Below, in pieces: positions 1 to 64,000 of a DNA stretch of 64,000 nucleotides; within the stretch, counting starts at the first letter, position 1; the number at the start of each line of letters is the position of its first letter. The stretch comes from a virus. Its lineage: Duplodnaviria > Caudoviricetes. Where the stretch lies: IMG/VR virus record IMGVR_UViG_3300021962_000022, one strand, 5' to 3'. The notes beneath the pieces were generated by a model. That model was not told the DNA's origin. It saw nothing but the letters and a program-made list of their open reading frames with translations, and searched no databases. A program made the translations under genes and the position numbers.

Positions 1-80
1 GAAACGTAATAAAATCAATGGTTTATGAACGCCAACCAATATCGGGAGCTGCGCATGAGCTGCGTTTGCGCTGCTCTTTC

Positions 81-215
81 TTACATCATATCATCTAAAA
101 ATCTATTTCGGTATTCTTCTTCATCTTTTTTTATTTCCTTATGTAATCTATACATGTAATAAAGAACAACGAATAAACCTTCAATCCATAATGTGTATAT
201 AATTCCTTCTATCAT
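81..215 (-). CDS. small membrane peptide (hypothetical)
   Basis: ORF from the internal ATG (MIEGIIYTLW...), one hydrophobic segment plus a charged tail. Confidence 0.35.
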   Translation of the reverse strand: MIEGIIYTLWIEGLFVVLYYMYRLHKEIKKDEEEYRNRFLDDMM

Positions 216-300
216 AGTAATAAGTATGTCTTGGATACGATGACCGTCGTCAGGTGGAAAATAGTTTGGCAACAAAGTTTGAAAAAAAGTAAAAAAAAAA

Positions 301-331
301 TTTGTTTATACAAAATATAGATTTATATTTG
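301..331 (+). promoter_or_regulatory. Bacteroidota-type promoter
   Basis: TTTG-N19-TATATTTG upstream of the 352 operon. Confidence 0.85.
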
Positions 332-351
332 TACCATAAAACATTCAAAAA

Positions 352-630
352 ATGAAAAAGAACAAAGTAACAACCAAGAAGAAACACACCTTACTAAAAG
401 GTGAAGGTATGAACCAACACACTCTCTATGGTGAGTTTGTGATTGACGAACCTCAAACAGATTTCGCAGATGTTGGGGTTAAAGAGGATAGTGTTTTAAG
501 ACACGAACAACCAGACGGAAGTTTCTCAAACGAACATAAACCACTCAAAGTTGAAAAGGGTGATTGGGTTATGGGGAAACAAGTTGAATACAATCCTTTT
601 GAAGGTCGTGTAACTCAAATTTGGGACTAA
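352..630 (+). CDS. conserved small beta-rich His-motif protein
   Basis: GEGxNxH...LxHE...EH...QVEYNP pattern; first gene after a promoter. Confidence 0.75.
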   Translation: MKKNKVTTKKKHTLLKGEGMNQHTLYGEFVIDEPQTDFADVGVKEDSVLRHEQPDGSFSNEHKPLKVEKGDWVMGKQVEYNPFEGRVTQIWD

Positions 631-632
631 CT

Positions 633-1037
633 ATGGCGAACCCACTAATTCACTCAAAGTCCAGCGTTAAGCGTTGGGGTGGTAAGGTAGAAGATTATCT
701 ACCTATCCACGAACTTATTGATAGTCCGAAGGCGACAATGAACAATAATAGTTCTCGTTTATTAACCCATAACACTTGGTTCGCCTACACTATCATTCCA
801 AAGATTTTTGGTTACAACATTGTTAATAGCGACGGAAAGTCAGTTGATGTCGTTGATATTGCGATGTTACATATCGCCGAAGATTTCAGAATGAAGTTTG
901 TTCCAACCCCACAAGATTACCTTAAACATTTAGAAGTTCAACCCTGGATGTGTAATGGGGTAAAGGACTTGGACAACCCCGAAGCGTACGAAGTAGTTAA
1001 ACAATTAAACCAAAAAATCCACGAATATGCAAACTAA
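633..1037 (+). CDS. DUF6915-like protein
   Basis: MANPLIHSKSSVKRWGG...EDYLPIH...HxxEDF motifs (family name recalled); ATG at 633 preferred. Confidence 0.7.
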   Translation: MANPLIHSKSSVKRWGGKVEDYLPIHELIDSPKATMNNNSSRLLTHNTWFAYTIIPKIFGYNIVNSDGKSVDVVDIAMLHIAEDFRMKFVPTPQDYLKHLEVQPWMCNGVKDLDNPEAYEVVKQLNQKIHEYAN

Positions 1038-1677
1038 CGAAGCAATCGCACTCTGGAAAGAGTTAGGTATTACAACCGCAAATATGGAGTTTTCCTGCGG
1101 TGGTGATAGTATGAATGATTACCACTTTTCATTCTACAATTCCGAAAACAAAGAAGTACAAAGTGGGGAACTTGAAAGTTTCTTTGATGATGATGTATTC
1201 AAAAGAGTTGAGTTCTATGTCAATTCTGATGGACACTACATTGGTGAGTCTGGTAATGTCAGTATTGAACTAAGCGAAGATGAGGAAAACCCCGATTTTG
1301 TGTATTACAAGAATGCACAAGCCGAATGGTCAGAGAGTTTTACTGATGAAGTTGCCGTTGAACTAACAGAGAAAGAAGTTGAGTTCGTCAGAAGTAAAGT
1401 CCTCAATTTGGTTGGCAGCCAAGATGGTAATGCGATTAACTATAAAGGTGATTGTATCTTAAACAATGAGGAAGAACAAATTTCTGACACTATATCACAA
1501 AAGATTAGTGATGTTGTAATGAACCACGAATTTGAAAACGCAGAGGGTGATGAAGAAGAGTGGTTTCAATATAACACAGATGAGGTTGATAGTGATGTAT
1601 TACCTAAAATTGTGGGTAACACACTATTCGTTTCCTTAACAAAACAATTTTTGGTTTATACTGATAGTGAACTATAA
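1027..1677 (+). CDS. acidic protein, DUF6878-like N-terminus
   Basis: FSCGGDS motif; very Glu/Asp rich; overlaps the upstream stop. Confidence 0.65.
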   Translation: MQTNEAIALWKELGITTANMEFSCGGDSMNDYHFSFYNSENKEVQSGELESFFDDDVFKRVEFYVNSDGHYIGESGNVSIELSEDEENPDFVYYKNAQAEWSESFTDEVAVELTEKEVEFVRSKVLNLVGSQDGNAINYKGDCILNNEEEQISDTISQKISDVVMNHEFENAEGDEEEWFQYNTDEVDSDVLPKIVGNTLFVSLTKQFLVYTDSEL

Positions 1678-1689
1678 AAAATTAAAGAG

Positions 1690-2379
1690 ATGAAAATAAT
1701 AATTGAAAACACTCGTTTTGACTACAACATTGGTTGTCGTTTATTGAAAACAAAATATCGTAATGTTCCTTTCAAAGGTTTGGAAGATATTTGGGAAGAT
1801 ATTGTTCCTATTACTTTCAAAGAAATTACAAAGGAACTTGAAAACATTGAACAACGAAGAATTGCGATAGGTTGTTTGGGTTTGGAAAACATTTACAAAG
1901 AAGTGAACCCAAAATTGGTAGGTTCAAAAACTATTTCAAAGGAAACCTTTTGGGTTGGTGAGAATAGTGAACTTATCAAAAACAACTTTGAGGACACCTA
2001 CGAACTTTATGAAGTAAAAGGAGATGTTTGGGGTGAAGGTTCAGACTTTGGTTGGCGGAAACCCGAAGATGTTTACTTTGTGAAGTGTAAGGACACATCA
2101 ACCGATAGAGAGTATTTTATTTGGGTGGACGCACAAAGTGTTTATCGTACTAACAACCCTAACCAATGGTTGTCAAGTAGTTCCAATTTCAGTAAAGAGA
2201 TTAACCCAATTCAAGCAATTGCGTGGACAATTCAAACAGACATCAAAGAAGGTGGTATTGAGAAAATTGTTCGTCAAGGTGATTGTGTTCTTATCAAAAA
2301 GAAAAAGAATAGTGAAAGAGGTTCGGTTAGACACTTAACTGAAAAAGAATACTTGAAGTTATTGGTCGCAGAAAGTTAA
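1690..2379 (+). CDS. DUF6745-related conserved protein
   Basis: EQRRIA...YELY...CKDTSTDREY...AIAWT...RQGD motifs (family name recalled). Confidence 0.65.
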   Translation: MKIIIENTRFDYNIGCRLLKTKYRNVPFKGLEDIWEDIVPITFKEITKELENIEQRRIAIGCLGLENIYKEVNPKLVGSKTISKETFWVGENSELIKNNFEDTYELYEVKGDVWGEGSDFGWRKPEDVYFVKCKDTSTDREYFIWVDAQSVYRTNNPNQWLSSSSNFSKEINPIQAIAWTIQTDIKEGGIEKIVRQGDCVLIKKKKNSERGSVRHLTEKEYLKLLVAES

Positions 2380-2400
2380 TTGGTTTGGTTTATTGGTTAG

Positions 2401-2428
2401 AACCCCCGCAGAAATGTGGGGGTTTTTT
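2401..2428 (+). terminator. intrinsic terminator, repeated family
   Basis: AACCCCCGCAGAAATGTGGGGGTTTTTT hairpin plus T-tract. Confidence 0.9.
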
Positions 2429-2467
2429 ATTGCTCACAACAGAAGACCAGTCAACAACACCAGGTCC

Positions 2468-2530
2468 TGATTTTGTTTGGCGTTCCGTAAAGTATTGATT
2501 TTATTAGGTTTCTATATGCCAAACAAATTT
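2468..2530. repeat. inverted motif pair with 36-bp spacer
   Basis: TTTGTTTGGC(2481)-N36-(2518)GCCAAACAAA with internal TAAAGTATTGATTTTATTAGG. Confidence 0.85.
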
Positions 2531-2640
2531 CCCTGGAGCGGCATCTGGGCGATTCCAGGTCTTTCTGCTAGTTTTACTGGTTTAACCAGCGCTGTTAGCT
2601 GGTCTTCTATAATTTGATTGGCGAAAAAGTATAAAAAAAT

Positions 2641-2671
2641 TTTGTTTATATTAGAATAGATACTATATTTG
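2641..2671 (+). promoter_or_regulatory. Bacteroidota-type promoter
   Basis: TTTG-N19-TATATTTG. Confidence 0.85.
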
Positions 2672-2696
2672 TATAAACCAATTAAAACAACACGTT

Positions 2697-3104
2697 ATGT
2701 ACGAATCAGTCAAAGAGTATTATCAGTTCTTAAATGAATTGAAAAAACAAAAGGAAGAGTTCCTTTTAAAAACAAAAGAAAGTGTTCTTCAACAAATGGA
2801 TGTTTTTATGTCCGAACATGGTTGGACACGAAAGAATGGGGGTAAAGATAGAAAATTTACTCAAAAAGTATTCTACACCAAAAAGTTCAATGGTAAAGAT
2901 ATCGTAATTGAGTATCGTTGTAACTACCAAGATGATTTTGTTGATGGTGGTTTACCCGAATTTTCACACGACAAGTCAATTCCCACTAGTATTGAAAAGT
3001 TGCAAATGGGTTACTTTCATTGGAACGACCACGATACAAGTGGTTGGAGTTTAGATGTGGTAATGGAACGGATGGAAGTCTTTTATGACAAGTACACCAA
3101 GTAA
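2697..3104 (+). CDS. hypothetical protein
   Basis: monocistronic ORF between a promoter and a terminator. Confidence 0.8.
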   Translation: MYESVKEYYQFLNELKKQKEEFLLKTKESVLQQMDVFMSEHGWTRKNGGKDRKFTQKVFYTKKFNGKDIVIEYRCNYQDDFVDGGLPEFSHDKSIPTSIEKLQMGYFHWNDHDTSGWSLDVVMERMEVFYDKYTK

Positions 3105-3108
3105 CTTG

Positions 3109-3138
3109 AAACCCTCACAGAAATGTGGGGGTTTTTTA
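3109..3138 (+). terminator. intrinsic terminator, repeated family
   Basis: AACCCTCACAGAAATGTGGGGGTTTTTT. Confidence 0.9.
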
Positions 3139-3204
3139 TTTACCACAGATGTTGGTGACCCCGGTTCAGGGTGGATTTAGGTTGGCAACAAAGTTTAAAA
3201 TAAA

Positions 3205-3236
3205 TTTGGATTATAAAAGTATTCGTATTATATTTG
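3205..3236 (+). promoter_or_regulatory. Bacteroidota-type promoter
   Basis: TTTG-N20-TATATTTG. Confidence 0.85.
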
Positions 3237-3256
3237 TATTATAAATCAACAAGGAC

Positions 3257-3475
3257 ATGATAAAATCAATTAATGAAAAACAGAGTGGGGTTGAGATTGA
3301 CCTCACAGGACCTGAAGGGAACGCGTTCGTTCTTATCGGGTACGCGGGTAAATGGGCGAAACAACTTGGATTGGACTCCAAAAAAATTCAGGAGGAGATG
3401 ATGAGTGGGGATTACGAGAATTTGATTGGCGTAATTGAAAAGTATTTCGGTGAATATGTAACTCTTTATCGTTAA
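3257..3475 (+). CDS. conserved phage hypothetical protein
   Basis: IDLTGPEGNAF...SGDYENL motif recalled from phage proteins. Confidence 0.8.
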   Translation: MIKSINEKQSGVEIDLTGPEGNAFVLIGYAGKWAKQLGLDSKKIQEEMMSGDYENLIGVIEKYFGEYVTLYR

Positions 3476-3479
3476 TCAT

Positions 3480-3683
3480 ATGGCGAAGAAAATTCAAATA
3501 TTGTCACCCGATGGGTTCACCCTTGAAAGGGATGTTCCCTACTACAAGTCGCACAGAGCTGCGGCGGAGGCATTCGCAAAATGGAAAAAAGGTTATGAAA
3601 CCCAAGGTTATTATTCTTCCGTAAAGTATGGACGAATTCACTTAAGTGACCTTGAAGATTATTGTCAACTTAATTATTTGTAA
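3480..3683 (+). CDS. hypothetical protein
   Basis: tightly packed ORF in operon. Confidence 0.75.
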   Translation: MAKKIQILSPDGFTLERDVPYYKSHRAAAEAFAKWKKGYETQGYYSSVKYGRIHLSDLEDYCQLNYL

Positions 3684-3688
3684 AAACC

Positions 3689-4009
3689 ATGAAAAACTAC
3701 AATCAACTCTGCGTATGGGAGGGAACTCTCGTAGGAAAAGACCAAGTAAAAGATTTCGAAAAATTCTTCAAAGAAGAAATGGGTACTCGAGTAAAGTACT
3801 TGGAAGAAATTGAAACACAACCAACACCTGGTGAACCTGATACAGGTGGACGTAACGATGTGTTCTTCTATGTACACAATGAGGACATTGATAAATTTGC
3901 AATACCTCGTTTGTCTATGGGTATTCGTTGGTGGGAGGATGTATTACGTAATGGTAATGGTGTTTTGTATACCGAAGATGTGTTGGAGAAATATCCGATG
4001 ACCTGGTAA
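3689..4009 (+). CDS. hypothetical protein
   Basis: tightly packed ORF in operon. Confidence 0.75.
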   Translation: MKNYNQLCVWEGTLVGKDQVKDFEKFFKEEMGTRVKYLEEIETQPTPGEPDTGGRNDVFFYVHNEDIDKFAIPRLSMGIRWWEDVLRNGNGVLYTEDVLEKYPMTW

Positions 4010-4038
4010 TCCCTCGAAATTGGTTGGCAAAAAACAAC

Positions 4039-4068
4039 TTGTAGAATAAAATAATAATTATACATTTG
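4039..4068 (+). promoter_or_regulatory. Bacteroidota-type promoter
   Basis: TTG-N19-TACATTTG. Confidence 0.75.
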
Positions 4069-4083
4069 TAAAAAACTAAACGT

Positions 4084-4335
4084 ATGACAAACCAAGAATT
4101 AACCACGTATTGGGTAAACCAATGTGAGAAAGTCCTAAAGGGACGTGTTATTAAATCAGTTCGTTATCTTACTGATGAGGAAATGGAACTTATGGGTTGG
4201 TACAAAAGACCTATTTGTTTTGAATTGGACAACGGAACACTTTGTATTCCTTCAATGGATGATGAGGGTAATGATGGTGGAAGTTTGTTCTATCAAGAAA
4301 AAGGTAAGGAACTTGATGTATTACCTGTAATCTAA
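4084..4335 (+). CDS. conserved phage hypothetical protein
   Basis: GRVIKSVRYLT...DDEGNDGGSLF motif. Confidence 0.8.
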   Translation: MTNQELTTYWVNQCEKVLKGRVIKSVRYLTDEEMELMGWYKRPICFELDNGTLCIPSMDDEGNDGGSLFYQEKGKELDVLPVI

Positions 4336-4378
4336 AAAACACTTGATAAGTTAAAAAAGAATGTGTAAGTTTTTGATA

Positions 4379-4448
4379 GATTACATTTCATAGTTGTAAT
4401 TTGTGTTTGGTTTGACACTTAAAGGGGTTCTACGGAATCCCTTTTTTT
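4379..4448 (+). ncRNA. candidate small RNA (about 70 nt)
   Basis: near-consensus promoter TTG(4343)-N20-TAAGTTT, no + strand ORF, own terminator at 4421-4448. Confidence 0.4.
4421..4448 (+). terminator. intrinsic terminator
   Basis: AAAGGGGTTC-TACG-GAATCCCTTTTTTT. Confidence 0.85.
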
Positions 4449-4536
4449 ATGTCTAAATCTTTAAAAATCAATCACTTATAATCCACCAGGCGGGACGACT
4501 GGACGATTTTGTTTGGCAAAAAACACTAGTATTTTA

Positions 4537-4660
4537 TTTGTATATTCTTAAAATCTTTATTATGTTTGTCATACATAAAGTCAAAGATGTATGTGGAAAA
4601 ACTTTTTTGAAAAAAACTTTAAAAAAAATTTGGAAAAAAAGAAAAACTATTATATCTTTG
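4537..4660 (+). promoter_or_regulatory. tandem Bacteroidota-type promoters of the ParB-like gene
   Basis: TTTG(4537)-N20-TATGTTTG and TTTG(4629)-N20-TATCTTTG. Confidence 0.8.
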
Positions 4661-4701
4661 TACCCGAAATTAAATCATTTAACTTTTAATTCAGAAACGA
4701 C

Positions 4702-5454
4702 ATGACAAAAAATGTTCAAGTAAAGTTCACCCAAAATTTGGGTATGTTCAAACTTCACAACGTAAATCGTGAGGTTGACACTCCACGCGTTAAGCGTATT
4801 ACCGACTCAATGAAGAAAGACGGATTAAAACTCGTCCCAATCATTGTTAACTCTAACTATGTTGTAGTTGACGGACAACACCGACTAACTGCAGCAAAAG
4901 AAGCGGGTAAAGGAATCTACTTTATTGTAGATGTTACTATCCCGAACACTACGAAAGGAATCTTTGAAGCCGCACGTAAGTTCAATCAGAACATGAAAGA
5001 GTGGGGTAAGAAAGATTACATTCACGGGTTCTCTGAACAAGGAAACAAATCCTACAAAACTTTGGAGGATTTTTCAAAAGAGTTCCCAATGTTCTCATTG
5101 ACTGAACGAATTATGTTACTTCAAAATTCGGGTACTCGTCATGTGGACAAACAAGATTTCGCCGATGGAAAGTTTATCGTGGGTGATATGGATAAGGCGA
5201 AAGAATGGGCGAACAACCTACTTCAACTCAAACCTTACTTTGAAAAGGGTTACAACAAATCAGTATTTGTTCGTACACTTCTTACCATTATGGAAAAGAA
5301 GACCGACTTCAAGTTTGAGGAGTTTCTTCACAAAGTAAAACTTCGTCCAAGTTCAATCTTTATGTGTGGTGATAAAAAATCATACGCGGAAATGATTGAG
5401 GACATTTACAACTATAAGCGTCGTACTGACGAAAAGTTGAATCTTCGTTTCTGA
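4702..5454 (+). CDS. ParB/Sulfiredoxin N-terminal domain protein
   Basis: PIIVN...VVDGQHRLTAA motif followed by a helical C-terminal region. Confidence 0.8.
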   Translation: MTKNVQVKFTQNLGMFKLHNVNREVDTPRVKRITDSMKKDGLKLVPIIVNSNYVVVDGQHRLTAAKEAGKGIYFIVDVTIPNTTKGIFEAARKFNQNMKEWGKKDYIHGFSEQGNKSYKTLEDFSKEFPMFSLTERIMLLQNSGTRHVDKQDFADGKFIVGDMDKAKEWANNLLQLKPYFEKGYNKSVFVRTLLTIMEKKTDFKFEEFLHKVKLRPSSIFMCGDKKSYAEMIEDIYNYKRRTDEKLNLRF

Positions 5455-5478
5455 CTTTAAGTTTTAGGGTTAGTAATT

Positions 5479-5508
5479 GGGGGTGACCGAAAGGTTATCC
5501 CCTTTTTT
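5479..5508 (+). terminator. intrinsic terminator
   Basis: GGGGGTGACC-GAAA-GGTTATCCCCTTTTTT. Confidence 0.9.
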
Positions 5509-5660
5509 ATGCGAAAAATTCACAAGATGTTCTCACCTGTCGACGGATTCTGGATGTTGTTTGGCGTAGTTTTCAACACACAAATGTTTGTAATCCAATA
5601 AAAAAGACACTTTTTGTTTAATGTTTGACTAAAAAAACCTGAACAAAATAAAAATATTTG

Positions 5661-5691
5661 TTGTTTTTAGAAAATATTCTTATTACCTTTG
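5661..5691 (+). promoter_or_regulatory. Bacteroidota-type promoter
   Basis: TTG-N20-TACCTTTG. Confidence 0.7.
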
Positions 5692-5714
5692 TACCATACT
5701 TCAAAAACTTGAAT

Positions 5715-6086
5715 ATGATAAAAAAACCAAGAAAGACTACGGCTAATTCTCTGAAGAAGTCTTTACACGAAATTCGTGAATGCCTTAATGAGAGTTTACC
5801 AAACTTTGAGAAGAAAGAAATGGTGGGAATTAAGTTCTCAAGAGTTGGTACTCGTTATCACATCGAAAATGCACCAGTTCCTCCTACCGATAAGATTGGT
5901 GTACAGCTTGAACGTTCTTTCAATGATTTTATGCGTAAGCTGAAAGTAAACTATGGTGGAATGAAGCTGGAAGGTTCAATGGTTATGGGAACTAAAGCTG
6001 ACATGTTTTTGGTTGGCTACAATAACTTTGAGCGTAAAGGTAAAAACCTCACCAAAAAGGGACATTCAATAGAAGGAGTTCTGTAA
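5715..6086 (+). CDS. basic hypothetical protein
   Basis: ATG at 5715 lies downstream of the promoter; the longer TTG start overlaps it. Confidence 0.75.
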   Translation: MIKKPRKTTANSLKKSLHEIRECLNESLPNFEKKEMVGIKFSRVGTRYHIENAPVPPTDKIGVQLERSFNDFMRKLKVNYGGMKLEGSMVMGTKADMFLVGYNNFERKGKNLTKKGHSIEGVL

Positions 6087-6116
6087 TTAGTATATTGATT
6101 TAATGTTCGGTTCAAG

Positions 6117-6147
6117 AAGCCCTCGCAGAAATGTGGGGGTTTTTTTA
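6117..6147 (+). terminator. intrinsic terminator, repeated family
   Basis: AAGCCCTCGCAGAAATGTGGGGGTTTTTTT. Confidence 0.85.
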
Positions 6148-6209
6148 TGCCTGAAGATTTCGAGTCACGGTTCAGGACGGATTTAGGTTGGCAACAAAGT
6201 AGAAAAAAG

Positions 6210-6241
6210 TTTGGTAAAAAGAAATAATTATTATATTTTTG
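6210..6241 (+). promoter_or_regulatory. Bacteroidota-type promoter
   Basis: TTTG-N20-TATTTTTG; about 60 bp nearly identical to the 9562 promoter region. Confidence 0.8.
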
Positions 6242-6265
6242 TATATGAATTTAAAAATGAAAGAC

Positions 6266-6700
6266 ATGAAAACAATATTTGCAAGTTTGTTGTTCACTTT
6301 AGTAACAACCACGTCAATGGCTCAAATGATGAAACCTGAGTATGATTGGAATAACTTTGATGAGAAATCTTATCAACTCCACAAAAAGGAATTGAATCAG
6401 TATTATGATTCTAAAAAAGAGGAAGTAATCAAAGAATATAGTTCTGGTTGGAGAACTATTGATTATACTGAATCTAAAAAAGTAGATTTGGAAATAATTG
6501 AAGTTGACAGAAAAGCGGATTTGGATGAATTGGAATTATATTACAAATTAGAAAACGAATCATCTTTCGAAAAAATGATTAGAAGTATTAAAGTATTTCG
6601 AAATTCAGTAACATTCAAATATGGTGTTCTACCGATTTCAATAGGATTTTTGTTAGGTATTCTACTCGTGGTTTTTCGAAAGACGACAAGTAAAATATAA
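6266..6700 (+). CDS. exported protein with C-terminal membrane anchor
   Basis: signal-peptide-like MKTIFASLLFTLVTTTSMAQ; C-terminal hydrophobic helix. Confidence 0.7.
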   Translation: MKTIFASLLFTLVTTTSMAQMMKPEYDWNNFDEKSYQLHKKELNQYYDSKKEEVIKEYSSGWRTIDYTESKKVDLEIIEVDRKADLDELELYYKLENESSFEKMIRSIKVFRNSVTFKYGVLPISIGFLLGILLVVFRKTTSKI

Positions 6701-6704
6701 TCAT

Positions 6705-6733
6705 AACCCTCACAGAAATGTGGGGGTTTTTTT
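6705..6733 (+). terminator. intrinsic terminator, repeated family
   Basis: AACCCTCACAGAAATGTGGGGGTTTTTTT. Confidence 0.9.
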
Positions 6734-6834
6734 ATGTCTGAAATTTTCAGGATACTGTTCAGGATGGATTTAGTTTGGCGTGGGCCAACCAATATCCAGA
6801 ATCCGTCGACAGGTGAAAAAAAAATAAAAATAAA

Positions 6835-6866
6835 TTTGGAATATAAAAATATTCGTTTTATATTTG
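6835..6866 (+). promoter_or_regulatory. Bacteroidota-type promoter
   Basis: TTTG-N20-TATATTTG. Confidence 0.85.
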
Positions 6867-6887
6867 TATTGTTAAACCAATACTATT

Positions 6888-7658
6888 ATGAAATATAGAA
6901 ACAAGACCCAAGCAAAAAGAGAAACGGGAATCAATTATTTAGGTTCTGTTAACATGACTACTAAACACGCTAAGGCGTATAAGTATGATGAATTAACCTA
7001 CAGTCTTTACCTCGCACCCGCAAAGTTGAGTGGTTATGAGGTTTGTCCTACGAGGAATAAAGAGTGTACCGCACTATGTTTAAACGAATCTGGTATGAAT
7101 CGTATGAACATGAATAATGACATGATTACTGAAAGTAGGATTAAAAAGACAAAATTGTTTTTTGAACAACGTCAGTATTTTATGGAATGGATGGTTGAAG
7201 AAATTATCACCGCAAAAAATAAGGCGGAAAAATTAGGTTTTCACTTCAGTGTTCGTTTAAATAACACTTCAGACATTACACCCGAATCCTTTCATATGGA
7301 TGTAAACGGCGAAAGAAAAAACATTTTACAATTGTTTCCCGATGTTACTTTTTATGATTACACCAAAGTACCGAAGAGAGTTGAACTTGTTAAAAAGTAT
7401 ACCAACTATGATTTGACATTTTCATTTAGTGGAGACAACTTCACCGATTGTGTAAACATGTTGAATGGTGGAGTAAGAGTTGCGGTTGTTTTCAAAAAAG
7501 AATTACCAAAAACATTTTGGGGTAGAAAGGTTATCGATGGTGACTTATATGATATGAGATATCGAGATGAGAAAGATGTTATTGTGGGGTTAAAGTATAA
7601 AGTCACACGAAAACGACCCGATAAAAATAGCAAGTTTGTAGTAGACCCCTCACAATGA
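6888..7658 (+). CDS. Gp88-like protein with Cys cluster
   Basis: LYLAP...VCP-x5-C-x3-CL...RLNNTSDI...FYDYTK...IDGD..D.R motifs (family name recalled). Confidence 0.6.
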   Translation: MKYRNKTQAKRETGINYLGSVNMTTKHAKAYKYDELTYSLYLAPAKLSGYEVCPTRNKECTALCLNESGMNRMNMNNDMITESRIKKTKLFFEQRQYFMEWMVEEIITAKNKAEKLGFHFSVRLNNTSDITPESFHMDVNGERKNILQLFPDVTFYDYTKVPKRVELVKKYTNYDLTFSFSGDNFTDCVNMLNGGVRVAVVFKKELPKTFWGRKVIDGDLYDMRYRDEKDVIVGLKYKVTRKRPDKNSKFVVDPSQ

Positions 7659-7669
7659 GGGGTTTTTTT
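7645..7669 (+). terminator. intrinsic terminator overlapping the stop codon
   Basis: ACCCCTCA-CAA-TGAGGGGT plus T-tract. Confidence 0.85.
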
Positions 7670-7711
7670 ATGCTTAAGCGCAGCTGTGCTGCTGGTTGCG
7701 CGCTGGCCCCT

Positions 7712-7773
7712 AATTTAGTTTGGCGTGAGTAAAGTGTTGATTTTATTAGGGTTGTGTAACGCCAAACAAAATC
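7712..7773. repeat. inverted motif pair with 36-bp spacer
   Basis: TTAGTTTGGC(7724)-N36-(7761)GCCAAACAAA with internal TAAAGTGTTGATTTTATTAGG. Confidence 0.85.
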
Positions 7774-7894
7774 GACCTGGAAGCTGCGCTGTTGCAGCTG
7801 GTGAGCAGCTGGTGAAAAACTAGCTATTTGCTCTGGTTACTGTCGTTCAGGGCTGGGATGGTAAAAATAGTTTGGCAACAAAGTTTAAAAAATA

Positions 7895-7926
7895 TTTGGA
7901 ATATAAAATTATTCATATTATATTTG
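7895..7926 (+). promoter_or_regulatory. Bacteroidota-type promoter
   Basis: TTTG-N20-TATATTTG. Confidence 0.85.
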
Positions 7927-7945
7927 TATCCTAAATCAATTAAAA

Positions 7946-8548
7946 ATGGGACAGTATTTTAAACCAATTATTCTCGGTGAAAAACCGAAAGACGGTGAAA
8001 ACGAAACCGTAAAGGCGTGGATGTATTCACATTCATATGACAATGGTCTCAAACTAATGGAACATTCCTATCAAGGAAACAACTTTGTTTCAACGTTTGA
8101 AAAAGAATTAACCCGAAGAGGGTCACATTACAAAAGTCGTGTAGTGTGGGGTGGTGATTACGCCGATGAAGAACCGGGGGTAAAAGTTATTAGTGAAGGG
8201 AAAGAGTACGACGCAAATTTGTATTCACTTTGTAATGATGAAAACGAAATCAAACCAAAGGTTGCAAAAACGGATGACTACCCTTTTATTGTAAATCACA
8301 CTAAAAAACAATTCGTAGATAAAAACAAAGTACCCGAAATTCAAGATTGGGAAGGTGTAAAAATTCACCCTTTACCACTTTTAACTAGTGAGGGTAACGG
8401 ACAAGGTGGTGGTGATTTTAGGGGAGAAGATGAAAATGAAATTATTGGTTCGTGGGCGAGGGATGTTATCTCAATAGAAAAGGAAAGTCCGTTAGTCATG
8501 ATTGGTACAACGGATTATACCGAATTAATTTTTGATTTGAAAGAGTAA
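7946..8548 (+). CDS. conserved phage hypothetical protein
   Basis: MGQYF...GLKLMEHSY...IHPLPLLT.EGNG.GGGDF motifs. Confidence 0.85.
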   Translation: MGQYFKPIILGEKPKDGENETVKAWMYSHSYDNGLKLMEHSYQGNNFVSTFEKELTRRGSHYKSRVVWGGDYADEEPGVKVISEGKEYDANLYSLCNDENEIKPKVAKTDDYPFIVNHTKKQFVDKNKVPEIQDWEGVKIHPLPLLTSEGNGQGGGDFRGEDENEIIGSWARDVISIEKESPLVMIGTTDYTELIFDLKE

Positions 8549-8551
8549 AAA

Positions 8552-8578
8552 AATTCCCCCGTGACAGGGGGATTTTTG
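8552..8578 (+). terminator. intrinsic terminator fused to the TTGGC motif
   Basis: AATTCCCCC-GTGACA-GGGGGATTTTT running directly into GTTTGGC. Confidence 0.75.
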
Positions 8579-8602
8579 TTTGGCAACAAAGTGTAAAATA
8601 AA

Positions 8603-8634
8603 TTTGGAATATAAAGATATTTGTTTTATATTTG
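8603..8634 (+). promoter_or_regulatory. Bacteroidota-type promoter
   Basis: TTTG-N20-TATATTTG. Confidence 0.85.
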
Positions 8635-8660
8635 TATCATAAACCAATTAAATAATCGAT

Positions 8661-9059
8661 ATGTCAAAAAGTATTAAAGTTCGTTTTAACCTCGGCAAGG
8701 GTAAAAACTACATGAAGTGGAAGGTAACACATCCTGATGGTGATGTTATCTACTATAGTCCTGATGAAGTACAAATGGTAATGACCGAGTGTACATTTAA
8801 AAACCACAAGAGTACCGCACAGAAAATTTTCGATGGTGCACACAAAACAGTTTGTGCGTGGATACTATGTAAGGACATTAAGATTTACACAGGTAAACCA
8901 ATCACGGATGAAAGTAGAAGGGTTCGTTATAATCCACGTGTCCAACCTAACTGGATATTCGATGGTCATATCATGGATAATGATGGGGTACCGAAATTAC
9001 ACACAATTGAAAGTGGCGTTTATATCACAGAAGGAAAAGGTGAAAATTGTTTGGCATAA
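8661..9059 (+). CDS. conserved phage hypothetical protein
   Basis: KVRFNLGKGKNYMKWKV...HKTVCAW motifs; follows a promoter. Confidence 0.8.
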   Translation: MSKSIKVRFNLGKGKNYMKWKVTHPDGDVIYYSPDEVQMVMTECTFKNHKSTAQKIFDGAHKTVCAWILCKDIKIYTGKPITDESRRVRYNPRVQPNWIFDGHIMDNDGVPKLHTIESGVYITEGKGENCLA

Positions 9060-9070
9060 AATAAAACAAC

Positions 9071-9553
9071 ATGGAACTCATCAAAGCACAACAACTCGCA
9101 GAGAAACTAATCCACAGACACGACCTTGATGTTAAAGGATGGAGATTTTCATTTGATAACGCAAGACGTAGGTTCGGATGTTGTAAGTACAGAAGTAAAC
9201 AAATTACTTTATCCAAAGTATTGACTTTACTAAACAATGAGAAAGAAGTAAAGAATACTATTCTACATGAAATTGCACACGCATTAACACCAGGTCATCA
9301 CCATGATTGGGTGTGGAGACAGAAAGCAATTGAAATAGGATGTAATGGAAGTCGTTGTTACAGTTCTAAAATAGTTGCAACCCCTGAACCAAGATATGTT
9401 GCGACCTGTGTGGGATGTGGTAAACAACATAGTAAGAACCGTTTGAGTAAATGGTCGTCATCATCATGTCGTCCGTGTTCGGGTGGCCGTTACAACGAGA
9501 AGTTCAAACTTGAGTTCAGGATAAATCCGAAATTTAGTTTGGCAACAAAGTAG
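9071..9553 (+). CDS. SprT-like zinc metalloprotease
   Basis: RRFGCC...ILHEIAHA...HHDWVW motif and a C-terminal CxxC..CxxC. Confidence 0.85.
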   Translation: MELIKAQQLAEKLIHRHDLDVKGWRFSFDNARRRFGCCKYRSKQITLSKVLTLLNNEKEVKNTILHEIAHALTPGHHHDWVWRQKAIEIGCNGSRCYSSKIVATPEPRYVATCVGCGKQHSKNRLSKWSSSSCRPCSGGRYNEKFKLEFRINPKFSLATK

Positions 9554-9561
9554 AAAAAAAG

Positions 9562-9593
9562 TTTGGTAAAAAGAAATAATCATTATATCTTTG
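9562..9593 (+). promoter_or_regulatory. Bacteroidota-type promoter
   Basis: TTTG-N20-TATCTTTG. Confidence 0.85.
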
Positions 9594-9615
9594 TATTACA
9601 ATTAAACCAATAGAC

Positions 9616-9927
9616 ATGAAAAAAGTAAAAGAACTTTATCGAAGTAAACTACATGGTCGAGATAAATCTCATGATGTGGTAATCATCCAAGACACTACAA
9701 GAGTAAGTGGATGTAAATTAAAAATGACCTACGAATGTTACAACGCGGTTGAACGATTTACAGGTGAACGACTTGTGGGTGGTAAGTGGGAGTTTAACTT
9801 CTCAATGGAAGATTTAGGGGTAACCCCTGATAGGAGTAACTACGTATGTGACAGTAGTAAACGTTTGGAAAGAACGGAGAACTTAATTCAAAAAGGTATC
9901 GAATTTTTTAACATTTTAAATCAATAA
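9616..9927 (+). CDS. hypothetical protein
   Basis: ORF after a promoter. Confidence 0.8.
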   Translation: MKKVKELYRSKLHGRDKSHDVVIIQDTTRVSGCKLKMTYECYNAVERFTGERLVGGKWEFNFSMEDLGVTPDRSNYVCDSSKRLERTENLIQKGIEFFNILNQ

Positions 9928-9931
9928 AATC

Positions 9932-10480
9932 ATGGGACTAGACATGTATCTCAGCAAGAAGACCTACGTTAAGAACTGGGACTTCCAAGACAAATCACAA
10001 CAGCACAAGGTGACTGTTAAAAAGGGTAGTAAGGTTCGCACCGACATCAAACCTGAACGTGTGTCATACATCACAGAGAGTGTGGCGTATTGGAGAAAAT
10101 CAAATCACATTCACCAATGGTTCGTAACGAATTGTCAAGGTGGTGAAGACCAATGTCAGGAGTCATATGTGGACAGAGGTCAACTTCAGGAGTTGGTCAA
10201 TATCTGTAAACAAGTGAAAGAGAGTTTGGAGAAATCAGGTAAGAAGACCGTGAAGATGGAAGTTGGTTGGCAGAACGGAGAAAAGATGTATGACGATGTT
10301 GAGGTGTTTGAGGATACCGAACTCGCAGAAGAATTACTTCCAACTCAACCCGGTTTCTTCTTCGGTGGAACGGAGTACGACCAATGGTATGTTCATGGTT
10401 TAGATGAAACCATCAATCAAATTGAACCACTTCTACAAGAAGAAGGGGATGGTGACTTCTACTATCAGTCATCCTGGTAA
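9932..10480 (+). CDS. conserved phage hypothetical protein
   Basis: MGLDMYL...YWRKSNHIH.WF...LLPT..GFFFG...YQSSW motifs. Confidence 0.85.
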   Translation: MGLDMYLSKKTYVKNWDFQDKSQQHKVTVKKGSKVRTDIKPERVSYITESVAYWRKSNHIHQWFVTNCQGGEDQCQESYVDRGQLQELVNICKQVKESLEKSGKKTVKMEVGWQNGEKMYDDVEVFEDTELAEELLPTQPGFFFGGTEYDQWYVHGLDETINQIEPLLQEEGDGDFYYQSSW

Positions 10481-10501
10481 AAAAAAATAACTGGGATATT
10501 A

Positions 10502-10533
10502 TTTGGTAAAATGATATCCCAGTTTTACCTTTG
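10502..10533 (+). promoter_or_regulatory. promoter straddled by an 11-bp inverted repeat
   Basis: TTTG-N20-TACCTTTG; AACTGGGATAT(10489)-N14-ATATCCCAGTT(10524). Confidence 0.75.
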
Positions 10534-10561
10534 TATAATGAAAGCTTAAAAAATTAGAGAT

Positions 10562-11173
10562 ATGCCAAACTGGTGTTCAAATAAAATAGAGATAACAGGT
10601 ACTAAAGAGCAAATAGCTCTACTTACCAAAGTTCTTGAGGATGTACCAAAATCCAAACCCCAAGAGTGTATCGTTTTTGAGTCCTTAATCGGTCGTGAGC
10701 CCGATATGTCAAAAGATGAATACGAACAAGGTGGATGGTACCAATCAAACATCGGTTGGTTTGGCACCAAGTGGGATGTATCCTACGACGATTGCAACTT
10801 TAACTTTGAGGATGAGTGTATTACAATGTATCCCGACACGGCGTGGTCACCACCAATAGGATTTGGTGCTAGGTTGCACGAGATGTATGGTGTGGATGTT
10901 GAGTTATATTACGAAGAACCTGGTTGTGATTTCTGCGGTAAAACTATTATTAAAAATAGAACCATAACAGAAAATGACTATGGTTATATGGAAGGTATCT
11001 ATCACTTCAATGATGAATACTTTTGGGAAGGATTATTGGACAATGAAATAGAGTACGCAAATGATGAGGGTATGAGTGTAGATGAGTTTGCGGAGAAGTT
11101 TAATTTCGTATCCGAAGATGACCTAAAAGAAATTAAAAAGATTTACGAAGAAAAATTAATTGAAAATAAATAA
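10562..11173 (+). CDS. YubB/DUF1281-like ferredoxin-fold protein
   Basis: MPNWCSN...WFGTKWD...TAWSPP...YEEPGCDFCG motifs. Confidence 0.75.
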   Translation: MPNWCSNKIEITGTKEQIALLTKVLEDVPKSKPQECIVFESLIGREPDMSKDEYEQGGWYQSNIGWFGTKWDVSYDDCNFNFEDECITMYPDTAWSPPIGFGARLHEMYGVDVELYYEEPGCDFCGKTIIKNRTITENDYGYMEGIYHFNDEYFWEGLLDNEIEYANDEGMSVDEFAEKFNFVSEDDLKEIKKIYEEKLIENK

Positions 11174-11175
11174 CG

Positions 11176-11436
11176 ATGGATAACTTAAAAGTAATGTCGA
11201 CAGCAGAACCTCAGGTACAATTAACCTATCAAGAATGGGTTGACGAATTGAGGATAAAAGAAAATGTAATTGTTTCATCCAAATACCACTCAAGAACAAT
11301 TGAGCAGCGTATACGGGTGGATGAAGCAATTCAACTAAAAAGAGAAATGGAAACCTCTGAAGAAAAAGTTTCCGACGGGACAGCTGAACCTCGGATTTTG
11401 TTTGGCATGTTAAGAACAGTAATAAACCTATTTTAA
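11176..11436 (+). CDS. hypothetical protein
   Basis: ORF in operon; contains a coding copy of the TTGGC motif. Confidence 0.6.
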   Translation: MDNLKVMSTAEPQVQLTYQEWVDELRIKENVIVSSKYHSRTIEQRIRVDEAIQLKREMETSEEKVSDGTAEPRILFGMLRTVINLF

Positions 11437-11439
11437 ATT

Positions 11440-11925
11440 ATGGGACGAGTAAATAAAACAATCGAAGGTGTCTTCATCGACATCGTAGGGTCCTCAAGTG
11501 AACTTAGTTCATATGACCAATTCATTAACCATGGAGGTGGTAAGAAATATTCCAAGGAGTTGGAAGAACTTACAGCCCTGTATAAGAAGGAGGTTACTAA
11601 GAGTAAAGTGATGTTCGAAAAACTTGCATCACTCGAGGAGATTATAATCCAAATGAGGATTCGTGAGGACCTTAGTGATATCAAGTTGACCCAAGTCCGT
11701 GAGTACATCTACGCAAGGACTCCATTCTACCGTAAGGATAAGAAGTCAAAAGATGTCCGTGTCATTGTCGACAAAATTGAATTCCATCCTGAGTCGGACG
11801 GTAACCTCGAGATTTTGCTTGGCAACAAGGACTTCATGGAGAAAGCAAAAAACAAGTTGGCCCAAGCAATGGACCTTGAGATTTTAGAGAATATCAAAAC
11901 ATTCAATTCATCATTTAAAAAGTAG
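11440..11925 (+). CDS. hypothetical coiled-coil protein
   Basis: ORF in operon; contains a coding copy of the TTGGC motif. Confidence 0.8.
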   Translation: MGRVNKTIEGVFIDIVGSSSELSSYDQFINHGGGKKYSKELEELTALYKKEVTKSKVMFEKLASLEEIIIQMRIREDLSDIKLTQVREYIYARTPFYRKDKKSKDVRVIVDKIEFHPESDGNLEILLGNKDFMEKAKNKLAQAMDLEILENIKTFNSSFKK

Positions 11926-11929
11926 AGTC

Positions 11930-12232
11930 ATGAAAAGAACAGAAGACATCAAAACAAACATTGGTTTATCAATCTTCAAAGGAGATTGGGACGGTGCAAC
12001 TTGGACCATCACTGGTTTCCCTAAAAAGGATGTGATTAGTCACGACTTTGATTCAGCATATGATTTCGAGGATTGTATTAAACGAAATGTTAATTGCAAC
12101 GGAATCGATTTCGACAGTGAGTATTGTCAGTTCTTTGCATACGCAAAAACCAAAGCACGTTTAGTGTCTTTTGCAAAACAGATTGAAAAACATTTCGAGA
12201 AAGCAAAGAAGGTGATGGAGGAGATGTACTGA
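11930..12232 (+). CDS. hypothetical protein
   Basis: ORF in operon; FDSEYCQF motif. Confidence 0.8.
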   Translation: MKRTEDIKTNIGLSIFKGDWDGATWTITGFPKKDVISHDFDSAYDFEDCIKRNVNCNGIDFDSEYCQFFAYAKTKARLVSFAKQIEKHFEKAKKVMEEMY

Positions 12233-12262
12233 TTTTGTCTGGCGAAAAATATCACAAAAAAA

Positions 12263-12294
12263 TTTGGAATATTCTAGAATTAGTATTAAGTTTG
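12263..12294 (+). promoter_or_regulatory. Bacteroidota-type promoter
   Basis: TTTG-N20-TAAGTTTG. Confidence 0.8.
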
Positions 12295-12313
12295 AATCAA
12301 GAACCAAAATATT

Positions 12314-12631
12314 ATGTCATATAAACAACAAGTACAGGATTTACAGAATGATATTATAAACAATATCAAACGATTCGTAGGTGAACTCGGTCAAGATGAA
12401 TTACATTTTAACGAGATGTTTAGAGTTTGGGTAACTATATCAACTTGGGACGATGATTATGTTCGTGTGTCATACGCGGCGGTCGGGTTACGGGGTGAGT
12501 TTGTTATCTGTACCAGTGAGGTTGAGGAAGAAGAAATTCAATTAGGGGAACTCGACATATATGAGTTGTCATACATTTTAGATTTACTAATATCAAATCA
12601 ATTTAAAACCGATAACAATGGACAAGATTAA
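12314..12631 (+). CDS. acidic hypothetical protein
   Basis: ORF after a promoter. Confidence 0.75.
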   Translation: MSYKQQVQDLQNDIINNIKRFVGELGQDELHFNEMFRVWVTISTWDDDYVRVSYAAVGLRGEFVICTSEVEEEEIQLGELDIYELSYILDLLISNQFKTDNNGQD

Positions 12632-13217
12632 ATTAAACAGTAAGGTCGTCGTATCCGACCCTTGTTACACAATCCCAACCTGGTGTCAAGCTGTAGTTGA
12701 CAAAGTAAAACCCGGTATGTATGACACCCACCTGAAGAAACACGACGCAGGTGATTGGGGTAAGAGATGTTCAATGTTACTTGTCATACACGAGGACCAT
12801 AAAGATGATATCCTAAGATGGGAGGAACATTCCGCAACCATCGGGGTCGATTCAGGTCAGTGTGGTATCTTCTCAAAAGAAACTTACCGTAACGATTCAA
12901 TCACCGAGAAAATTGGTTTGGGTGATGGGGACATTTCATTCTTTGGTGTTTCACCTTGGAAAGAAATGACTGATGGTCGTAAAGAGGAAGAAGGAGAAAT
13001 ATGGTATGTTAGTATGTGTTCTCGAACCTTAGGTGAAAAATCTTGGGGTGTGTATGACAGTGGAGTCGTATCCTCATCAGGTTTTGGTGACGGTTCATAC
13101 AGTTTATATGTCGCAAAGAAAAGAGGAAAGATTGTGGCAATGTGTGTGGACTTTCAAGTTGAAGAAGAAGGTGTAATCGATTTTGATTTTTTTCGCGATA
13201 TCCAACTAGAGAAGTAA
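12618..13217 (+). CDS. DUF4241-like protein
   Basis: VVSDPCY...GVDSGQCGIF...SSGFGDGSY motifs. Confidence 0.7.
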   Translation: MDKIKLNSKVVVSDPCYTIPTWCQAVVDKVKPGMYDTHLKKHDAGDWGKRCSMLLVIHEDHKDDILRWEEHSATIGVDSGQCGIFSKETYRNDSITEKIGLGDGDISFFGVSPWKEMTDGRKEEEGEIWYVSMCSRTLGEKSWGVYDSGVVSSSGFGDGSYSLYVAKKRGKIVAMCVDFQVEEEGVIDFDFFRDIQLEK

Positions 13218-13240
13218 TAAATTTTATTTAGATTTGAATC

Positions 13241-13522
13241 ATGAAAAAATTACTATTGATATTGCCAATTTTATTTGTGGTTGGGTGCAGAAGTACCTCA
13301 ACATACATCAAACACTCGGATGTAGCAATCGTATCGGGTGACATCCTTTATATATGCAATAAGGGACACGGTCCGATGATTTATAATTATTGGAAGAATG
13401 ATGTTTACTGTGACTCAACAATTAAGAGTGTTTATTTGTTGGACAGTATCCCATTTAATGCATTGTCCAAGAAATCCATACCATGTGGATGTAATCAAAG
13501 AGGGTATGCTAAATTAAAATAA
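13241..13522 (+). CDS. putative lipoprotein
   Basis: lipobox-like LFVVGC after a hydrophobic signal. Confidence 0.7.
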   Translation: MKKLLLILPILFVVGCRSTSTYIKHSDVAIVSGDILYICNKGHGPMIYNYWKNDVYCDSTIKSVYLLDSIPFNALSKKSIPCGCNQRGYAKLK

Positions 13523-13989
13523 TGACTATGTTCAATAAACAACACGCATCAAAACCGAATCATATCTTGAGTCCATCTCAGTGGATGAATTTTGGTTGGC
13601 TAACCATGGTACCTGTATCATATTTCGTCCACCCATATGCATGTGCACTGGCTGTGGTCATATACATCTACAAATATTTCGAAGTAGACTGTTGGAGGTA
13701 TGAATTCTATGATGACTGTGTTGTTGAACGTAAAGGAGTCTTCAGTGTGACTCGTGAATCGGTTCAGTACTTCAGGATTAAATCTGTAATGGTGGATGAA
13801 CCATTCTGGATGAGACTCCTCGGGTTATCAATTGTAAGAGTGATGACCTCAGAACAATTTAAACATGAATTAATATTTCAGGCCGTAGAAGAGGGTGAAG
13901 GAATTCAGGCATACTTACAACACAACGCAAGAGCAGAAAGATTGAATATGGGAATCAGGGATTTCGATGTATACAATACGCATCTGTAA
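13522..13989 (+). CDS. membrane protein with bacterial PH (bPH_2) domain
   Basis: two TM segments then YEF...ERKGVF...RIKSV....PFWMRLLGL. Confidence 0.75.
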   Translation: MTMFNKQHASKPNHILSPSQWMNFGWLTMVPVSYFVHPYACALAVVIYIYKYFEVDCWRYEFYDDCVVERKGVFSVTRESVQYFRIKSVMVDEPFWMRLLGLSIVRVMTSEQFKHELIFQAVEEGEGIQAYLQHNARAERLNMGIRDFDVYNTHL

Positions 13990-13993
13990 CGTT

Positions 13994-14314
13994 ATGAAAC
14001 TGTTCATCAGAGATAAGGTATACTTTACGGACCCTACTACAGGAGAGTTCTTTGAAGACACTATAACACATGTCGACGAACAGGTTATAATGGGAAGAGA
14101 CCGTGACTTGACATCGTTACACGAGAGAGGAGATTTAAATATCTATCGGATGCAATGTTACGTATGTGGATGTATAATCCCGAAACCATTATCACAGTTT
14201 CAGGTGGACGGTTTAAAGGGTAAACAACAATTGTTACCATCCACATGTAACGTCTGTCTAAGTGACCCGAGATATTATGAGGACCCTGAGGAGGGAATCA
14301 TACTGTTCATTTAG
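13994..14314 (+). CDS. hypothetical protein with C-terminal zinc finger
   Basis: CYVC...CNVC; ATG at 13994. Confidence 0.7.
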   Translation: MKLFIRDKVYFTDPTTGEFFEDTITHVDEQVIMGRDRDLTSLHERGDLNIYRMQCYVCGCIIPKPLSQFQVDGLKGKQQLLPSTCNVCLSDPRYYEDPEEGIILFI

Positions 14315-14460
14315 TTTGGCTAAGTCCGACGACAGGTGATACCGGAATTCCCGATTTAGTTTGGCCGAATCAGAATCGGTCGACGGGACCTGAGATGGTG
14401 GATTTAGTTTGGCGGGGGTTCAGATGACAGGTGACCCTGGAATCCCCGATTTAGTTTGGC
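14309..14460 (+). repeat. tandem array of four ATTTAGTTTGGC cores
   Basis: exact 12-mers at 14309, 14354, 14402 and 14449 (periods 45, 48, 47) with related GC-rich spacers. Confidence 0.9.
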
Positions 14461-14516
14461 ACAAGTTCTTTAAAATATTTTATACAGGATTTGGTTTTTA
14501 GGATTTTCTTGTTTAT

Positions 14517-14524
14517 TATTTATA
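14517..14524 (+). promoter_or_regulatory. putative late promoter TATTTATA
   Basis: 17 nt upstream of ATG 14542; the motif recurs before about 10 genes. Confidence 0.55.
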
Positions 14525-14541
14525 TACAAAATTATTATATT

Positions 14542-14814
14542 ATGGCAACAAAGAAGTCCACAACAAAAAAACCCGCTAGCAAACCCGCAGCGAAACCAGC
14601 ACCAGCCCCTAAGAAGGGTGGGTCTAAAAAAGCCGTAGCTACACCCGTGGCGAGAACAACTGTTAGTACTTATGTAGCAGTTTCTCACCACATCTACTAC
14701 GATGGTTTCTCTTACCGAGTTCGCGCTAGTGTTAACGGAACCCGTTACTCTCAGAACTTCTCTTCTAAGAAGAAAGCGTTCGCGTTCCGTAAGAGTATTT
14801 TGAGTACTATGTAA
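14542..14814 (+). CDS. small basic DNA-binding protein (histone-H1-like tail plus AP2-like domain)
   Basis: K/A/P-rich N-terminus, then IYYDGFSYRVRASVNGTRYSQNFSSKKKAFAFRK (three strands plus a helix pattern). Confidence 0.6.
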   Translation: MATKKSTTKKPASKPAAKPAPAPKKGGSKKAVATPVARTTVSTYVAVSHHIYYDGFSYRVRASVNGTRYSQNFSSKKKAFAFRKSILSTM

Positions 14815-14837
14815 TTTTACAAAAAATCTCTTAACTG

Positions 14838-14870
14838 AATCCTGTGATTAGTTTCACAGGATTTTTTTTT
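14838..14870 (+). terminator. intrinsic terminator
   Basis: AATCCTGTGA-TTAGTT-TCACAGGATT plus T-tract. Confidence 0.9.
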
Positions 14871-14930
14871 GTCCTGAAAGTTTTGTTTAAAAAAACAATG
14901 ACCGACGAATTTAGGTTGGCATTTTTTAGG

Positions 14931-14994
14931 TGTATGACACCGAACCCCGTGTATGACATATATACACATATATAAAACCATCCCTTGTATGACA
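14931..14994 (+). repeat. three direct TGTATGACA repeats in the strand-switch intergenic region
   Basis: exact copies at 14931, 14950 and 14986. Confidence 0.85.
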
Positions 14995-15220
14995 TCTAAA
15001 TGGTTTATATCTAATACTGTTTTTCTGAAAATATAAAAATATAACTCTTATTTCACGAAAGGGACAATCCTACACTATCTCCCACAATTTACCACTTTGA
15101 CACACTTTTGTCGATTGTAATACGACCAGCGGGATTTTTTGTAATACATCCATATATATTCTGAAAAAATTCCTTACGACAAAAAATGTCTGGATTAGGG
15201 GGTTAAAATCAAGGATTTTT

Positions 15221-15415
15221 TTACTCTTCTTGTATTACATGGGGGTCATAAATGACCACCTTATCCTCCCTATAAAAATCCACAGAGGGTAACCCACTAT
15301 ACTGACATGTTAATTTTTCCCTATCCTCAATCAGTTTCTTTTTTATAGAATCCTCAAAGTAAACACCATCAGATTCCATATCCGATAGTGGTCTATGTAG
15401 CATATATTTTTTCAT
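15221..15415 (-). CDS. hypothetical protein
   Basis: CQYSGLPS motif; last gene of the minus-strand block. Confidence 0.65.
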   Translation of the reverse strand: MKKYMLHRPLSDMESDGVYFEDSIKKKLIEDREKLTCQYSGLPSVDFYREDKVVIYDPHVIQEE

Positions 15416-15542
15416 ACACTAATAACAATTGTATTACAAAAAGGTTTAAACTGAGTGAGGTCTTTTCATCCTTACCATAGATTCCATTCTGTGGTTTTCT
15501 ACCAGCACCAAATGGTTCCAAAACTGTTTTATATATTTCATA

Positions 15543-15782
15543 TTACATTCCTTCCAATATTCTGTGTAAGATATTAATCAGTCCATTCAGATTACTCAAA
15601 TTGTTAATTACAAAATCAGAATGTTCATCTATGTAGACCAACCAATTATCATTCTCTATCAAATCACTCTCTGTAGATGTTAAAGATATATCTCCTATAT
15701 CCAATGTGTAATAATACCATTCATTATTATCACCATAGTATTTTGTGAAACCTAACTTAACGAGATTTTGTTCTGTAATCAT
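15543..15782 (-). CDS. hypothetical protein
   Basis: MITEQNLVKLGF start; co-oriented ORF. Confidence 0.7.
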   Translation of the reverse strand: MITEQNLVKLGFTKYYGDNNEWYYYTLDIGDISLTSTESDLIENDNWLVYIDEHSDFVINNLSNLNGLINILHRILEGM

Positions 15783-15822
15783 TTTGTCTTTTTCTCAAAT
15801 ATAAGATACAAATTTCTAATAC

Positions 15823-16167
15823 TCAATTATATTTTTTTTCACTATACGTTATTGGTTCTTCACAATGTGGACATTCATTTAGTTGAAGTAAATTATTCTT
15901 ATGGAAACTCCATTGTTCTACCATATGTTTTTCTTCTTCTTTTAATTTGGTATATCCATCTACATTATCTATTTTACCATATATGTCATAGTAGTTATTT
16001 CTATATTTGGTTATTATATGATTTTTACGTTGGGATATATATGGTTTACTCCCGCGGAATAGTTTAGATAACAATATATGGAATTTATAACACCCACCTT
16101 CTGTGTATATGTGACGAATATATAAATCCGTATTCCTTAACTCATCAATGAATGTTTCAATGTTCAT
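15823..16167 (-). CDS. conserved hypothetical protein
   Basis: YTEGGCYKF...HIITK...YYDIYG motifs, C-terminal CPHC. Confidence 0.75.
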   Translation of the reverse strand: MNIETFIDELRNTDLYIRHIYTEGGCYKFHILLSKLFRGSKPYISQRKNHIITKYRNNYYDIYGKIDNVDGYTKLKEEEKHMVEQWSFHKNNLLQLNECPHCEEPITYSEKKYN

Positions 16168-16181
16168 TGTATTATCCTAAT

Positions 16182-16460
16182 TTATTCTTCTACCCTGAAT
16201 TTTTCTTCAACACCCATATCTTTAAATGAATCTGGATTTACAAACTCATTCTCCAAATGTTCTATTGTTTCTCTCATGGCTTTCCCCTGATTTTTGGATG
16301 CTCTGATTGATAATGATAATGCACCACATAGAAAACTACGGATTTGTTCTATATCCAATATCCTTGAAACACCCTCTGAAGGTTGACCGATATCAATGTG
16401 GATTCTTTTGTCTTCTTTTATTGTTCCACTGATGATTATTTTAAATGTTTCGTTTTCCAT
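16182..16460 (-). CDS. hypothetical protein
   Basis: co-oriented ORF. Confidence 0.7.
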   Translation of the reverse strand: MENETFKIIISGTIKEDKRIHIDIGQPSEGVSRILDIEQIRSFLCGALSLSIRASKNQGKAMRETIEHLENEFVNPDSFKDMGVEEKFRVEE

Positions 16461-16485
16461 TTATCTATATAGTATTTTCTTATCT

Positions 16486-16740
16486 TCATTCGTAAACTTT
16501 ATCATATGCGGTATCCCACTCTTTATTGTAGGCATCCTTTTGTTCTTCCGTTAACTGGTCCAAGAGATTATTTTCAAACCACCTATTCATTACATAAGCA
16601 AATTTCAAATCTCTTAAGTAAGATTTACAGTAATCACCATCGGGATGTTGGTAACACACCATGGGTGAACAACAACCTTCCACACCACATGAATCACATA
16701 TGGAACAATAGGGTGAGTTATCTTTTGATTTGTCTGTCAT
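16486..16740 (-). CDS. Cys-rich hypothetical protein
   Basis: YCSICDSCGVEGCCSP motif. Confidence 0.7.
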   Translation of the reverse strand: MTDKSKDNSPYCSICDSCGVEGCCSPMVCYQHPDGDYCKSYLRDLKFAYVMNRWFENNLLDQLTEEQKDAYNKEWDTAYDKVYE

Positions 16741-16845
16741 CTTTGTAATATTGTTACCACGTGAGCACTACCCAACACAATTAATGTTAGATATAATGCA
16801 ACCAAAATAAATCTAATTATTGTCTTGAGTATTTCCATTTCTTAT

Positions 16846-17202
16846 TTAACCATTCTCAATTACATCGGACTTTAAATTTAACCAGTTAGTATCTTTATCC
16901 ATAATCACCACATCCGCACCTTTTGAAAGTCCTAACTCAATCATAGAATCAAAAACACTCCAACAGTATGTGGTTGCAATACCATAATGTTTTTTACTAC
17001 ATTTGTAACAACTACCTGAGAATCCGTTGAAGTAGAAATAATCGTCATCTTCTTCAACGTCTTTAATTCCACTGTTTAGTCTCCAATAATCACCGCTGAG
17101 ATATCCACCTCGCCAACTACCAAATACTTTATATGTGGTTATACCCGCGGTAACAATCTTCATTACCACCCAATTTTCTGGTGTTTCACTTATGTTCCTC
17201 AT
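16846..17202 (-). CDS. conserved phage hypothetical protein
   Basis: WVV.KI...YKVFGSW.GGYL.GD.WRLNSGI motif. Confidence 0.8.
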   Translation of the reverse strand: MRNISETPENWVVMKIVTAGITTYKVFGSWRGGYLSGDYWRLNSGIKDVEEDDDYFYFNGFSGSCYKCSKKHYGIATTYCWSVFDSMIELGLSKGADVVIMDKDTNWLNLKSDVIENG

Positions 17203-17569
17203 TTAAAGATTCATTTACTTTTTCAAAATACTCAGCCAAAGGATTCCTATTATACACCACTTTATGTTTTTCATTACTCACCAAATTATATAACCTTTGA
17301 ATGGTTAGTCTTGAGGGTCGGACATCAATATCACGGGCATATGAATGTGGTGTGGCAAATGAGTATGGATAATTTGCAACCCACACCAAATTTCCATCAA
17401 AACTAACAGTGTGAATTGCACCATCAATGGAATTACGAGGACCAAATTCAACTGGATATTTATCCATCAATTGGTTTAGTTTTTTATCCCATTCCTCATT
17501 GTATGGATTATTCATCATCCAATAATGTGGTTTAAAAATGAATTGTAGATTTCGAATAAAGTTCATCAT
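17186..17569 (-). CDS. hypothetical protein
   Basis: ATGA overlap with the upstream gene supports a start at 17569. Confidence 0.7.
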   Translation of the reverse strand: MMNFIRNLQFIFKPHYWMMNNPYNEEWDKKLNQLMDKYPVEFGPRNSIDGAIHTVSFDGNLVWVANYPYSFATPHSYARDIDVRPSRLTIQRLYNLVSNEKHKVVYNRNPLAEYFEKVNESLNEEHK

Positions 17570-17901
17570 AAAACCTCCGTTAATATTCTCCATTCTTTTA
17601 ACATGTTACCATCGAATATCGCTTCAATGGGAACACCCTTTAGTTTATCCACACTATTAACTTTCGCTTGTTTTAAAAGTTTAGAAACAAAACGAACCGA
17701 CTCACCAATGTTATTGGTTCTATCTTCTTCTGTCCATTTAGAATGTTCGGAACATTTAATCATCTCAGGGTCCCATGTCCCCTTGAAATCACCAACACCC
17801 CAACCACCGTCACCTAATGTAACTGATAAACCAATACACGTGTCTTGGTATCCACCGTGTCCGAATCTTACTGATTCAATTTTTCCTAATCTCTTTTCCA
17901 T
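17566..17901 (-). CDS. conserved phage hypothetical protein
   Basis: GKIESV.FG.GGYQD...GLSVTL...LLKQAKV motifs; ATG at 17901. Confidence 0.75.
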   Translation of the reverse strand: MEKRLGKIESVRFGHGGYQDTCIGLSVTLGDGGWGVGDFKGTWDPEMIKCSEHSKWTEEDRTNNIGESVRFVSKLLKQAKVNSVDKLKGVPIEAIFDGNMLKEWRILTEVL

Positions 17902-17905
17902 AATT

Positions 17906-18127
17906 TTATCCGGTACTATGTCCACATTTATGTTTATGTTCAACATACCACATCATTCTAAATGTACCCAACACAAAGAAATATGTGTCGAATCCATTTA
18001 TATCATCCGTGGATTTACATATACCATTATGGTATGCCGGTACTTTGGTTTGTATCGTCTTTGCACTCTTACGGAACTTGTGGAAAGCCACGGAATGTCT
18101 TTTTGTTAATTTGAAGGACTTGTACAT
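17906..18127 (-). CDS. hypothetical protein
   Basis: co-oriented ORF. Confidence 0.6.
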   Translation of the reverse strand: MYKSFKLTKRHSVAFHKFRKSAKTIQTKVPAYHNGICKSTDDINGFDTYFFVLGTFRMMWYVEHKHKCGHSTG

Positions 18128-18300
18128 ATCTTAATATCGTAAATTTTTGATTCATGAGCACTGATTTGTTCAACTATATTACCCATAATTAAAATATACA
18201 TTTTTTCTCCCGGTATTCCAAACCGTATTCTTCAAATTTTACGTTTTTGTAAATTCTTGTAATGTGGTTTGTGAAAATTATCATGGTCGTGTTTTTTTTA

Positions 18301-18543
18301 TCATTTGTTTTTACTTTTTCTCCATCCCCAAGGTTCAGGAGATTTACTGGCAAGTGACGCAACATCAACATCTAATGTTTTATCATAAACGGCCACATAA
18401 GAGTTCCCTCTTTGTGTGTCCAAAATTCTATCAACCTCTTTTTCAGTATAGAGTGGTTCTAATTGAACCTCGTCGTGTTTCCAAGATTTCCACACATCAA
18501 AATCTTTCAAGTCTTCAAGGGTAATTGTTTGTTTGTTTTCCAT
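18301..18543 (-). CDS. hypothetical protein
   Basis: co-oriented ORF. Confidence 0.7.
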   Translation of the reverse strand: MENKQTITLEDLKDFDVWKSWKHDEVQLEPLYTEKEVDRILDTQRGNSYVAVYDKTLDVDVASLASKSPEPWGWRKSKNK

Positions 18544-18553
18544 AAATTATTAT

Positions 18554-18946
18554 TTAATGTGTATGTAATAAATCTTGATATACCTTTGAATCAAGTAGAG
18601 ATTTTTTCAATGCGCGATGTTCACTATTACAAACAACAAATCCAAGTTCAGTTCTGTAAATCCTTAGATACTTCAAATCCCAACCCTCTCTATAATCTTC
18701 CAATGAAAAGTATCTCCACTCAGCTTCACCACCTGATTCGGTAAAGTACCTCTCAAGAAGTGTGACCAATTCATCTTTGGTGAAAAAGAAATGTGGGTAA
18801 TTCTTTATAGTTTCCCAATCAGAATGATTCGCGTGGTCCATGAAATATCCACAGTGGAAATCTCTGGTATCAACATTGAATCTGTTGTTTTTTGGACATA
18901 ACCAATCTATGTCCCTGAAAAATACCCATTGGTCTTGTGGTTCCAT
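18554..18946 (-). CDS. hypothetical protein
   Basis: co-oriented ORF. Confidence 0.75.
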   Translation of the reverse strand: MEPQDQWVFFRDIDWLCPKNNRFNVDTRDFHCGYFMDHANHSDWETIKNYPHFFFTKDELVTLLERYFTESGGEAEWRYFSLEDYREGWDLKYLRIYRTELGFVVCNSEHRALKKSLLDSKVYQDLLHTH

Positions 18947-18948
18947 GA

Positions 18949-19140
18949 TTATCGATTATCTTCAAATTCTTTTACAATTGAGAAGTTAATTGGGAAGTAA
19001 CTCTCAGTACCATCTTCTTCTATCAACAAATAAAAATTTGTACCCACATCAAATCGGACCACATCATATATGGTGTATTCAGCCCATATTTGGGTGGTTG
19101 CTGATTGTAATAATACTTTTACGTTAAAATGTTTATTCAT
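18949..19140 (-). CDS. hypothetical protein
   Basis: start at MNKHF overlaps the upstream stop. Confidence 0.65.
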   Translation of the reverse strand: MNKHFNVKVLLQSATTQIWAEYTIYDVVRFDVGTNFYLLIEEDGTESYFPINFSIVKEFEDNR

Positions 19141-19348
19141 CTTCGTCTGTAAATTGTTTAATATATTCCTCAATGAAATTCTCCATGATACCATCCGTTG
19201 ATTTGGGAATCTCTATCGGTTCATTATTCAATTTGGATTCATAGTAATTGATGATACCTCTTACCGTAACACCGGATTTTACCTGACCATCCAATAAGTT
19301 GGTGAACTTGTTTACTGTATCCTTTAATGCCTTCTCTTTCGGTGTCAT
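19133..19348 (-). CDS. hypothetical protein
   Basis: MTPKEKA start; co-oriented. Confidence 0.7.
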   Translation of the reverse strand: MTPKEKALKDTVNKFTNLLDGQVKSGVTVRGIINYYESKLNNEPIEIPKSTDGIMENFIEEYIKQFTDEDE

Positions 19349-19351
19349 TTT

Positions 19352-19615
19352 TTATACCCTTTCGAATTCACTTTTTAATTTTTCTATTTCGTCCGATACA
19401 ATCACCATTTCTCTCTCAATCATTTCTCTGATATTATCAGTGTTGTTAAGCACAACTGTATCTCGTCTACTAATCCCAAAAACAAGGAATTCGACCGAAG
19501 CACTACAATTGCAAGATTTTTTTGCGGAAGACAACTTATTATGTTTTCTCTCCAACGAATCAATCTTTTCTTTGAGTTCTTTCGCTTTATTGAATCTTCC
19601 TAAATCCATGGTCAA
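19352..19615 (-). CDS. hypothetical coiled-coil protein
   Basis: co-oriented ORF. Confidence 0.65.
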   Translation of the reverse strand: MTMDLGRFNKAKELKEKIDSLERKHNKLSSAKKSCNCSASVEFLVFGISRRDTVVLNNTDNIREMIEREMVIVSDEIEKLKSEFERV

Positions 19616-19685
19616 TTACAAATATTGAAACAATAAGTAACCCACGGCAATACCCGCAAGAACATGTAAGATTCTATCGTATACC

Positions 19686-19967
19686 CTATTTTCCATTGTC
19701 TAAATTTTGAATATCTTTCATAATATTGGTCACTTCTTCGGATTCCAAATATCCCATTACGTCATTGGTAATCGGTGTTTCATATGTCAATTCACCATTG
19801 GAATCCAACACCGCCAATTCATATTTACCATCTTTCCCACCATATGAAAAAGTATGGGAAACCACTGAAACACCGAATCCGTTATCGAACATCATTCGGG
19901 ATTTCTTACCCACCATGAACGGAGCTTCATTGATTTCTTCGAAATCTAAATCCTCAAATTTTTTCAT
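19686..19967 (-). CDS. conserved phage hypothetical protein
   Basis: FDNGFGVSVV....SYGG..G.YELAVL...TPITNDVMGYL motif. Confidence 0.8.
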   Translation of the reverse strand: MKKFEDLDFEEINEAPFMVGKKSRMMFDNGFGVSVVSHTFSYGGKDGKYELAVLDSNGELTYETPITNDVMGYLESEEVTNIMKDIQNLDNGK

Positions 19968-19992
19968 TCTTTTTAATTTAAAGTTACAATTA

Positions 19993-20023
19993 CAAATGTA
20001 ATTTATATTTTGGAATATCCAAA
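19993..20023 (-). promoter_or_regulatory. Bacteroidota-type promoter
   Basis: minus strand TTTG-N19-TACATTTG. Confidence 0.85.
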
Positions 20024-20029
20024 AAAATT

Positions 20030-20872
20030 TTAAACTTTTTCTTCCGTTAACCTTTTTATAACATCTTTCATTCGTGTTATCATATCCACACTAACAGGGA
20101 TTGATAAAAGAGAAAGTAAAAAGTTATTGATATACGAATACATGGCAATGGCTTGACCTTGGGTTAGATTTACATTACCACCGGTAAAGACAATCAACGC
20201 GATAATCAGAAACAAAGTTTTAACCGTGTTGAGTGTGGTCCAATTCTTTCCTTGTAATGTGGATGCAATAATCCAAATACTTCTTCGTCTATTAAAAAAA
20301 GAAACAATATCTTCTCTACTGTCCGAGTTTAATACGTCCATTTTCTTTTCGTGTTGGGTGTGACTAACTCTTGTGGACTGAGCAATCTTTCTATAGAATT
20401 TCCATACAACGAAACAGATTACTGGTACACAACCAAGGACGATAAATCCTGTGGGAACATGTGTAAAGAATATAAAGAAAAGTGTACCGAACAATGTGAG
20501 AATAGACATTATATAATAATGTATATGATGTTCCAAGAAGTCTACAATGTTGTGGGCCAAATCGGTTCTACCCATTCTAGTTGATTTGTCCGCACTATCC
20601 GAATTGTCCAAATAGTTGAATACAATGTCATTGTATATTTGGGTGTATATCTTGGTATCGAATACCATCCTTTTATAAATAAAAAAATTGGATAGGAGTT
20701 CTATAAATAAGAATCCACCAATCCAATAGTATTCATGTTTTAATAAACCATCAATTGATTTACCTAACACAAATGGTTCAACCAAAAAAATGATTTGAGC
20801 AATGAATATGTAGAAGTAAATTAATAATAATGACTTCTTATATTTTTCAATGATTTTATAAATGTACTTCAC
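20030..20872 (-). CDS. stand-alone ABC transporter transmembrane domain protein
   Basis: about six hydrophobic helices, EPFVLGKSIDGLL pattern, no Walker motifs. Confidence 0.65.
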   Translation of the reverse strand: MKYIYKIIEKYKKSLLLIYFYIFIAQIIFLVEPFVLGKSIDGLLKHEYYWIGGFLFIELLSNFFIYKRMVFDTKIYTQIYNDIVFNYLDNSDSADKSTRMGRTDLAHNIVDFLEHHIHYYIMSILTLFGTLFFIFFTHVPTGFIVLGCVPVICFVVWKFYRKIAQSTRVSHTQHEKKMDVLNSDSREDIVSFFNRRRSIWIIASTLQGKNWTTLNTVKTLFLIIALIVFTGGNVNLTQGQAIAMYSYINNFLLSLLSIPVSVDMITRMKDVIKRLTEEKV

Positions 20873-21604
20873 CTATTTTTCTAATGTTGGTTTTAACCAA
20901 AGAATATTTTTTTTGAATATATAGTTTCTCAATTTTGGGTAGTCATTGAGAACCCTCAAAGTTTTAATTGTATCGTGTTTAAAACATTTTAGTAACTCCT
21001 CTCTAATCCTCTCTACGGAAACTACTTTCATTTTTTTGTTGTAATCATAATCTTGAATTACTAAATCCATGAACGCACCAATTGTAAATCCTTTGGTGAT
21101 AGAGAATCTGATGGCTCTTAGAATACGAAGCGGGTCATCGTTAAATGTTTCATTAACATTTAATGGTGTTACCAACATACCCCTCTTTAAATGTTCCAAC
21201 CCATTAAAGAAATCGATTATCTTACCATTTTCATCTTTTGCCAATGCGTTGAGTGTAAAGTCTCTCCTTTCTAAGTCATCGAACAAAGTACCGGGTTTGA
21301 TAATTGGTTGTCTTGTGCCGGGAATATATCCAACTTCTTTTCTCGCCATGACGAAATCGGCAACACCTTCGTACTTGTGTTCTTTTGGGAACTTTGCTCG
21401 AATTGTGAAACAATCAGGGGTAACTAAAAAGATTTCAAAGCCCTCAAGTTTAAGAAATTCTTCAAGAACGTCAAACATTGAATGTGCAGAACTAACATCT
21501 CTTAGTAATTCATCAGATGGTACCGCAACATAATCCACATCCTTAGATTCTAATTCTAAGATTTCATCTCTCACTTTTCCTCCAACTTCGTAAAACTTAA
21601 ACAT
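20873..21604 (-). CDS. cca: class II tRNA nucleotidyltransferase (CCA-adding / poly(A) polymerase family)
   Basis: VGGxVRD, DVDY, DLERRDFTLNALA, DDPLRILRAIRF and ERIREEL motifs. Confidence 0.9.
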   Translation of the reverse strand: MFKFYEVGGKVRDEILELESKDVDYVAVPSDELLRDVSSAHSMFDVLEEFLKLEGFEIFLVTPDCFTIRAKFPKEHKYEGVADFVMARKEVGYIPGTRQPIIKPGTLFDDLERRDFTLNALAKDENGKIIDFFNGLEHLKRGMLVTPLNVNETFNDDPLRILRAIRFSITKGFTIGAFMDLVIQDYDYNKKMKVVSVERIREELLKCFKHDTIKTLRVLNDYPKLRNYIFKKNILWLKPTLEK

Positions 21605-22223
21605 GTTCTATATCTTGATGTAAACAATCGGGTAAATAAAGTAGGGTTGGGTTCTTCTTTTGAATATCAGGAACATCTCCCTGTAAAGACATAATCTTAT
21701 TGAACTCCATCACGTCAAATCGTTTAGTGATGAAGTGATACCCACTTTTAGTTGGTATAACGGATTCAATTTTGGCACCTTCGGGACGTAACCTATCAAT
21801 CAAACGAGCAATTCTATGTACCGCCTCTTCGTCCTTGGTATCTATATCAACAATCCAACGTTTTTCCAAAGTCTTGAGTTGACCAACAACTGAATCAAAT
21901 AAGTGTTGTTGTCTGTGTTGTCCATTACGAATTTTGTTTGCCAGTGCAACCATCATCTCCAAAGACACATCATGGTGATTTTGTTTTTGAATATGAATGT
22001 ATGCTCGAGACTTAAACATGTCACATAGTTGTTTGATTTCCTCGTATCTCTTTTCAAGATATTCAATACTCTCAACACAATATGTTTTGATTGTACGAAC
22101 CGACTGATGATTTGCCTTATCAGTGATTTGGTCTTTTTTCCTTTTGAAAACGTAGAGCATGTAAAAGTCACCCTCATTTTCGAAGTTCAGAAGTGGTTTA
22201 ATTAATTCGAAGTTATCAATCAT
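21597..22223 (-). CDS. conserved phage protein, possible AEP/PrimPol-like fold
   Basis: WIVDID and PTKSGYHFI resemble AEP motifs I and II. Confidence 0.5.
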   Translation of the reverse strand: MIDNFELIKPLLNFENEGDFYMLYVFKRKKDQITDKANHQSVRTIKTYCVESIEYLEKRYEEIKQLCDMFKSRAYIHIQKQNHHDVSLEMMVALANKIRNGQHRQQHLFDSVVGQLKTLEKRWIVDIDTKDEEAVHRIARLIDRLRPEGAKIESVIPTKSGYHFITKRFDVMEFNKIMSLQGDVPDIQKKNPTLLYLPDCLHQDIEHV

Positions 22224-22483
22224 TCTACAAGGATTGCTTCGTGAAAAGAAATACCTTCTTCGTCTTGCCTTGTAACAATACGAGCATTGACTCTAACACC
22301 TGACGAGTAAAAATCAGTCATGTGTTTTGATTTTGGTAAAGATTCTTCGGACACCGGTATATCGGTGTACTCGTCGTCGAACATTAAAATGTAACGAAAG
22401 AACCAACGGTTCTGAAATTTGTAAATAGTTCCTGTGCACATGGTGTCGTTTTCTGTGTAACCTGATGATTTAAATATTTTCAT
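22220..22483 (-). CDS. hypothetical protein
   Basis: ATGA overlap with the next gene. Confidence 0.7.
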   Translation of the reverse strand: MKIFKSSGYTENDTMCTGTIYKFQNRWFFRYILMFDDEYTDIPVSEESLPKSKHMTDFYSSGVRVNARIVTRQDEEGISFHEAILVE

Positions 22484-22484
22484 T

Positions 22485-22610
22485 TTATGCTAATCCTACT
22501 AATCTAAGTATCAGTATTATGATAAGAATTATTATAATTCCTGATACGGACCAAAAAATCATTTTTTCACTAAATTCAATTTGGTCCTTTCTTCTACCTT
22601 GATTTTCCAT
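22485..22610 (-). CDS. small membrane peptide (41 aa)
   Basis: translated by hand: MENQGRRKDQIEFSEKMIFWSVSGIIIILIIILILRLVGLA. Confidence 0.6.
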   Translation of the reverse strand: MENQGRRKDQIEFSEKMIFWSVSGIIIILIIILILRLVGLA

Positions 22611-22621
22611 TACTATAAGTT

Positions 22622-22777
22622 TTAAGTTGTTTCAATTTCCCAACAACCCACCGTAAAATATTGGTTTCTACCAATTGGTGATAACTCATAGTACTTACCT
22701 CGAGCAATGGATGCGTTTGTAATTAAACAATCCATTCCTTTGTATTTGACTTTTTGACCAACATTAAATAAGTTCAT
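22622..22777 (-). CDS. small hypothetical protein (51 aa)
   Basis: translated by hand: MNLFNVGQKVKYKG...; promoter at 22798-22828. Confidence 0.6.
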   Translation of the reverse strand: MNLFNVGQKVKYKGMDCLITNASIARGKYYELSPIGRNQYFTVGCWEIETT

Positions 22778-22797
22778 GGTATTAAATTATTCTGACT

Positions 22798-22828
22798 CAA
22801 ATATAATAATATTTTCAATAAATCCAAA
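22798..22828 (-). promoter_or_regulatory. Bacteroidota-type promoter
   Basis: minus strand TTTG-N19-TATATTTG. Confidence 0.8.
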
Positions 22829-22834
22829 AAAATC

Positions 22835-23020
22835 ATAAAAAAATACCCTAATTTATCCAACTTTCAGGTATTGTGGCTGTCCCCTTTCGGGTTAGGAATA
22901 AACTTTTTGACTCTCCTTCCTGAGGGATGTTACCGTCTCGGCAGTCAACCGGGAGATTCTGCGTATACTAATCTCCAACTCTTCCATACGGACATCACTC
23001 CGTTTCTCATCGTGTTGGAC
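22835..23020 (-). ncRNA. candidate structured RNA
   Basis: about 185 nt, locally GC-rich, no plausible ORF on the transcribed strand, several hairpins including CCC-GAAA-GGG, ends in a terminator-like stem. Confidence 0.45.
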
Positions 23021-23023
23021 ACA

Positions 23024-23143
23024 CTATCCGTTGTCTGTTTCGGAACGTTTCTTTAGATATTCTTTCTTTGTTTTGTATTCGCCCGCTTTGTAACCGGCAA
23101 TAAACCATAAACCAAATCCTATGTATGTTAGTAGAATCACCAT
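23024..23143 (-). CDS. small membrane peptide (39 aa)
   Basis: MVILLTYIGFGLWFIAGYKAGEYKTKKEYLKKRSETDNG, directly after the promoter at 23161-23191. Confidence 0.6.
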   Translation of the reverse strand: MVILLTYIGFGLWFIAGYKAGEYKTKKEYLKKRSETDNG

Positions 23144-23160
23144 AAATTTCTATTTGGTTA

Positions 23161-23191
23161 CAAATATAATGTATATTTTGGAATATCCAAA
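23161..23191 (-). promoter_or_regulatory. Bacteroidota-type promoter
   Basis: minus strand TTTG-N19-TATATTTG. Confidence 0.85.
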
Positions 23192-23197
23192 AATATT

Positions 23198-23539
23198 TTA
23201 GTTATTTAAATCTAAAATATATGCAATCAATCTCATTGGTGTGTCCATTGGTACATTAAAATTATTTAAAATTCCATATTCTTCTCTCGTTTCTATGGAT
23301 ATCGCTTTATACAAGAATAATACAAGGTTGGGATTACTAACTATTCTATTAATTGAATCAACAGTAATAACACGACATTGAAATGTGTTTTCGTTAACCC
23401 TATACTCATTATTGAAGTGATGAGATGAACAAATTCTTATTGAGGGTTGTGGAACCCAATGTAGTCCACTGTTTATATTAAAACGTGGAGGTGGTGGAAT
23501 GGTGTAACCTTTAAGTAATTTGTATTCACCTAATGACAT
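23198..23539 (-). CDS. hypothetical protein
   Basis: co-oriented ORF. Confidence 0.65.
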   Translation of the reverse strand: MSLGEYKLLKGYTIPPPPRFNINSGLHWVPQPSIRICSSHHFNNEYRVNENTFQCRVITVDSINRIVSNPNLVLFLYKAISIETREEYGILNNFNVPMDTPMRLIAYILDLNN

Positions 23540-23540
23540 T

Positions 23541-23738
23541 CTATTGGTCTTTCACACTGTTTATATAATCTTGGTAACCCTTACACATATTGTTAGGTGA
23601 AACATCCCAAATATTTTTATGTATCATGTGACAAGCGTGAGGTCTTTCCATTCTCTTGGAGAAACGGGTTACAACATCGTTGTTTTTACTTTTAACAACC
23701 CAAGGACATTCTTTACACGTTGAGTTATTCTTCTTCAA
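23541..23738 (-). CDS. small Cys/His protein
   Basis: CKECPW...CHM...CKG metal-binding pattern. Confidence 0.7.
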   Translation of the reverse strand: MKKNNSTCKECPWVVKSKNNDVVTRFSKRMERPHACHMIHKNIWDVSPNNMCKGYQDYINSVKDQ

Positions 23739-24309
23739 ATCTGAAAATGTTCATTTGAGATGCTTTACCCCAATTGTCTAAAAAATCTGATGGTTCTAAT
23801 TCCGTACCCTTATAGAATATTCTATCGATGTAATCCCAATCACCATCGGGAAAGTCCACAGAACCGTGGCAATATGTGAAGTCCTCAACAGTTGGTACCG
23901 ATTCGGATTCAATCTCGAATTCAAATATACCACCTTTATTTTCATCAACGGTTAAGAATATGTTTTCATCTTTCTCAATCGGATAACCACGATGTGAAAC
24001 ATAATCGTCCCAATCCTCATTTATTGAGGATATGGTTTTAATATCTCCAATACCAAAAGACAAAACAGGATTACCATTTTCATCTTCCAACTCAAAAATC
24101 ATGGTGTCGTTGTCCAACGCCTTATTAATATGGAACAAATCACCATCATAGATGTCTATGTCGAGACTTTCTAAATCAAATCTGGTTTCCCATAGTTCGT
24201 CGTAACCGTTTTCTTCTTTAATGAGTTCAATCTGTTCGACTTGTTCGTTGGTGAGTTTCTTACCGATAAACTCGGCACTCCACCCATAGGTTTTTAGTAT
24301 ATATTTCAT
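23725..24309 (-). CDS. acidic hypothetical protein
   Basis: co-oriented ORF; ENKGGIF motif. Confidence 0.75.
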   Translation of the reverse strand: MKYILKTYGWSAEFIGKKLTNEQVEQIELIKEENGYDELWETRFDLESLDIDIYDGDLFHINKALDNDTMIFELEDENGNPVLSFGIGDIKTISSINEDWDDYVSHRGYPIEKDENIFLTVDENKGGIFEFEIESESVPTVEDFTYCHGSVDFPDGDWDYIDRIFYKGTELEPSDFLDNWGKASQMNIFRFEEE

Positions 24310-24602
24310 TTGATTAGTTTTCGTGAAGGAATTGAGTAATCATCATAGTGACGATGAGATAAAATATCTAACATATGTGGATATTTTTCCTTGAATATGT
24401 CTTGCCTTTCAATAACCGTTAATTGAATGGTGCATTCATCCCCAAACATCAAGTATAGTTCATCATCATCAATTAATTTTTGAGCGAAAGAACTTAAGTT
24501 TTTAATTTTTGTTTCTCTTATGTACTCTCGGTTTATACCTAAATTATCAAACCATTTTAGATACTCATTGTAAGCATCTCGGATTTTTTTATGTACCACC
24601 AT
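24306..24602 (-). CDS. hypothetical protein
   Basis: ATGA overlap. Confidence 0.7.
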   Translation of the reverse strand: MVVHKKIRDAYNEYLKWFDNLGINREYIRETKIKNLSSFAQKLIDDDELYLMFGDECTIQLTVIERQDIFKEKYPHMLDILSHRHYDDYSIPSRKLIK

Positions 24603-24619
24603 ACAAAGTTAATTTAAAA

Positions 24620-24925
24620 TTATTGAACTTGTCTACCTAAAAATCTTTTTGTCATCTCCACACGAGCATCACCATTCTCCTTGTCAAAAATCATGGGATT
24701 TACAAAATCACCACCTCTACTTTTTAATCGATAATAGACATTGGTTTCTTCATGTTTATAAAACAAGTTGTCTGTTAAGTATTTCTCAATATCCAACATC
24801 TCCTTAGCACTACAACCATTTGAAATCATAATAATCAACATCCTATCACAGAATGCCATTGATATTAGATTCCACTTGTAGTGTGGTTGTAAGTATTCGT
24901 GGACCTGTATATTGGTGTGGGTCAT
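24620..24925 (-). CDS. hypothetical protein
   Basis: co-oriented ORF. Confidence 0.65.
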   Translation of the reverse strand: MTHTNIQVHEYLQPHYKWNLISMAFCDRMLIIMISNGCSAKEMLDIEKYLTDNLFYKHEETNVYYRLKSRGGDFVNPMIFDKENGDARVEMTKRFLGRQVQ

Positions 24926-25050
24926 GGTTTTTTATTTCTTGTAATGTTTTCGTTGATTGCATACAATAGTATACAAACAATAGTGAGTAAAAATGTAATC
25001 ATGAGACAATAATAAAAAGAATATTTTACATTTCAAAATTTTTTTTGAAA

Positions 25051-25788
25051 TCACCAATAACCAATATCTTTTTTGAAATATTCTTCGTTTTTCCTATTAA
25101 AAAAGGATTTGATAAGTAATTTGACCATACCCAAATACCCCATTTTCTTGAATCTACGGTCGTCTTGACCAATATAATGTTCAAATATCTTAAATTTTCT
25201 TGGATTGTACTTCTTACTCAGTCCAAAGTCTTCACTGTGATGGTACTCTTCATTGAATTTACCCAACTCTACGAATCTATCTGTTCTTGTCATAAAAAAC
25301 GTACCGACGGCAAATGGGGTGAATTTACTCACTATTTTATTTACAATGTTGAAACTAGCGAACGCTAATTTGGATTTCCAATCACGGGATATAGACCTCA
25401 GCTTAAAGGTTAGAAGGTCTAAGTCTTGGTACATCATTTCTTCCATCGCATCATGGATGGCGGTGTGACTAAACAACTGAGTATCTGCATCCATAAAAAG
25501 AATGTATTCGGTTGTCACTAAGTTACTACCAAGATTTCTCGCTTGGGCAACTCTACCACCATCAATCATTTGGATTTTTAATCTATCTGAATACATGTTA
25601 GATAGATTATTTATAATACCTCTTGTTCTGTCTGTTGAATGATTATCGGCGATTATGACCTTTGTTCCATCAATTAGAACTTGTTTGTAAATTGAGTCAA
25701 TAGTTTTTTTTATGTACTTATCCTCATTATAACAAGGAATCACGATTGTGATTTTATTTTTAATTTTTAGGGGACGGTAAAGTGTCAT
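25051..25788 (-). CDS. glycosyltransferase family 2
   Basis: IVIPCYNE, IIADNHSTDRT, ARNLG and FMDAD motifs. Confidence 0.9.
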   Translation of the reverse strand: MTLYRPLKIKNKITIVIPCYNEDKYIKKTIDSIYKQVLIDGTKVIIADNHSTDRTRGIINNLSNMYSDRLKIQMIDGGRVAQARNLGSNLVTTEYILFMDADTQLFSHTAIHDAMEEMMYQDLDLLTFKLRSISRDWKSKLAFASFNIVNKIVSKFTPFAVGTFFMTRTDRFVELGKFNEEYHHSEDFGLSKKYNPRKFKIFEHYIGQDDRRFKKMGYLGMVKLLIKSFFNRKNEEYFKKDIGYW

Positions 25789-26470
25789 ATTTATGGATTT
25801 TAAATTCACCATTGTTATGTACAATGTACGTATTATTTTCAATCCAATCGCCGCAGTTTAGATATCTAATGTCTTCAATAATCTTATCTTCGGGATTGTG
25901 TATGTGACCACAAATCACAGTGTCACAACCTCTTTTTTTGGCTTGTCTCACCAATTCAACTTCAAAGCTGGTAATGAATTTAACCGCCTCCTTAACGCTA
26001 TCTTTTAAAAACTTAGACAGAGAACGTTTGTGACCAAATTTCTTTAGGGTTTGGTCAATTGAAATTGCTAAATCATATCCTATTGAACCCAATATTCCTA
26101 GCCATTTCAATTTAACAACACCATCGTACATATCACCGTGACAGATAAAAACATTACCGTACTTATATTCGTCACATATTTCAATGTTACCTAAAGATAG
26201 GTCGTTGTATTGTCTCAAAAATTCATCGTGGTTACCTGTTATGTAAATGACTTTAGAACCTCTTTTTGAATGTGACAAAATCTTTCTGATTACATTGGTG
26301 TCGTTTTGTTTCCACCTGAATCTTTTTTGTAACATCCAACCATCAATGATATCCCCAACTAAAAAAAGATAATCGGGTTCATATTTTTTTAAAACATCTA
26401 AAACCATTTCAGAGTTAGAACCCTTGGTTCCAAGATGTACATCTGAAATAAAAAGAGCATCTATTCTCAT
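25760..26470 (-). CDS. LpxH-like UDP-2,3-diacylglucosamine hydrolase family metallophosphoesterase
   Basis: ISDVHLG, LVGDIIDGW, GNHD, HGD, CGHIH and NCGDWIEN motifs. Confidence 0.85.
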   Translation of the reverse strand: MRIDALFISDVHLGTKGSNSEMVLDVLKKYEPDYLFLVGDIIDGWMLQKRFRWKQNDTNVIRKILSHSKRGSKVIYITGNHDEFLRQYNDLSLGNIEICDEYKYGNVFICHGDMYDGVVKLKWLGILGSIGYDLAISIDQTLKKFGHKRSLSKFLKDSVKEAVKFITSFEVELVRQAKKRGCDTVICGHIHNPEDKIIEDIRYLNCGDWIENNTYIVHNNGEFKIHKYDTLPSPKN

Positions 26471-26546
26471 ACCAATAATTATCTGAACAAACTTAAATAA
26501 ATAAAAAAAGGGGAGTTACCTCCCCTTTCATTTATTGTATTAATTT

Positions 26547-27131
26547 TTATTTAATCCTATTGAGTTGTTGTGTAATCAATAGAGACATACCATTTTTTAA
26601 TGATTGCATACTACCTACGTATTGTTCAATGATGGATTCCCAAGTATCGTTGTATGGTTTAGGAACTTTTTGTAAATCTAAGTGTCTCGTTATTATACTG
26701 TTGTCTAATGTTTTAAATGACTCCGCGTTGTAACCTTGGAAAGCAGACATACTCAAAAGTTGTTTAGCAATTACGTCAATAAAATTTGTCCATTTGGTAT
26801 ATGATGTTGTATACTCAATTATCTGTTGATTAGTTAAGGTACCCGCCTTTCTTTTTGGAGCAACATCTGTTTTCCACCAATTGTCTGCCGCATTATATAA
26901 ACCACTCGGTCTCATATCTTCTGTACCATTTACTGTCACAAACGTAGTAAATTTTGTGTCGTCAGTAATTTCAGGTAATTTATACTTTGATTGTGTAGGT
27001 TTTGCGGTTGTTGGTTGTTGTCCTGTGGGTGCAACTTGTTCTGACATGATGGTACCATGAATTCTTTTATGTGACTCATGTAAAGATAGAATTCTATTTT
27101 TTTCTTCTTTTGATAAATTAAAATTAACCAT
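26547..27131 (-). CDS. putative virion/late protein with LxE-type leader
   Basis: N-terminus LSKEEKNRILSLHE...IMSEQ; TATTTATT 17 nt upstream. Confidence 0.7.
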   Translation of the reverse strand: MVNFNLSKEEKNRILSLHESHKRIHGTIMSEQVAPTGQQPTTAKPTQSKYKLPEITDDTKFTTFVTVNGTEDMRPSGLYNAADNWWKTDVAPKRKAGTLTNQQIIEYTTSYTKWTNFIDVIAKQLLSMSAFQGYNAESFKTLDNSIITRHLDLQKVPKPYNDTWESIIEQYVGSMQSLKNGMSLLITQQLNRIK

Positions 27132-27173
27132 TTTCTAAATTGTTTTATAATAAATATTAGAATATTGTAAGAA

Positions 27174-27632
27174 CTACATGTCTAACTCTATAATTTGACC
27201 TTTTTCCCTTCTAAACAGTGTTCTATAAAACCACACGAATAAATGGACTAAAGAAACTTTGAAAATGTAACTATACCGACTATTCATTTCCGTTAAAATA
27301 TAAACAGTAATTAATAGGGAATCATCAAAATGTTTTTTCAATATAAAATACCTGTGATGACCGTCTACAATGTATTTTTTTGAGGTTACATAAATGTGAC
27401 TTTTATTATAGTCAAACCCCTTTTCTAATATTTCGTACTCTATTTGTCTATAAATGGGTTCATTTAATTGTATTGATTTTATATTGCTCTTAATTTCAGA
27501 CAATGGAATTGTAGAAATTTGAACCTTATGACACCACCATTTATTACAAAAATAATCACCCTGATGTCTTTTAAGAAATGGGGATGTATATCTTTTATCA
27601 ATTAATAATTTAACTTTCTCCGAAAAATTCAT
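27174..27632 (-). CDS. ParB/Sulfiredoxin-like domain protein
   Basis: IYVT...IVDGHHRY motif. Confidence 0.65.
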   Translation of the reverse strand: MNFSEKVKLLIDKRYTSPFLKRHQGDYFCNKWWCHKVQISTIPLSEIKSNIKSIQLNEPIYRQIEYEILEKGFDYNKSHIYVTSKKYIVDGHHRYFILKKHFDDSLLITVYILTEMNSRYSYIFKVSLVHLFVWFYRTLFRREKGQIIELDM

Positions 27633-27640
27633 AAAGTAAT

Positions 27641-27844
27641 TTATTCACCTAATTCAAGTTGTTCTTTTTGGTCCAACATTTCATTAAAAACTTTAACAGA
27701 CAAATCAGCCCTAATGTCATCTCTAACACTTTCAAAGGGGTCCAATGATTTTAATCTATTAGCAACCTCGTCTCTCCATTCATGGAAAAATCCTCCATTA
27801 AATGCTAACCAACCATAATGCTCATGAATTTCGGAATTACTCAT
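27641..27844 (-). CDS. hypothetical protein
   Basis: co-oriented ORF. Confidence 0.65.
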   Translation of the reverse strand: MSNSEIHEHYGWLAFNGGFFHEWRDEVANRLKSLDPFESVRDDIRADLSVKVFNEMLDQKEQLELGE

Positions 27845-28067
27845 TAAATTAATAAACTTTATCTTATTAAATATCCCGCTATAAAAGATACTATTATCGA
27901 AACCCAGTAAAAAATAGATTTGAACTTAAATGCCGTAAAATCGTGTTTACCACCTACAGTTAATGATGTGGAGAATAACCACATAACTAATAAAAATAAG
28001 GCGGTTATAGTCATTAAAAATACTTTCATAAGTAAAGTATAAATATTTATCTTTATAATTCAAAGCT

Positions 28068-28484
28068 ATGGTACAAATATCTCAAATAATTCTCCAAAAT
28101 TTAGAAGGTAAATATTTGGTTTACCTCAGGGACAATAATCCCGATATCCCATTCCCTAATCACTGGGACTTAGTTGGTGGTCATGTTGAAAAAAGAGAGA
28201 CACCAATTGAAGCACTTAAAAGGGAAATGATGGAAGAAATTGAACAAAGTACGAATGACTTAAGAAGTTTTTCTTTTTGGAAAAAATATGTTTGTTTAGA
28301 AGGTGACGTAACCCCCAATGTAAAATATCTTTTCCGAGGTGTAATCAATAAACCAATTGAGGAAATCCCGTTAAATGAAGGTCAATACCTGAGATTCGTT
28401 ACTCAGGATGAATTGTTAGAATTGAATTTTGCTAACGTGATGGGTCAAATACTTCGTGACTTTGTTAGTTCAGGTTCTAATTAG
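28068..28484 (+). CDS. NUDIX hydrolase
   Basis: GGHVEKRETPIEALKREMMEEI Nudix box. Confidence 0.9.
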   Translation: MVQISQIILQNLEGKYLVYLRDNNPDIPFPNHWDLVGGHVEKRETPIEALKREMMEEIEQSTNDLRSFSFWKKYVCLEGDVTPNVKYLFRGVINKPIEEIPLNEGQYLRFVTQDELLELNFANVMGQILRDFVSSGSN

Positions 28485-29020
28485 TATTTCAAAATTGTGA
28501 AATGACTTTGGTAATTCTTTCTTGGGATAAGGTACATGTGTGACCTCTTTTCTTCAGGAATAAGGGTGTTTGTACCAGCGTAAACCTCATCACCACCAAT
28601 CTTTATATTAAAGTTATTTTCGGAAATTAGTTTCCTTAATTTTTCAGTTTTGATTATCCACACTTCACCTATGTTCATGAACACAATTACCCACAAATCT
28701 GATTTGGTAACCATGATTCCACTGTCTTTTCCGTGCATTCTAAATTCAATACACAGATTCCCTGTATCAATACCAGGAAAATAAGCACCATTTGGTAAAG
28801 TTTTCCCGGGTTGTACCCACTTATCTTCAGTCTTAACCTCGGCAATTACGTTTGATTTTGTTGGGAAATCGAATATTAAATCAAACTCTTTGTGGTTACC
28901 AATTTCTTTTTCACTTTTACCAACACATTTTGCGTTGTATTCCTTTTCAAATAAATCAATTACAACTTGTTCGTTGGTCAATCCTATTTTTATATCCTCA
29001 TGAAAATTGAGACTCCCCAT
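28481..29020 (-). CDS. PD-(D/E)XK-type nuclease-fold protein
   Basis: FDLI...AEVK...TGNLCIEF...SGI..TKSD.W motifs. Confidence 0.6.
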   Translation of the reverse strand: MGSLNFHEDIKIGLTNEQVVIDLFEKEYNAKCVGKSEKEIGNHKEFDLIFDFPTKSNVIAEVKTEDKWVQPGKTLPNGAYFPGIDTGNLCIEFRMHGKDSGIMVTKSDLWVIVFMNIGEVWIIKTEKLRKLISENNFNIKIGGDEVYAGTNTLIPEEKRSHMYLIPRKNYQSHFTILKY

Positions 29021-29091
29021 TATCCGTATTTAAATAATAAATTTTTTCGTAATGTTCCCACCACAAGATATCCTCTTGTTCAGGTGTTAAA

Positions 29092-29328
29092 TTACTTGTT
29101 GTTACATTCACAGTGTCCTGCGTGGGTGATTCCTGAACCATGACTTCTATCAATTATTAAATATGTGTGACCTTTATGGTTCCATTCATACACTCTGTAA
29201 TCAGATTGATTGGGAAGATTAATTGATTGTGGTGTATTTTTTTCAGTCATTACCTGACGAGCGTTAGGTTCACCACACGAACTTGTACTTAGAACAAGTA
29301 AGATGAATATTATATTAATTAATCTCAT
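29092..29328 (-). CDS. putative lipoprotein
   Basis: signal ending LSTSSC; GITHAGHC motif. Confidence 0.7.
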   Translation of the reverse strand: MRLINIIFILLVLSTSSCGEPNARQVMTEKNTPQSINLPNQSDYRVYEWNHKGHTYLIIDRSHGSGITHAGHCECNNK

Positions 29329-30187
29329 CTAGTTGAATTTCAATTTCTTGTTGTCCATCTTTTATAACCTGACTACCATCAGCCATTCGATAAAACTTGA
29401 ACAAAACATATTTATCACCTTCATTTGTTTGGAAGTGTGTGTGTTTTGTGTATGGGTTTGGTGCCATATCATGGTAAATATTTTTCCATATTATCGCCTC
29501 TCCTTTTACCGGTTTAACACTTCTATCTATAGAGTGGAATGTTAAGTGACCACCATCAGTAATGTTATTCAATGATACTTGGATACTCCACATCCTGTGA
29601 CCCATACGAGGAAAAAGTTTATCGTTTTCCACATCAGGAGGTATAGTAAAATCAAACCTTTCCTCATACAAGAATTCGGGAGTTATTTTTTGAATATAAA
29701 TGTCTTCACCATAAGAATCTAACATACCAACAATACTATTCAATCTTTCATTGATGGTTTTATATATGTCAGATTTTTTATCCAAATTATAAATTAAATT
29801 TTGTTTCGCGTCTTTTGATTTCTTTTGTGAATTTAATTTCTTATCCGTCATTGAAATTAAGTCGTCACATTCCTGAATAGTTAATATCTCAGGAAAATGA
29901 TAAATCTCAACTAAATTATTTTCAATTCTGTACGCTCTCGGATTATCACACAAAGATTTATTATATGGGTATAATTCAACTTCGTATGGTTGATTCAGAT
30001 TTTCTTGGGTGTACTGTCGTTGCCAAATTAATGCGTTCGTTGGTTCAATTTCCAATTCTTTTTTAATCAAATTGTATTCGAAACCATTATTGAGTAAAAC
30101 ATTGAAGATGGATTCTTTATCATATCCGTTCACGATGTTTGACCAAATCCATAATTTCCATTCGGGTGATAGGGTTCTGTTAATCAT
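29315..30187 (-). CDS. 2OG-Fe(II) prolyl-hydroxylase-like protein with degenerate HxD
   Basis: LNN..DGG.LTF...P.KG.A..WKN...H...GDKY..K..R scaffold; RFD in place of HxD. Confidence 0.7.
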   Translation of the reverse strand: MINRTLSPEWKLWIWSNIVNGYDKESIFNVLLNNGFEYNLIKKELEIEPTNALIWQRQYTQENLNQPYEVELYPYNKSLCDNPRAYRIENNLVEIYHFPEILTIQECDDLISMTDKKLNSQKKSKDAKQNLIYNLDKKSDIYKTINERLNSIVGMLDSYGEDIYIQKITPEFLYEERFDFTIPPDVENDKLFPRMGHRMWSIQVSLNNITDGGHLTFHSIDRSVKPVKGEAIIWKNIYHDMAPNPYTKHTHFQTNEGDKYVLFKFYRMADGSQVIKDGQQEIEIQLDEIN

Positions 30188-30190
30188 ATA

Positions 30191-30445
30191 TTATTTTTTT
30201 ACTTTTCTTTCAATTATAGTGATAGTGTCACCTTTGCTGTAACATCTATATGTGGTTATTTTTATTTTTGGTTCTCTTAGATATACTTTCCAATATGGTG
30301 TGGTTTGTAGGGTGTTATCTTGACCAACACCGTGATATTCTACGGAATCAATTACACATTTTACTTTGGTGTCTTCATACGTGGATTTATATTTACAAGA
30401 CATAAAAATTACGCCGAGAAATAATATCAGTGTTAATTTTTTCAT
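30191..30445 (-). CDS. putative lipoprotein
   Basis: signal ending VIFMSC. Confidence 0.7.
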   Translation of the reverse strand: MKKLTLILFLGVIFMSCKYKSTYEDTKVKCVIDSVEYHGVGQDNTLQTTPYWKVYLREPKIKITTYRCYSKGDTITIIERKVKK

Positions 30446-30481
30446 ATTCTAATTATAATGTATTTTTTTCAAAAAACAAAA

Positions 30482-30736
30482 TTAAACTTCAAGGAAACAA
30501 TTATTTCTTGAAAGGGCAATTAGTTTTATGTGTTTCAAACATTCACCATCCGCCCTGACCATTGCTCCGTACAAGTCGTTATTTACAACACATTGTACAA
30601 AACTACCACCAACAGGACCAATACCATCTCTTGTCCTCATAACGGACACAATAATATTGATTATGTGTTCACTAACACTTCCTGATTCGTATCTGTTTAC
30701 GAAGTCTACCGCTGCTTTATATAATTTATCGTCCAT
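30482..30736 (-). CDS. conserved phage hypothetical protein
   Basis: GGSFVQ.VVNNDL..A..RAD motif. Confidence 0.75.
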   Translation of the reverse strand: MDDKLYKAAVDFVNRYESGSVSEHIINIIVSVMRTRDGIGPVGGSFVQCVVNNDLYGAMVRADGECLKHIKLIALSRNNCFLEV

Positions 30737-30741
30737 AAGTT

Positions 30742-31230
30742 TTAATTGTCAAACCAAAATACAACTCTAAATGCGTTTTCCTTTACAGTATATCTTTTTT
30801 CATCATCATTTGTTATCCAAAATTCTTCTCTGAATCTATTTTCCATAGGTTGAACGAAGTAAGATAGTGTGGTTACAATTTCCTCATTGTCTGAGTTGTT
30901 GTATAGATAATCTTTGAGTTCTTTTAATGTATAATAAGATGGCGTGTGAGCGTCTCGACCCCATTTTTCAAACTCTTTTCGTGTGGTGTCCGTCACATCC
31001 TCTGGCAATCCACGAGGTTCATCAATTGGGTCATGGGAACCCCTAACTTCAGCAAGAATACTAAACAAATCATAGTTCCTTCCCCAATAAAATGATATTA
31101 ATTCATATTCGCGTTCATCCTCATAAACACCAAAGTTTGGGTTTATCTGCCAATGGTCCACATTGACCCACTTGTTTACCCCGTTTACCGAAGTGTACTT
31201 TTCTAAATAAGCATGTATATCGCATCCCAT
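30742..31230 (-). CDS. conserved phage hypothetical protein
   Basis: MGCDIH...RNY.LF..LA.VR...PRGLP.D...HTPS..TL.EL motifs. Confidence 0.8.
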   Translation of the reverse strand: MGCDIHAYLEKYTSVNGVNKWVNVDHWQINPNFGVYEDEREYELISFYWGRNYDLFSILAEVRGSHDPIDEPRGLPEDVTDTTRKEFEKWGRDAHTPSYYTLKELKDYLYNNSDNEEIVTTLSYFVQPMENRFREEFWITNDDEKRYTVKENAFRVVFWFDN

Positions 31231-31266
31231 GGTTCAAATATAATAAAAGTGTTTTAAATTATCAAT

Positions 31267-33183
31267 TTAGTATTGAGATATTTTACCCAATTTCGTGATT
31301 TTATTACCTCTAAATTGGCTGTGGTCTTTAATTATTGCGTAAAAACAAACCTTGGAGTTTACCCCAACATCACTGCTGTGTCGACCTGATAGGTATTCAT
31401 CACTTATCTCGCCCCATTTAGTAAAGATATTTCCATTTTTATCTACTAAATCATAAACCACATCTTTTCCTCCGTATTGAGAGTCTACCATTCTTTTATC
31501 AGACACCGTCAACTCCAAATACATTTTCATACCGGGTTTACCAATATGATTACTTATTTTAATTTTTGACGCATCAATTTCTCTTGTCTTATGACTTGTG
31601 AATGCGTCGAAATCGGTAACAAAACCTAATGTTGTTTTTGCCCTTGTGTAAGCAACATATTCAAGGTTCCTCTCCTGTTCAATTTGCCAAGGTAAGATTG
31701 CATATTTTGATGGGAATAAGTCGGGGTGAATAATAAAAACTCTTTCCGCTTCGAGACCTTTTGATTTATGTACATTACTAAGACAAATACCACTTTTCTT
31801 ATCGTCAGAAAATATGTCCTCTATCTTTTTAACCACAACCATGGGGTCATCAATACCATGTGATAAAGCTTCAATAACTTGAATCTTTTCACCCAAAAGG
31901 ATTACCTGACTATCTTCGAGAGCTTCATTCCTTTTCATGGTATGATTTGACATTATTTTCTCAATTAACTTTTCTTTGTCTTTGATTAAACAACATAATA
32001 CGTTTGTCATGTTATATTCTTCACTCTTCCTATTACAATTCAATATCATAGTCTTCAAAGACTTACCGATATCTGAACCAATGATGTAAGATTTTTTACC
32101 CTCACTCAATAACCTTACACATAAGGCCACCACAGGAAATGTATTCCTACATAAAACCATGTCACCATCTTGTATATCCTTGTAAGAAAAGTTCTCAACA
32201 ACTCTACCCGGTCTATTCTTAGTGTGAGCAATGATTGCCGGATTCAAGTGTCTAACCAAATTAAGAATTTCAGGTGAAACCCTATAGGTATAAGATAGAG
32301 GTAGTTCAATGGTATTTGGTAAATCTTTTAATTTCTGATATGACTCGTGGTCGGCACCCGCGAAACCATAAATTGCTTGCTTCGGGTCACCAACTGCAAT
32401 GAATCTACCACCATCAGATTTCATAGCCTTCTGCATCAGAAATCTATGACAGGTATTTAAATCCTGACACTCATCGATAAAAACAAAATCATAAGTTTCA
32501 CCTTGGTGATTTAAAAGGATTGGTAAAGAAATCATATCAGTATAATCAAGAACCTTAAGATATGACATCCCTAATTTTGAGAGGTACCAAGCAACCGTGG
32601 ATTCCCCATCTTGATTATTAATTGAGTGGACTTCGGCAATCTTGTTTATCTCACCAACACCAATTGGTTTTATCTCGAAATTAACTAAATGTTGTCTTGA
32701 TAAATTACAGAGGGATACCACATCACTAGCAAATTTATATTTGTCAATATTCTCACCTTGTGATGCATCAAATATGTTTTTAATGTATTTGTATTGTTCT
32801 TCATTAAAACCATATTTGTCAAGACCATCAGGTTTCTCCCCATTGAAAAAATTAACTATGTCCCAAAAAAGATTACGGTATTTTAAACTCTTTTCATCTA
32901 CAGCACAATCGTACATATTCCTCATGATTGTGTAACCAAAACCATGGACGGTCTTTACGTCGATATTTTTATTTTCAGGAATTCTTTTTTTCAACTCATC
33001 TCTAATACTGACATTGAATGCTAAAAATAATACCGACTTATCTTCAGGTATCAAATCCAATGCTTTCAACAATGTGGTTGTTTTACCACTGCCGGCAACA
33101 GCGGAAACTACCGCGTTGCGATTGTCTTTTAAGATGAAATTAAAAATATCCTTTTGATATTTGCTCGGTACGAATTTAGCCAT
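31267..33183 (-). CDS. UvrD/Rep-family SF1A helicase with C-terminal extension
   Basis: AGSGKT, DECQD, VGDPKQAIYGF, HKSKGLE and ERNLEYVAYTRAK motifs. Confidence 0.92.
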   Translation of the reverse strand: MAKFVPSKYQKDIFNFILKDNRNAVVSAVAGSGKTTTLLKALDLIPEDKSVLFLAFNVSIRDELKKRIPENKNIDVKTVHGFGYTIMRNMYDCAVDEKSLKYRNLFWDIVNFFNGEKPDGLDKYGFNEEQYKYIKNIFDASQGENIDKYKFASDVVSLCNLSRQHLVNFEIKPIGVGEINKIAEVHSINNQDGESTVAWYLSKLGMSYLKVLDYTDMISLPILLNHQGETYDFVFIDECQDLNTCHRFLMQKAMKSDGGRFIAVGDPKQAIYGFAGADHESYQKLKDLPNTIELPLSYTYRVSPEILNLVRHLNPAIIAHTKNRPGRVVENFSYKDIQDGDMVLCRNTFPVVALCVRLLSEGKKSYIIGSDIGKSLKTMILNCNRKSEEYNMTNVLCCLIKDKEKLIEKIMSNHTMKRNEALEDSQVILLGEKIQVIEALSHGIDDPMVVVKKIEDIFSDDKKSGICLSNVHKSKGLEAERVFIIHPDLFPSKYAILPWQIEQERNLEYVAYTRAKTTLGFVTDFDAFTSHKTREIDASKIKISNHIGKPGMKMYLELTVSDKRMVDSQYGGKDVVYDLVDKNGNIFTKWGEISDEYLSGRHSSDVGVNSKVCFYAIIKDHSQFRGNKITKLGKISQY

Positions 33184-33184
33184 T

Positions 33185-33403
33185 TTATTTTTCAATAAAC
33201 ATATTTGTATGTGAAATCGGAACTCTTAAGACGGGTGCATTTTTTTCCTCAACCTCCATTTTTTTCATGACTTCATAATAACCGTTTTCGGATACTCTAA
33301 CGGTTGGTACATTAGTAATAATGTCTAATAATTTGGTGTGACTTTTTTCACCTTCGTAAAGTTTAACTTCTTTGTTTGTTGTGTTAAAAACTAGTGTTTG
33401 CAT
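33185..33403 (-). CDS. hypothetical protein
   Basis: co-oriented ORF. Confidence 0.7.
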   Translation of the reverse strand: MQTLVFNTTNKEVKLYEGEKSHTKLLDIITNVPTVRVSENGYYEVMKKMEVEEKNAPVLRVPISHTNMFIEK

Positions 33404-33409
33404 GTTATT

Positions 33410-34519
33410 TTATTTTATGTTTATTAAATATTTTTTGAATAATTCATGTTGAACGGACACACAGATTCGAGAATATGATGACCACAAATCCTTGTCGTGA
33501 TAAACAAACTTATCAAGACCCACGGCACCGATTCTATGTTGAAACAAATAATCTTCTGATTTATTGATAACAGCAAAAATACCCATGGGTGACGTGTCAC
33601 CATAAATCTCTTTCACCAGTAAATCTTTTTCTTTGAGGTATTCAATATTTTTTCTAATGTTATTTGTGGTAACTTCCTTGAATATGTTGAGTGATGTTCT
33701 TCCCTCGGGAGTTGTTAAAACCTTTTCAATAATCATTTGAGAAGGTGAACAGACTGCATTAAATTCATAGAGTAATCTAATGTTTAGTTCTGAATTAAAG
33801 TCCTTATCCTTACAAAAAATAAAACCCATTCTCAATCCGGATAACCCCACCCATTTTGAAAATGATTCGGTAATGATTATGTTATCCAAATGGGCCACCT
33901 TATCAAAAAAGTCATCATCGTAAAATAATTTTCTGTACGGTGAATCAAAGATGATAATGGCTCCTGTCATAGATATCTCATATATCTTTCTGAATAGTAT
34001 ATTATCATCCATCTTAACTCCCGTAGGGTTATTTGGGTCACAGATAAAAATACAAGAAGACTCACTCAAAGTCGATGGGTCAATGAATTCTAACGATTCG
34101 TAAAAAGAAAAAGACTTCTGTCTTATGGTTGCCATCTTAGAATACGAACCCCAATAAAATTGTGGAAAGTAAATGTTCTCAACATTCAGTAATTGAATTA
34201 CCAAATCTAAAGCCGGCATACCACCCGGTGTAATTGCAATATTGTTAATGAAATTAGGTGAGTTCACAAACGAAGGAAAGTACTCAGAAACTATTGAGTT
34301 TCTAAATGATTCAATACCTAAGTTCGGTGCATATACTTGAAATTCTTTTGAGTTGAAATCAATCTGACTCATAACTTCAGTCAAGTCGATTTCTGTTACC
34401 GCATTAACTCCTCTGTTTAATTCAAGATAAGTGTTACCTGATTCGTTTGCCGCTCTTTTAACTTTTTGACCGATACCAACTATAGAAGAAAAGGTCGCAT
34501 TTGATATGTTTACTTTCAT
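33410..34519 (-). CDS. PLP-dependent aminotransferase class I/II
   Basis: DPNNPTG, IIFDSPY and ESFSKWVGLSGLRMG motifs. Confidence 0.88.
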   Translation of the reverse strand: MKVNISNATFSSIVGIGQKVKRAANESGNTYLELNRGVNAVTEIDLTEVMSQIDFNSKEFQVYAPNLGIESFRNSIVSEYFPSFVNSPNFINNIAITPGGMPALDLVIQLLNVENIYFPQFYWGSYSKMATIRQKSFSFYESLEFIDPSTLSESSCIFICDPNNPTGVKMDDNILFRKIYEISMTGAIIIFDSPYRKLFYDDDFFDKVAHLDNIIITESFSKWVGLSGLRMGFIFCKDKDFNSELNIRLLYEFNAVCSPSQMIIEKVLTTPEGRTSLNIFKEVTTNNIRKNIEYLKEKDLLVKEIYGDTSPMGIFAVINKSEDYLFQHRIGAVGLDKFVYHDKDLWSSYSRICVSVQHELFKKYLINIK

Positions 34520-34624
34520 TATATTCCTTATTAATGTTCATCCATCAATAATAAAATATAATAAAAAGAATTCAGTTTTCCAAAATGTATCTAAAAAAAA
34601 TTCCCCATGGAGGGGAATTTGTTG

Positions 34625-34945
34625 TTATGGTTTTTCAAACACCACAGAATCAATCGTTTTATTTATCCAACATTTTGTGGTGTCACCAATCTTTGCTGGT
34701 TTGTTTGTTAGAATTGTTACACCGTTTTCAAAAGTTACGTGATATTGATTTGTAAAGATTTCTTCGCAACTCATAACAGGAATTGGTTCCCAATTACCGG
34801 TTGGTTGTGTGACCTCTTCATTTACCAATTTATCTTCAACATGAATACTTTCATTATGTGAGTTACTTCTATTTAAAAATAGTATACCACAAAAAACTAA
34901 TATTATTATTAAAACTAATAAAAATTTAATTTGTTTTGATATCAT
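34625..34945 (-). CDS. membrane-anchored hypothetical protein
   Basis: N-terminal TM helix. Confidence 0.65.
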   Translation of the reverse strand: MISKQIKFLLVLIIILVFCGILFLNRSNSHNESIHVEDKLVNEEVTQPTGNWEPIPVMSCEEIFTNQYHVTFENGVTILTNKPAKIGDTTKCWINKTIDSVVFEKP

Positions 34946-35512
34946 TTAGAATTTTTCTTTCAGTTTTTCGGTCTCTATTATGTCTTTTACTAATTTGACG
35001 TACCCATCACCAGCTTCGGCATAAGTACTTGATAAATATAAATAGTAATCATTTTCGGTGTTTATTTGACCTAAGTAACGACATTGGTAAAATGCGTAAT
35101 CATACACTGATTGATACCAATTATCATAATATGCGTGACCATTTTGTGTTCCTTTTGCGGTATTGATTCTCACCGTCGCTTGTTTCATACCAAACAAATT
35201 GTGATTCTCTTTGAACACCTGACTTTTATAATGTCCTGTTTCGGCAATTGCCTGTGCCATCACAATATATGGAAACTTAACATTCAACCGTTTTAACTCT
35301 GATATGAATTTTTCTTCAGAGAATTTATTCTTTTCTTTTTCTAAAGAAATAACTATTAGTTCCTTTTCGTAGGTGTCTAAACTTTTGAATCTAATGAATC
35401 GACCCAAAATAAAAGAAGAAATAACCAATACGATTACAACCGAAAGGGCTATCTTAACCTTTTTCCAATCCTTTTTCCAAAGGAGTGAGGAATTATCATA
35501 CTTGTAAAACAT
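34946..35512 (-). CDS. membrane-anchored glucosaminidase (GH73-like) cell-wall hydrolase
   Basis: TM helix then AQAIAETG...NHNLFGMK...Y..W..SV.DY...YAE. Confidence 0.8.
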   Translation of the reverse strand: MFYKYDNSSLLWKKDWKKVKIALSVVIVLVISSFILGRFIRFKSLDTYEKELIVISLEKEKNKFSEEKFISELKRLNVKFPYIVMAQAIAETGHYKSQVFKENHNLFGMKQATVRINTAKGTQNGHAYYDNWYQSVYDYAFYQCRYLGQINTENDYYLYLSSTYAEAGDGYVKLVKDIIETEKLKEKF

Positions 35513-35553
35513 AATTTTTGTGTTTGAGGATTAGACAATTATTGTTCCAGTTT

Positions 35554-35928
35554 TTACATTTTTGTGAAATGGTCGACAACCATTCTTGCACTTGAGTAAT
35601 TTGTTGCGAGTGCAACTTCATGAACATCACAAACTCTCATTAACATTTGTACATCGGGTTCGTGTGGGTGTTTATCCAACGGGTCTCTAAAAAATATGAC
35701 CGCATCAATTTCTTTCCTTGATACCATGGACGCAATTTCCGCGTCTCCACCCATTGGTCCTGAGTTTACTTGTTCTACTTTGGTTACACCTGCAAACATA
35801 ATTCGTTTACCTGTTGTTCCTGTTGCGACAATGTCAACATCGTTTCGATTGAAGAAATCTAATCTCTTCATTACAAAGGCAACCATGTCTGCCTTTTTTC
35901 CATCGTGTGCTATTAATGCTATTTTCAT
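35554..35928 (-). CDS. mgsA: methylglyoxal synthase
   Basis: IALIAHDGKK, ATGTTG, SGPMGGD, FFRDPL...HEPD...R.CDVH...ATN motifs. Confidence 0.95.
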   Translation of the reverse strand: MKIALIAHDGKKADMVAFVMKRLDFFNRNDVDIVATGTTGKRIMFAGVTKVEQVNSGPMGGDAEIASMVSRKEIDAVIFFRDPLDKHPHEPDVQMLMRVCDVHEVALATNYSSARMVVDHFTKM

Positions 35929-35930
35929 AA

Positions 35931-36398
35931 TTAAAAAAGGAATAATTTACCACCAACTGTGAAGAATGGTTTTTCTGTTTGATAAAATGAGAATGTGATA
36001 AAGAAGGGATTTGATACTCTTAGATTCGCCGAGGTCTTCAACATAAACTTATTATCATTGTTCATGGAATACCCGACACCACCATTTAAAACTAACCATC
36101 TGTAATCTTTATTAGTGTAAACATAATTTAAACCAACATAAATCTCTTCAGGTCTACCATTAATTGTTAAAATTTTAGGACTAAATAAATTCAATTCGGC
36201 CATTATCTTACCATAACCAACACCGATGTTTGCATTACTTCTATCTTTCGCGAATTCATATCCCACTGAATAGTACATTGAATTGCCTCGGGGTCCATAA
36301 GACAACGTATAATTGAAGATTCTTTCAGGTATTCGTAATCCCTGAGCATATGTGTTGTTCAATAATATCACACACAGTATTGTTAAGATATTTCTCAT
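35931..36398 (-). CDS. putative small outer-membrane beta-barrel protein
   Basis: signal peptide (..TYAQ), alternating aromatic/Gly strands, C-terminal Phe. Confidence 0.5.
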   Translation of the reverse strand: MRNILTILCVILLNNTYAQGLRIPERIFNYTLSYGPRGNSMYYSVGYEFAKDRSNANIGVGYGKIMAELNLFSPKILTINGRPEEIYVGLNYVYTNKDYRWLVLNGGVGYSMNNDNKFMLKTSANLRVSNPFFITFSFYQTEKPFFTVGGKLFLF

Positions 36399-36416
36399 TT
36401 TTTTATGATTTGTATA

Positions 36417-36448
36417 CAAATATATGTACAATATTTGAGATATACAAA
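36417..36448 (-). promoter_or_regulatory. Bacteroidota-type promoter
   Basis: minus strand TTTG-N20-TATATTTG. Confidence 0.8.
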
Positions 36449-36510
36449 TTTTTTAATAAAAAAAAAGAGGGACCGAAATCCCCCTTATTTGTTGATTGAT
36501 TATTAATCAA

Positions 36511-37569
36511 TTACCAATTCACTTCCGCAGATTCAGTTGGTCCGTCGTAATCTGATACTGACGGACCTCTTTCTTCTGATACCATCCCTCCACTCATTTC
36601 ATAATTTCTTCTATCGTACACTCTTTCATCTTGTGGTGCAAACTCTTCAGTGGGTGATTCCATAATAGATTCTTCCCTTTCATCGTCGGTGTCTTCCATA
36701 ATCATTCCTCTTCGAAAATCGGCCATTGGTTGTACCTCATTTACTAGCTCACCCATCTTCTGGTAACTTTTAATCAACGATTCTTCTTTATTTTTATCCT
36801 CGTCGCTAAGTAATGAATAATTAGTATGGGTATTGTTTTTAACTTCATTTCGAATCATATCTAAAATGAAATCTGGAAGTTCACTTTCAAGAGAATCAAT
36901 ACGAGAATCAGTTTGATTCCAAAATGAAAATTCAGGTTCTGAATCAAGTGATTTAAAACAAGCCACTTTCAATCCTGTTATTTTGTTAATCATATAAATC
37001 AAGATACCTCTTTTAGAATATCTTAAAAAGTAATCAGGATTATTTTCTGACGATGTGCACCACTTGGTGGACGAACCATATTTTTTTGATGCGTGAAAAG
37101 TTAGAGGTCTCAAAACAATCCATTCATCAGATGAATAAATAGTTTGGATTTGTTTCTCCAAATCTTTCTCATACGCTTTAATTTCTGCCAAACTCGTTGC
37201 AGTCATTACATCATCAAATCCTTTGAATTTAGATAAATCGTTTTCTTTGATTAGTCCCCTTTCGTTGTAATCACAAAATTTTTGAAAGGTTTTTAAATCC
37301 GAGAAATTGAAGTTCATCTCTAAAAATCTATACGCGGTGTACAGTTGGAAGGGTGTCATCTCCTCAAATTTATCTCTTGTAACTCCTAATTCCCTTTCGA
37401 AGTTTTCACGAATTTCTTCCACATATCTTTCAATATGTTTTGTGTTTTTAGAAAGTCTTAAAAGAAATTCAATGTACTTTGTTTTACCCTCAGGGCATAA
37501 AACTTTAAAGACATCAACCATGTTTATGTTGTTGTCAGGATGTTGTTTAAGTTCTTTAATTCTTGACAT
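36511..37569 (-). CDS. conserved phage protein (ASKKYG..TKWCT family, PcfJ-related region)
   Basis: PLTFHASKKYGSSTKWCTS motif; acidic tail. Confidence 0.65.
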   Translation of the reverse strand: MSRIKELKQHPDNNINMVDVFKVLCPEGKTKYIEFLLRLSKNTKHIERYVEEIRENFERELGVTRDKFEEMTPFQLYTAYRFLEMNFNFSDLKTFQKFCDYNERGLIKENDLSKFKGFDDVMTATSLAEIKAYEKDLEKQIQTIYSSDEWIVLRPLTFHASKKYGSSTKWCTSSENNPDYFLRYSKRGILIYMINKITGLKVACFKSLDSEPEFSFWNQTDSRIDSLESELPDFILDMIRNEVKNNTHTNYSLLSDEDKNKEESLIKSYQKMGELVNEVQPMADFRRGMIMEDTDDEREESIMESPTEEFAPQDERVYDRRNYEMSGGMVSEERGPSVSDYDGPTESAEVNW

Positions 37570-37595
37570 ATTGATTATTTTTGGTTTGTTATTAA

Positions 37596-38261
37596 TTAAT
37601 AAAATTTACGAAGTAATTCAATTACGTCCCAAGCATCTTCAAGTGCATTGTGTGTAACAATTCCTTCGATGTTTGCCCGTTCTTTACATTTGGTTAATGA
37701 TGGTAAAGCATTATCCTCAGACCAGTTTACAAATAATATTGATGGGTCTATAATCCTCTGACGAGTTCTAATTAATTTTTTCCACCACGGAAGTTCTTCA
37801 AGGAATAACTTATCAAATGTTCCAAAGTTTTTACCAGCAACATTTAATGTAATTGGTGGGGTGTTGCCACCGAATACAGGAAATGGAACACCATCAACAA
37901 TCCTTACTGTCTTTAACATATCAATGTGCATCATATAACCATTAGCCCATAAAAAGTCATAGAACTTTTGGACAACCTCCTCTTCAGTATAAAATACATA
38001 ATCGGTATGATTGTTCATGTTTGCCTTAGTTTCATCGTCACCTTCTAAATAATCCCCCATCATTCCAATGATTTGTTTATTCATTGTTATTGCTCTTGGT
38101 GAACCTTGAATATTGTGTTGAAGAATTATTGCATTGAATTTTGGTAATTCCTCATAGGGTAATTTCTTTTCGGTATCCTCAATAATGGCACCAATAGATA
38201 AGATATTATTCATATCAGGATTCAAACCTGACGTTTCAATATCGATACTTACGTATTTCAT
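37596..38261 (-). CDS. DEDDh 3'-5' exonuclease family protein
   Basis: IDIETSG, GKNFGTFD and HNALEDA motifs. Confidence 0.85.
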   Translation of the reverse strand: MKYVSIDIETSGLNPDMNNILSIGAIIEDTEKKLPYEELPKFNAIILQHNIQGSPRAITMNKQIIGMMGDYLEGDDETKANMNNHTDYVFYTEEEVVQKFYDFLWANGYMMHIDMLKTVRIVDGVPFPVFGGNTPPITLNVAGKNFGTFDKLFLEELPWWKKLIRTRQRIIDPSILFVNWSEDNALPSLTKCKERANIEGIVTHNALEDAWDVIELLRKFY

Positions 38262-38449
38262 TAATCAAACATTTTAACAAATACAACAATCAGGGCGATT
38301 AAAAAGATAAGAGCAAAACCTCCCCATAATGGTGCAGTTACCCACCACCAAGACCAATCAATATAATTGGTTAATTTTAAAGTCATTAGAATTAAAAACA
38401 TCAGACCGAAGAATCCTACTCCTCCTGATGATGAACTGTTATCCGACAT
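38261..38449 (-). CDS. small membrane protein
   Basis: GGVGFFGL...LKLT..IDWSWWWV.APLW, conserved phage pattern. Confidence 0.8.
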   Translation of the reverse strand: MSDNSSSSGGVGFFGLMFLILMTLKLTNYIDWSWWWVTAPLWGGFALIFLIALIVVFVKMFD

Positions 38450-38925
38450 TAGTATAAATTATATTTTTCTTTTAATGTTTTGATTGTTTCTGCCGCTGAA
38501 GTGTGAACAATCCCCTCACCACCATTCCCAATCCAACCATCGATATTATCTTTTCTATCATCAATTAGAATAGAGTTGGGTGACGCAAAATCTTTTTTGT
38601 GTTTTGCACTTCTTAAAATCAATGGTACTCCAGGTAACTCACGATTTACCCAATCGACTTTACCAACGCGGGAGTCGTTTTGTCTTGATGGTGCCGATAA
38701 AATTGTTGGGTTGTATTTTGATATGTGGTCCCATAAATCATGTCCATCAGACAACCATTTAAGGTTTATCCAAAAATCATAACCAGCTTTTTCAATTGGT
38801 GACCAAAATTGAGCATCACTACGGTGCTCGTCTTTGTTTAATTCAATACCGGTAAGGTCTTTATAACCTTGATTAAAGTCAACAAGAACTCCGTCTAAAT
38901 CACAAAATATACGATACTCCGTCAT
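38449..38925 (-). CDS. HAD-family 5'(3')-deoxyribonucleotidase
   Basis: FCDLDGVLVDF, ILSAP and LIDD motifs. Confidence 0.85.
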   Translation of the reverse strand: MTEYRIFCDLDGVLVDFNQGYKDLTGIELNKDEHRSDAQFWSPIEKAGYDFWINLKWLSDGHDLWDHISKYNPTILSAPSRQNDSRVGKVDWVNRELPGVPLILRSAKHKKDFASPNSILIDDRKDNIDGWIGNGGEGIVHTSAAETIKTLKEKYNLY

Positions 38926-38991
38926 ATGAAAGTTTTATATGACAAGTATACAAATAAAATCTAAAAATAAAAAATTTACGAAAAGATATTT

Positions 38992-39330
38992 TTAATAATC
39001 ATCTTCCTCGTTCTCATCATCGATGTCATCCTCATAATAATCATCCTCTTCATCTGTGATTTCATCCTCATCCAATTCATCTAATTCTAACTCACCGTAT
39101 AGTGCTTCGTAAACCATATCTTCGGTTAACCAATTTGGTAATTCATCAACTTCATTGTTTGGTTCATATGACTTAATATCGACCTCGTCGTTATTGATAA
39201 ATAAATTATCCTCATCGTATGAATCGTCTTTATTTATGTGCTCATATGTTACGAATAACTCAAACTCCTCGTCAGTATCAGGATGAAAGACAGTAATAGT
39301 TCGAGTATTTAGTCCTTTTTTGTTTCCCAT
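38992..39330 (-). CDS. highly acidic protein
   Basis: Asp/Glu-dominated sequence with a poly-acidic tail. Confidence 0.7.
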   Translation of the reverse strand: MGNKKGLNTRTITVFHPDTDEEFELFVTYEHINKDDSYDEDNLFINNDEVDIKSYEPNNEVDELPNWLTEDMVYEALYGELELDELDEDEITDEEDDYYEDDIDDENEEDDY

Positions 39331-39356
39331 TTTTATTTTGAAATATTTATTATTAT

Positions 39357-39866
39357 ATGTTTAAGTATATATCTGAAATATTATCAAAATTCACACAGAG
39401 GCAAAGAATTGTGGCTCTGTCTATTTTGTTAATATCAATTATAATTATATCGGTTGGACCCAAAATCACCGAGTCATTAACATATAACGACGAAGAACTA
39501 AAACTAAGGATTGAATCACAAAACAATCAGATAGGTGAATTAAATAAAAGGGTTAATGAATTGAATCTACAGGTAATTTCAAATCAAAGAGAGTGTACAA
39601 ACGAGATTGTTAGAAGAGAAACTGAAATATTACAAATGTTGACAGACATTGAAACGCATACCAATAAAATGAAAAACGAGACAAGAATTTTAAATTCAAT
39701 GTCTCGTAGAACAGTTCAAATATCTTCAGAAGATACTTTGGAAAGAGTTATGGCTATGGTTCCTCAATCAAATACCACGACGATTATTGAAAATAAACGT
39801 GATGAGAAGTTGATTGGAATGATTAAGAAATTAAAGAAGAAAGTATCTGACGATATTAAACAATAA
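39357..39866 (+). CDS. membrane-anchored coiled-coil protein (possibly spanin/lysis related)
   Basis: one TM helix then a long coiled coil; TATTTATT upstream. Confidence 0.6.
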   Translation: MFKYISEILSKFTQRQRIVALSILLISIIIISVGPKITESLTYNDEELKLRIESQNNQIGELNKRVNELNLQVISNQRECTNEIVRRETEILQMLTDIETHTNKMKNETRILNSMSRRTVQISSEDTLERVMAMVPQSNTTTIIENKRDEKLIGMIKKLKKKVSDDIKQ

Positions 39867-40091
39867 TTACTTAGTTCCTAAGATTTCACCCGTTTCAATG
39901 TCGGTTACGTAAATTTTACCGTCGTCACCTTTACCAATTGCAATTTTTCTATCAACCTCAACATTATCTTCATCACTTGGTGTAACATCACCTTGCATAT
40001 CGTTATCTAAATTTTCCAACTCAGATTCACTTATTGTTCTTTTTACGATATTTTCTAAATCTTTGATTGATAATTTTACTACTTTTTTCAT
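39867..40091 (-). CDS. putative virion/late protein with LxE-type leader
   Basis: MKKVVKLSIKDLENIVKRTISE leader; TATTTATA upstream. Confidence 0.7.
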   Translation of the reverse strand: MKKVVKLSIKDLENIVKRTISESELENLDNDMQGDVTPSDEDNVEVDRKIAIGKGDDGKIYVTDIETGEILGTK

Positions 40092-40125
40092 TTTTTCTTT
40101 TATCTATAAATATCTTATCTAAACA

Positions 40126-40153
40126 AAAAACCCCTCTTTCGAGGGGTTCCTTT
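40126..40153 (-). terminator. intrinsic terminator
   Basis: AACCCCTC-TTTC-GAGGGGTT flanked by an A-run. Confidence 0.8.
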
Positions 40154-40299
40154 TATTTAATACCTATCATGGTATTATTCTTATCACCTAACATGGTTTC
40201 GGGTAATCCAGCATCGATTCTCTCACATGAGAAAAATAGTACTGTTAATAAAAGGAATCCTGAGATTCCAAAAATGATTCTTCTAATAAATGGGTCCAT
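40153..40299 (-). pseudogene. probable internally deleted SPFH/band-7 gene (48 aa remnant)
   Basis: MDPFIRRIIFGISGFLLLTVLFFSCERIDAG|LPETMLGDKNNTMIGIK joins SPFH-like N- and C-termini. Confidence 0.55.
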
Positions 40300-40302
40300 A
40301 AT

Positions 40303-40632
40303 CTATTTTTTTTGTTTTTTTGTTTCTTTAGGGGTTCTTTTTTTTGTTTGTTTTTTTGGTGGAATATAATCTAGTTCCGTTTCGGGAGTTTTGTTTGGGT
40401 CGGGGGTAAATAACTCAAAAGGTTCGTTATTAAAGTATGCGTATCTGACGTAATAAAACAAGAACATCAAAGTCATCACACCCCACAGGGCGGATAAAAT
40501 ATTGATAATCGTGTTATCAATAGTTAATCCCGGAAAGATTAAAAAATGAAACATGATGACAACAAAGAATCCGATTAAAAAACTCATCATGAGTCTTGAT
40601 TTAATCATGGTTGTAAAAATTTTATTAAACAT
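40303..40632 (-). CDS. membrane protein
   Basis: two TM helices and a basic tail. Confidence 0.7.
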   Translation of the reverse strand: MFNKIFTTMIKSRLMMSFLIGFFVVIMFHFLIFPGLTIDNTIINILSALWGVMTLMFLFYYVRYAYFNNEPFELFTPDPNKTPETELDYIPPKKQTKKRTPKETKKQKK

Positions 40633-40677
40633 GTTTAGTGTTATTAAAGTATAAACAATTATTTTTAATTTACAAAA

Positions 40678-41331
40678 TTACCCAACAACATTTTGCATAT
40701 CATCCATGTGATGGTCGAGGGGACCTAACTCAGAACCAATTTCTCGTTTCTTCAACATGTTGATTACCTCAAGTAAATCGTAGGGTGCAAAATCAGGGTT
40801 ACCATCCATACCAATATCCATACGACGACCGTTACTAATCTTGGCGTGGTTAGGTAAGTGACAATGTCCATGTAAGTGAATGCGTCCTTTACGTAGATTA
40901 TTCCAACTTGATATTGGATAATGACAACACTCAATCGTCTCACCCATATATTCAAATTGTTGGAACCATTGAACTGACTGAAACAAACTTTGACATCCTT
41001 GTCGATTCCTATCAATATGGTGGTCGTGGTTTCCTAAAACCAAATGAATGTTCTGACAAACAATTCGATTCCTAAATTCCTCAATATTTTCAAACCCACC
41101 AAACGACCAGTCACCTAAATGAATTAATATATCATCTTGACCAACAAGTCCGTTGATGTTATTAACGATTGATGCGTTCATGGTTTCAATTGTTGGGAAA
41201 TCCCTTGTTTGTTCAATGGGAACTGAACCATCAGGCATTCTCCAATTAGTCACGCCTCGACATATGTTTTTGTGACTGTAATGTGTGTCGGATGTAATCC
41301 AAACTTTTTTATCTTTATCTAACTTTATCAT
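40678..41331 (-). CDS. calcineurin-like metallophosphoesterase
   Basis: SDTHYSH, HLGD, GNHD, CHYP and HGHCH motifs. Confidence 0.9.
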   Translation of the reverse strand: MIKLDKDKKVWITSDTHYSHKNICRGVTNWRMPDGSVPIEQTRDFPTIETMNASIVNNINGLVGQDDILIHLGDWSFGGFENIEEFRNRIVCQNIHLVLGNHDHHIDRNRQGCQSLFQSVQWFQQFEYMGETIECCHYPISSWNNLRKGRIHLHGHCHLPNHAKISNGRRMDIGMDGNPDFAPYDLLEVINMLKKREIGSELGPLDHHMDDMQNVVG

Positions 41332-41332
41332 A

Positions 41333-41833
41333 TCAACTAAATTCTGTCGATGTACTTACTCTAAGTCCATCAATTATTAAATCATCGTATTTCTCATTAT
41401 CCAACCAAAACATACCGTGACCCTTGGCTCTCTCCGCTCTACGGTATTCTTCATTCACTACTAAACCATCTGGTTGACCCCATTCGAGTGCCATGATAAT
41501 GAATTCTTCAACATCCCACTCTTGACCATATTCATCAACAACTCTACCTGAACGGATAAAAGAAAGGAGTTCTTCCTTATTTGAATAGTGTTTATTCTCA
41601 TGGAAATTCCAACAAAACTTCCAACCACCACTTCGTTTACCTAAATGAATGTTTGTACCTTCAAGAAAATCATCCCACACGGAACTCGATTCCCACGAAT
41701 TTTCTTTGGGGAATGAAAATCTCCTTTCAATATTTGATGGGGTTAACTCAAGTTTAGTAACCTCCTCTATCAATTTTTGTTTACGAGATTCTATTTCACT
41801 CGCCAACGGTATTCTGTAATAATTCGTTCCCAT
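41333..41833 (-). CDS. conserved phage hypothetical protein
   Basis: MGTNYY...IHLGKRSGGWKF...I.DEYG motifs. Confidence 0.8.
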   Translation of the reverse strand: MGTNYYRIPLASEIESRKQKLIEEVTKLELTPSNIERRFSFPKENSWESSSVWDDFLEGTNIHLGKRSGGWKFCWNFHENKHYSNKEELLSFIRSGRVVDEYGQEWDVEEFIIMALEWGQPDGLVVNEEYRRAERAKGHGMFWLDNEKYDDLIIDGLRVSTSTEFS

Positions 41834-41840
41834 ACGAGAA

Positions 41841-41871
41841 CAAAGATATGAAATATTTTGTGATATACAAA
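41841..41871 (-). promoter_or_regulatory. Bacteroidota-type promoter
   Basis: minus strand TTTG-N19-TATCTTTG. Confidence 0.8.
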
Positions 41872-41919
41872 AAAATCCAAAAAAAAATCCCGATTTCTCG
41901 GGATTCCTTTTAATTTCTA

Positions 41920-43110
41920 TTATTTGATTACTTTTTGAACTACTCTCTGAACCAATTTCTTTTTAATAGATTCATTTAGTTCATCACCTCGGTTACCAAT
42001 TTGGTATCTTTTCACGGTTGCTGCTTTTAAAGTATCTTTCGGGTTTAACGCAATAACTTGTGTTTTTAAATCTTCGATTGCTTGTACCAAAGCGTCAACA
42101 ACTTCTTTATTGTCCATCACGGTATAATTTTCATTAAATTCGGTACCCGGTCTAAGTTGGGCGGTTGACGATGATTGTATTAGTTTATCATCTAAAAAAC
42201 CACCTTTCAATCCACTCTCATCTTCAAGTTTTTTACCCAATTTAGAAACCATTCTTACATTCCATGTGTAACTATTATCTCCAATTGGTTCACCTGTGAT
42301 TTGAAAATCCATTCTTATCGTAACATCTAAATTGTCTTGCTCTAACCCATATGCATCTAACATATACTTTTCGGTTTTACCCGCGTATTGTTTTAACATT
42401 TTCTTATCCGCTCTCCAATTGTTGTACGTTGTATTATATTGACGAGCCATGTAGAAAGTTTTCATCTCAGGTGTTTCTTTACCCTGAACACGAGCAATGG
42501 CTGCAGTTAAGAAATCTTTAGCTGACGCGTATGCGTTATTGTTGTGTGTAGAATATTCAATTTTTTGATTTGTAAATTTACCGTACTGGTTCACGTTTGA
42601 CCTATCTCTAGCAATGACCGCGGGAATACTTCTTTTATTTAACTCCTGAGCAAAGGATTCATCTTCTAAATTACGTGCAATAACATCAAAGAATCTTCTT
42701 TTAATCTTTTCAGATTCACCCATTTTTTCACCAGTTGGTTTGTAACCACCCTCAACATATTTCTCAATCGGTCTGTGGTATTTTCCACGTTTACATGCCG
42801 CCAATTGTGGTTCTAAGTTATGAAGGGCTTGAATGCTATCTAACCATGCTTGGTTTGCATTTTTAAAATCCTCCAATTCTTGACAATCTAAAGGTACTAC
42901 TAATATTTCGGCTCCTGGTTGTAAGGTTGGATTTGCAACCCAATAATCGGGAATATCCGTATCATTATCTTCTTTAAAAAATGGTTTGTATTTGACCATT
43001 TTACCCTTATCGTCTCTTACACCCTTTTGTTTGTATGCCATCTCTTCTACGTCAGAAATGTAGGATTCAGAGATTATACGTCTTAAATATTTTTCAGTTA
43101 ATTTATCCAT
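41920..43110 (-). CDS. putative virion/late protein with LxE-type motifs at both ends
   Basis: MDKLTEKYLRRIISE...; C-terminal LNESIKKKLVQRVVQKVIK; TATTTATA upstream. Confidence 0.75.
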   Translation of the reverse strand: MDKLTEKYLRRIISESYISDVEEMAYKQKGVRDDKGKMVKYKPFFKEDNDTDIPDYWVANPTLQPGAEILVVPLDCQELEDFKNANQAWLDSIQALHNLEPQLAACKRGKYHRPIEKYVEGGYKPTGEKMGESEKIKRRFFDVIARNLEDESFAQELNKRSIPAVIARDRSNVNQYGKFTNQKIEYSTHNNNAYASAKDFLTAAIARVQGKETPEMKTFYMARQYNTTYNNWRADKKMLKQYAGKTEKYMLDAYGLEQDNLDVTIRMDFQITGEPIGDNSYTWNVRMVSKLGKKLEDESGLKGGFLDDKLIQSSSTAQLRPGTEFNENYTVMDNKEVVDALVQAIEDLKTQVIALNPKDTLKAATVKRYQIGNRGDELNESIKKKLVQRVVQKVIK

Positions 43111-43154
43111 AAGAATAATTTCTTTACCTATAAATACAAACAAAAACAGAATTG

Positions 43155-43379
43155 TTAATACTTACCTGACAATCTTCTAACTTTTTCACCTAACTCCATA
43201 TTGTTAGGTGTATTCTTAATTAACTCCATTGGGATTAACACAGTTTCGGTACTCTCGTAATCGTGACATTTTCGACACAATTGACCTAATCCTTCAATGT
43301 ATCCAAATCTTAAGTTGATGTTTGTTTCAAAGTCATATGGTGTCTCAACACCACACATTACACAGGTATCTTTAGCCAT
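43155..43379 (-). CDS. small zinc-finger protein
   Basis: CVMC...YIEG.GQLCRKC motif. Confidence 0.75.
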   Translation of the reverse strand: MAKDTCVMCGVETPYDFETNINLRFGYIEGLGQLCRKCHDYESTETVLIPMELIKNTPNNMELGEKVRRLSGKY

Positions 43380-43427
43380 AAAAATTATTTTTATAGAAAG
43401 GTATGTAAAAAAAAGTAAAAAGTAAAA

Positions 43428-44882
43428 TTATGCCAATGCCTTTATTTTAGGGCTAGCACCTCTCTCATATCCATCAACAACCTTAGCAACTAAATCACCG
43501 GTACCCCATGTTTTTAGAGATGGACATTTAGCAATTTCAGCCGCACCAATATCATTAACTAAACCCTCAACAATACAACTATAAAGACCATTTTTCAGTG
43601 TCTTAATGGTCGCGGTCATTCCATCCTCTAATGTTTGGTAGTTTTTAACTCCGACACTATTGGCGTTTGTTGAACCCGGTAAATTCCAAGTGGTATTAAA
43701 TGGATTATACTGTCCACCCGAACCTTCAGATTGTCTCCATGCGTATAGAAATTTTAAATTTTCTTCACTTACAGGTGCACCAAGATTTTCAAGTAACTTA
43801 CTATAGAAATTAATATCTGTTAAACCATCAAGATTTATTTTATCGTTTATAACTGGTCGGTCAATGTATTTTTTTAAATCTTCTGATGTAACACCTTTTT
43901 CTTTTACTTTACCTAATAAGACTTTGACATCTTCAGGTGTCATAACTGAACCCGTTCCCGCAACAAGTGATTCTAATTCCGCATCCGATGCTCCTGAGTT
44001 ATTCGATACGTGAAGGTGATTAAAGTGGTTACCACCAGTGTTAGTTTGCCACAAAACCGCTTTATTGTTACCACTTTCAGTATTCCAAGTGTAACCTAAT
44101 TTAACTAACGCGTCTTTGAGTAAATTACCTTTTTCTCTGAAACTTGGATTTCCATTGGTTTCATTGGATGCTTTATTGGAACCTTGACCATCTAATATTG
44201 AGATGTCTACCGCTGTTTGAGTCATGTGACGACTTTTTCGACCTGATTTTGTAAAAAATCCATGACCTGATTTTGCGGTGGTTATTGTTGCAATTACACC
44301 GGCAGCTTCGGCGGCCTTTTGTAAATCATCTAAAAGTGATTTGTTTACCTCATCGTATTGTGTCCCGTCCGTATCAAATTTCACATTTGGGTACGACGTG
44401 TCATCTAACTGAATCATTTCTAATTTTTCTTTAATTAATTGAAAATCTTCAAGTATTGAAACAAGAATTGATTCGGTAATTGGTTCTGATTTTTTATCTA
44501 ATTTGTTATCTTTTTTGAATTGTGAAATAGCGTTAGCGGTCTCTGGACCATATTTACCGTCCACACCATATTTTGGTAATTCATACCCTAATAGTACTAA
44601 TGCAATTTGAACTGACTCAACCTCTTTTTGGAATTCGTAATTACCTGCGGTCTGTTGATTTAAATTGTCTTTGACATTCTCTAATGTTGAGAAGAATTGT
44701 TTTACATCATCAGAAACCAAATCGGCTTTTTTAGGGTCGTCAACTTTTTTAGTATTTTTCTCATCACCCTTTAGACCGACTTTTTTTAATAAATCATCTA
44801 AAAAATTTTCTGAAATGGCGTTTTTATTACCACTCACTTCATGAAATCTTTTTATTTCCTCAATTAAACTAGGTTTTTTCAT
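43428..44882 (-). CDS. modular peptidoglycan hydrolase (PG-binding + M15-like peptidase + lysozyme-like)
   Basis: VQIAL..LGY....GVDG.YGPET..AI..F; SRH...AVDI...HFNHLHVS; WRQSEG...NPFNTT...NY. Confidence 0.8.
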   Translation of the reverse strand: MKKPSLIEEIKRFHEVSGNKNAISENFLDDLLKKVGLKGDEKNTKKVDDPKKADLVSDDVKQFFSTLENVKDNLNQQTAGNYEFQKEVESVQIALVLLGYELPKYGVDGKYGPETANAISQFKKDNKLDKKSEPITESILVSILEDFQLIKEKLEMIQLDDTSYPNVKFDTDGTQYDEVNKSLLDDLQKAAEAAGVIATITTAKSGHGFFTKSGRKSRHMTQTAVDISILDGQGSNKASNETNGNPSFREKGNLLKDALVKLGYTWNTESGNNKAVLWQTNTGGNHFNHLHVSNNSGASDAELESLVAGTGSVMTPEDVKVLLGKVKEKGVTSEDLKKYIDRPVINDKINLDGLTDINFYSKLLENLGAPVSEENLKFLYAWRQSEGSGGQYNPFNTTWNLPGSTNANSVGVKNYQTLEDGMTATIKTLKNGLYSCIVEGLVNDIGAAEIAKCPSLKTWGTGDLVAKVVDGYERGASPKIKALA

Positions 44883-44933
44883 TATAAAACATTCTATATT
44901 TTTATAAATATCCCAATCTAATGAAATATGTGG

Positions 44934-45512
44934 TTATAACAGAAGCGATAGTATTTTTTGTTTAATTCCACTTTGTTTTATACCCTCGTTGTCTTTAGGT
45001 GTTAAAACAAAATTATCTAAACCCCAATCATGTTCAAATTTGGTACCTTCATGTGTACCTGTTTTACCCATATCTAAATCATCAATAGAAACCCAATGAG
45101 TTATCTCGGGATGGTCATGTAGGTATTGTTTTATCTCAATTACTCGTGTCATTTCCAAATCCCAAACAGGGGACCAAACCCAAGTTCCATACCAGTTACA
45201 TTGACCTAAATTAGGGGTAAATGCAATTGGTTTTTTAATAATTCCTTTTGAGTCATAATACTCACCCATTTCTTCCACATTCGCCCATCTTTTCCAATCA
45301 GAAGATACAACAATTTCAGCACCTGTTTCTTCTAAGATTTCATTAAGTACTTTAACCGCTTTTTGATTAAAGTTGTCGAAACGATATTCGAGTGGCATCT
45401 CTAAATTCGGTTGCTTATGACTAATATTGGCCTTTTCTCTTTTTTTGTAACGTCCACCCCATTCTGTGGATAAACAAATCACACCATCGTGGTCTAAAAA
45501 TATAACTTTCAT
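44934..45512 (-). CDS. HAD domain protein (Swiss-army-knife RNA-repair-like)
   Basis: IFLDHDGV, IVVSSDW and WVSIDD motifs. Confidence 0.8.
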   Translation of the reverse strand: MKVIFLDHDGVICLSTEWGGRYKKREKANISHKQPNLEMPLEYRFDNFNQKAVKVLNEILEETGAEIVVSSDWKRWANVEEMGEYYDSKGIIKKPIAFTPNLGQCNWYGTWVWSPVWDLEMTRVIEIKQYLHDHPEITHWVSIDDLDMGKTGTHEGTKFEHDWGLDNFVLTPKDNEGIKQSGIKQKILSLLL

Positions 45513-45513
45513 C

Positions 45514-45858
45514 TTAATAATTAACTATATGTACCTCCAAACCTTTTTGGGTTGAGGTGTCAATCATGTGTTTCGTCCCTTTACTTTTACCGTCCCAAAA
45601 CGCAATCAATCCATCGGCATAATCGGCCATTTGTGTATTTCTTTTGTAACCTGCTGACTTACCATATTTATTCCAATTAGCGGGAAAAAGAGTTACTCTT
45701 ATTTTATTTTCTGTTGCCCAATTTTCCCCTAAGGAATCGGCGCCACGAGCTTCACCTGAAATAACTTCACTAACTTTTTGAAGTATTAAATCATTACATG
45801 AGTTCTTCAACAACTCATAATTATCAAAATCTCTACCACCGGCAATTATAAATTTCAT
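45514..45858 (-). CDS. SLOG family (YspA/DUF2493-like) protein
   Basis: IIAGGRDF, SGEARGAD, AGYKRN..M and AFWDGKS.GT..MI motifs. Confidence 0.85.
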   Translation of the reverse strand: MKFIIAGGRDFDNYELLKNSCNDLILQKVSEVISGEARGADSLGENWATENKIRVTLFPANWNKYGKSAGYKRNTQMADYADGLIAFWDGKSKGTKHMIDTSTQKGLEVHIVNY

Positions 45859-46206
45859 TTATCTAAAATAAATTTTTATCGGGAAATTACCAAATACGAA
45901 TTTAGTAACATCACATAACCACATTTGTAGTTTGAAATCAATACCGAGATAGTTCTCAAGTTTGTACCAAGCTCCCTCACCAATTTCAGGACCTTCAATT
46001 CTTCCAAGACCTGTAAAGATAAGTTCATAACAACCATCAAAAGGTTCGTCAGATAGTAAAACATGTTTTTCGTTTTCTCCTTGGGACAATATATCCAAAA
46101 ATGAATCTGCACCCATTACCATTTGAAGGTCGTATCGTGAACCTTCCCATTCAGGTAAATCTACAAACCATCCAATGTCATCCCTATAGAATCTAAACAA
46201 TCTCAC
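45859..46206 (-). CDS. DUF6717-like protein
   Basis: WFVDLP...L.MV.GAD..LD...WLC.VT.FVFG.FP motif (family name recalled). Confidence 0.65.
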   Translation of the reverse strand: MRLFRFYRDDIGWFVDLPEWEGSRYDLQMVMGADSFLDILSQGENEKHVLLSDEPFDGCYELIFTGLGRIEGPEIGEGAWYKLENYLGIDFKLQMWLCDVTKFVFGNFPIKIYFR

Positions 46207-46208
46207 AT

Positions 46209-46892
46209 TTACTTATTAAATTTTTTAAATATTTTTATAAAGTCTTGAGAGTATTTTTGGTAAACCGAATCATTCCACTCAGTATGTTTTCCTGTTGACA
46301 TGTAAGCTTGTATCTCATCGTCGATAATACATTTATCATCTGAATAACCACCCTTTACTAAAATTTTCTTTAGATGTTCATAATCTTTAGTATTGATGTC
46401 GCCTATCAAATAATCCATCTCAACTTTGTAATGGGGATTTGTAAAATAGAAACCATGAGCAATCTCATGATTCATGACACCACTTTTTAATTTATCTACA
46501 CCGATAAGATACCAAGAGTGTTGTTCACCGCGGTTTTGTATTCTTGATTCTCTCTCACAATACTCAATTATCTCATTCATTGTGTAATCGTACTGTGAAA
46601 CGGGAGAACCAAAGGTACTCCTCGCTTCAAGTAAAACTTTAGAAGGTATGTTGTACCCCGTCCAATCACTTTGGTAAGTAAAGTGTAATTTTTTATTCTG
46701 TGTGGTATAAAGTTTCATATACTCCTCGATGGTAAAAAACTTACCCCTTATTTGTGGATAAGGTGATTCGTAAAATTCTTGGTACCTACAAAATAATGAA
46801 GACCTATCATATTGGTTTTTTATTATCGTTGCAAATATGAAAGGTTTGATTTCTCTAACTTCACCCTCAATCAATGAATTTGATATACGCAT
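46209..46892 (-). CDS. HEXXH zincin-like protein
   Basis: HEIAH followed by DEIQAY. Confidence 0.65.
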   Translation of the reverse strand: MRISNSLIEGEVREIKPFIFATIIKNQYDRSSLFCRYQEFYESPYPQIRGKFFTIEEYMKLYTTQNKKLHFTYQSDWTGYNIPSKVLLEARSTFGSPVSQYDYTMNEIIEYCERESRIQNRGEQHSWYLIGVDKLKSGVMNHEIAHGFYFTNPHYKVEMDYLIGDINTKDYEHLKKILVKGGYSDDKCIIDDEIQAYMSTGKHTEWNDSVYQKYSQDFIKIFKKFNK

Positions 46893-47098
46893 TTACGTTG
46901 TTTTTATAAAAATAAGAACATTTTTAGAAAATACTCTTTTTCAATAAAAATGTTGTTCTGTATGTTGTTTGTTATCGTCCCAAGTGTAGTCATCATCTAC
47001 GTTTGGGGTCTCTTGAATGATGTGCTCATTACTAATTGTGTCATCATTGATAATGACTTGATTATTAACCTCTTTTGGACTTTTCATGAAAATAAATA

Positions 47099-47422
47099 TT
47101 AAGGGCCAACAAAATATTTTGACTTCCAAAATTGGTACCATTTTCTTTTTTGAACTGGCTTACAATTTGAAAAAGGGTTATCACCAAAATTAACTCTTCC
47201 TTGATATCGGGCAGATAAAACATTCAAGAATATTTCATGGTATTCTTTTGGGATTGTATTGAAATCCGCGGTGATGTTAACCTTTAGTTGGATGGGTCCA
47301 TCATTATGTTGAACAACCAAATAGTCATTCAAGGTGATTACCGTGGACTTTCTAATGTTAATCCAATCTCCACTAAAACCAATGTCTTGGTTATTTTCAT
47401 TTGAGGGGTCTACGACTACCAT
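47099..47422 (-). CDS. hypothetical protein
   Basis: co-oriented ORF with KRKWYQFWK tail. Confidence 0.65.
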   Translation of the reverse strand: MVVVDPSNENNQDIGFSGDWINIRKSTVITLNDYLVVQHNDGPIQLKVNITADFNTIPKEYHEIFLNVLSARYQGRVNFGDNPFSNCKPVQKRKWYQFWKSKYFVGP

Positions 47423-47438
47423 ATTTTTTAATTTTTAT

Positions 47439-47603
47439 TTAGAAAATTTCTTCAGCAATTCCCAATATCTCTGCAACGAAAAACAAAATAGCTGCGGTCT
47501 CTAAATTTGTAAAAAATAAAAAATAACAGGCGACTATTCTTAGTCCTGATTTTGCTAAACTTATGTTAAAATGTGAATTAGATTTAGATTCTTTCGGTTC
47601 CAT
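47439..47603 (-). CDS. small membrane protein (54 aa)
   Basis: translated by hand: MEPKESKSNSHFNISLAKSGLRI...AEILGIAEEIF; promoter at 47624-47654. Confidence 0.7.
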   Translation of the reverse strand: MEPKESKSNSHFNISLAKSGLRIVACYFLFFTNLETAAILFFVAEILGIAEEIF

Positions 47604-47665
47604 GGTTAATAAATTTTACTGACCAAATATATAAAAAAATTTCGGATTTCCAAAAAAATAAAAAT

Positions 47666-49072
47666 TTATTTTGTAATATATTCATATTTTTCTTTAACCC
47701 ACGTTGTACTTGAATGTTTTAACATTCTCTTAGTCAACTCAGAGATTGGAGAATTGAAATGGGGTTCAACCGGACTATTGGCTTTACCATATGACATGAT
47801 TAGGGAACCCTTTTTATATTCCAAGTTGATGTTTGTTCGATTATGTTTCATGGACAAATAGATGTACACAACTCCTTTGTTAAATTGTTTTGATAAACAA
47901 TTCTTCATTGCGTAACCTTCTTTGATGAAGTCCTCTTCACTTTTCAAGACCCTTACCTTAAAAATTTTATCGTCAATCACAATGTCCGACTCAATATCAT
48001 TTAAAAAGTTTTCACTATATGAATACCTTACTTTATATCCCTTTTTAAAGTGATTTTTTATATTTTCTAAATCATTTAAAAGTAATTCTAATGAAATTAA
48101 ATCCCTGACATTAAATCTAGTAACAATACTTTTAGAATCTAAAAATTCTCTTAGTGTTAGTACTTTATTTATTGTCTCAAGTAAATCATATTGTTGAATT
48201 TGATTAATTGATACCTCACCCCAATTTTTAATCACATTAACCAAACAAGCTCTTTCCTTTTCATTATTCAATGAGTGATATTTTTTGAACAGAATCCTAT
48301 TAGATGTTAATTCAACCCAATTAATCTGTCTTAAATAATCAACATACCCCTCACCAAATAATTTACATAAGTAACTGAGTGTTTTTATGTCGACATTTCG
48401 ATTTTGATACTCGTTTAAACTTGCTATTAGGTATTTTGATTTAATACCATAAGAATCCAAAACCGCTGGTAAAAATTTGTTCTCATTTGTTTTTAACCAT
48501 TTTGATTTTGGATAATCCTTAAGAATTGAAATGTATATTGCGTCGTGATGTTTTATCTTTTTTTTGTGGAGATGGAAATCAACCAATAAATCATATAACG
48601 AGTTTATTGAAAAGTTTTTTTGGTAATCTTTTTCTACCGGTTGATTTATTTCTGGTTTAATTTTTGAAACTATAATATTCGTGATTTCCTCAATCATTAA
48701 ATCATATTTCTTACCCCAAAACCCTCTTCTCTTTTCACCTTTATAGAATCCATTTTCTATTAGGTACAAAACCGACTCAAAATTATTCTTCTTAATATTA
48801 TTCCTACCTCGAGCCCTTTCGGTTGGTGATTGGTTGGAGAGTTGGTAATATGTGTTTACGTCCCCATTTTTTAAATTTATTGTGAAACCATGATGTACTG
48901 TTAAAATGTTTTTGGTTCCGTAACGAAGATAGTCAAATGAAAAATCGGCAATATAATGTAACAAATTATCGAATTGATAAAGTTGGATTTCAGAAATTGA
49001 AGTCGTGTTATTAACTTTCGATTTCTTGTTTTGATAATGCCTGAATAACAAATCCATGTATAAAATATACAT
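47666..49072 (-). CDS. PcfJ-like domain protein (paralogue 1)
   Basis: C-terminal LKSEEDFIKEGYAMKNCL...IYLS; shares FLPAVLDSYGI-type segment with the neighbour. Confidence 0.65.
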   Translation of the reverse strand: MYILYMDLLFRHYQNKKSKVNNTTSISEIQLYQFDNLLHYIADFSFDYLRYGTKNILTVHHGFTINLKNGDVNTYYQLSNQSPTERARGRNNIKKNNFESVLYLIENGFYKGEKRRGFWGKKYDLMIEEITNIIVSKIKPEINQPVEKDYQKNFSINSLYDLLVDFHLHKKKIKHHDAIYISILKDYPKSKWLKTNENKFLPAVLDSYGIKSKYLIASLNEYQNRNVDIKTLSYLCKLFGEGYVDYLRQINWVELTSNRILFKKYHSLNNEKERACLVNVIKNWGEVSINQIQQYDLLETINKVLTLREFLDSKSIVTRFNVRDLISLELLLNDLENIKNHFKKGYKVRYSYSENFLNDIESDIVIDDKIFKVRVLKSEEDFIKEGYAMKNCLSKQFNKGVVYIYLSMKHNRTNINLEYKKGSLIMSYGKANSPVEPHFNSPISELTKRMLKHSSTTWVKEKYEYITK

Positions 49073-49095
49073 GGACTAAATTTTATTTTGTAGTA

Positions 49096-50970
49096 TTAAA
49101 AATGAACTTCCTGAATGCCATCCAACAATTGGTTAAATAAATCCATATCGTTTTCTTCCCTGTTAGGAACTTCCTTACCATTAATTTTAATCTTAACTTT
49201 TTTAACATCGATGTGATTCAAAAGTCGTTGGGTTGCAAATTTCTTTATTCTTTTTTTCAATATTTCTAAAGAATCGATAAAATAGGTTGGGGGTAGTTTG
49301 TTACAAAAGTATCTTTCTTGAATACATTCTCCCGATTTTTTATTGAATTCGCAAGTAACTCTATCGGTGTTTTCACCTGACCTCAGTGAAACAATCATAG
49401 ATGATTCTTTATTTGCGTAACTGGCAACACAATGATGCATGAAAGTACCCTCTTCTGAATACTCTTCCTCTCTTTTCAAAATTATTGGGTTGAATGTATG
49501 TTCAACATTTTCAAAAGACGTTTTAATTTGTTCTTGAACCAACCTAACCATTCTGTTGTCATATTGGTATTCAATAGACCACCCTTTCTTAATTAAAGAA
49601 CACATCTTTGTTAATTCCATATGTTCCGTATGAAAGTCAGGGTAATTTGACGCCCTCATTTTCATATTAGGGTCGTAATCCCTAATTTTTTCAATCATAT
49701 CAAAATGGTCTTTAAACAATGAATACAAACCTCTGACTGTTGTGGATTGTGTATCTTGTGATTTTGGATTTATTAATGAATTGACAATTTTAATAAGGTT
49801 TTCTCTATCCGTCTTATCAATATTCAAATGTCTTATACTGTTACCAACACCTCTCATTTCTAGAGGCACCGATGAAGTCATTGTGGCAACCTCATGTGTG
49901 AAAAATTTAATAGATTCCGGTTTCAGTGAACCAAGATATTTTGGATATTCTTTTCCAAGTAATCCACAAAAACATGAAAGTTCTTGTAAATTTAATTTCG
50001 GATTATCATGAAAAAGTTTTTTAACTAATTTAGAATTTATTCCAAAACTATCTAAAATTGATTGAACTAATTTTCTTTCATTTTTCTTGAGAAATTTTTC
50101 AGTTGGGTAATATGATTTAATTAACGGTGTAAAATTATTTGGTACCTTGATTTTCTTTTTCTCAACAAAAAATTTGATGAATTTAGTTATGAACTCATGT
50201 TTATCAAATAAATTCCCACATTGAGAGGGTAACTCTTTGATATACTCCTTAATCACATTTATAAATTCACTGTCGTCAAATACTTTTACATATTCATCAG
50301 CAACTTTTAAATCTTTATTTATACCACTTTTCACATTAAAAATGTAATTTGAATTTAAAAGTATTTCTAAAGTAGAAAATGAATTCTTTCTGAAGGACTT
50401 TCTTTTAGTACTTCCAAATGACATGTCACCAATTGTAAAATCACCTTTAACCAAATCAATAGTCAACGTATGAACTGATGATGATTTCCTAAAGTATTTC
50501 CAATTGAACTCCCTTCTTCTGTTGTTTTGATATAATCGTATGTGGAGTTTATTCTCTTTAATTTGAATTGTTCTCTCTGTTGTTACAATCCGTATTGCTG
50601 CTAAAGGATTCCCGTAATGTCTTTTAAGGTGTTTTTCGTTTGATGTGTAACAAGGTTCCTTTGTTAATTTTTGGAATGCAACATATTCCTTTTGAGTATT
50701 ATTGTAAAAGTATTTCGTTCTTTTCCCTGTCTTTGGGAAAGGTTCTAATTTAATATCAACGTAAGAGGGAATCTTTTTACGAATTACCTGAGAGGTTTGA
50801 ATCTCATTAAGAATCGTATCAATCGAAGGTTCAATTGATTCAAACGGCAAATCGAAATCATCACTAAGAATAACCGGTTTCTTTTCGTTTACTCTCTCAT
50901 TCTCAATAGTACAGTTGTCCCTTATAAGGTCAATTACAGAATATGTAAATCTTTGTTTGATTAGTTCCAT
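49096..50970 (-). CDS. PcfJ-like domain protein (paralogue 2)
   Basis: C-terminal EEGTFMHHCVASY...SLR...T.EF...Q.R..CN motif. Confidence 0.75.
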   Translation of the reverse strand: MELIKQRFTYSVIDLIRDNCTIENERVNEKKPVILSDDFDLPFESIEPSIDTILNEIQTSQVIRKKIPSYVDIKLEPFPKTGKRTKYFYNNTQKEYVAFQKLTKEPCYTSNEKHLKRHYGNPLAAIRIVTTERTIQIKENKLHIRLYQNNRRREFNWKYFRKSSSVHTLTIDLVKGDFTIGDMSFGSTKRKSFRKNSFSTLEILLNSNYIFNVKSGINKDLKVADEYVKVFDDSEFINVIKEYIKELPSQCGNLFDKHEFITKFIKFFVEKKKIKVPNNFTPLIKSYYPTEKFLKKNERKLVQSILDSFGINSKLVKKLFHDNPKLNLQELSCFCGLLGKEYPKYLGSLKPESIKFFTHEVATMTSSVPLEMRGVGNSIRHLNIDKTDRENLIKIVNSLINPKSQDTQSTTVRGLYSLFKDHFDMIEKIRDYDPNMKMRASNYPDFHTEHMELTKMCSLIKKGWSIEYQYDNRMVRLVQEQIKTSFENVEHTFNPIILKREEEYSEEGTFMHHCVASYANKESSMIVSLRSGENTDRVTCEFNKKSGECIQERYFCNKLPPTYFIDSLEILKKRIKKFATQRLLNHIDVKKVKIKINGKEVPNREENDMDLFNQLLDGIQEVHF

Positions 50971-51037
50971 TGTGACGTTTTTACAAATATATTACTTTTT
51001 TTGTGATATCCATATTTATCTTTATAAAATTATTAAC

Positions 51038-51181
51038 ATGGCAGCAGGAAAAAGTTCAAAAGGTAAATCGTCTAATGCTTCAGTAAAAGTAAACTTCGGT
51101 AAAAGACGTATCGGTAAAGCTAAAAAATCTTTTAACAAACACGATAAAAGAGAAAAGAATTACAGAGGGCAGGGTCGTTAA
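51038..51181 (+). CDS. small basic protein (47 aa)
   Basis: MAAGKSSKGK...KNYRGQGR; TATTTATC 17 nt upstream. Confidence 0.7.
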   Translation: MAAGKSSKGKSSNASVKVNFGKRRIGKAKKSFNKHDKREKNYRGQGR

Positions 51182-51489
51182 TACAAATTTTGAAAAAATT
51201 GTATTAAGGTATACGAAAGTTTATATCCTGTAAATGCACCTAACGCCGAGGGTATTGGAAAGACTATTAATTTGCCTAAATCTGTAACATATTTTGGTCG
51301 ATTTACAATTCGACCCATGTAATAATAGTAGACAATGTAACCCAAAAGAACAGCAATATCTGTTCTTGTTGCAATAAAAACAACCAAGGTTGCACCAATG
51401 AATCCGAAAGTAAAGTTATCTCTAATTCCTTCCCAAATTTCATAAGTTGTCGCATTCTTATATTCTTTTACAATTTTCTTGAGTTTCAC
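51178..51489 (-). CDS. membrane protein
   Basis: three hydrophobic segments. Confidence 0.7.
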   Translation of the reverse strand: MKLKKIVKEYKNATTYEIWEGIRDNFTFGFIGATLVVFIATRTDIAVLLGYIVYYYYMGRIVNRPKYVTDLGKLIVFPIPSALGAFTGYKLSYTLIQFFQNLY

Positions 51490-52029
51490 TTATTCTAAAT
51501 TTAAATCAATACGTGTTTTTTCTCCACTTGGATGTGAGTAAATTCCATGAGTTGGTTTCAACATGTAATTCATATTAGTTAGTTTTCTAACATAACGTGG
51601 TCCCATTCCTGGTTTTAAATATGCAATAGTTAAGTGAGGATGGTAATCAGGAAAATTATTGGTGTGTGGGAATTTTCTAAGTTCACCATTGGCATCATGT
51701 AAATTTGGTCCATTCACATCAAACTTTAAAACATCGTACATTTCATTTTGAAACAATGATGGGTTATGTACTCGACACGTGTTAAATGTAAACCCGTTTA
51801 ATGTGTTCTTTATATCATCTACTGTTACGTCGTCGTGGGTACCGAACAATAAAGTTGTGTGTGGTTCATTCTCTAAACCATATGAATCATCATACTCGTT
51901 AACATAGAGATGATTGGGGTCGATTAATTTATGGATGTGATTAATTTCAGGGAAATTAAAATATAACATAGTACAACCAAAGTCGTACCTCCTGTTTTGT
52001 GATTCTTTTAGTAACGACATAAACTTCAT
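51490..52029 (-). CDS. 2H phosphoesterase, T4 gp57B/Acb1-like
   Basis: two HxT motifs: PHTTLLF and YHPHLTIAY. Confidence 0.8.
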   Translation of the reverse strand: MKFMSLLKESQNRRYDFGCTMLYFNFPEINHIHKLIDPNHLYVNEYDDSYGLENEPHTTLLFGTHDDVTVDDIKNTLNGFTFNTCRVHNPSLFQNEMYDVLKFDVNGPNLHDANGELRKFPHTNNFPDYHPHLTIAYLKPGMGPRYVRKLTNMNYMLKPTHGIYSHPSGEKTRIDLNLE

Positions 52030-52033
52030 AAAA

Positions 52034-53410
52034 TTATTTATCAGAATTTATGTTACCTTGGATGGACCATGTGAAATCTAATTTGACATCATTTTTAAAT
52101 AACGATGTATCCATCATATCGATATACTGGTTTGTTGAATATCCATTTTTACCTGTCATGGTTGATAACGCGTGACAGGACATACAATTGGTTTGCATAC
52201 CATACACAAAATCAGGTCTAAATTTATTAGGTAAACTGAAGACTTTTGGTCCGAATCCCCCTTCAAGATAAGGATTGAATGCTAAAATAGGTCTAGCATT
52301 GTCATCAGACCCACCTGTTACAGGTTGATTTGGCCAAACCATAGCATATGCCGTACTAACAGCGTAATGTGATGCCGCACCTTTAAGTTCTTTAGGTCTC
52401 AAACCCGCTTCAAATTTAGAACTTGGTGAAGGTGGATTCGACGGGTCAGGACACCAAAAATAAGTTTGCCATGTCCAATTCTTAAATTCTTTTGTTGTCA
52501 CATGCATTGCAACCAATAATACATAATCACCCTCGATAAATTGTCTACTTGGTGTAGTTCCAACGTCCTGATGACTATTAAGATAATCGGCACCCACTCT
52601 ATCAATTTTATAGTTAATGAAATCATTTACGTTACATGTTGCCGCTTTGATTTGTTCTTGTGTTGGGTTAGATGTGGTAACAGGAACTAATTTTTTATTT
52701 GGTTCTTGGTTGTTGTTAACATCAGCATATACCCACTGTTGCCATTCTGTGTATTTGAAAGCTTTGGCAGGATTTGGTGAGACCCAAACAGGTACTCTAA
52801 TTAAACCATTTTTACTTGGTACACCAGCATAATATGTTGGTTTAGTTGTGATTGATGTGTTAGGGAATTCAGGTACCGCACCAATACCATTTTTAACTGT
52901 ATATCCATTTAACACAGATTGATTAAACAATCTATTAGATGTTGCAAAGTGTGCCGCGGATGGGTCATAAGATACCGTCTCTAATACTGTAAAATTCGTA
53001 TCAACTTTCTGTCCTGCAAATAGTCTACCGTGAACAAATTGTTTTGGTATACTTAATTGTGTTCTATTTGTTTTCTCAACATCACTTGATACTTGACCTT
53101 GAGCAGACATCGCGGCCAATTCTTGAACACCCATCCAAGTTTCAAAAACCAATAGGGGTTGTCCATTATATTTTTGTTTTGTTGGTTCTGTTAAACCAGC
53201 CCAAATACCCCAAGCGTGACTTACGATACTTGTTGTATCTTGATTTTCTAACCAAGTATAAATTTTGTTAGAATCTTCTGGGAAGTTAAAATCTTTAATA
53301 CCCAAATGTGTTGGAAACTCCGCGGGTTTAATTGTGTTACTTGTATCAGAACAAGAATAAATTAGGGTAAATAATCCTAAAATTACTAATAGTGTTTTTG
53401 TTAATTTCAT
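52034..53410 (-). CDS. lipoprotein with c-type heme-binding motif
   Basis: lipobox LIYSC; C-terminal NCMSCH (CxxCH). Confidence 0.7.
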   Translation of the reverse strand: MKLTKTLLVILGLFTLIYSCSDTSNTIKPAEFPTHLGIKDFNFPEDSNKIYTWLENQDTTSIVSHAWGIWAGLTEPTKQKYNGQPLLVFETWMGVQELAAMSAQGQVSSDVEKTNRTQLSIPKQFVHGRLFAGQKVDTNFTVLETVSYDPSAAHFATSNRLFNQSVLNGYTVKNGIGAVPEFPNTSITTKPTYYAGVPSKNGLIRVPVWVSPNPAKAFKYTEWQQWVYADVNNNQEPNKKLVPVTTSNPTQEQIKAATCNVNDFINYKIDRVGADYLNSHQDVGTTPSRQFIEGDYVLLVAMHVTTKEFKNWTWQTYFWCPDPSNPPSPSSKFEAGLRPKELKGAASHYAVSTAYAMVWPNQPVTGGSDDNARPILAFNPYLEGGFGPKVFSLPNKFRPDFVYGMQTNCMSCHALSTMTGKNGYSTNQYIDMMDTSLFKNDVKLDFTWSIQGNINSDK

Positions 53411-53673
53411 TTTTGGTTGTTTTTATTTTCTTTTATTATAAACTTATTTATTTCGTGAAGAACTTCGGTAGAATCAAATCTTGGTGAGTAGACCACATCC
53501 CATATACTTCTATATTTTTCACCGGGATATAATCTACACTGTGCCCATTTTTTTCCATTCTCAAAATCAATCACGGACCACAATAACGGTTTTGTTAGAG
53601 TAGGTGAATTCAATTTTCTAATATTAATCAGTAATAACTTAAATAAATTTTTTAATTTTTTAAATAACTTCAT
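53407..53673 (-). CDS. hypothetical protein
   Basis: ATGA overlap. Confidence 0.6.
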   Translation of the reverse strand: MKLFKKLKNLFKLLLINIRKLNSPTLTKPLLWSVIDFENGKKWAQCRLYPGEKYRSIWDVVYSPRFDSTEVLHEINKFIIKENKNNQK

Positions 53674-53832
53674 ATATTTTTAGGTGTATATCCAATTACG
53701 AATTGGTAATTAAACCAACCGATTATTAATTCATAGTCTCCATTTAACCATTTATTGTGTGTGACCTTAATGTAAGGTAAAATATATGTTTGGTACATGA
53801 CTTTGTCAATACTAATTTTCATCATATCTTAA

Positions 53833-54102
53833 TTACTTAGTGGTGCTTTTATTGATGGGTGTGATTCCTAACTCTTTAAGTTGTTTTTTTGATAAAGGTT
53901 TAATTGGTTTAGGTTCTACAAACTTTTGATATGTTCTTTTAATAGGGTCTTTCTTAAAAAAATAACCTGTTACATCTACATAACGAAGTAGTTCTTTATC
54001 ACCTTCAATTGTAGTTGTTCCATTTGATGCTTTAAGCATAACAATTTTGTATCCGAATTTATTGGATAACCATTTGATAAATTTTACGTGTAGTCTTTTC
54101 AT
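53833..54102 (-). CDS. hypothetical protein
   Basis: co-oriented ORF. Confidence 0.65.
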   Translation of the reverse strand: MKRLHVKFIKWLSNKFGYKIVMLKASNGTTTIEGDKELLRYVDVTGYFFKKDPIKRTYQKFVEPKPIKPLSKKQLKELGITPINKSTTK

Positions 54103-54115
54103 AATTTTATATTTT

Positions 54116-55414
54116 TTAATTTGATAAAGGTGCTTTAATTGATGGGTGTGATTGGTATCCTTCCACCGAAAAATCCTCTGTATTTAAATGTCCGAACAAC
54201 GATGTTGACTCAGATAATGATTTGTAAAATTCATCAGTTTTACCGTGAACTAATTTAGGTAACTGAAAAGGTTGTCTTGTACGATTTGGTATTTTATAAA
54301 TTTCATAGTATTCGGACATACCTCCACCAAATGGTGCCAAGTCATTTAACGCGTCTCTGTACCCTTTTGGTCCCATCGCATTCTTTAACATTTCTTCTCT
54401 TTCTTCAAAAGTATATCTACGACCTATTTGTTCTTTTGCCTGTTCAATATGATTTGAATACAGGTGTACATCACCCAAGTTACCAATCAATTCATCAGGA
54501 ACCATGTTTACTTCTTTAGCAATGATTTCAAGTAATAAACCGTATGATGCTATGTTGAATGGTAAACCAAGAAATGTATCTACTGAACGTTGATTCCACA
54601 TTAAAGAGATTGTTCTAGTTGGAATATTTTCCCAATCAATTTTAGTATCACTTCCTTTTAGTGCTTGATGTAAGTTATTCTTTAGGTATTGCATATCTCT
54701 AATTTCATTTCTTTCATCTTCACTCAACTCTCTTGTATAAACTTGAAATCCATAATGACAGGGTGGTAAAGTCATTTTATCCAATTCACCTACATTCCAA
54801 GCATTAACCATTAATCGTCTTGAGTCTGGATTTGTTTTAAGGTCGTTGATTAGATTCCAGATTTGGTCTTTACCAACTAAATAATCTTTATGTTGTTCAA
54901 CTCCATTTACCACTTTCAAAATATCGTGCTGTCCTTCGTGGAAACCCATCCAGTTTCTCCATTGTTTACCATAAATTGGTCCTAACTCACCCCATTTCTT
55001 AGCAAACTCATCATCGGTTTTGATTTTGTCAATGAATTCTTCTATTGTAAATGGTTCAGTTAATGTTCTATTTTTCTTAGAATTCTCTAATAATTTGGTT
55101 TTACCAACATATTCACCTTTATTATATCTTTTAATATAGGCTTGATAAGCATCACCATCCCAAATATGACAACCATTATCAACAAGATATTTGATGTTGG
55201 TGTCACCTTTTAAAAACCATAGTAATTCAGTCACCATTGTCTTCCAGGCCATTTTCTTGGTTGTAAGTAACGGAAATCCCTCACTCATTTTATGACGTAT
55301 TTGTCTACCAAATACCGAAATGGTACCTGTACCTGTTCTATCTTTTTTCTCTATACCATTATCCAAGATATCTTGAAGTAACTTTTGGTATTGTATATCA
55401 ATGTTATTCATCAT
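54116..55414 (-). CDS. thyA: thymidylate synthase with insertions
   Basis: DRTGTGT, ELLWFLKG, GPIYGKQWR, SRR, LPPCH, QRSVD...GLPFNIASY and HLY.NH motifs. Confidence 0.97.
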   Translation of the reverse strand: MMNNIDIQYQKLLQDILDNGIEKKDRTGTGTISVFGRQIRHKMSEGFPLLTTKKMAWKTMVTELLWFLKGDTNIKYLVDNGCHIWDGDAYQAYIKRYNKGEYVGKTKLLENSKKNRTLTEPFTIEEFIDKIKTDDEFAKKWGELGPIYGKQWRNWMGFHEGQHDILKVVNGVEQHKDYLVGKDQIWNLINDLKTNPDSRRLMVNAWNVGELDKMTLPPCHYGFQVYTRELSEDERNEIRDMQYLKNNLHQALKGSDTKIDWENIPTRTISLMWNQRSVDTFLGLPFNIASYGLLLEIIAKEVNMVPDELIGNLGDVHLYSNHIEQAKEQIGRRYTFEEREEMLKNAMGPKGYRDALNDLAPFGGGMSEYYEIYKIPNRTRQPFQLPKLVHGKTDEFYKSLSESTSLFGHLNTEDFSVEGYQSHPSIKAPLSN

Positions 55415-56028
55415 TCAAATGTTTGTATTTTAGCATCTACTTCTTTTAATTCTGACCATGTTCCAAGATATGTGATTGCCCTAACTTTCCTGTTATCAAT
55501 CCACACATACTCTTGTCCGTCTTTGATTCTTGGTTTGTCCATAACCAATCCATGGTATTTAAAACCTTTTTCTTTTAACCACGTTTCGGTAACTTCTCTG
55601 TCCTTACTCTCACGTGCGGTAAAGAAGGTAATGATATGACCTTCATCATACCATTTATTGATTATATCCAATGCTTTTGGGAAATGATTTGCATTTGGGT
55701 ACAAATGTGATTCTTCGTTCTTTATATCATCACAAACTGTACCGTCAATATCAATTAAAAATACTTTACTCACCGGTTTTTGATTTAATATCAAATGGGC
55801 AACCGTACTGTGAGTTGTCTCACCTTGTTCCGTTGAAAAACAATGTGGTTCTATTTTATATTCTACAATATCCCCTGATTTAATATCATATTCACCACTC
55901 TCAATTTTATCAACAGATTCTTTTGATAATACGATTGATGAAGAACTTTCATCATTATTAATAAACCAACCTTCTACACTGTTGTAGAAATATGGGTCAG
56001 CGGTTTGATATTTTATTTTACCTTTCAT
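55411..56028 (-). CDS. HAD-like phosphatase with N-terminal extension
   Basis: IDIDGT, FFTAR, MDKPR and WIDN motifs. Confidence 0.8.
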   Translation of the reverse strand: MKGKIKYQTADPYFYNSVEGWFINNDESSSSIVLSKESVDKIESGEYDIKSGDIVEYKIEPHCFSTEQGETTHSTVAHLILNQKPVSKVFLIDIDGTVCDDIKNEESHLYPNANHFPKALDIINKWYDEGHIITFFTARESKDREVTETWLKEKGFKYHGLVMDKPRIKDGQEYVWIDNRKVRAITYLGTWSELKEVDAKIQTFE

Positions 56029-56428
56029 TAATTCTTAACCATTTATTTTCCGAATTTAATGTGAATCCACCTAAAAAACAATCTTGTTTATTCCATTCAT
56101 TTGGTGAAAGTAGACTTAATGTCTTAACCTCATTAAAATTGTATAGGTAATATGTTTTACCAACTATTGGTTCAAAGGGTATTTTAGATTCCCATACCAT
56201 CAATGAGTCATTAAATTCTTTACTTAATTTTTCCGCCCTTATTATTAATTCTTCTCTTTCTCTTTCAAAAACTGACATCATTTTTTTAGATGCCTCGGTT
56301 CTTATTAAAGAAACATTTGGAAGTTGGAAAGATGGTGCTCCAATGTTTGTTGGGTATTCTTTTATATTTGAATTATAACCGTTTTCTTCATCCCAAACAA
56401 CCAAATCCGGTTTCTTTTTCTCGTTCAT
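56018..56428 (-). CDS. DUF2452-like protein
   Basis: YPT.IGAP.F...FEPIVGKTYYLY...LS..SP.EW motif (family name recalled). Confidence 0.7.
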   Translation of the reverse strand: MNEKKKPDLVVWDEENGYNSNIKEYPTNIGAPSFQLPNVSLIRTEASKKMMSVFEREREELIIRAEKLSKEFNDSLMVWESKIPFEPIVGKTYYLYNFNEVKTLSLLSPNEWNKQDCFLGGFTLNSENKWLRINER

Positions 56429-56838
56429 TATTCAGTAGGTTGTGTATCAATTAATTTTTGTATTCGGCTTCTACCTTTTTCACCGATTGGAACGGGGTTA
56501 CCTTCTTCATCTATACGAACAAATCTGATGTTTGTTTTTAAAATAACAACCTGATTACCTGTGTATACATTATGTGCTCTCGCTTCCATGTACAAAGTAA
56601 CCGAGGTGTTACCTAATTTACTCGGTAATCCGTAAATTTTTATTAATTGACCTTCCTTAGCTGGTTTTTCAAAATAACATTTATCTATTGAAACTGTAAC
56701 CATTCTTGGTGAATCACACAACTGCATCGAATATCCCGCAGCCGCAGCATCAATCCAAGCGAGTAACTTCCCACCGAATAAATTTCCGTGAAATCCTAAG
56801 TCAGATTTTTTTATTGGGTGGGAATTTAGAAACTCCAT
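56428..56838 (-). CDS. hotdog-fold acyl-CoA thioesterase (YciA-like)
   Basis: DLGFHGNLFGGKLLAWID...VTV...F..P..EG...GNTS motifs. Confidence 0.88.
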   Translation of the reverse strand: MEFLNSHPIKKSDLGFHGNLFGGKLLAWIDAAAAGYSMQLCDSPRMVTVSIDKCYFEKPAKEGQLIKIYGLPSKLGNTSVTLYMEARAHNVYTGNQVVILKTNIRFVRIDEEGNPVPIGEKGRSRIQKLIDTQPTE

Positions 56839-57008
56839 TATTCAAATATTATTTCTTCTCTTGTAATGTATTCTTTTAATGCGTTTTCAGCTTCAATTTT
56901 CGTGTTATAGTAACCAATAACTTGGTCAAATTCTGTTGGGTCAGAAACACCGAATTGACCATTCAATGTTTCAAATACAAATGTGTCTAAAATTTGTTGG
57001 TTTATCAT
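56838..57008 (-). CDS. small hypothetical protein (56 aa)
   Basis: translated by hand; fills the gap in the operon. Confidence 0.55.
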   Translation of the reverse strand: MINQQILDTFVFETLNGQFGVSDPTEFDQVIGYYNTKIEAENALKEYITREEIIFE

Positions 57009-57009
57009 T

Positions 57010-57162
57010 TTAATCGTTTTTAACTTGGTTTTTATTTTCGGTTTCAGTTTTTTTCGACTCTTCTAATTTTTTAAAAAGATTAATCAACGTTGATTCTTCT
57101 CTTTTTAGTCTTTGATTACGAGCTTGAACTTTTTTTCTATGTTCCTTATCTTTTTTTCCCAT
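57010..57162 (-). CDS. small basic protein (50 aa)
   Basis: MGKKDKEHRKKVQARNQRLK..., translated by hand. Confidence 0.6.
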   Translation of the reverse strand: MGKKDKEHRKKVQARNQRLKREESTLINLFKKLEESKKTETENKNQVKND

Positions 57163-57174
57163 AAATTTTAATTT

Positions 57175-58305
57175 TTATTCTTCGTCTTTTCTATAATTTT
57201 CCAATAGTTCGTCATTTGAAAGTGCTCCGTATTTTGATGCAATACTTTCAACATCAACTTCGACGTTCATCATGTGAATTGTATTATTTAATTCTTCTGC
57301 CAATCTTAAAGTATCTGAAATAACTTTTACAATTCTATATGGGTCAGCGTGAGATGCTGGTCTTCTATCCTCAAGATATCCCACCCAAGTATCTGCAACC
57401 GATTTAGGGACCCTAATCGACGCTCCTCTGTCTGAGAATCCCCAACTAAATGTGTCAATTGACTGTGTTTCAAATTTACCTGTTAATCGTAAATGATTAT
57501 CGGAACCATAATTTTCAATATGTTCTTTGGTTCTTGATTCAAACGCCCTAAAAATCGAATTGAAGTATTCTTCTCCACCCGTAGTTCTCATTTTTTCATT
57601 TGAGAAGTTGGTATGCATTCCTGAACCGTTCCATTCACCGTGTTGAATTGGTTTAGGGTGTAACTCAATTTGATAACCGTACTTTTCAGCAATTAGAAAC
57701 AAGAAGTATCGTGACATCCACAAATCATCTGATGCTTTAAGTTTACCCTTTTCAAAAATTTGGTATTCCCATTGTCCCATGGCAACTTCCGCATTCGTTC
57801 CCTCGATGTTTATGTTATATTTCAAACACATATTCAAATGGTCTGTACTTACTTCTCTACCATACATTTGACCACCGACACCACAATAATACTTACCTTG
57901 TGGGTCAATCATTGTTCCTGAATCAAACCCCAATATATTTTTGTTATGTCCTGAACGTATAAAGTATTCTTGTTCGAGTCCTACCCAAAAATTTGTATCC
58001 TCTTTACCAACTTTCGCTCGAGTATTTGACTCGTGAATTTGATTATTACCATCTAAAACTTCGCACAACACATATATTGTATCACTGTAATTCTCTGTTG
58101 CATAAAATCTAACAGGTTTCAAATAACAATCTGAGAAATTACCTTCAGCTTGTTTTGTTGAACTGCCATCAAAACCCCAATTAGGAAAGTCGGAAATATT
58201 TAATTCACTTACTGATTTGTTTAAATCAATTATTTTAATTTTACTTCTAAGGTTTGGTTCTGGTGTATACCCATCTAACCAAACATACTCTACTATTCTT
58301 TTCAT
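57175..58305 (-). CDS. glnII: glutamine synthetase type II
   Basis: EYVWLDG, LRSK, W.FDGSST.QA, GLEQEY, QG.YYCGVG, NAEV..GQWE, WNGSGMHTNFS, RLTG..ET, RGASIR and EDRRPAS motifs. Confidence 0.95.
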   Translation of the reverse strand: MKRIVEYVWLDGYTPEPNLRSKIKIIDLNKSVSELNISDFPNWGFDGSSTKQAEGNFSDCYLKPVRFYATENYSDTIYVLCEVLDGNNQIHESNTRAKVGKEDTNFWVGLEQEYFIRSGHNKNILGFDSGTMIDPQGKYYCGVGGQMYGREVSTDHLNMCLKYNINIEGTNAEVAMGQWEYQIFEKGKLKASDDLWMSRYFLFLIAEKYGYQIELHPKPIQHGEWNGSGMHTNFSNEKMRTTGGEEYFNSIFRAFESRTKEHIENYGSDNHLRLTGKFETQSIDTFSWGFSDRGASIRVPKSVADTWVGYLEDRRPASHADPYRIVKVISDTLRLAEELNNTIHMMNVEVDVESIASKYGALSNDELLENYRKDEE

Positions 58306-58514
58306 TTTTTATAATATATATTTTTTTGTGCTTGGACACCAATCATGAAAATTAAAAACCTTAAACTAAAACCAATAGATGGTGAGGTAAGACCGGTTTC
58401 AAAAAATTCATATTTGTTATAAGAAAAAATTGGTGTCGGTAATAAAAACCAATGGTGTTTTTTCTTTATTATAAAGAAATCAATAAAATATTTTTTTTCT
58501 TTTTGATTACCCAT
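58302..58514 (-). CDS. hypothetical protein
   Basis: ATGA overlap with glnII. Confidence 0.55.
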   Translation of the reverse strand: MGNQKEKKYFIDFFIIKKKHHWFLLPTPIFSYNKYEFFETGLTSPSIGFSLRFLIFMIGVQAQKNIYYKK

Positions 58515-58624
58515 TTTTCTTCTTTTTTAAATAGTCCAAAACGATGTTGAACGAACCCAACGAAATTATACCAAAACCAAAATACTTTTCAAGGTCGGGG
58601 TTAGTTGTGTTCATACCGTATCTC

Positions 58625-58870
58625 TCAATTAGGATTCCCGTTAGAATCATCATCACGTAGATTATTGTCCGTATATTCATATGTTTTTAAATGTTGTATC
58701 GATTTATACAAAGAATGTGTTTCCATCAAATTGAAAACACCTGAATTTAATGCGTGTTCTAACCCAATTTCAATAATTTGAATTGACATTTTTAGATTTA
58801 AATTATCTAAAACTAATTCCAATTCTTCCGTACTATCAAAATTCAATTGATTATTAAACAGTGCTTTCAT
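58625..58870 (-). CDS. hypothetical protein
   Basis: co-oriented ORF. Confidence 0.65.
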   Translation of the reverse strand: MKALFNNQLNFDSTEELELVLDNLNLKMSIQIIEIGLEHALNSGVFNLMETHSLYKSIQHLKTYEYTDNNLRDDDSNGNPN

Positions 58871-58921
58871 GGTAATAAAATATAATAAAGAAATACGATA
58901 AAGTCAAATATTTATAGAAAT

Positions 58922-59290
58922 ATGTCAGTGATTATAAACAATAATAGATTTCCCGCCGAGTATTTATCGGGCCCTGAAGAAATAAGTAAAGGTATGATGG
59001 GAAGAGATAAATTAGACGGTTGTATGGTCTTTAATATGGGTAATATTGGTCACCATTCTTTTTGGATGAAAAACTGTCTAATTCCCTTGGATATTGTTTT
59101 TGTTTTAAAGAATAAAATAAGTAGGATACACCGAAATTGTGAACCTGCGGGGCAGAATGAGTTAAACCCAAAAAGATACACGGGTATTGCTGACCATGTA
59201 ATAGAATTTCCGGTAGGTGTGACCTCGAACTTTAAAGAAGGTGACCGAGTTAATATGTACTTAGGTACACCACTTAACCCTATGGTTTAA
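58922..59290 (+). CDS. DUF192 family protein
   Basis: GMM.R...M.F...FWMKN..IPLDIVF...VIEFP.G motif. Confidence 0.85.
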   Translation: MSVIINNNRFPAEYLSGPEEISKGMMGRDKLDGCMVFNMGNIGHHSFWMKNCLIPLDIVFVLKNKISRIHRNCEPAGQNELNPKRYTGIADHVIEFPVGVTSNFKEGDRVNMYLGTPLNPMV

Positions 59291-60147
59291 TTTTCTTCTT
59301 CAAACAATAATAATTGTTTCTTTTGATTATCGTAATCGATTAATCTTTGTTGAGATATCTTAGCATAGTTCTCAGATAATTCAAACCCAATATAGTTTCT
59401 ATCTAATTTCTTGGCGGCTAGTGCAGTTGTACCACTACCCGAAAAACAATCAACAACTAAATCATTTTTGTAAGATAGGATTTTTATCGCTTTCATTGGG
59501 ATGTCCATTGAGAAGGTTGCTTTGGTTAATGACTTGGTATCATTAAAATATTTCCATTGACCAAAAACTAATTCCATGAATTCACTCTTGTCTTTATCTG
59601 AATAAACCCTTTTGTTTTTGATAACACCCTCTTCATTTTCCATTTCAACCTCATTATATGACCATTGAGAAATACCCTTTTCTTTTTTCTTATAATCCTT
59701 CTTATATGCAAGAATTACACATTCTTTTGGATTATATATGTAAGGTGATGAAGGTGACATCCATGAACCCCATGCGGTTGTTTTTGAACGGTGTGGTGAG
59801 TCTTCTTCCAAATCAACAACACCAAAAAATCCAAAACCAATTTCTTTCATCATCTGCCAGTATTCGGAAACCAAAAAGATTCTACCACCTCTTTCTCTCA
59901 CATTGATTTCATAAGGAATGTTCAGAGCGATTCTTCCATCATCTTTTAACGTTCTATAAACTTCAGATAACCATTTCTTACACCAAGCAAGATAATCTTC
60001 CATTGGTTCGTCATCTTTGTGAACATCGTAACTAATACCCACATTGTACGGTGGACTTGTTACATACAGGTCAACCACGTTGTTATTCAACTCTTTAAAA
60101 AGTTCTAAACAATCTCCTTGATAAATTTTATTCGTTTCCATTGACAA
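59287..60147 (-). CDS. DNA amino-methyltransferase (N4-C/N6-A, beta class)
   Basis: TSPPYN catalytic motif precedes DCFSGSGTT SAM-binding motif. Confidence 0.92.
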   Translation of the reverse strand: MSMETNKIYQGDCLELFKELNNNVVDLYVTSPPYNVGISYDVHKDDEPMEDYLAWCKKWLSEVYRTLKDDGRIALNIPYEINVRERGGRIFLVSEYWQMMKEIGFGFFGVVDLEEDSPHRSKTTAWGSWMSPSSPYIYNPKECVILAYKKDYKKKEKGISQWSYNEVEMENEEGVIKNKRVYSDKDKSEFMELVFGQWKYFNDTKSLTKATFSMDIPMKAIKILSYKNDLVVDCFSGSGTTALAAKKLDRNYIGFELSENYAKISQQRLIDYDNQKKQLLLFEEEN

Positions 60148-60228
60148 ATTCTTTTTTGTTTACTATCATTACAAATGATAACGAATAAAAAACAATAAAC
60201 CAAAATATTTATAAAAAAACTTAAAATC

Positions 60229-60417
60229 ATGGGATGCGGATGTAAAAAAAGAAATCAACCTGTTAGTAATCCAACAGTAAACATTCAATTAACTGAGGGT
60301 AGTTCTTCAACTTCACCTCAAGAAATTAGTATTATGGAGCAACAAATCGACCAAATCATTAAAAAGGTTGAGGAGATTAACAATCAAACAAACGAAGAAA
60401 ACACTGAAGGACAATAA
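60229..60417 (+). CDS. small hypothetical protein
   Basis: MGCGCKK start; TATTTATA upstream; terminator at 60422-60456. Confidence 0.7.
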   Translation: MGCGCKKRNQPVSNPTVNIQLTEGSSSTSPQEISIMEQQIDQIIKKVEEINNQTNEENTEGQ

Positions 60418-60493
60418 ATAATATCGGACAGTCTTATAAATTGTCCGATATTTTTTGTCTTTTATAATATATATAAATTTATATACTTATATT

Positions 60494-60694
60494 ATGCCTA
60501 AACAACAAACAAAACTGACAAGTGTTAATATTATAGACGATGTTTATAAGAGATTCAAGATTAAAACAATTGATGGGTCGATTAACTTACAAAAATTAGT
60601 AAACAGGTCTCTCGACCTTTATAACTCAAGAGAAGATTTTAGAAAACAAATAGATAATCACAATGGTTTGGCACCAAATGGTTCTAAATTTTAA
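60494..60694 (+). CDS. small putative ribbon-helix-helix DNA-binding protein
   Basis: KLTSVNI strand followed by two helices (LQKLVNRSLDLY). Confidence 0.55.
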   Translation: MPKQQTKLTSVNIIDDVYKRFKIKTIDGSINLQKLVNRSLDLYNSREDFRKQIDNHNGLAPNGSKF

Positions 60695-60723
60695 TTTGTG
60701 ATTACTTTTTCTTATATTTTGGT

Positions 60724-61074
60724 ATGCACTTATCTAAATTCTTACTTTTAAGAGGTAGTGATTATTTTTTAACGAACACTGTCGAAGTTAGACATGGTAT
60801 TCGTAGAATTAATGCTCAATGGTCTCCTGAATTAGCTCAGGATATTGAAGAGTATCACGGTATCAATGTGGAAGAAGAATTAGTAAGATTATTATCAGAA
60901 GAACTTGCAAGGGAAATCGATTCACAAATTATTAATACATTAAGACAGGGAGTAACAATTGCTCAGGACTTAGTTCCGATACAACCAATGAACGAACCTG
61001 TTGGACATCTTTTTTGTTTCGATTATTCCTACAACAATTACACATTCAAAAATTTCAAATTATTAAGAGGATGA
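60724..61074 (+). CDS. miniature, order-permuted T4 gp23-like capsid-protein derivative
   Basis: RRINAQWSPELAQDIEEYHGINVEEELVRLLSEELAREID then IAQDLVPIQPMNEPVGHLF; both are gp23 signature blocks. Confidence 0.8.
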   Translation: MHLSKFLLLRGSDYFLTNTVEVRHGIRRINAQWSPELAQDIEEYHGINVEEELVRLLSEELAREIDSQIINTLRQGVTIAQDLVPIQPMNEPVGHLFCFDYSYNNYTFKNFKLLRG

Positions 61075-62531
61075 TAACAATAGGTTACAGCACAAGAGAA
61101 TCAAATCCCAAGTTTCAAGAATACTTAAAGAAAACTTGTGGTCACCCAAAAGTTCAGGTTATTGAAAAGGTGAACAATGGTGAAAAAAGTTTGTCACAAA
61201 CATACAATGAAATAATAAATGAATCAGAACATGACATTGTAGTTTTTTGTCACGATGACATTTATTTTGAAACCAGTTCTTGGGGTCGAAAATTAATGAA
61301 ACACTTTGAAGAAAGTGAGTATGGTATTTTAGGTGTTGCTGGTACAACCAACATTCATGAAAGTGGTAGATGGTGGACAGACAATACCAAAATGGTTGGT
61401 ATTGTTAACCACGAGAACGAAGGTAAAAAATGGGAATCTAGATATGCGAACGGTATACCAAATTCAATTCATCAAGTTTGTTTGGTCGATGGTTTGTTTA
61501 TTGCAATCTATAAGAATAGAATTAAACACACTTTCAATGAATCGGTACCCGGATTCCACTTCTACGATATGACTTTCTGTACTGAAAATCATTTAAGTGG
61601 TGTTCAGATTGGTGTGATATATAATATCAGATTAACCCATAAGTCTATTGGGATGACTAATGAATCTTGGGAGAAGAATAGGGAAGAATATATTGAGAGA
61701 TTCAAGAATGAATTACCTATATCCATAACACCGAAGATTAATTACGATGTGATTAAACCAAAACAAGTTAAGGAGAAATATAATCTGATTGTTCAAACAT
61801 CTAACAACAGTGAGAAACTCGTAAACTTTTTTGAGAGAATTAAAGAATTACCAGTTTACGATAATCTATTAATCTCATTGATTTCAACCGATAGTAACAT
61901 TGAGGATGTAAGAAAGTATGAATCTGAAAATGTTTTAATTTATGAAGGGTTTTTTGAAACATTAAATAAAAACCTATCTGTATTAAAGTGGGATGACTCG
62001 TTCATGAATTCTAAATCGGATTTACTTTTCTTTTCAACTGACGCGGTAACCATTCTCAATGACGTTTTTTCAAGTATGTATGGTATCTTCAAAAATGAAA
62101 GAAGTAGTTTTGGATGTGCATTCCCATCAGTTTTGGAATCTGATGGAACCATCTTCTCAAATGGTTTGGATATCATCCAAAATAAAGAAGAACAGTTTAA
62201 TTTAATCTTTAAAAATAAGTCATCATATTTCAACATACTTCACGGACATTTTCCAATTAATTTTGGCAGTATCAGTGATTTTTTCGCAACAACATCATCA
62301 AATTTAAAGATGATAGATTGGTTTGATATTAATTTAGAAACATCAATCTATAATTTAGATTTTGCTTTGAAATCATTCCTTAAAAAACGTAAAGTTTATG
62401 TTGATACGAATAGTGTCGTTATGATTGACATGGCGTCTCAATTTGAAAAGATAGATGGTGAATTAAAACAAGTTTTAGGTCAATACATGAACGCGCCTGA
62501 AATAAGAAAAAATGTGAAACAAATAAGATGA
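61071..62531 (+). CDS. glycosyltransferase (GT-A fold, probably two domains)
   Basis: YNEII...VVFCHDD...GVAG...VDGLFIA...FHFYD motifs; start at 61071. Confidence 0.8.
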   Translation: MITIGYSTRESNPKFQEYLKKTCGHPKVQVIEKVNNGEKSLSQTYNEIINESEHDIVVFCHDDIYFETSSWGRKLMKHFEESEYGILGVAGTTNIHESGRWWTDNTKMVGIVNHENEGKKWESRYANGIPNSIHQVCLVDGLFIAIYKNRIKHTFNESVPGFHFYDMTFCTENHLSGVQIGVIYNIRLTHKSIGMTNESWEKNREEYIERFKNELPISITPKINYDVIKPKQVKEKYNLIVQTSNNSEKLVNFFERIKELPVYDNLLISLISTDSNIEDVRKYESENVLIYEGFFETLNKNLSVLKWDDSFMNSKSDLLFFSTDAVTILNDVFSSMYGIFKNERSSFGCAFPSVLESDGTIFSNGLDIIQNKEEQFNLIFKNKSSYFNILHGHFPINFGSISDFFATTSSNLKMIDWFDINLETSIYNLDFALKSFLKKRKVYVDTNSVVMIDMASQFEKIDGELKQVLGQYMNAPEIRKNVKQIR

Positions 62532-63307
62532 TAAAAATAATATCAGGATTTACAGAAAAAGGTGGCTCGACCACTTTTTTTATAAACTTAACTAATTTTC
62601 TAAACGAAAACGGTATTGACTGCACATTTTATGGTAATCAGAATTACCATATGGATAAATGTAAATCAGGTAATATCGATAAGGATTTAAAGTACGAACC
62701 CGATGATGTAATCATTACTCATTTCCTACAACTACAAGAAAGACCACCGGTAAAAAAAGTGATTTTATCTTGTCATGAGAAGTGGTGGTTTCCCGTTGGG
62801 AAAATAAAACAGTATTGGGATGTCTGTGTTTTTTTACATGATGAACACAGAAAATATCATTCAGATTATCGAGGTGATTATGTAATCATACCGAATATCA
62901 AAGAGAGTTTATTGAACTCCGATAAAGAATCTGTAAAAAACATTGCGGGTATAATTGGAACAATCGAAGATAGAAAACAAACACATGTGTCAATACAAAG
63001 AGCACTGAAAGACAGGTGTGAAAAAATTTACTTATTCGGTCATATCGGTGACCAAGGTTACTTTGACAGGTTTGTAAAGCCATTAATGAATCCAAGAGTG
63101 ATTCACTATGGTCACACAAATAATAAACAAGAGATGTACGATATGATTGGTAAAGTTTATCATTCATCTAAAGGTGAGGTTGCATGTTTGGTTAAAGATG
63201 AATGTTACCTAACCGGTACTGAATTTTATGGAAATGAAGAAACTATGAATGAGGTTTCTAAATTAAATAACGATGAGATATTAACACTTTGGAAAAATAT
63301 ATTTTAA
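62528..63307 (+). CDS. glycosyltransferase (GT-B/GT4-like)
   Basis: GGS...GIIGTIEDRKQ...LFG motifs. Confidence 0.7.
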   Translation: MIKIISGFTEKGGSTTFFINLTNFLNENGIDCTFYGNQNYHMDKCKSGNIDKDLKYEPDDVIITHFLQLQERPPVKKVILSCHEKWWFPVGKIKQYWDVCVFLHDEHRKYHSDYRGDYVIIPNIKESLLNSDKESVKNIAGIIGTIEDRKQTHVSIQRALKDRCEKIYLFGHIGDQGYFDRFVKPLMNPRVIHYGHTNNKQEMYDMIGKVYHSSKGEVACLVKDECYLTGTEFYGNEETMNEVSKLNNDEILTLWKNIF

Positions 63308-64000
63308 ATGAAAATACACGCACATATATTAGCTTGGAATGAGGAAAGAATACTTCCATTTACATTAGATTATTACAGCACCATTTGTGAGAAAATATTC
63401 ATCTACGATAATATGTCAACAGACTCGTCAGATGAGATTTATAAAAAGTACCCAAAAGTAGAAGTCACTAAATGGGACAGTGGTAATGAAATAAATGAGA
63501 TTAATTACGTCAATATAAAATCCGAAGAATATAAAAAACGAAGCAGAGGTCAAGGTGTTGACTGGGTTATTGTTTGTGACTGTGATGAATTTATTTATCA
63601 TGAAAATCTATTGGATAAATTAAACGAGTACAAACAATTAGGTATAACCGTACCGAGAATTGATGGTCACGATATGGTGAGCACGGAATTTCCAAAATAT
63701 GACGGGGAATTGATTACAACTAAAATAAAAACCGGTTCTAAAACATATGAACCTATGTGTAAAAACATAATATTCCATCCTGATTTGGATATCAAATACG
63801 GAATTGGTGGTCACAGTTTTAATTCCGTAGATGGAAAATTCTCAGATGAGAGAGAAATAAAACTTTTACATTATAAATTTTTAGGTAAGGAGTATGTAAA
63901 AAACATTTATATCTCGAGAGCTAAGAGATTGTCTTCTTTCAACAAGCAACATAAATTTGGTGAACATTATTTCAATCTACCTTTCAATTATATGGATACC
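63308..64000 (+). CDS. glycosyltransferase family 2-like (partial; runs off the window)
   Basis: MKIHAHILAWNEERILPF...IYDN.STD...WVIVCDCDEF, translated by hand. Confidence 0.8.
   Translation, partial: MKIHAHILAWNEERILPFTLDYYSTICEKIFIYDNMSTDSSDEIYKKYPKVEVTKWDSGNEINEINYVNIKSEEYKKRSRGQGVDWVIVCDCDEFIYHENLLDKLNEYKQLGITVPRIDGHDMVSTEFPKYDGELITTKIKTGSKTYEPMCKNIIFHPDLDIKYGIGGHSFNSVDGKFSDEREIKLLHYKFLGKEYVKNIYISRAKRLSSFNKQHKFGEHYFNLPFNYMDT

What the first reader, a model, noticed from the sequence alone, without database searches (positions are those of the whole stretch)
1..14920. Polar 13-bp motif marks only the early block and sits at a fixed distance from host-type promoters
Seen: about 30 copies of approx. 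RAWWTWGKTTGGC. The 26 plus-strand copies end at 270, 1416, 2056, 2481, 2622, 3186, 3430, 4028, 4517, 5565, 6192, 6779, 7724, 7876, 8584, 9055, 9543, 11406, 11823, 12243, 13600, 14320, 14365, 14413, 14460 and 14920; the 4 minus-strand copies start at 31, 2518, 6784 and 7761. In 8 promoters the motif ends 17-19 bp upstream of the -33 TTTG (2641, 3205, 4537, 6210, 7895, 8603, 9562, 12263). Other copies are written into coding sequence, e.g. the C-terminus of the SprT gene. I found no full copy in the remaining 49 kb, although identical core promoters occur there. Inference: this is the binding site of a phage protein that marks the first-expressed or first-injected DNA, acting as an activator/UP element and a DNA-level landmark.
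Basis: partly seen in the sequence, partly recalled or inferred. Interest (0 to 1): 0.82.

Follow-up and report, generated by a model that had tools for sequence, protein, structure and literature searches.

The report
Lineage-specific operator motif marking phage early block
A 13-base motif occurs about 30 times in one 15-kb block of early genes of an uncultivated jumbo phage of Bacteroidota, sits in helical register with host-type promoters, and is found only in phage lineages that carry a ParB/KorB-like gene in the same block, so it is probably that protein's binding site.

Summary
RAWWTWGKTTGGC has 21 exact copies (0.1 expected by chance) and 34 within one mismatch, 31 of them in 1-14920. 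All eight quoted 17-19 bp offsets to the -33 TTTG hold.

- **Relatives.** In a 288-kb relative, 36 of 36 exact copies lie in one 24-kb block. More distant lineages carry a different motif (TTTACTGGGG or TTTACCGGGA), again confined to the orthologous block.
- **Phasing.** Across nine non-redundant loci, the gap from motif to -33 falls in only three classes (7-10, 17-20 and 28-30 bp), about one helical turn apart.
- **Discrete element.** Only the 12-13 bases carry information. Arms of inverted pairs do not covary. One lineage carries the motif on the opposite strand to its genes. These points favour a double-stranded DNA protein site over an RNA element.
- **Candidate binder.** The block encodes a ParB/KorB/Noc-like protein (4702-5454). 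All 12 lineages with this gene have a TGGC-type motif. None of 9 well-covered lineages without it do.
- **Cassettes.** The sites sit in terminator-motif-promoter cassettes whose repeats bound the insertions and deletions between strains, as in PeSL cassettes of T4-type phages.

"First-injected DNA" is not supported: the block lies inside relatives' contigs. Binding, and whether the site activates or represses, remain untested. I class it as a new variant of known kinds (KorB-type multi-operator control plus PeSL cassettes).

The parts
1..14920 (+). One-directional block of about 28 small genes, each with host-type -33/-7 promoters and intrinsic terminators. It is cut by the left edge of the window. 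The orthologous block in relative G001 is about 24-25 kb.
   Evidence: ORFs. Promoters. Terminators. GC-skew switch at about 15 kb. G001 block extent.
2610..2622 (+). Motif copy (two mismatches), 18 nt upstream of the -33 TTTG at 2641.
3174..3186 (+). Motif copy 18 nt upstream of the -33 at 3205. It follows terminator 3108-3135.
4505..4517 (+). Motif copy 19 nt upstream of the -33 at 4537, in the leader region of the ParB-like gene.
6180..6192 (+). Motif copy 17 nt upstream of the -33 at 6210. It is part of the strain-specific cassette.
7864..7876 (+). Motif copy 18 nt upstream of the -33 at 7895.
8572..8584 (+). Motif copy (one mismatch) abutting terminator 8555-8572, 18 nt upstream of the -33 at 8603. 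The orthologous promoter in G001 has a gap of 9.
9531..9543 (+). Motif copy within the last codons of the SprT-like ORF, 18 nt upstream of the -33 at 9562.
12231..12243 (+). Motif copy (one mismatch) overlapping the stop codon of ORF 11930-12232, 19 nt upstream of the -33 at 12263.
258..270 (+). Motif copy 30 nt upstream of the -33 at 301 (the 28-30 phase class).
4016..4028 (+). Motif copy about 10 nt upstream of a -33-like TTG (the 7-10 phase class).
2469..2530 (.). Convergent inverted pair of motif arms around a conserved 36-bp spacer. The spacer is inverted relative to the orthologous G001 element.
7712..7773 (.). Second inverted pair with the same 36-bp spacer, also inverted relative to G001.
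6767..6796 (.). Inverted pair with a 4-nt spacer, forming a near-palindrome TTTGGC-N4-GCCAAC.
1..43 (-). Right half of a third spacer-type inverted pair. Its left arm lies beyond the window start.
14308..14460 (+). Tandem array of four copies (periods 45, 48 and 47 nt), directly upstream of the small basic-protein gene.
14908..14920 (+). Last copy, after terminator 14837-14864, at the convergent strand switch.
5553..5565 (+). Intergenic copy (one mismatch) after terminator 5479-5502.
1404..1416 (+). Copy inside ORF 1027-1677 (codes L-V-G). It is conserved in G001.
2044..2056 (+). Copy inside ORF 1690-2379 (codes F-G-W).
3418..3430 (+). Copy inside ORF 3257-3475.
6005..6017 (+). Copy inside ORF 5658-6086.
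9043..9055 (+). Copy within the last codons of ORF 8661-9059, 15 nt before the SprT-like start codon.
10259..10271 (+). Copy inside ORF 9932-10480.
11394..11406 (+). Copy 30 nt before the end of ORF 11176-11436.
11811..11823 (+). Copy inside ORF 11440-11925. The same L-L-G codons are spelled as the other motif type (TTTACTGGG) in lineage B.
13588..13600 (+). Copy inside ORF 13522-13989.
4702..5454 (+). ParB/KorB/Noc-like protein (250 aa) with a GQHRLTA motif. It is the candidate protein that binds the motif.
   Evidence: phrog_12305, E 2e-21. AlphaFold2 pLDDT 89.5. Foldseek matches to ParB, KorB and Noc at probability 1.0. VIA-align 2 Z 11.7 for the N-domain; KorB Z 10.3 over 165 residues. Co-occurrence with the motif.
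14542..14814 (+). Small basic protein P0001 (90 aa) with a Lys/Ala/Pro-rich tail and an invariant three-strand-plus-helix domain. It is flanked by motif arrays in several lineages.
6146..6704 (+). Strain-specific cassette (motif, promoter, gene 6239-6700, terminator). It is absent from G001 and from strains in runs X4, X5 and X8, and is bounded by a repeated 27-nt terminator sequence.
3108..3135 (+). One of the sequence-conserved intrinsic terminators. Others are at 2399-2426, 6705-6728 and 7643-7665, with one more just upstream of 6146. Together these form the upstream half of the cassettes.

Best explanation
The motif is the recognition site (operator) of a phage-encoded, sequence-specific DNA-binding protein that acts on double-stranded DNA across the block of early or accessory genes. 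Each gene unit in the block is a cassette: intrinsic terminator, GC-rich spacer, motif, A-rich tract, then a host-type -33/-7 promoter.

The site sits on a fixed face of the helix relative to the promoter, centred near -52, -61 or -72. A protein bound there could therefore touch or constrain host RNA polymerase. Additional sites lie in gene bodies, at gene ends, in convergent pairs and in a tandem array at the end of the block, and give the whole block a high site density.

The most likely binder is the ParB/KorB-like protein encoded in the block at 4702-5454. It would work like KorB of plasmid RK2, where one early-made protein with many operators sets the output of a whole set of promoters. 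I think feedback limitation or shut-off of early promoters is somewhat more likely than activation.

The repeated cassettes also serve as homology for the gain, loss and swapping of genes, as PeSL cassettes do.

**Shown:** the motif's existence, confinement, polarity and phasing; its replacement as a whole between lineages; its co-occurrence with the ParB-like gene; and cassette-bounded insertions and deletions.

**Inferred:** physical binding, the identity of the binder, and the sign of regulation.
For: - **Discrete element.** Across 79 plus-strand copies, only the 12-13 bases carry information. In the cassettes the motif is more conserved than the -33 and -7 boxes.
- **Confinement.** All 21 exact copies in the window lie in the block. 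In G001, 36 of 36 exact copies and 67 of 74 core copies lie in 25 kb of 288 kb. Only 7 lie outside, against about 20 for the reversed-pattern control.
- **Phasing.** Sixty-six of 68 gaps from motif to -33 fall in 7-10, 17-20 or 28-30 nt. The resultant length is 0.86 at a period of 10-10.5. Orthologous promoters jump between classes, for example 18 to 9 and 18 to 29. In lineage B the nearest copy clusters at 53-57 nt, with minor peaks at about 31, 42-45 and 65.
- **Trans factor implied.** Lineages B and C replace the motif by TTTACTGGGG or TTTACCGGGA, again confined to the orthologous block: 31 of 31, 15 of 15 and 30 of 30 copies. Other lineages have no such motif at all.
- **DNA level, not RNA.** Most copies lie between a terminator and the next promoter. 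Partner arms of 61 inverted pairs are no more alike than shuffled partners, 10.49 against 10.32, p about 0.1. L045 carries the motif mostly on the antisense strand.
- **Candidate binder.** The ORF at 4702-5454 has a ParB N-domain (Z 11.7, rmsd about 2 over 90 residues). It aligns with the KorB N-terminal and DNA-binding domains over 165 residues (Z 10.3), and its GQHRLTA sequence fits GxxRxxA.
- **Co-occurrence.** The gene is present in all 12 TGGC-motif lineages, at 39-95% identity to the window's copy. It is absent from 9 lineages searched over at least 10 kb upstream or over the whole contig, and those show only background TGGC counts. The two states interleave on the GP88 tree.
- **Precedent.** KorB operators lie 4-10 bp or 45 to more than 1000 bp upstream of promoters (PMC11790492). 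The ParB-like BisD activates at a distance (PMC12409273).
Against: - No binding data of any kind exist.
- ParB-family sites are normally palindromes bound by dimers, whereas this motif is asymmetric. Only 5 of 61 pairs form a 16-bp palindrome.
- The link to the ParB-like gene is a correlation. The well-supported branches of the tree force only one gain or loss, so shared ancestry could explain it.
- Lineages B and C have an analogous motif but no ParB-like gene and no identified substitute. A different, conserved protein might therefore read all motif types.
- The roughly 10-bp steps could partly arise from slippage of A-tract units in the spacer.
- Cassettes are near-copies of one another, so the offsets are not independent observations.
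Confidence: 0.5

Rival explanations
1. The motif is only the best-conserved part of repeated terminator-promoter cassettes (PeSL-like). These would be kept alike by recombination and gene conversion, with no dedicated binding protein. The fixed offset would then simply reflect copying of one cassette.
For: - Cassettes are near-identical over about 75 nt.
- Differences between the window and G001 are bounded by the repeated terminator (27 nt) or by the motif-promoter cassette (77 nt).
- Cassette 6146-6704 is missing in other strains.
- PeSLs are described for T4-type phages (PMC2839356, PMC4122927).
Against: - Information is confined to the 12-13 bases and the flanks carry none.
- About half the copies have no promoter. 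They lie inside genes, at stop codons, in inverted pairs and in tandem arrays.
- Gaps take three discrete classes rather than one.
- The motif tracks the presence of one gene across lineages that share the same cassette architecture.
Confidence: 0.15
2. The motif acts in RNA, as a processing, stability, antitermination or protein-binding signal in early transcripts. The inverted pairs would then be RNA hairpins.
For: - There is a strong sense-strand bias in the window and close relatives: 250 plus against 73 minus copies.
- Copies occur at gene 3' ends and over stop codons.
- Metatranscriptome contigs show that the block is present in RNA libraries.
Against: - Most copies lie after an intrinsic terminator and before the next promoter.
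- Arms of pairs show no compensatory agreement.
- In L045 the motif is mainly antisense to the genes, and in lineage B the two strands are about equal.
- Distances are phased to the promoter, not to the transcript.
Confidence: 0.08
3. The motif is a polar barrier or physical landmark: a replication-fork or transcription roadblock, an injection-stop signal, or a packaging or genome-end signal. The tandem array at the strand switch would be its main site.
For: - Arrays of 3-4 copies with 45-57 nt periods sit at the convergent end of the block in several lineages.
- The motif has polarity, and the block is bounded by strand switches.
Against: - The block is internal in relatives' contigs, and the window start is an assembly break.
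- Arrays move from one side of the small basic-protein gene to the other between strains.
- Orientation is reversed in L045.
- A barrier model does not explain phasing to promoters.
Confidence: 0.08
4. The motif is a recombination site for a site-specific recombinase, in the manner of a shufflon or integron. It would invert the short spacers and excise or insert gene cassettes.
For: - The 36-bp spacer between inverted arms has opposite orientation in the window and in G001 at two orthologous places. Both orientations also occur within L009.
- Gene cassettes are gained and lost.
Against: - No recombinase was found among the block's proteins.
- Insertion and deletion junctions fall in the terminator or the promoter cassette, not at the 13-mer.
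- No strand-changing joints appear in contigs or reads of four other samples.
Confidence: 0.06
5. The motif is bound by a host protein, or is a host-specific upstream promoter element. The differences between lineages would then reflect different hosts.
For: Immediate-early promoters can only use factors that are already in the cell. Positions at -52, -61 and -72 resemble class I activator sites.
Against: - The motif type tracks a phage gene rather than anything known about the host.
- The same promoter type elsewhere in the phage lacks the motif.
- The core is depleted outside the block.
- No host genome was available for testing.
Confidence: 0.06

Closest known systems
PeSL (promoter-early stem-loop) cassettes of T4-type phages (Arbiol et al. 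2010, PMC2839356; Comeau et al. 2014, PMC4122927)
   Same: Both are repeated, sequence-conserved terminator-plus-early-promoter units between small genes of a hyperplastic region. The repeats bound insertions, deletions and replacements between close relatives.
   Different: Here a separate 13-bp motif lies between the stem-loop and the promoter. It also occurs without promoters, differs between lineages and tracks a ParB-like gene. The promoters are of the Bacteroidota -33/-7 type, not sigma-70.
KorB and its OB operators on plasmid RK2 (PMC11790492)
   Same: A ParB-fold protein encoded by the element itself has many operator copies. These lie both just upstream of promoters and far from them, and control a whole set of promoters. 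The window protein aligns with the KorB N-terminal and DNA-binding domains (Z 10.3 over 165 residues).
   Different: OB is a palindrome with about a dozen copies. Here the site is asymmetric, has 30-70 copies and is confined to one block of a lytic-type jumbo phage. No KorA-like partner or partition function has been identified. Neither binding nor CTP use has been tested.
Region-marking site sets of bacterial chromosomes (ParB-parS near the origin, Noc-NBS absent from the terminus). This comparison rests on my own knowledge; the Noc and ParB structures appear among the fold matches.
   Same: A ParB-family protein is paired with a short site whose genomic distribution, rather than any single copy, defines a domain.
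   Different: Those systems organise segregation and division. Here the domain is a transcription block, and the sites are phased to promoters.
Phage phi29 p4 upstream sites (PMC3100819) and the T4 MotA box (PMC2988021)
   Same: A phage early protein binds a short site at a fixed position relative to host-polymerase promoters, to switch early promoters off or later ones on.
   Different: p4 and MotA have few sites or a -30 box that replaces the -35 element. They have no copies inside genes, no arrays and no ParB fold.
Start-associated sequences (SAS and ESAS) of cluster K mycobacteriophages (from my own knowledge, not checked here)
   Same: Both are asymmetric 13-bp motifs repeated many times in one orientation in a phage genome, with associated inverted repeats.
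   Different: SAS lie a few bases upstream of start codons, which points to a role in translation. Here the position is fixed relative to the -33 box and to terminators.

Membership tests
PeSL cassette | Stem-loop terminator directly upstream of a host-type early promoter in intergenic spaces of a variable region | tested here: met
   Terminators at 2399, 3108, 4421, 5479, 6705, 7643 and 8555 are each followed within 40-200 nt by a -33/-7 promoter.
PeSL cassette | Cassettes repeated with conserved sequence within one genome | tested here: met
   Terminator and promoter sequences are near-identical between copies.
PeSL cassette | Cassettes coincide with insertion, deletion or replacement boundaries between close relatives | tested here: met
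   Junctions between the window and G001 fall in a 27-nt terminator repeat and a 77-nt motif-promoter repeat. Cassette 6146-6704 is absent in three other samples.
PeSL cassette | The element consists only of promoter plus stem-loop, with no further specific motif | tested here: not met
   The 13-mer is the most informative part and also occurs away from cassettes.
ParB/KorB-type protein with operator set | ParB-CTPase-fold N-domain with the GxxRxxA motif | tested here: met
   phrog_12305, E 2e-21. Z 11.7, rmsd about 2 over 90 residues against Myxococcus and Caulobacter ParB. GQHRLTA has G, H, R and the last A invariant (Q nearly so) across 20 homologues.
ParB/KorB-type protein with operator set | Helical DNA-binding domain following the N-domain | tested here: inconclusive
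   KorB 8qa9_A aligns over model residues 6-204 (165 residues, rmsd 4.0, Z 10.3). No Pfam HTH hit was found.
ParB/KorB-type protein with operator set | Palindromic 13-16 bp site bound by a dimer | tested here: not met
   The motif is asymmetric. Only 5 of 61 inverted pairs have the 4-nt spacer that makes a 16-bp palindrome.
ParB/KorB-type protein with operator set | The protein physically binds the sites, with nucleotide-dependent clamping | not testable with these tools
   Only co-occurrence is available: 12 of 12 lineages with the gene against 0 of 9 without.
ParB/KorB-type protein with operator set | Partner protein (ParA or KorA-like) | not tested
   No search was made for a partner. None of the block proteins scanned hit such a family.
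UP element (alpha-CTD site) | A/T-rich sequence between about -40 and -60 that works with host polymerase alone and is not phage-lineage specific | tested here: not met
   The invariant core is G..TTGGC. The motif is replaced between lineages and is absent from other consensus promoters of the same phage. The A-rich tract between the motif and the -33 box could itself be UP-like.
Class I-type upstream activator or repressor site | Site positions differ by whole helical turns relative to the promoter | tested here: met
   Gaps are 7-10, 17-20 and 28-30 nt, with resultant length 0.86 at 10-10.5 bp. Lineage B shows 31, 42-45, 53-57 and 64-66 nt.
Genome-end or first-injected DNA marker | The block lies at a physical end of virion DNA | tested here: not met
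   The block is internal in contigs of G001 and G004, and the window starts inside a repeat element. Virion ends themselves could not be mapped.

The most novel reading that the evidence does not exclude
A lytic jumbo phage uses a ParB-CTPase-fold protein that loads at 30-70 asymmetric sites to coat or insulate one 24-kb early-gene domain. This would be a phage-encoded, site-defined chromatin-like domain that sets the timing of a whole gene class. The protein and its site would be exchanged as a module between lineages, since other lineages use a different site with an unknown protein.
Probability: 0.25. Interest if true: 0.8.

Novelty: new variant of a known kind. Interest (0 to 1): 0.62.

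Why it matters
Control of early genes in phages of Bacteroidota is almost unstudied, and the many ParB-fold proteins of phages have no assigned role (survey in PMC12704722). This case pairs a clear cis-element with a candidate trans-factor, and the pairing can be tested directly by gel shift, footprinting, ChIP and reporter assays.

If the link holds, KorB-type multi-operator control would extend from plasmids to lytic jumbo phages. It would also show how a regulatory protein and its sites can be swapped between lineages. Finally, it would give a sequence signature for delimiting the early or accessory gene block in uncultivated phage genomes.

The cassette structure also extends PeSL-type modular shuffling beyond phages of Proteobacteria.

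Tried and rejected
- **No close reference.** There is no near DNA match in the cultured-phage collection, and the GP88-like protein has only distant cultured relatives. No whole genome is held for the window.
- **Hairpin or RNA-structure reading.** Rejected because partner arms do not covary.
- **Small basic protein P0001 as reader of the lineage-specific motif.** Its core is invariant across lineages with different motifs, so it is unlikely. Its three-strand-plus-helix domain gave only weak, tied fold matches (Z 4.6 or less, with AP2 domains among them).
- **ParB_N hit in G003.** This is an unrelated 311-aa protein in a minus-strand cluster outside the block.
- **Search for a substitute binder in lineages B and C.** Pfam scans of their block proteins found nothing DNA-binding. 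The only ORF shared by B and C but absent elsewhere is an 86-aa protein with no family.
- **Metatranscriptome contigs.** They cover block genes but cannot show transcript ends or strand. Their skipping joints fall at cassette repeats and may be assembly artefacts.
- **Ongoing inversion of the 36-bp spacers.** No strand-changing joints were found in four other samples.
- **Overlapping upstream promoter.** I considered the motif's TTTG acting as a -33 box with TAAATTTG as a -7 box. The spacing of 16 nt is too short for the 19-21 nt consensus, judged from the sequence.
- **Coding constraint as an explanation for in-gene copies.** It explains part of them, since the conserved G-W and L-x-G residues persist in distant relatives without the motif. 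It cannot explain the enrichment.

Full report

Yes. The pattern RAWWTWGKTTGGC has 21 exact matches in the 64-kb window, all between 31 and 14920. Shuffled sequence gives 0.10 on average. With one mismatch there are 34 matches, 31 of them in the block. The three outside are at chance level and lack the TTGGC end.

The 9-base core T[AT]GN[TC]TGGC has 29 plus-strand and 4 minus-strand hits in the block and none in the other 49 kb.

The eight quoted offsets hold: the motif ends 17-19 nt before the TTTG of promoters at 2641, 3205, 4537, 6210, 7895, 8603, 9562 and 12263. Consensus promoters of the same TTTG-N19-20-TAnnTTTG type occur on the minus strand at 20023, 22828, 23191, 36448, 41871 and 47654 without the motif.

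**2. Setting**

The window is part of a large phage genome. No whole genome is held for it, and earlier notes on the same genome place tail, baseplate and tRNA regions more than 100 kb further on. Its promoters are of the Bacteroidota -33/-7 type.

Bases 1-14920 form a one-directional array of about 28 small genes. The GC skew changes sign at about 15 kb, where minus-strand genes converge.

Intergenic regions share one architecture, in this order:
- an intrinsic terminator, often with the same sequence;
- 35-60 nt of unusually GC-rich spacer (49% GC in the 30 nt before the motif, against 36% for the block);
- the motif;
- an A-rich tract;
- the -33 box and the -7 box.

Twenty of the 32 copies are intergenic, although 81% of the block is coding. 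Ten are inside genes and two overlap stop codons.

The four minus-strand copies are the right arms of convergent inverted pairs. Two pairs enclose a conserved 36-bp spacer, one has a 4-nt spacer, and one is cut by the window edge. Four copies form a tandem array (periods 45, 48 and 47 nt) at 14308-14460, just upstream of a small basic-protein gene.

**3. Relatives**

A GP88-family protein of the block (6888-7658) retrieved 26 loci, and later more, from IMG/VR. Close relatives carry 14-30 exact copies per locus.

In G001, a 288-kb contig estimated 92% complete, all 36 exact copies lie between 211,010 and 235,180. Sixty-seven of 74 copies of the 9-base core lie between 210,557 and 235,694. Only 7 lie in the other 263 kb, where the reversed-pattern control suggests about 20. 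Site density in the block is therefore about 100-fold higher than elsewhere, and the core may even be avoided outside it.

The block in G001 is about 24-25 kb, so the window cuts its own block on the left. It is bounded by a divergent gene junction on one side and a convergent one on the other.

More distant lineages do not have this motif. Instead they have another short motif, enriched in the same way and confined to the orthologous block:
- TTTACTGGGG in lineage B: 31 of 31 copies within 18 kb of a 131-kb contig, and 15 of 15 in another contig.
- TTTACCGGGA in lineage C: 30 of 30 copies within the last 14.4 kb of a 269-kb contig.
- No comparable motif in further lineages (L046-L053).

**4. 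What kind of element is it?**

*It is discrete.* Across 79 plus-strand copies from the window and G001, information content is confined to 12-13 positions and the flanks carry none. Within promoter cassettes the motif scores higher than the -33 and -7 boxes.

*It is phased to promoters.* In nine non-redundant loci, 66 of 68 gaps between a plus-oriented copy and the -33 TTTG fall in three narrow classes: 7-10 nt (15), 17-20 nt (37) and 28-30 nt (14). Nothing lies between these classes. The circular resultant is 0.86 at a period of 10-10.5 bp. Orthologous promoters switch class between strains, for example 8603 in the window (gap 18) against gap 9 in G001, and 7895 (gap 18) against gap 29. In lineage B the promoter-proximal copy is the minus-oriented arm, mostly 53-57 nt from the -33 box, with minor groups near 31, 42-45 and 64-66 nt. 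With the -33 box at -36 to -33, the three classes place the site centre near -52, -61 and -72.

*The arms of inverted pairs are independent sites.* In 61 pairs the two arms agree at 10.49 of 13 positions, against 10.32 for shuffled partners (p about 0.1). The right arms also show a systematic preference for G at position 8 that would create a mismatch in a hairpin.

*Strand polarity is a property of the lineage, not of the mechanism.* The count is 250 plus against 73 minus in the TGGC-motif loci and roughly equal in lineage B. It is reversed in L045, where a GAATATTCTTTGGCA variant lies 14:3 on the strand opposite the genes.

Taken together, these points favour a protein site on double-stranded DNA that works with the promoter. 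They argue against an RNA signal.

**5. A candidate protein**

The ORF at 4702-5454 matches a PHROG annotated as ParB-like (E 2e-21, full length). Pfam gives only a weak GmrSD_N hit.

A model built on 20 homologues has pLDDT 89.5. Foldseek's top matches are the pNOB8 ParB-N domain, Myxococcus and Caulobacter ParB, KorB, Noc and Spo0J, at probability 1.0. A second alignment gives Z 11.7 (rmsd about 2 over 90 residues) for the N-domain. It gives Z 10.3 over 165 residues (model 6-204) against the KorB N-terminal plus DNA-binding domains. The conserved GQHRLTA fits the GxxRxxA nucleotide-binding motif of the family as I know it.

The gene is present in every lineage with a TGGC-type motif:
- the window and L001, L009, L010, L011 and L012;
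- G001 and G006;
- L037, L038 and L040, found through more distant homologues (49-56% identity) and carrying TTGCTTGGCA, TTGTCTGGCA and TTGTTTGGCA respectively;
- L042-L045, at 39-62% identity.

It was not found in G003, G004 or G005 when the whole contigs were searched. It was also absent from L047-L049, L051 and L052, which have 10 kb on each side. All of these have the TGGC core at background level.

On a GP88 tree the two states interleave, with a minimum of four changes. Strongly supported branches force only one. This is a consistent correlation and not proof.

Published precedent exists. KorB of RK2 is a ParB-fold protein whose operators lie 4-10 bp or 45 to more than 1000 bp upstream of the promoters it silences (PMC11790492). 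The ParB-like BisD activates genes at a distance (PMC12409273). ParB-fold proteins are common in phages, and the survey proposes only tentative roles for them (PMC12704722).

Against membership in the KorB class, the site is asymmetric. Only 5 of 61 pairs have the 4-nt spacing that would give a 16-bp palindrome.

**6. The cassettes also behave like PeSLs**

Alignment of the window with G001 shows that the differences are bounded by cassette repeats:
- A unit of motif, promoter, gene 6239-6700 and terminator (6146-6704) is present only in the window and is flanked by the same 27-nt terminator sequence.
- Two extra promoter-gene units in G001 are flanked by the 77-nt motif-promoter repeat.
- The tandem array lies upstream of the small basic-protein gene in the window and downstream of it in G001.

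Contigs from three other samples also lack 6311-6692. This matches the promoter-early stem-loop cassettes of T4-type phages and their proposed role in modular shuffling (PMC4122927, PMC2839356).

In addition, the 36-bp spacer between inverted arms is inverted between the window and G001 at two orthologous places. No inversion joints were seen within other samples.

**7. What is not supported**

The idea of first-injected DNA, or of a genome end, has no support. The block is internal in relatives' contigs, and the window begins inside a repeat element.

A plain UP element is unlikely, given the G/C-containing invariant core and the replacement of the motif between lineages.

The small basic protein next to the array (P0001) has an invariant core in lineages with different motifs. 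It is therefore a poor candidate to read the lineage-specific motif.

**8. Verdict**

The finding is real, highly non-random and reproduced in relatives. The best reading is an operator-like site of a phage DNA-binding protein acting on the promoters of the early or accessory block. I put this at about 0.5, including the proposal that the ParB/KorB-like protein is the binder. The site is embedded in PeSL-like mobile cassettes.

The system is a new variant of known kinds rather than a new category.

Noticed in passing
window 1067-15438, with three direct copies at 14932-14994: A second short motif, GTATKACA, has 19 matches in the window, all within the first 15.4 kb (6.6 expected by chance). 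Related words (GTATTAC, CGTATGACA) are enriched and strand-biased in all lineages, including those without the TGGC motif, and occur inside many inverted-pair spacers of G001.
   Followed up: partly
window 14542-14814: A 90-aa protein with a Lys/Ala/Pro-rich tail and an invariant C-terminal domain of three strands plus a helix (pLDDT 85-92). It is flanked by motif arrays in the window, G001 and L009-L012. Fold matches are weak (Z 4.6 or less, with AP2 domains among the ties). It might read the conserved GTATKACA word.
   Followed up: partly
window 2482-2517 and 7725-7760, against L027/L028 (G001): The conserved 36-bp spacer between inverted motif arms is flipped between the window and G001 at orthologous positions. 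Both orientations also occur within L009. No inversion joints were seen in four other samples.
   Followed up: partly
L045:2474-12444: One ParB-bearing lineage has a variant site, GAATATTCTTTGGCA, lying mostly on the strand opposite the genes (14 against 3). It also has an array of about 46-nt period next to the homologue of the small basic protein.
   Followed up: partly
L018:291-551 and its homologue in L021: This 86-aa ORF is the only one shared by the two TTTACYGGG lineages and absent from all TGGC-motif and motif-less loci. It has no family hit.
   Followed up: partly
window 33410-34519, 54116-55414, 57175-58305, 61014-62531: An aminotransferase, an oversized thymidylate-synthase-like protein (432 aa), a glutamine-synthetase-like protein and glycosyltransferases are present. 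Together they suggest a nucleotide or DNA modification pathway.
   Followed up: no
window 47666-50970: Two adjacent large proteins (468 and 624 aa) have PcfJ-like C-terminal domains.
   Followed up: no
G001 contig outside 210557-235694: The 9-base core of the motif occurs only 7 times in 263 kb, against about 20 for the reversed-pattern control. This suggests the core is avoided outside the block.
   Followed up: partly
window 6146-6179, 6729-6766; L027/L028: Many GC-rich spacers between terminator and motif contain a second small inverted repeat, CCTGAA...TTCAGG, or words such as GTCGACAGGTGA. Their role is unknown.
   Followed up: no

Follow-up and report, generated by a model that had tools for sequence, protein, structure and literature searches.

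Paired arms around an IHF-type core between the early genes of a giant freshwater jumbo phage

The 64,000-nt stretch analysed here (the window) belongs to a giant freshwater jumbo phage and holds, between early genes, two complete paired sites (site 1, 2469–2530; site 2, 7712–7773) and one truncated by the window start (site 0, 1–43). In a complete site, two inverted 13-nt arms (RAWWTTGKTTGGC) lie 36 bp apart with a 21-nt core between them, which confirms the two facing motif pairs with a common core described in a preceding sequence-only reading. Site 1 consists of a left arm at 2469–2481 (GATTTTGTTTGGC), a 36-nt spacer at 2482–2517, and a right arm at 2518–2530, and the corresponding parts of site 2 are at 7712–7724, 7725–7760, and 7761–7773; neither site is assigned a strand. 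TTGGC and GCCAA with exactly 36 nt inside are paired at 2477–2522 and 7720–7765. Site 0, on the minus strand, retains 30 nt of spacer (1–30) and the right arm GCCAACCAATATC (31–43). As a contig from the source run reaches 56 nt beyond window base 1 on the left, site 0 is cut by the window and not by the genome; in relatives A and B, where the orthologues of this site are complete, the spacers measure 38 nt. A further, 'closed' paired site (6767–6796, no strand) has its arms only 4 nt apart (GTGG), with the short pair TTGGC-GTGG-GCCAA at 6775–6788; its orthologues in relatives have spacers of 4, 9, or 23 nt. The right arm of this site and its flank (6784–6819) are 92% identical, in inverted orientation, to an extended solo forward arm at 5530–5565 (plus strand). 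The inverted 33-bp segment reported earlier therefore exists, although its real length is 36 nt and both copies are extended arms. The extended identity is lineage-specific, as comparison of the arm flanks showed that relative A lacks it.

The core TAAAGTRTTGATTTTATTAGG is found at 2488–2508 and 7730–7750 on the plus strand and, with three mismatches, at 5–25 on the minus strand, so the window start does carry the core and one arm in reverse. These three matches in 64 kb compare with 0.01 expected, and three were reached in none of 100 shuffles. All three cores match exactly the IHF consensus WATCAANNNNTTR (PMC8942017), which is defined for Proteobacteria, is not established for Bacteroidota, and may not be that of the host. 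The IHF-type 13-mers are at 2488–2500 and 7730–7742 on the minus strand in sites 1 and 2, and at 13–25 on the plus strand (AATCAATGGTTTA) in site 0, whose orientation is thus opposite. Across lineages, the conservation of the core follows the consensus: ATCAA and TT are invariant, the N4 positions vary, and an A/T tract lies upstream. In 12 of 13 cases, and for both directions of the core, the consensus begins at spacer position 18/19, with some of the additional examples coming from a search pattern that itself required the consensus and so not being independent. IHF turns about 35 bp of DNA through nearly 180 degrees, bringing the flanking DNA together (PMC5829579, PMC8942017), and a Bacteroides host factor can be replaced in vitro by E. 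coli IHF (PMC2034462). No HU/IHF gene (PF00216) was found in the phage, as searched in the window and in a 92%-complete relative; the family is present in a Bacteroides control genome. A host protein of the IHF/HU family may bind and bend the sites. A lone reversed core pointed out earlier at about 4463–4479 also exists and fits the consensus (AATCAATCACTTA, 4466–4478, plus strand), but as the consensus matches the window 18 times and this match is not conserved in relative A, it is probably due to chance and lies outside the system.

The arms are the polar motif of the 24-kb early block. The logo obtained by comparing the sites is a 13-nt non-palindromic word, and 42 of its 43 hits in a 288-kb relative fall inside 24.5 kb. 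One relative has thirteen paired sites and more than 30 solo arms over 24 kb, some inside genes, and in a more distant lineage a different motif occupies the same early block. Solo arms stand 22–24 bp upstream of the −33 box of promoters. The motif also occurs, sense-oriented, inside coding sequence, which hints at a role beyond that of promoter or architectural sites, possibly at the RNA level. At the end of the early block, four direct copies with 45–48-bp spacing (14300–14465, plus strand) lie upstream of a gene for a small basic protein (14545–14814), and relative A has a threefold array.

The left flank of site 1 (2429–2468), which separates the site from the terminator belonging to the upstream gene, has a GC content of 0.44 compared to 0.36 for the early block, while the right flank (2531–2612; GC 0.47) contains CTGG/CCWGG words and is followed by a solo arm (TTGGC at 2618) and then by a promoter (2641–2671). 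At site 2, the left flank (7669–7711) has a GC content of 0.62, and its composition is conserved among relatives but its sequence is not; the right flank (7774–7866; GC 0.54) again precedes a solo arm (TTGGC at 7872) and a promoter (7895–7926). None of these flanks is assigned a strand. In the orthologous intergenic region of six lineages, only arms, promoter, and terminator are conserved, with the flanks keeping composition only, and few intergenic bases are as well conserved at orthologous positions between lineages of 76–84% identity as those of the arms. The sites are located behind strong intrinsic terminators, and the early block is pieced together like a mosaic from interchangeable modules of terminator, arm, and promoter (repeat families D1–D7). 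A cassette at 6257–6700 is absent from 99%-identical strains and from lineage A, with breakpoints in terminator/promoter modules; cassette gains and losses break at these modules and not at the paired sites.

The spacing of 36 bp, which had been called invariant, is so within this window, but among 43 sites from eight lineages only 19 spacers measure 35–38 nt, the remainder being 4, 9–10, 13–15, 23–27, 45–47, or 75–77 nt. The 35–38-nt class nevertheless covers at least six unrelated spacer sequences, so that the spacing is kept in homologous elements even around unrelated spacers. The lengths cluster at about 4 + 10.5n bp. A Rayleigh test peaked near 10.5 bp (R 0.65, p about 1e-8 for all sites and about 1e-4 for 24 sequence clusters), a signal that is dominated by the 36-nt class and for which periods of 12–13 are nearly as good on the de-replicated set; out-of-phase spacers of 9–10 nt occur at four sites.

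Related jumbo phages have both spacer orientations at the same genomic sites, the core being inverted relative to the flanking genes, and a small tree requires three flips or more. For sites 1 and 2, flips are seen between lineages only; A and B, for example, are 96% identical in the neighbouring gene and have opposite orientations at site 2. Within a lineage the orientation appears fixed, being the same in 10 independent contigs of lineage A, in three of lineage B, and in two 99%-identical strains. Contigs of three runs and 13 IMG/VR contigs gave one orientation per lineage, although contigs can hide minor variants, and raw-read coverage for orientation amounts to 19 reads from one run. The sites of one genome are as alike to each other as to their orthologues, and A and B, which are 96% identical, carry unrelated spacers inside the same arms; both observations fit exchange through the arms.

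The inverted repeats around an asymmetric core and the occurrence of both orientations in nature at the same sites would suit a programmed inversion switch or shufflon, in which a recombinase flips the 36-bp core on or off during infection or between generations. Yet neither a tyrosine or serine recombinase nor a Y1 transposase was found in the window ORFs of at least 150 aa or in relatives up to 92% complete, which extends the earlier remark that no recombinase is visible. PF00589 and PF00239 had no match in four relatives (75–92% complete), and PF01797 (RAYT/TnpA-REP Y1) gave only a sub-threshold match of 15 bits. The spacer is non-coding, and no promoter of the form TTTG-N17-21-TAnnTTTG, with its −33 and −7 boxes, lies within spacers or reads outward from them. 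To our knowledge, 36 bp is far below the length of known invertible segments. With one orientation per lineage among the contigs and the cassette breaks elsewhere, the proposal of inversion or shuffling sites is unsupported, and we regard a switch as very unlikely. Most likely, the core was flipped by passive recombination rather than by a genetic switch.

Other explanations turn on the arms themselves. A REP-like hairpin acting as RNA or single-stranded DNA, in which the arms pair and the 36-nt spacer forms the loop, could protect the 3′ ends of upstream mRNAs, reinforce the terminator, or provide a signal for replication or recombination, and its loop inversions would be minute hairpin-mediated inversions as in chloroplast DNA. 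The arms can form a 9–12-bp stem, the element lies just downstream of genes as REPs do (PMC3333891), and small plastome inversions of 4–50 bp tied to hairpins are well documented (PMC12371153). However, the two arms of a site show no compensatory pairing (left/right complementarity of 7.28 within sites versus 7.17 between sites, of 14; permutation p 0.28); what is conserved in the arms is their sequence and not their pairing. Fold energies are unremarkable (z −1.4 to −2.6), an Rfam search gave no match, the sites already stand behind strong terminators, nothing about a hairpin would explain loop lengths with a period of 10.5 nt, and a flip would replace an RNA loop by its complement although both orientations are maintained; a hairpin is quite unlikely. 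We consider similarly doubtful that the sites are functionless by-products or selfish mini-repeats, either recombination debris between promoter modules (PeSL-like shuffling) or MITE-like inserts in a palindromic target, whose spacers drift, flip, and get replaced. The modular mosaic, the loss of the whole 6257–6700 cassette, the 4-, 9-, or 23-nt spacers at one orthologous site, and the spacers replaced between A and B speak for such debris; the conservation of the arms, the strongly non-random spacing, and the fixed core offset speak against it, as do the lack of target-site duplications at sites 1 and 2, the lack of a transposase in the search above, and the absence of the element from 185,579 species genomes, where matches were unrelated hairpins at about the number expected by chance. 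Still less likely is a replication or partition landmark with the arms as iterons for an initiator or a ParB-like protein and the IHF-type site as an origin accessory. An IHF site is a usual accessory of origins, as in pSC101, R6K gamma, and P1 oriR; the arms are repeated, including the fourfold and threefold direct arrays, the IHF-type site adjoins them, and an early protein weakly similar to ParB/GmrSD_N is encoded at 4702–5454. That match is below the Pfam cut-off, however, paired and solo arms spread over 24 kb and partly into genes make no discrete origin, and the paired sites have G+C-rich flanks with no AT-rich unwinding element beside them.

We tentatively favour, at a little short of an even chance, the reading that the sites are double-stranded, protein-bound bend or loop elements, closest to BIME-1/RIB of E. 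coli, whose asymmetric core flips passively through recombination mediated by the arms. The idea of loop anchors, raised from the sequence alone, fits the IHF-type core, the spacer phasing of about 10.5 bp, and the absent compensatory pairing. Each site would be a composite protein-binding element, with the two inverted early-block motifs as putative half-sites for one factor, probably phage-encoded since the arm motif is not the same in all phage lineages. Between them, the half-sites enclose about 36 bp, as much as one IHF/HU-type protein would wrap into a U-turn, and bending at the fixed-offset consensus could set the arms and their bound proteins side by side. The resulting compact nucleoprotein knot would directly follow a terminator and precede the next early promoter, and its role is likely architectural, as an insulator, roadblock, or topological barrier between early cassettes; alternatively, it may nucleate the binding of a protein that would occupy the solo arms, 23 bp upstream of early promoters, as well. 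As the arms are symmetric, the direction of the core would be immaterial, and the core would therefore flip over evolutionary time: the two arms could recombine or allow template switching, or another site, aligned in reverse, could act as donor in gene conversion. These flips would rely on the general recombination machinery of the phage; in relatives, a RecA/UvsX-like frame gives a weak signal. A bolder version, which we think unlikely, is that a dedicated phage DNA-binding protein reading the lineage-specific polar 13-mer organises the early block, and that facing 13-mers across one IHF wrap act as U-turn clamps partitioning it into insulated units of transcription or supercoiling. The inserts, which include an IHF type, a GTATTAC-box type, and others, would be exchangeable modules moving between clamps in either orientation. 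If true, phages would have a hitherto undescribed equivalent of BIMEs that comes with a reader protein of its own.

Among known systems, the invertible switches (Hin/Gin with serine recombinases, FimB/E and Bacteroides-type invertons with tyrosine recombinases) share with the sites inverted repeats and both orientations, here between lineages only, but no cognate recombinase was found in our searches and the segment contains no promoter or alternative gene ends. A MITE or other small transposable element was rejected; inverted ends are present, but sites 1 and 2 have no direct duplication at their borders and no transposase was found in the window ORFs and relatives searched. An integron attC has core sites in the order RYYYAAC ... 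GTTRRRY and works with an integron integrase. It was rejected too, as the order here, GTTTGGC ... GCCAAAC, is the reverse, GTTTGGC misfits GTTRRRY, and no tyrosine recombinase was found in our searches. The hairpin-associated small inversions of plastid non-coding DNA (Kelchner and Wendel 1996, as cited in PMC12371153) also concern segments of 4–50 bp in short inverted repeats, found recurrently in either orientation among relatives with no dedicated recombinase; plastid loops are deemed neutral, whereas the flipped segment here has a conserved motif at fixed offset and its arms are under selection. The promoter-early stem-loop (PeSL) cassettes of T4-type phages combine a promoter and a terminator (Arbiol et al. 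2010, PMC2839356). This phage is T4-like as well, each of its small early genes lies between a conserved terminator stem-loop and a strong promoter of host type, and cassette gain and loss in the surrounding region break at those modules; the paired-arm, IHF-type element is added between the two as a further module and was in no case the breakpoint of an observed cassette change. In the U-turns formed by IHF at the lambda attP H′ site, sigma-54 promoters, and transposon ends, as here, an IHF-type site is centred between two putative protein-binding sites, so that DNA bent by about 180 degrees within about 35 bp would bring the two together (PMC5829579, PMC8942017). The sites differ in having no associated recombinase, enhancer-binding protein, or transposase, in being flanked by symmetric copies of a phage-specific word, and in a putative host phylum, Bacteroidota, for which the IHF consensus is not established.

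The closest parallel is BIME-1/RIB (RIP) of E. coli, in which a REP and an inverted REP surround a conserved long linker L, often with an IHF site (PMC3333891). The arms of the phage are 13-bp and non-palindromic, whereas REPs are hairpins of 20–40 nt with a 5′ GTAG; no RAYT/TnpA-REP was found in the window or relatives searched, the copies are confined to one 24-kb phage early block rather than spread chromosome-wide, the arm is additionally found within genes and, at a constant distance, ahead of promoters, and IHF binding is here a prediction. The two systems have in common a repeated extragenic motif in two inverted copies, between which lies a conserved linker that is a few dozen bp long and includes an IHF consensus. 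Both are located in non-coding DNA where transcription units have their 3′ ends, and the length of the linker varies in other members of the family.

Three paired-arm elements, each built of two inverted 13-nt arms around a spacer, lie in the early block, and the arrangement reported for them by the sequence-only reading is confirmed and extended here. In sites 1 (2469-2530) and 2 (7712-7773) the motifs face each other as TTGGC/GCCAA with exactly 36 nt between them (2477-2522 and 7720-7765), and the shared core is an asymmetric 21-nt sequence with three copies in 64 kb where 0.01 would be expected. Site 0 (1-43), at the window start, has the core in the opposite orientation together with the right arm; as the contig from the source run extends 56 nt further left, this site is cut by the window only. 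The segment described as 33 bp long and repeated in inverted orientation does form an inverted pair, but its true extent is 36 nt at 92% identity and it consists of extended arms, one copy belonging, as right arm, to a ‘closed’ pair (6775-6788) whose spacer is 4 nt long. A Rfam search of 1-12000 gave two sub-threshold chance matches, neither of them at the sites. The G+C-rich right flank of site 2 holds GCTGGTG twice, 11 bp apart, within 7797-7815 (at 7797 and 7808); the word resembles E. coli Chi, with too few copies to interpret, and similar GCTGGTG/CTGGT words repeat at ~10-11-bp steps in the flanks of relatives.

All three cores fit the IHF consensus WATCAANNNNTTR exactly, although this consensus (PMC8942017) may not be the preference of Bacteroidota proteins. 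Thirteen IHF-type spacers were found via the arms alone; further examples came from a pattern that requires the consensus and are not independent evidence for it. When the 13 are oriented alike, ATCAA and TT are invariant and the four N positions vary, with an A/T-rich tract directly upstream of the consensus; in 12 of them the consensus begins at spacer position 18 or 19, independently of the direction of the core relative to the genes. IHF bends DNA by ~180 degrees over ~35 bp and brings the flanking DNA together (PMC5829579, PMC8942017), and a 36-bp spacer would thus correspond to one IHF wrap. Searches of the window and of a 92%-complete relative revealed no gene for an HU/IHF-family protein, and a Bacteroides host factor can be replaced in vitro by E. 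coli IHF (PMC2034462). The lone core at 4466 also fits the consensus, which is frequent in this A+T-rich DNA; not being conserved in relative A (lineage L022), it was rejected as part of the system.

The arm logo, drawn from 43 paired sites in eight lineages, is RAWWTTGKTTGGC. As TTNGNTTGGC, the arm word has 22 copies on the + strand of 1-14,911 and just two on the − strand, which are the right arms of sites 1 and 2, and there is no copy in the remaining 49 kb of the window. The same confinement is seen in the related phage G004, where a single 24.5-kb stretch contains 42 of 43 arm matches, and 33 of these lie on the gene strand. Solo arms precede the −33 box of early promoters by 22-24 bp, and some are inside genes. 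Sense-oriented copies in coding sequence (1407, 2047, 3421, 6008, 10756, 11397, 11814, and 13591) amount to 8-9 against 0.16 expected across the whole 13-kb early block, and several are kept in relative A; these copies point to a role of the arm word beyond promoters. In a distant lineage (~70% identity in the neighbouring gene), the same block is marked by another word, CCCAGTAATG, and this difference argues for a putative reader that is phage-encoded and co-evolves with the arms rather than a conserved host factor.

Arm copies are also arrayed at the edges of the block. At 14300-14465, four direct copies spaced by 45-48 bp lie just upstream of the gene for an 89-aa Lys/Ala/Pro-rich protein (14545-14814), and near the upstream edge of the early block of G004 (G004:C1:234115-234268, locus L146) a 72-bp unit with a reversed arm is repeated three times in tandem, the counterpart of the forward fourfold array at the downstream edge. 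In the convergent gap at the end of the + strand genes (14905-15000), three GTATGACA boxes come after the last arm copy. In relatives, the spacers of many paired sites (13-15 and 35-37 nt classes) are taken up by one or two copies of this box, which also adjoins the different arm of a distant lineage (L116).

The small basic protein encoded at 14545-14814 was considered as a candidate arm binder. All homologues found were closely related to it, and Pfam returned no match. An AlphaFold single-sequence model predicts a beta-beta-beta-alpha fold for residues 46-87 (the C-terminal 42 residues), for which Foldseek gave no match at E ≤ 0.001 and VIA-align a best Z of 4.7; the AP2 domain 6sy0 reached Z 4.4, tied with many unrelated folds. 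A sigma-54 promoter, an FNR box (wrong spacing), a DnaA box, parS/KorB operators, and attC were considered by eye and dropped.

The spacing of 36 bp is kept in homologues in part. Across lineages, spacers of 35-38 nt occur in 19 of the 43 sites and comprise at least six unrelated sequences, including the IHF-type core and a direct repeat of GTATGACA/GTATTACAC boxes; the remaining sites have other lengths (4, 9-10, 13-15, 23-27, 45-47, and 75-77 nt). G004 alone has 13 paired sites, all in ~17 kb of its early block. A Rayleigh scan of spacer lengths peaks near 10.5 bp (R 0.65 for all sites), and after de-replication to 24 sequence clusters (R 0.62) the dominance of the 36-nt class makes the peak broad. 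Spacer length at one orthologous position varies between phages (4, 9, or 23 nt), and at a different position two phages with 96% identity in the vicinity have the same arms but unrelated spacers of 36 and 27 nt. Most of the 103 loci from a first, too loose, pattern scan of IMG/VR are chance matches, and L035 was discarded as a related locus since its coordinates coincide by chance. Two metagenome scans with lineage-specific flanks recovered no contig and one contig, the latter being the known G004.

Inverted arms around an asymmetric core seen in two orientations could mark inversion or shuffling sites, one of the options of the sequence-only reading, and the core has indeed been flipped between lineages. 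With the flanking genes as reference, site 2 reads as TTGATTTTATT in the window and in the related lineages B and C, and its reverse complement in A and in L113/L114; at site 1 the window and C are opposite to A and B, and at site 0 the window, A, and B share one orientation. On a tree of the neighbouring gene, which is 96% identical between A and B, the core must have flipped at least twice at site 2 and once at site 1. Each flip inverts the entire spacer, while a slight difference between left and right arms stays in place. Within lineages the orientation is constant, with 10 contigs of lineage A and three of lineage B, each set drawn from different metagenomes, in agreement, as are two strains of the window's lineage that are 99% identical, a constancy read from contigs at the consensus level (the raw-read run X22 gave 19 reads only). 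A unitig break at 2458-2487 in run X17 was dropped as a flip signal, as nearby SNPs can explain it. Against a recombinase-driven switch, there is no promoter in the spacer and no polymorphism at the consensus level; searches of window ORFs of at least 150 aa and of four relatives (75-92% complete) brought up neither a tyrosine or serine recombinase nor a Y1 transposase. As far as the evidence goes, the flips are therefore an evolutionary fact and not a recombinase-driven switch, and inverted arms with an asymmetric core in two orientations are no proof of site-specific recombination. The sites in one genome are as alike as orthologues, and the intergenic DNA around site 2 has diverged between A and B far more than the genes have; thus the flips may have arisen either by inversion in place or by reverse-aligned conversion from another site.

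If the arms served to pair with each other in a hairpin, those of one site should match best, yet the two arms of a site complement each other no better than they do the arms of other sites; DNA fold z-scores range from −1.4 to −2.6, and Rfam has no match. A mobile element could account for the repeated copies, but they show no target duplications and no autonomous partner, and in bacterial genomes the element does not rise above chance: the arm-pair pattern gave 27 matches in 185,579 species genomes against ~11 by a rough estimate of chance, all of them unrelated hairpins without the core. An origin of replication is at odds with copies that are too many and dispersed, and with flanks that are G+C-rich rather than A+T-rich. 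The idea of a loop anchor fits best. We tentatively favour, at slightly less than even odds, a protein-bound bend site, in which a binder would occupy the arms around an IHF-bent spacer and the element would have an architectural role between early cassettes.

These cassettes occupy 1-14,900 as small + strand genes, every one of which has a promoter and a strong intrinsic terminator of its own, and the repeat families D1-D7 of the block are these promoter and terminator modules. Promoters in the window, a part of a large phage genome, are of the Bacteroidota type (TTTG-N17-21-TAnnTTTG). The cassette at 6257-6700 (region 6146-6704) is missing in lineage A and in the two 99%-identical strains (runs X4 and X17), where depth is 0 at 6301-6600 and a different sequence takes its position; the breakpoints fall within the flanking terminator and promoter modules, and the loss looks like a PeSL-like cassette exchange. 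The only − strand gene candidate of the block is an ORF at 81-215 (44 aa, hydrophobic then charged), located between site 0 and the first promoter, with no Pfam match and no clear promoter. The IMG/VR relatives are jumbo phages, the best being G004 (288 kb, 92% complete by CheckV). The window's lineage was traced to 20 public runs, which belong to 12 studies and cover estuarine, fresh, and drinking water; in runs X1-X3 the phage has a word depth of ~48x. No match to 1-9000 came up in a Megablast search of 50,697 phage records, and the window has no tRNA or tmRNA genes. Elsewhere on the − strand are a thymidylate synthase of 432 aa (54116-55414), whose residues 8-334 align to a 266-position Pfam model, implying ~100 extra internal residues and a C-terminal extension, a weak Acb1/2′-5′ RNA ligase-like protein under the Pfam cut-off (51490-52029), and a clear N6/N4 DNA methylase (59287-60147).

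If the bend-site model is true, giant phages of this kind combine a phage-specific word with a host-type bending site into architectural elements that sit between their early gene cassettes. Such elements would offer a handle on the insulation or shut-off of dozens of strong early promoters, on a possible IHF-like sequence preference in Bacteroidota, and on the way in which phage genomes flip segments and exchange modules through short inverted repeats, with no recombinase. The nearest described element is BIME-1/RIB of E. coli, in which a REP and an inverted REP lie downstream of genes on either side of a conserved L linker that often has an IHF site (PMC3333891). The layout is common to both, but the phage element lacks the palindromic REP units, the RAYT partner, and the genome-wide spread. 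In its behaviour, the array of cassettes around the sites resembles the PeSL regions of T4-type phages (PMC2839356), and the small inversions of plastid DNA (PMC12371153) are a parallel to the recurrent, recombinase-free flips of a short stretch bounded by short inverted repeats.

Follow-up and report, generated by a model that had tools for sequence, protein, structure and literature searches.

Copies of the nine-base word TGTATGACA, and of the wider word of which it is the strict form, crowd the early-gene block of a jumbo phage, and the remaining genome has been purged of them; the word is therefore probably a protein-recognition site that marks the early block. The stretch analysed here, a window of 64,000 nucleotides, belongs to a Bacteroidota-type jumbo phage of ~300 kb, in which the early block takes up ~24 kb, or ~8% of the genome. 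We tentatively favour a reading in which the word is under selection as the site that a phage-encoded DNA-binding protein recognises, with the ParB-family protein encoded at 4702-5454 as its likeliest reader and with a regional action resembling that of KorB or Noc.

An exact scan of the whole window recovers nine copies of TGTATGACA, all at the positions listed in the first-pass annotation, against 1.21 expected in 64 kb (sd 1.03), and none of 100 dinucleotide-preserving shuffles contained nine or more. The annotation had also described the motif as region-specific, with no copy noticed beyond 15 kb; the last copy indeed ends by 14,994, and scans of the window and of relatives show the motif to be non-random in its placement and conserved as well. 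The sequences flanking the nine copies are mutually unrelated, and these are therefore not copies of a longer repeat. TGTATGACA belongs to a wider word, (T/C)GTAT(G/T)AC(A), of which it is the strictest form; the core of this word, GTAT[G/T]AC, occurs 24 times in the first 16 kb of the window and on neither strand in the remaining 48 kb (15439-64000), where ~13 copies are expected. The TGTATTACA variant accounts for six of these (1.6 expected), all below 15.5 kb, at 1301+, 9592+, 10817+, 15140-, 15231+ and 15430+, and a further nine cores lie at 1067+, 1597+, 3941+, 4082+, 4318+, 4796+, 10288+, 12469- and 15117-. The word is asymmetric and 7-9 bp long, its end symmetry being limited to TGT/ACA and its flanks not conserved; it shows a sense-strand bias of 70-80%, and neighbouring sites spaced at 17-23 bp are more frequent than expected (14 vs 4.3).

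In whole relatives (completeness 92% for G001, 93% for G003 and 100% for G015) the distribution is decisively non-uniform. All ten TGTATGACA copies of a close relative of 288 kb fall inside 22 kb, as do all eight inside 13 kb in a 310-kb record whose ParB-like protein is 43% identical. For the wider word, the early block of the 288-kb relative holds 41 copies against 8.7 expected, a 4.7-fold enrichment, and the neighbouring 73.5 kb hold none against 21; there the word is also enriched outside genes. Among 8192 seven-base words scanned without bias, GTATTAC ranks first for depletion outside the block (14 vs 71 expected), and GTATTAC and GTATGAC rank third and fifth for enrichment inside it. Confinement of the sites to one chromosomal domain beyond chance is seen again in G003, where 68 kb adjoining the block are without sites, and in the complete, DTR-classed G015, where 90 kb adjoining it are depleted 4-fold and the block lies at 232-261 of 310 kb. 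The pattern is kept in relatives whose ParB-like protein is merely 42–44% identical, and sites in coding regions turn over between lineages with their density maintained.

Where a phage genome avoids a word most strongly, the usual cause is restriction, and the first rank of GTATTAC among words avoided outside the block lends some weight to the idea that a nuclease or defence-type system of host or phage targets the word, the block serving as decoy, titration sink or processing region. Type III and Type IIG enzymes typically recognise asymmetric words of 5-7 bp, and the strand bias of the word recalls the escape of T7 from EcoP15I. ParB/Srx domains of the DGQHR type occur in restriction-like proteins too, and the ParB-like protein has a weak GmrSD_N match and SspE among its fold matches. 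We nevertheless consider a nuclease target unlikely, as the in-block enrichment across deep divergence is not what a failure to purge would be expected to leave, the block carries both orientations and would therefore stay cleavable, and the phased pairs and promoter overlaps favour a binding protein.

The same 9-mer recurs in four unrelated phages (G008, L032, L058 and L067), in arrays phased at 10-22 bp beside ribbon-helix-helix genes, and a distant relative, G005, likewise has an array of it with a ribbon-helix-helix gene. The operator of NikR is GTATGA-N16-TCATAC (PMC7055735), which shows a ribbon-helix-helix domain able to read GTATGA. Searches of the window, G001, G003 and G015 with PF01402, a custom HMM, a regular expression and the G005 protein revealed no ribbon-helix-helix gene, and the ribbon-helix-helix operator or centromere arrays of omega and ParR/parC form a single array, whereas the sites of the window are dispersed. 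G005 carries 40 copies of the word in a homologous block, and its 96 kb (47% complete) contain neither a ParB-like gene nor a gene for the AP2-like protein discussed below, with the ribbon-helix-helix gene at the block end instead; this, and the complete unrelated phages that have TGTATGACA arrays and lack this ParB family, speak against the ParB-like protein as the reader.

In the window the early block spans 1-14814 on the + strand, its genes standing behind repeated host-type (TTTG...TAnnTTTG) promoter/terminator cassettes, and in relatives it extends to the left of the window limit. The + genes end at 14,814 and the - genes at 15,221, which leaves a convergent non-coding zone at 14815-15220; the genes of the core-free stretch beyond are mostly on the - strand and include a helicase, a thymidylate synthase, a methyltransferase and glycosyltransferases. 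The first-pass annotation had counted one TGTATGACA copy at a promoter, three in a non-coding switch region and five in coding sequence; these counts stand, but the switch region is convergent and not a divergent promoter region. The strongest cluster of sites lies here, at the distal boundary of the block, with six TGTATKACA and one additional core in the interval 14.93-15.44 kb; in all relatives compared the densest cluster is at the convergence of early and opposing genes. In the window it includes three direct exact copies of TGTATGACA on the + strand at 14931-14994 (14931, 14950 and 14986), which surround an alternating AT-rich stretch of 16 nt, TATATACACATATATA. A strong terminator (14837-14864) follows the last early gene, and a non-coding element at ~15020-15230, including ACGACAAAAAATGTCTGGAT, is conserved in four lineages; the zone has no Rfam match and no significant RNA fold.

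Another reading is a replication origin centred on the triple cluster and its AT-rich stretch (14931-15000), with the word as iteron and the dispersed copies secondary or auxiliary. The direct copies at spacings of 19 and 36 bp, the AT-rich stretch with a hairpin and conserved non-coding DNA kept in four lineages, and a cumulative GC skew maximum near 14 kb all agree with an origin, as do the arrays of the 9-mer in other phages, which are non-coding and beside replication or recombination genes. We regard an origin as improbable, however: the change in gene orientation fully accounts for the skew switch, L251/L254 and G003 lack the first two of the three sites, no initiator gene adjoins the cluster, and more than 40 sites scattered across 24 kb with purging elsewhere are unlike iterons.

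A promoter-like sequence of host type (TTTG-N20-TATGTTTG) lies at 4537-4568, ~130 nt upstream of the ParB-like gene, and the copy at 4567-4575 (-) runs across the final 2 nt of its -7 box into its start region; the position of this site is conserved in the close relatives L003 and L009. Other sites, among them the TGTATTACA copy at 9592+, also overlap the -7 box or the spacer of host-type promoters, and still others lie at -100 to -160 or within genes. The coding copies of TGTATGACA are at 10062-10070 (-) in gene 9932-10480, at 12567-12575 (-) in gene 12314-12631, and at 12718-12726 (+), 12782-12790 (-) and 13051-13059 (+) in the DUF4241-like gene 12618-13217. The 49 nt surrounding the 12567 site are identical in the distant relative L014. 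The 12718 copy (codons M-Y-D-T) and the 12782 copy occur in the close clade only, and the 13051 copy (codons V-Y-D-S) is exact also in L045 and L016 and has one mismatch elsewhere among the lineages compared.

Early promoters end in TTTGTAT, some GTATTAC copies belong to a -7 box (GTATTACnTTTG) and one coding site falls on a conserved G-V-Y-D motif, and the enrichment could on that basis be a by-product of promoter cassettes (TTTGTAT...) and conserved peptides such as GVYD, with no dedicated function for the word. Yet no TT precedes the exact 9-mers, their flanks are unrelated, and most coding sites are off conserved residues and turn over. A by-product would also leave unexplained both the first-rank depletion outside the block and the non-tandem arrays in unrelated phages, none of which appeared in a reversed-word control scan, and we consider it very unlikely.

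The favoured reader is the 250-aa protein encoded at 4702-5454 (+), which has an N-terminal ParB/Srx domain with DGQHR (GxxRxxA), followed by a helical domain with a putative HTH. The first-pass annotation had called it ParB-like, and an AF2 model (pLDDT 90) together with structure comparison bears out a ParB-family fold. The N-terminal domain of the predicted model matches CTP/CDP-bound ParB, KorB and Noc (VIA Z 10-11.6, rmsd 1.9-2.3 A, ~90 residues) better than sulfiredoxin and SbnI (Z 7-8), and alignments to ParB-parS, Noc-NBS and Spo0J reach residue ~200, in the DNA-binding domain, at rmsd 4.7-11 A. Within an HTH-like segment (residues 116-142) T134, E135 and N142 are conserved, and the putative recognition helix carries a T-E...M signature that is common to motif-positive lineages and lost in motif-negative homologues. 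Box II reads DGQHRLTA vs GERRxRA, keeping G, the central R and A (GxxRxxA).

All jumbo-clade lineages with a ParB-like protein at least 39% identical have 20-45 cores per ~20 kb, apart from one 11-kb locus with 4, and homologues at 39% identity or less are without the motif. A core site flanks the ParB-like gene in 13 of 14 lineages, which are not independent, against 41% of other block genes, and these flanking sites may simply reflect a location at cassette boundaries. Several observations weigh against the ParB-like protein as reader: the short asymmetric site is unlike the palindromic parS, OB and NBS, box II retains a single arginine of three, with H and T in place of the others, the 70-80% strand bias is unexplained by a symmetric clamp, and co-occurrence with the motif may reflect shared ancestry only, the AP2-like protein co-occurring equally well.

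The first-pass annotation had read the sites as parS-like, for positioning or protecting the incoming genome. In a canonical ParABS system they would be centromeres that segregate or anchor phage DNA. A ParB-fold protein and clustered sites are what such a system would have, but this is the least supported reading and, in our estimation, hardly probable. No ParA-type ATPase (PF13614, PF01656) was found in G001, G003 or G015, near-complete or complete genomes all, whereas the same search matched 14 of 14 control genomes; the protein is therefore of the orphan regulator type and not part of a partition system. The site is a 7-9 bp word and not a 16-bp palindrome, and the arginine patch is incomplete; the gene content is of the lytic jumbo phage type, with no integrase or plasmid-replication match among the proteins scanned.

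A second candidate binder, and a serious rival that fits as well as the ParB-like protein, is a small basic protein encoded at 14542-14814 (+), which has a Lys/Pro/Ala-rich tail and a C-terminal four-strand-and-helix domain putatively of AP2 or integrase arm-binding type. As a monomeric beta-sheet domain it would read one asymmetric site of 7-9 bp, with the basic tail adding non-specific DNA affinity, and would coat or bound the early block from a nucleation point in the dense cluster beside its own gene, which ends 117 bp ahead of the triple cluster. Eight of 10 clade records have the protein, at identities of 43-73%, and in most of the records that have both it is better conserved than the ParB-like protein. 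It has no Pfam or NCBIfam match; its model (pLDDT ~90) shows four strands and a helix and agrees with the topology expected of such domains, a three-stranded sheet against a C-terminal helix. AP2 and arm-binding domains top both structure searches, weakly (Z at most 5.1, Foldseek E at least 0.28), the best matches being the AP2 domain of SIP2 (Z 5.1), ERF1 (Z 4.4, 2.0 A, 45 residues), the HPI integrase arm domain (Z 4.0) and Tn916 Int (Z 3.5).

Integrase arm-type sites are asymmetric, measure ~9-10 bp and are found in direct or inverted orientation a short distance apart, a grammar that agrees with the sites seen here. Those of lambda, P4/HPI and Tn916 (PDB 3jtz, 3rmp, 1bb8) are short and asymmetric and are read by an AP2-like N-terminal domain, monomeric and made of three strands and a helix; unlike the integrases, the 14542-14814 protein is without a recombinase domain, and there is no att site. 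Against it as the reader are the low absolute structural scores (Z ~5 or less, Foldseek E ~0.3), the four ATTTAGTTTGGC copies just upstream of its gene, which could be its real target, the restriction of the long basic tail to two lineages, and its absence from G005; a simple operator protein would also leave the genome-wide purging unexplained. We judge this protein a possible but doubtful reader.

Returning to the ParB-like protein, KorB of plasmid RK2 offers a close likeness: this ParB-family sliding clamp depends on CTP and, from dispersed OB operators, silences promoters at a distance (PMC11790492). As with KorB and OB, a ParB fold is found here together with numerous scattered sites, both promoter-proximal and remote from any promoter, and the role that we propose by analogy would be regulatory and not purely segregational. 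The differences are considerable: OB is a 13-bp palindrome and the present word a 7-9 bp asymmetric one; KorB has the clamp-locking partners KorA and TrbA and a ParA partner, IncC, a counterpart of which was not found in the three relatives searched; the arginine patch of the 4702-5454 protein is incomplete and its CTP binding is putative; and here more than 40 sites are restricted to a single 24-kb domain of a lytic phage with a genome of 300 kb.

Other systems share the principle that the information lies in where a word is and where it is not. NBS sites of Noc, a ParB paralogue without ParA, are absent from the terminus, matS sites of MatP are found at the terminus only, and parS is origin-proximal. 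Noc is among the fold matches of the 4702-5454 protein, but all of these sites are palindromes of cellular chromosomes that serve division or segregation, whereas the domain marked here is a viral temporal gene class. Among phages, P1 ParB binds asymmetric box A heptamers, and in prophage N15 SopB has four centromere sites, which are dispersed and influence gene expression as well. Both resemble the present case in having a phage-borne ParB-type protein, P1 also in its asymmetric heptamers and N15 in the placing of dispersed sites within regulatory regions; they are plasmid prophages with a ParA/SopA partner, however, and no partner or sign of a plasmid prophage is seen here. The MotA boxes of T4 are class-specific promoter words, and the first-step-transfer region of T5 is repeat-rich; in each a short word, or repeats, is tied to one temporal or positional gene class, and the early block is similar in its share of the genome to the first-transferred segment of T5. 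Unlike MotA boxes, the present sites occur in both orientations, inside genes and at no fixed promoter position, and no observation places the block at a physical genome end.

We infer that the word is bound, most likely by an orphan ParB-family protein that is made inside the block and would bind or load at many dispersed sites. Such a protein may act regionally, shutting down or insulating early transcription or marking the domain in some other way. If it spreads or slides from each site, as a KorB-like clamp would, stray sites would be harmful, and this cost may be why the word has been purged from the rest of the genome.

The window opens with small genes on the + strand (352-14,814, the early block), which are arranged in groups, each lying behind a repeated cassette made up of a terminator hairpin, a ATTTnGTTTGGC element and a Bacteroidota-type promoter (TTTG-N19-21-TAnnTTTG). 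Genes on the - strand run from 60,147 down to 15,221 and include those for a helicase, a thymidylate synthase, a methyltransferase and glycosyltransferases, so that 14.8-15.2 kb forms a convergent zone. The thymidylate-synthase homologue (54116-55414, - strand, 432 aa) matches a 335-position PHROG profile stretched over its full length, implying that it carries a large insertion. Megablast of the 4-16 kb segment found nothing among 50,697 deposited phages. Relatives in IMG/VR lie on contigs of 230-334 kb and encode homologues of the ParB-like protein at 4702-5454 with 92-95% (close) or 42-44% (distant) identity; the window belongs to this jumbo phage clade, and three near-complete or complete relatives (G001, G003 and G015) stand in here for the whole genome of its phage. 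A search for T7-like RNA polymerase (PF00940) gave no match, a weak result as the control search for PF00940 was also silent everywhere.

The first-pass annotation had described a region-specific 9-mer, TGTATGACA, with nine exact copies at 4567, 10062, 12567, 12718, 12782, 13051, 14931, 14950 and 14986. All nine are present at these positions, where 1.21 are expected, and none of 100 shuffles reached that number. Their flanks share no similarity, and the copies are therefore independent occurrences, not pieces of a longer repeat. One-mismatch matches to TGTATGACA, taken together, are at chance level. The variant TGTATTACA has six copies, all upstream of 15.5 kb. Seven of the 15 copies of the two forms together (TGTATKACA) fall outside genes in a block that is 79% coding (P = 0.02). 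The core that they share, GTAT[GT]AC (GTATKAC), has 24 copies up to 16 kb and none on either strand of the next 48 kb, for which order 1-4 Markov models predict 12-14; the 6-mer sub-words lie near expectation.

The whole relatives bear out the regional confinement that had been claimed: all ten 9-mers of G001 (288 kb, 92% complete) lie inside 22 kb, and all eight of G003 (310 kb, ParB-like protein 43% identical) inside 13 kb. By region-wise third-order Markov expectations, the core in G001 is found 41 times in the 24-kb early block (8.7 expected), not once in the adjacent 73.5 kb (21.1 expected), 15 times in 1-136 kb (62 expected) and nine times in 234-288 kb (15.8 expected). When all 8192 strand-symmetric 7-mers of this genome were scanned without bias, GTATTAC proved to be the most depleted word outside the block (14 vs 71, P about 1e-16), while inside it GTATTAC ranked third and GTATGAC fifth in enrichment, GTATTAC being outranked only by two words of a companion TTTGGC motif (GCCAAAC, 31 vs 2.7; GCCAACC, 19 vs 2.3). 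A stretch of 68 kb without any site adjoins the block of G003, and G015 (complete, DTR-classed) has 44 sites in 29.5 kb followed by seven in the next 90 kb. A second region of this 310-kb relative (G015:89900-118000) shows moderate GTATKAC enrichment, about 20 in 28 kb and mostly on one strand. Every sampled lineage of the jumbo clade has 20-45 cores per ~20 kb, with four in one 11-kb locus, and in all lineages the sense strand of the early genes carries 60-85% of the block sites. The enrichment is absent in small phages whose ParB-like homologue is at most 39% identical, and Flavobacterium phage lillamy9-1 (ParB-like identity 34%) has no copy of the word.

Individual sites are less stable than their density. 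Three sites of the window in a DUF4241-like gene are found only in the close clade and other lineages have theirs at other codons, so positions turn over at an unchanged density; one site lies on a conserved G-V-Y-D motif. A spacing of 17-23 bp between neighbours is in threefold excess (14 vs 4.3 expected), and pairs such as TGTATGACA-N9-11-TGTATTACA are enclosed in the relatives by inverted TTTGGC elements. Set against 147 host-type promoters, sites concentrate on the spacer and -7 box, with a further accumulation between -100 and -160, and are scarce at -40 to -90 and downstream; those at 4567 and 9592 in the window each overlap a -7 box by two bases. Density peaks at the convergent boundary in the window, G001 and G003, where an alternating AT-rich stretch and a hairpin are accompanied by about 250 nt of conserved non-coding DNA.

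This last element corresponds to 15020-15230 of the window, recurs in related loci (L248, L251, L254 and L261), is conserved in four lineages down to 43% ParB identity, and contains the invariant ACGACAAAAAATGTCTGGAT and ATTGTAATACG(A/C)CCAGC. An RNA gene was considered here and dropped, as the fold was no better than that of shuffled sequences (z about 0); with no Rfam match to the convergent zone either, the element probably works at the DNA level, for example as a promoter, boundary or origin. The window has the companion motif, ATTTnG(T/G)TTGGC, spread over 250-14920, and the motif is seen in related loci (L003:1040-1330, L014:5120-5400, L016:6540-6950). Its inverted pairs in the relatives stand 36 bp apart around a TGTATGACA/TGTATTACA pair, and equivalent 36-bp spacers in the window (2468-2530) hold a different core. 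Around the site at 12567, 49 nt are identical between the window (12542-12600) and L014 (15614-15672), a locus whose ParB-like protein is only 43% identical, which suggests that the gene at 12314-12631 may have been exchanged recently between distant lineages and that the early block is mosaic.

Enrichment inside the block, first-ranked avoidance outside it, conservation combined with turnover, phased pairs, promoter overlap and the boundary cluster together indicate a putative DNA-level recognition word, under selection, that defines a chromosomal domain. A target in RNA such as an RNase site is disfavoured because both strands avoid the word, the neighbouring block being empty on each, and a quarter of the block sites are antisense. 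The enrichment inside the block speaks against simple restriction avoidance, and the dispersed sites and the purging elsewhere against a plain origin or operator. What would fit best is a protein acting beyond its own site, since stray sites would then be costly; KorB offers a precedent for such action (PMC11790492).

Which protein might read the word can be narrowed, as a DNA-binding fold was seen in only two block proteins, those at 4702-5454 and 14542-14814; a Pfam search of 20 other proteins of the early block and neighbouring genes found no DNA-binding domain, and NCBIfam no match in five block proteins. The protein at 4702-5454 has a family of 300 or more members, each about 250 aa long, and its ParB-like character was upheld by structure prediction, the AF2 model (pLDDT 90) matching the CTP-binding N-terminal domain of ParB, KorB and Noc with Z 10-11.6 at about 2 A; the DNA-binding domain of ParB-type structures is reached only in longer, looser alignments. 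Box II reads DGQHRLTA, which preserves GxxRxxA and has lost two arginines. A core site lies at most 150 bp upstream or 110 bp downstream of the gene in 13 of 14 lineages, vs 41% of 322 other block genes (P about 9e-5, with lineages non-independent and the gene maybe at a cassette border), and the putative recognition helix bears a T-E...M signature that splits motif-positive from motif-negative homologues and also tracks phylogeny. The partition role first proposed for the word and this protein had to be given up, because no ParA-type ATPase was found in the three near-complete or complete genomes. Our tentative choice, held at rather less than even confidence, is that the orphan ParB-fold protein is the reader and that it silences or insulates the early block regionally, a reading that does not account for the strand bias, the motif-free neighbouring block, which is stricter than the rest, and the case of G005, a distant relative of the window's clade.

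The next candidate is the AP2-like protein (14542-14814), whose gene stops 117 bp short of three direct TGTATGACA copies (14931-14994) and which is conserved in eight of ten clade records. Its model has four strands and one helix, and its top-scoring structural neighbours are AP2 domains and the arm-type binding domains of integrases, each match being weak; we consider the protein an unlikely, though not negligible, reader of the word. The Lys/Pro/Ala-rich tail (14542-14660) is long only in the window and L263 and has 10-25 residues in other lineages, so the family as a whole does not conserve it.

The same 9-mer recurs in other phages and elements. Phased pairs were found at 87 IMG/VR loci vs 34 for the reversed word, non-tandem arrays with conservation limited to the 9-mer were seen with the real word only, and in complete genomes each array is a single locus and the reversed word gives none. 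Of the nine copies in G007, eight lie inside 0.6 kb, next to an XRE-type gene; G006 has six within the ORF that precedes the large terminase, and G008 has seven inside 0.4 kb. A ribbon-helix-helix gene adjoins the array in G008 (5767-6368), L032 (3188-3573), L058 (5912-6497) and L067 (1274-1544), and such a pairing is also seen in G005 (36400-36930). Arrays phased at 10-11 bp occur on bacterial and archaeal MAG contigs (L323, L335, L340, L292); in a genome contig scan, the matches listed were about as many as chance predicts and included a few arrays. Six TGTATGACA copies in G006 (L071:4424-4635) and L096 (303-502) form two triplets about 100-124 bp apart in an ORF directly before the large terminase, a layout of two smaller phages that resembles a pac site within a small-terminase gene. 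The copies in 18-bp tandem repeats of L018, L046, L048, L052 and L083 were set aside as hexapeptide coding repeats in long ORFs, not binding-site arrays. A full-text literature search for the sequence returned primers only.

The recurrence of these arrays raises the possibility that the 9-mer serves ribbon-helix-helix proteins widely, as an operator or a centromere. In G005, 25 kb of a homologous block carry 40 copies (consensus GTTTTGTATGACAATAGAAA), with a ribbon-helix-helix protein that has a Lys/Ala tail encoded where the block ends, and the ribbon-helix-helix domain of NikR is able to read GTATGA (PMC7055735). No ribbon-helix-helix gene is detectable in the window's clade, where the reader must be different or very divergent, and this weakens the case for a single binder; the lead holds for the other phages, not here. 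All-against-all BLAST for a protein common to the TGTATGACA-array phages turned up nothing beyond the large terminase and a PD-(D/E)xK nuclease, and G005 and the clade have in common DUF932, HNH, RNA ligase, kinase and phosphatase proteins, none an obvious site-specific binder. That so many unrelated mobile elements pair such arrays with ribbon-helix-helix genes is a separate lead.

A single short word ranks near the top for enrichment in the early block and first for avoidance in the rest of the genome, a pattern conserved over deep divergence and a signature that usually marks a strong, position-dependent function. To our knowledge, the handover from early transcription by host RNA polymerase to later programmes is largely obscure in jumbo phages of Bacteroidota, and a pair of small candidate proteins, together with a defined site, now offers a way into early-gene shut-off or chromosome-domain marking in such a virus. 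It is conceivable, if doubtful, that in a lytic jumbo phage an orphan ParB-family (KorB/Noc-like) protein uses more than 40 asymmetric loading sites confined to the early domain, the word being purged from the other ~260 kb, so that the early block is switched off, insulated or spatially set apart. If so, a viral chromosome would for the first time be seen under temporal control of the ParB type acting on a whole domain, and, were the ParB-fold protein the reader, silencing by ParB-CTPases would reach beyond plasmids and chromosomes into lytic phages.
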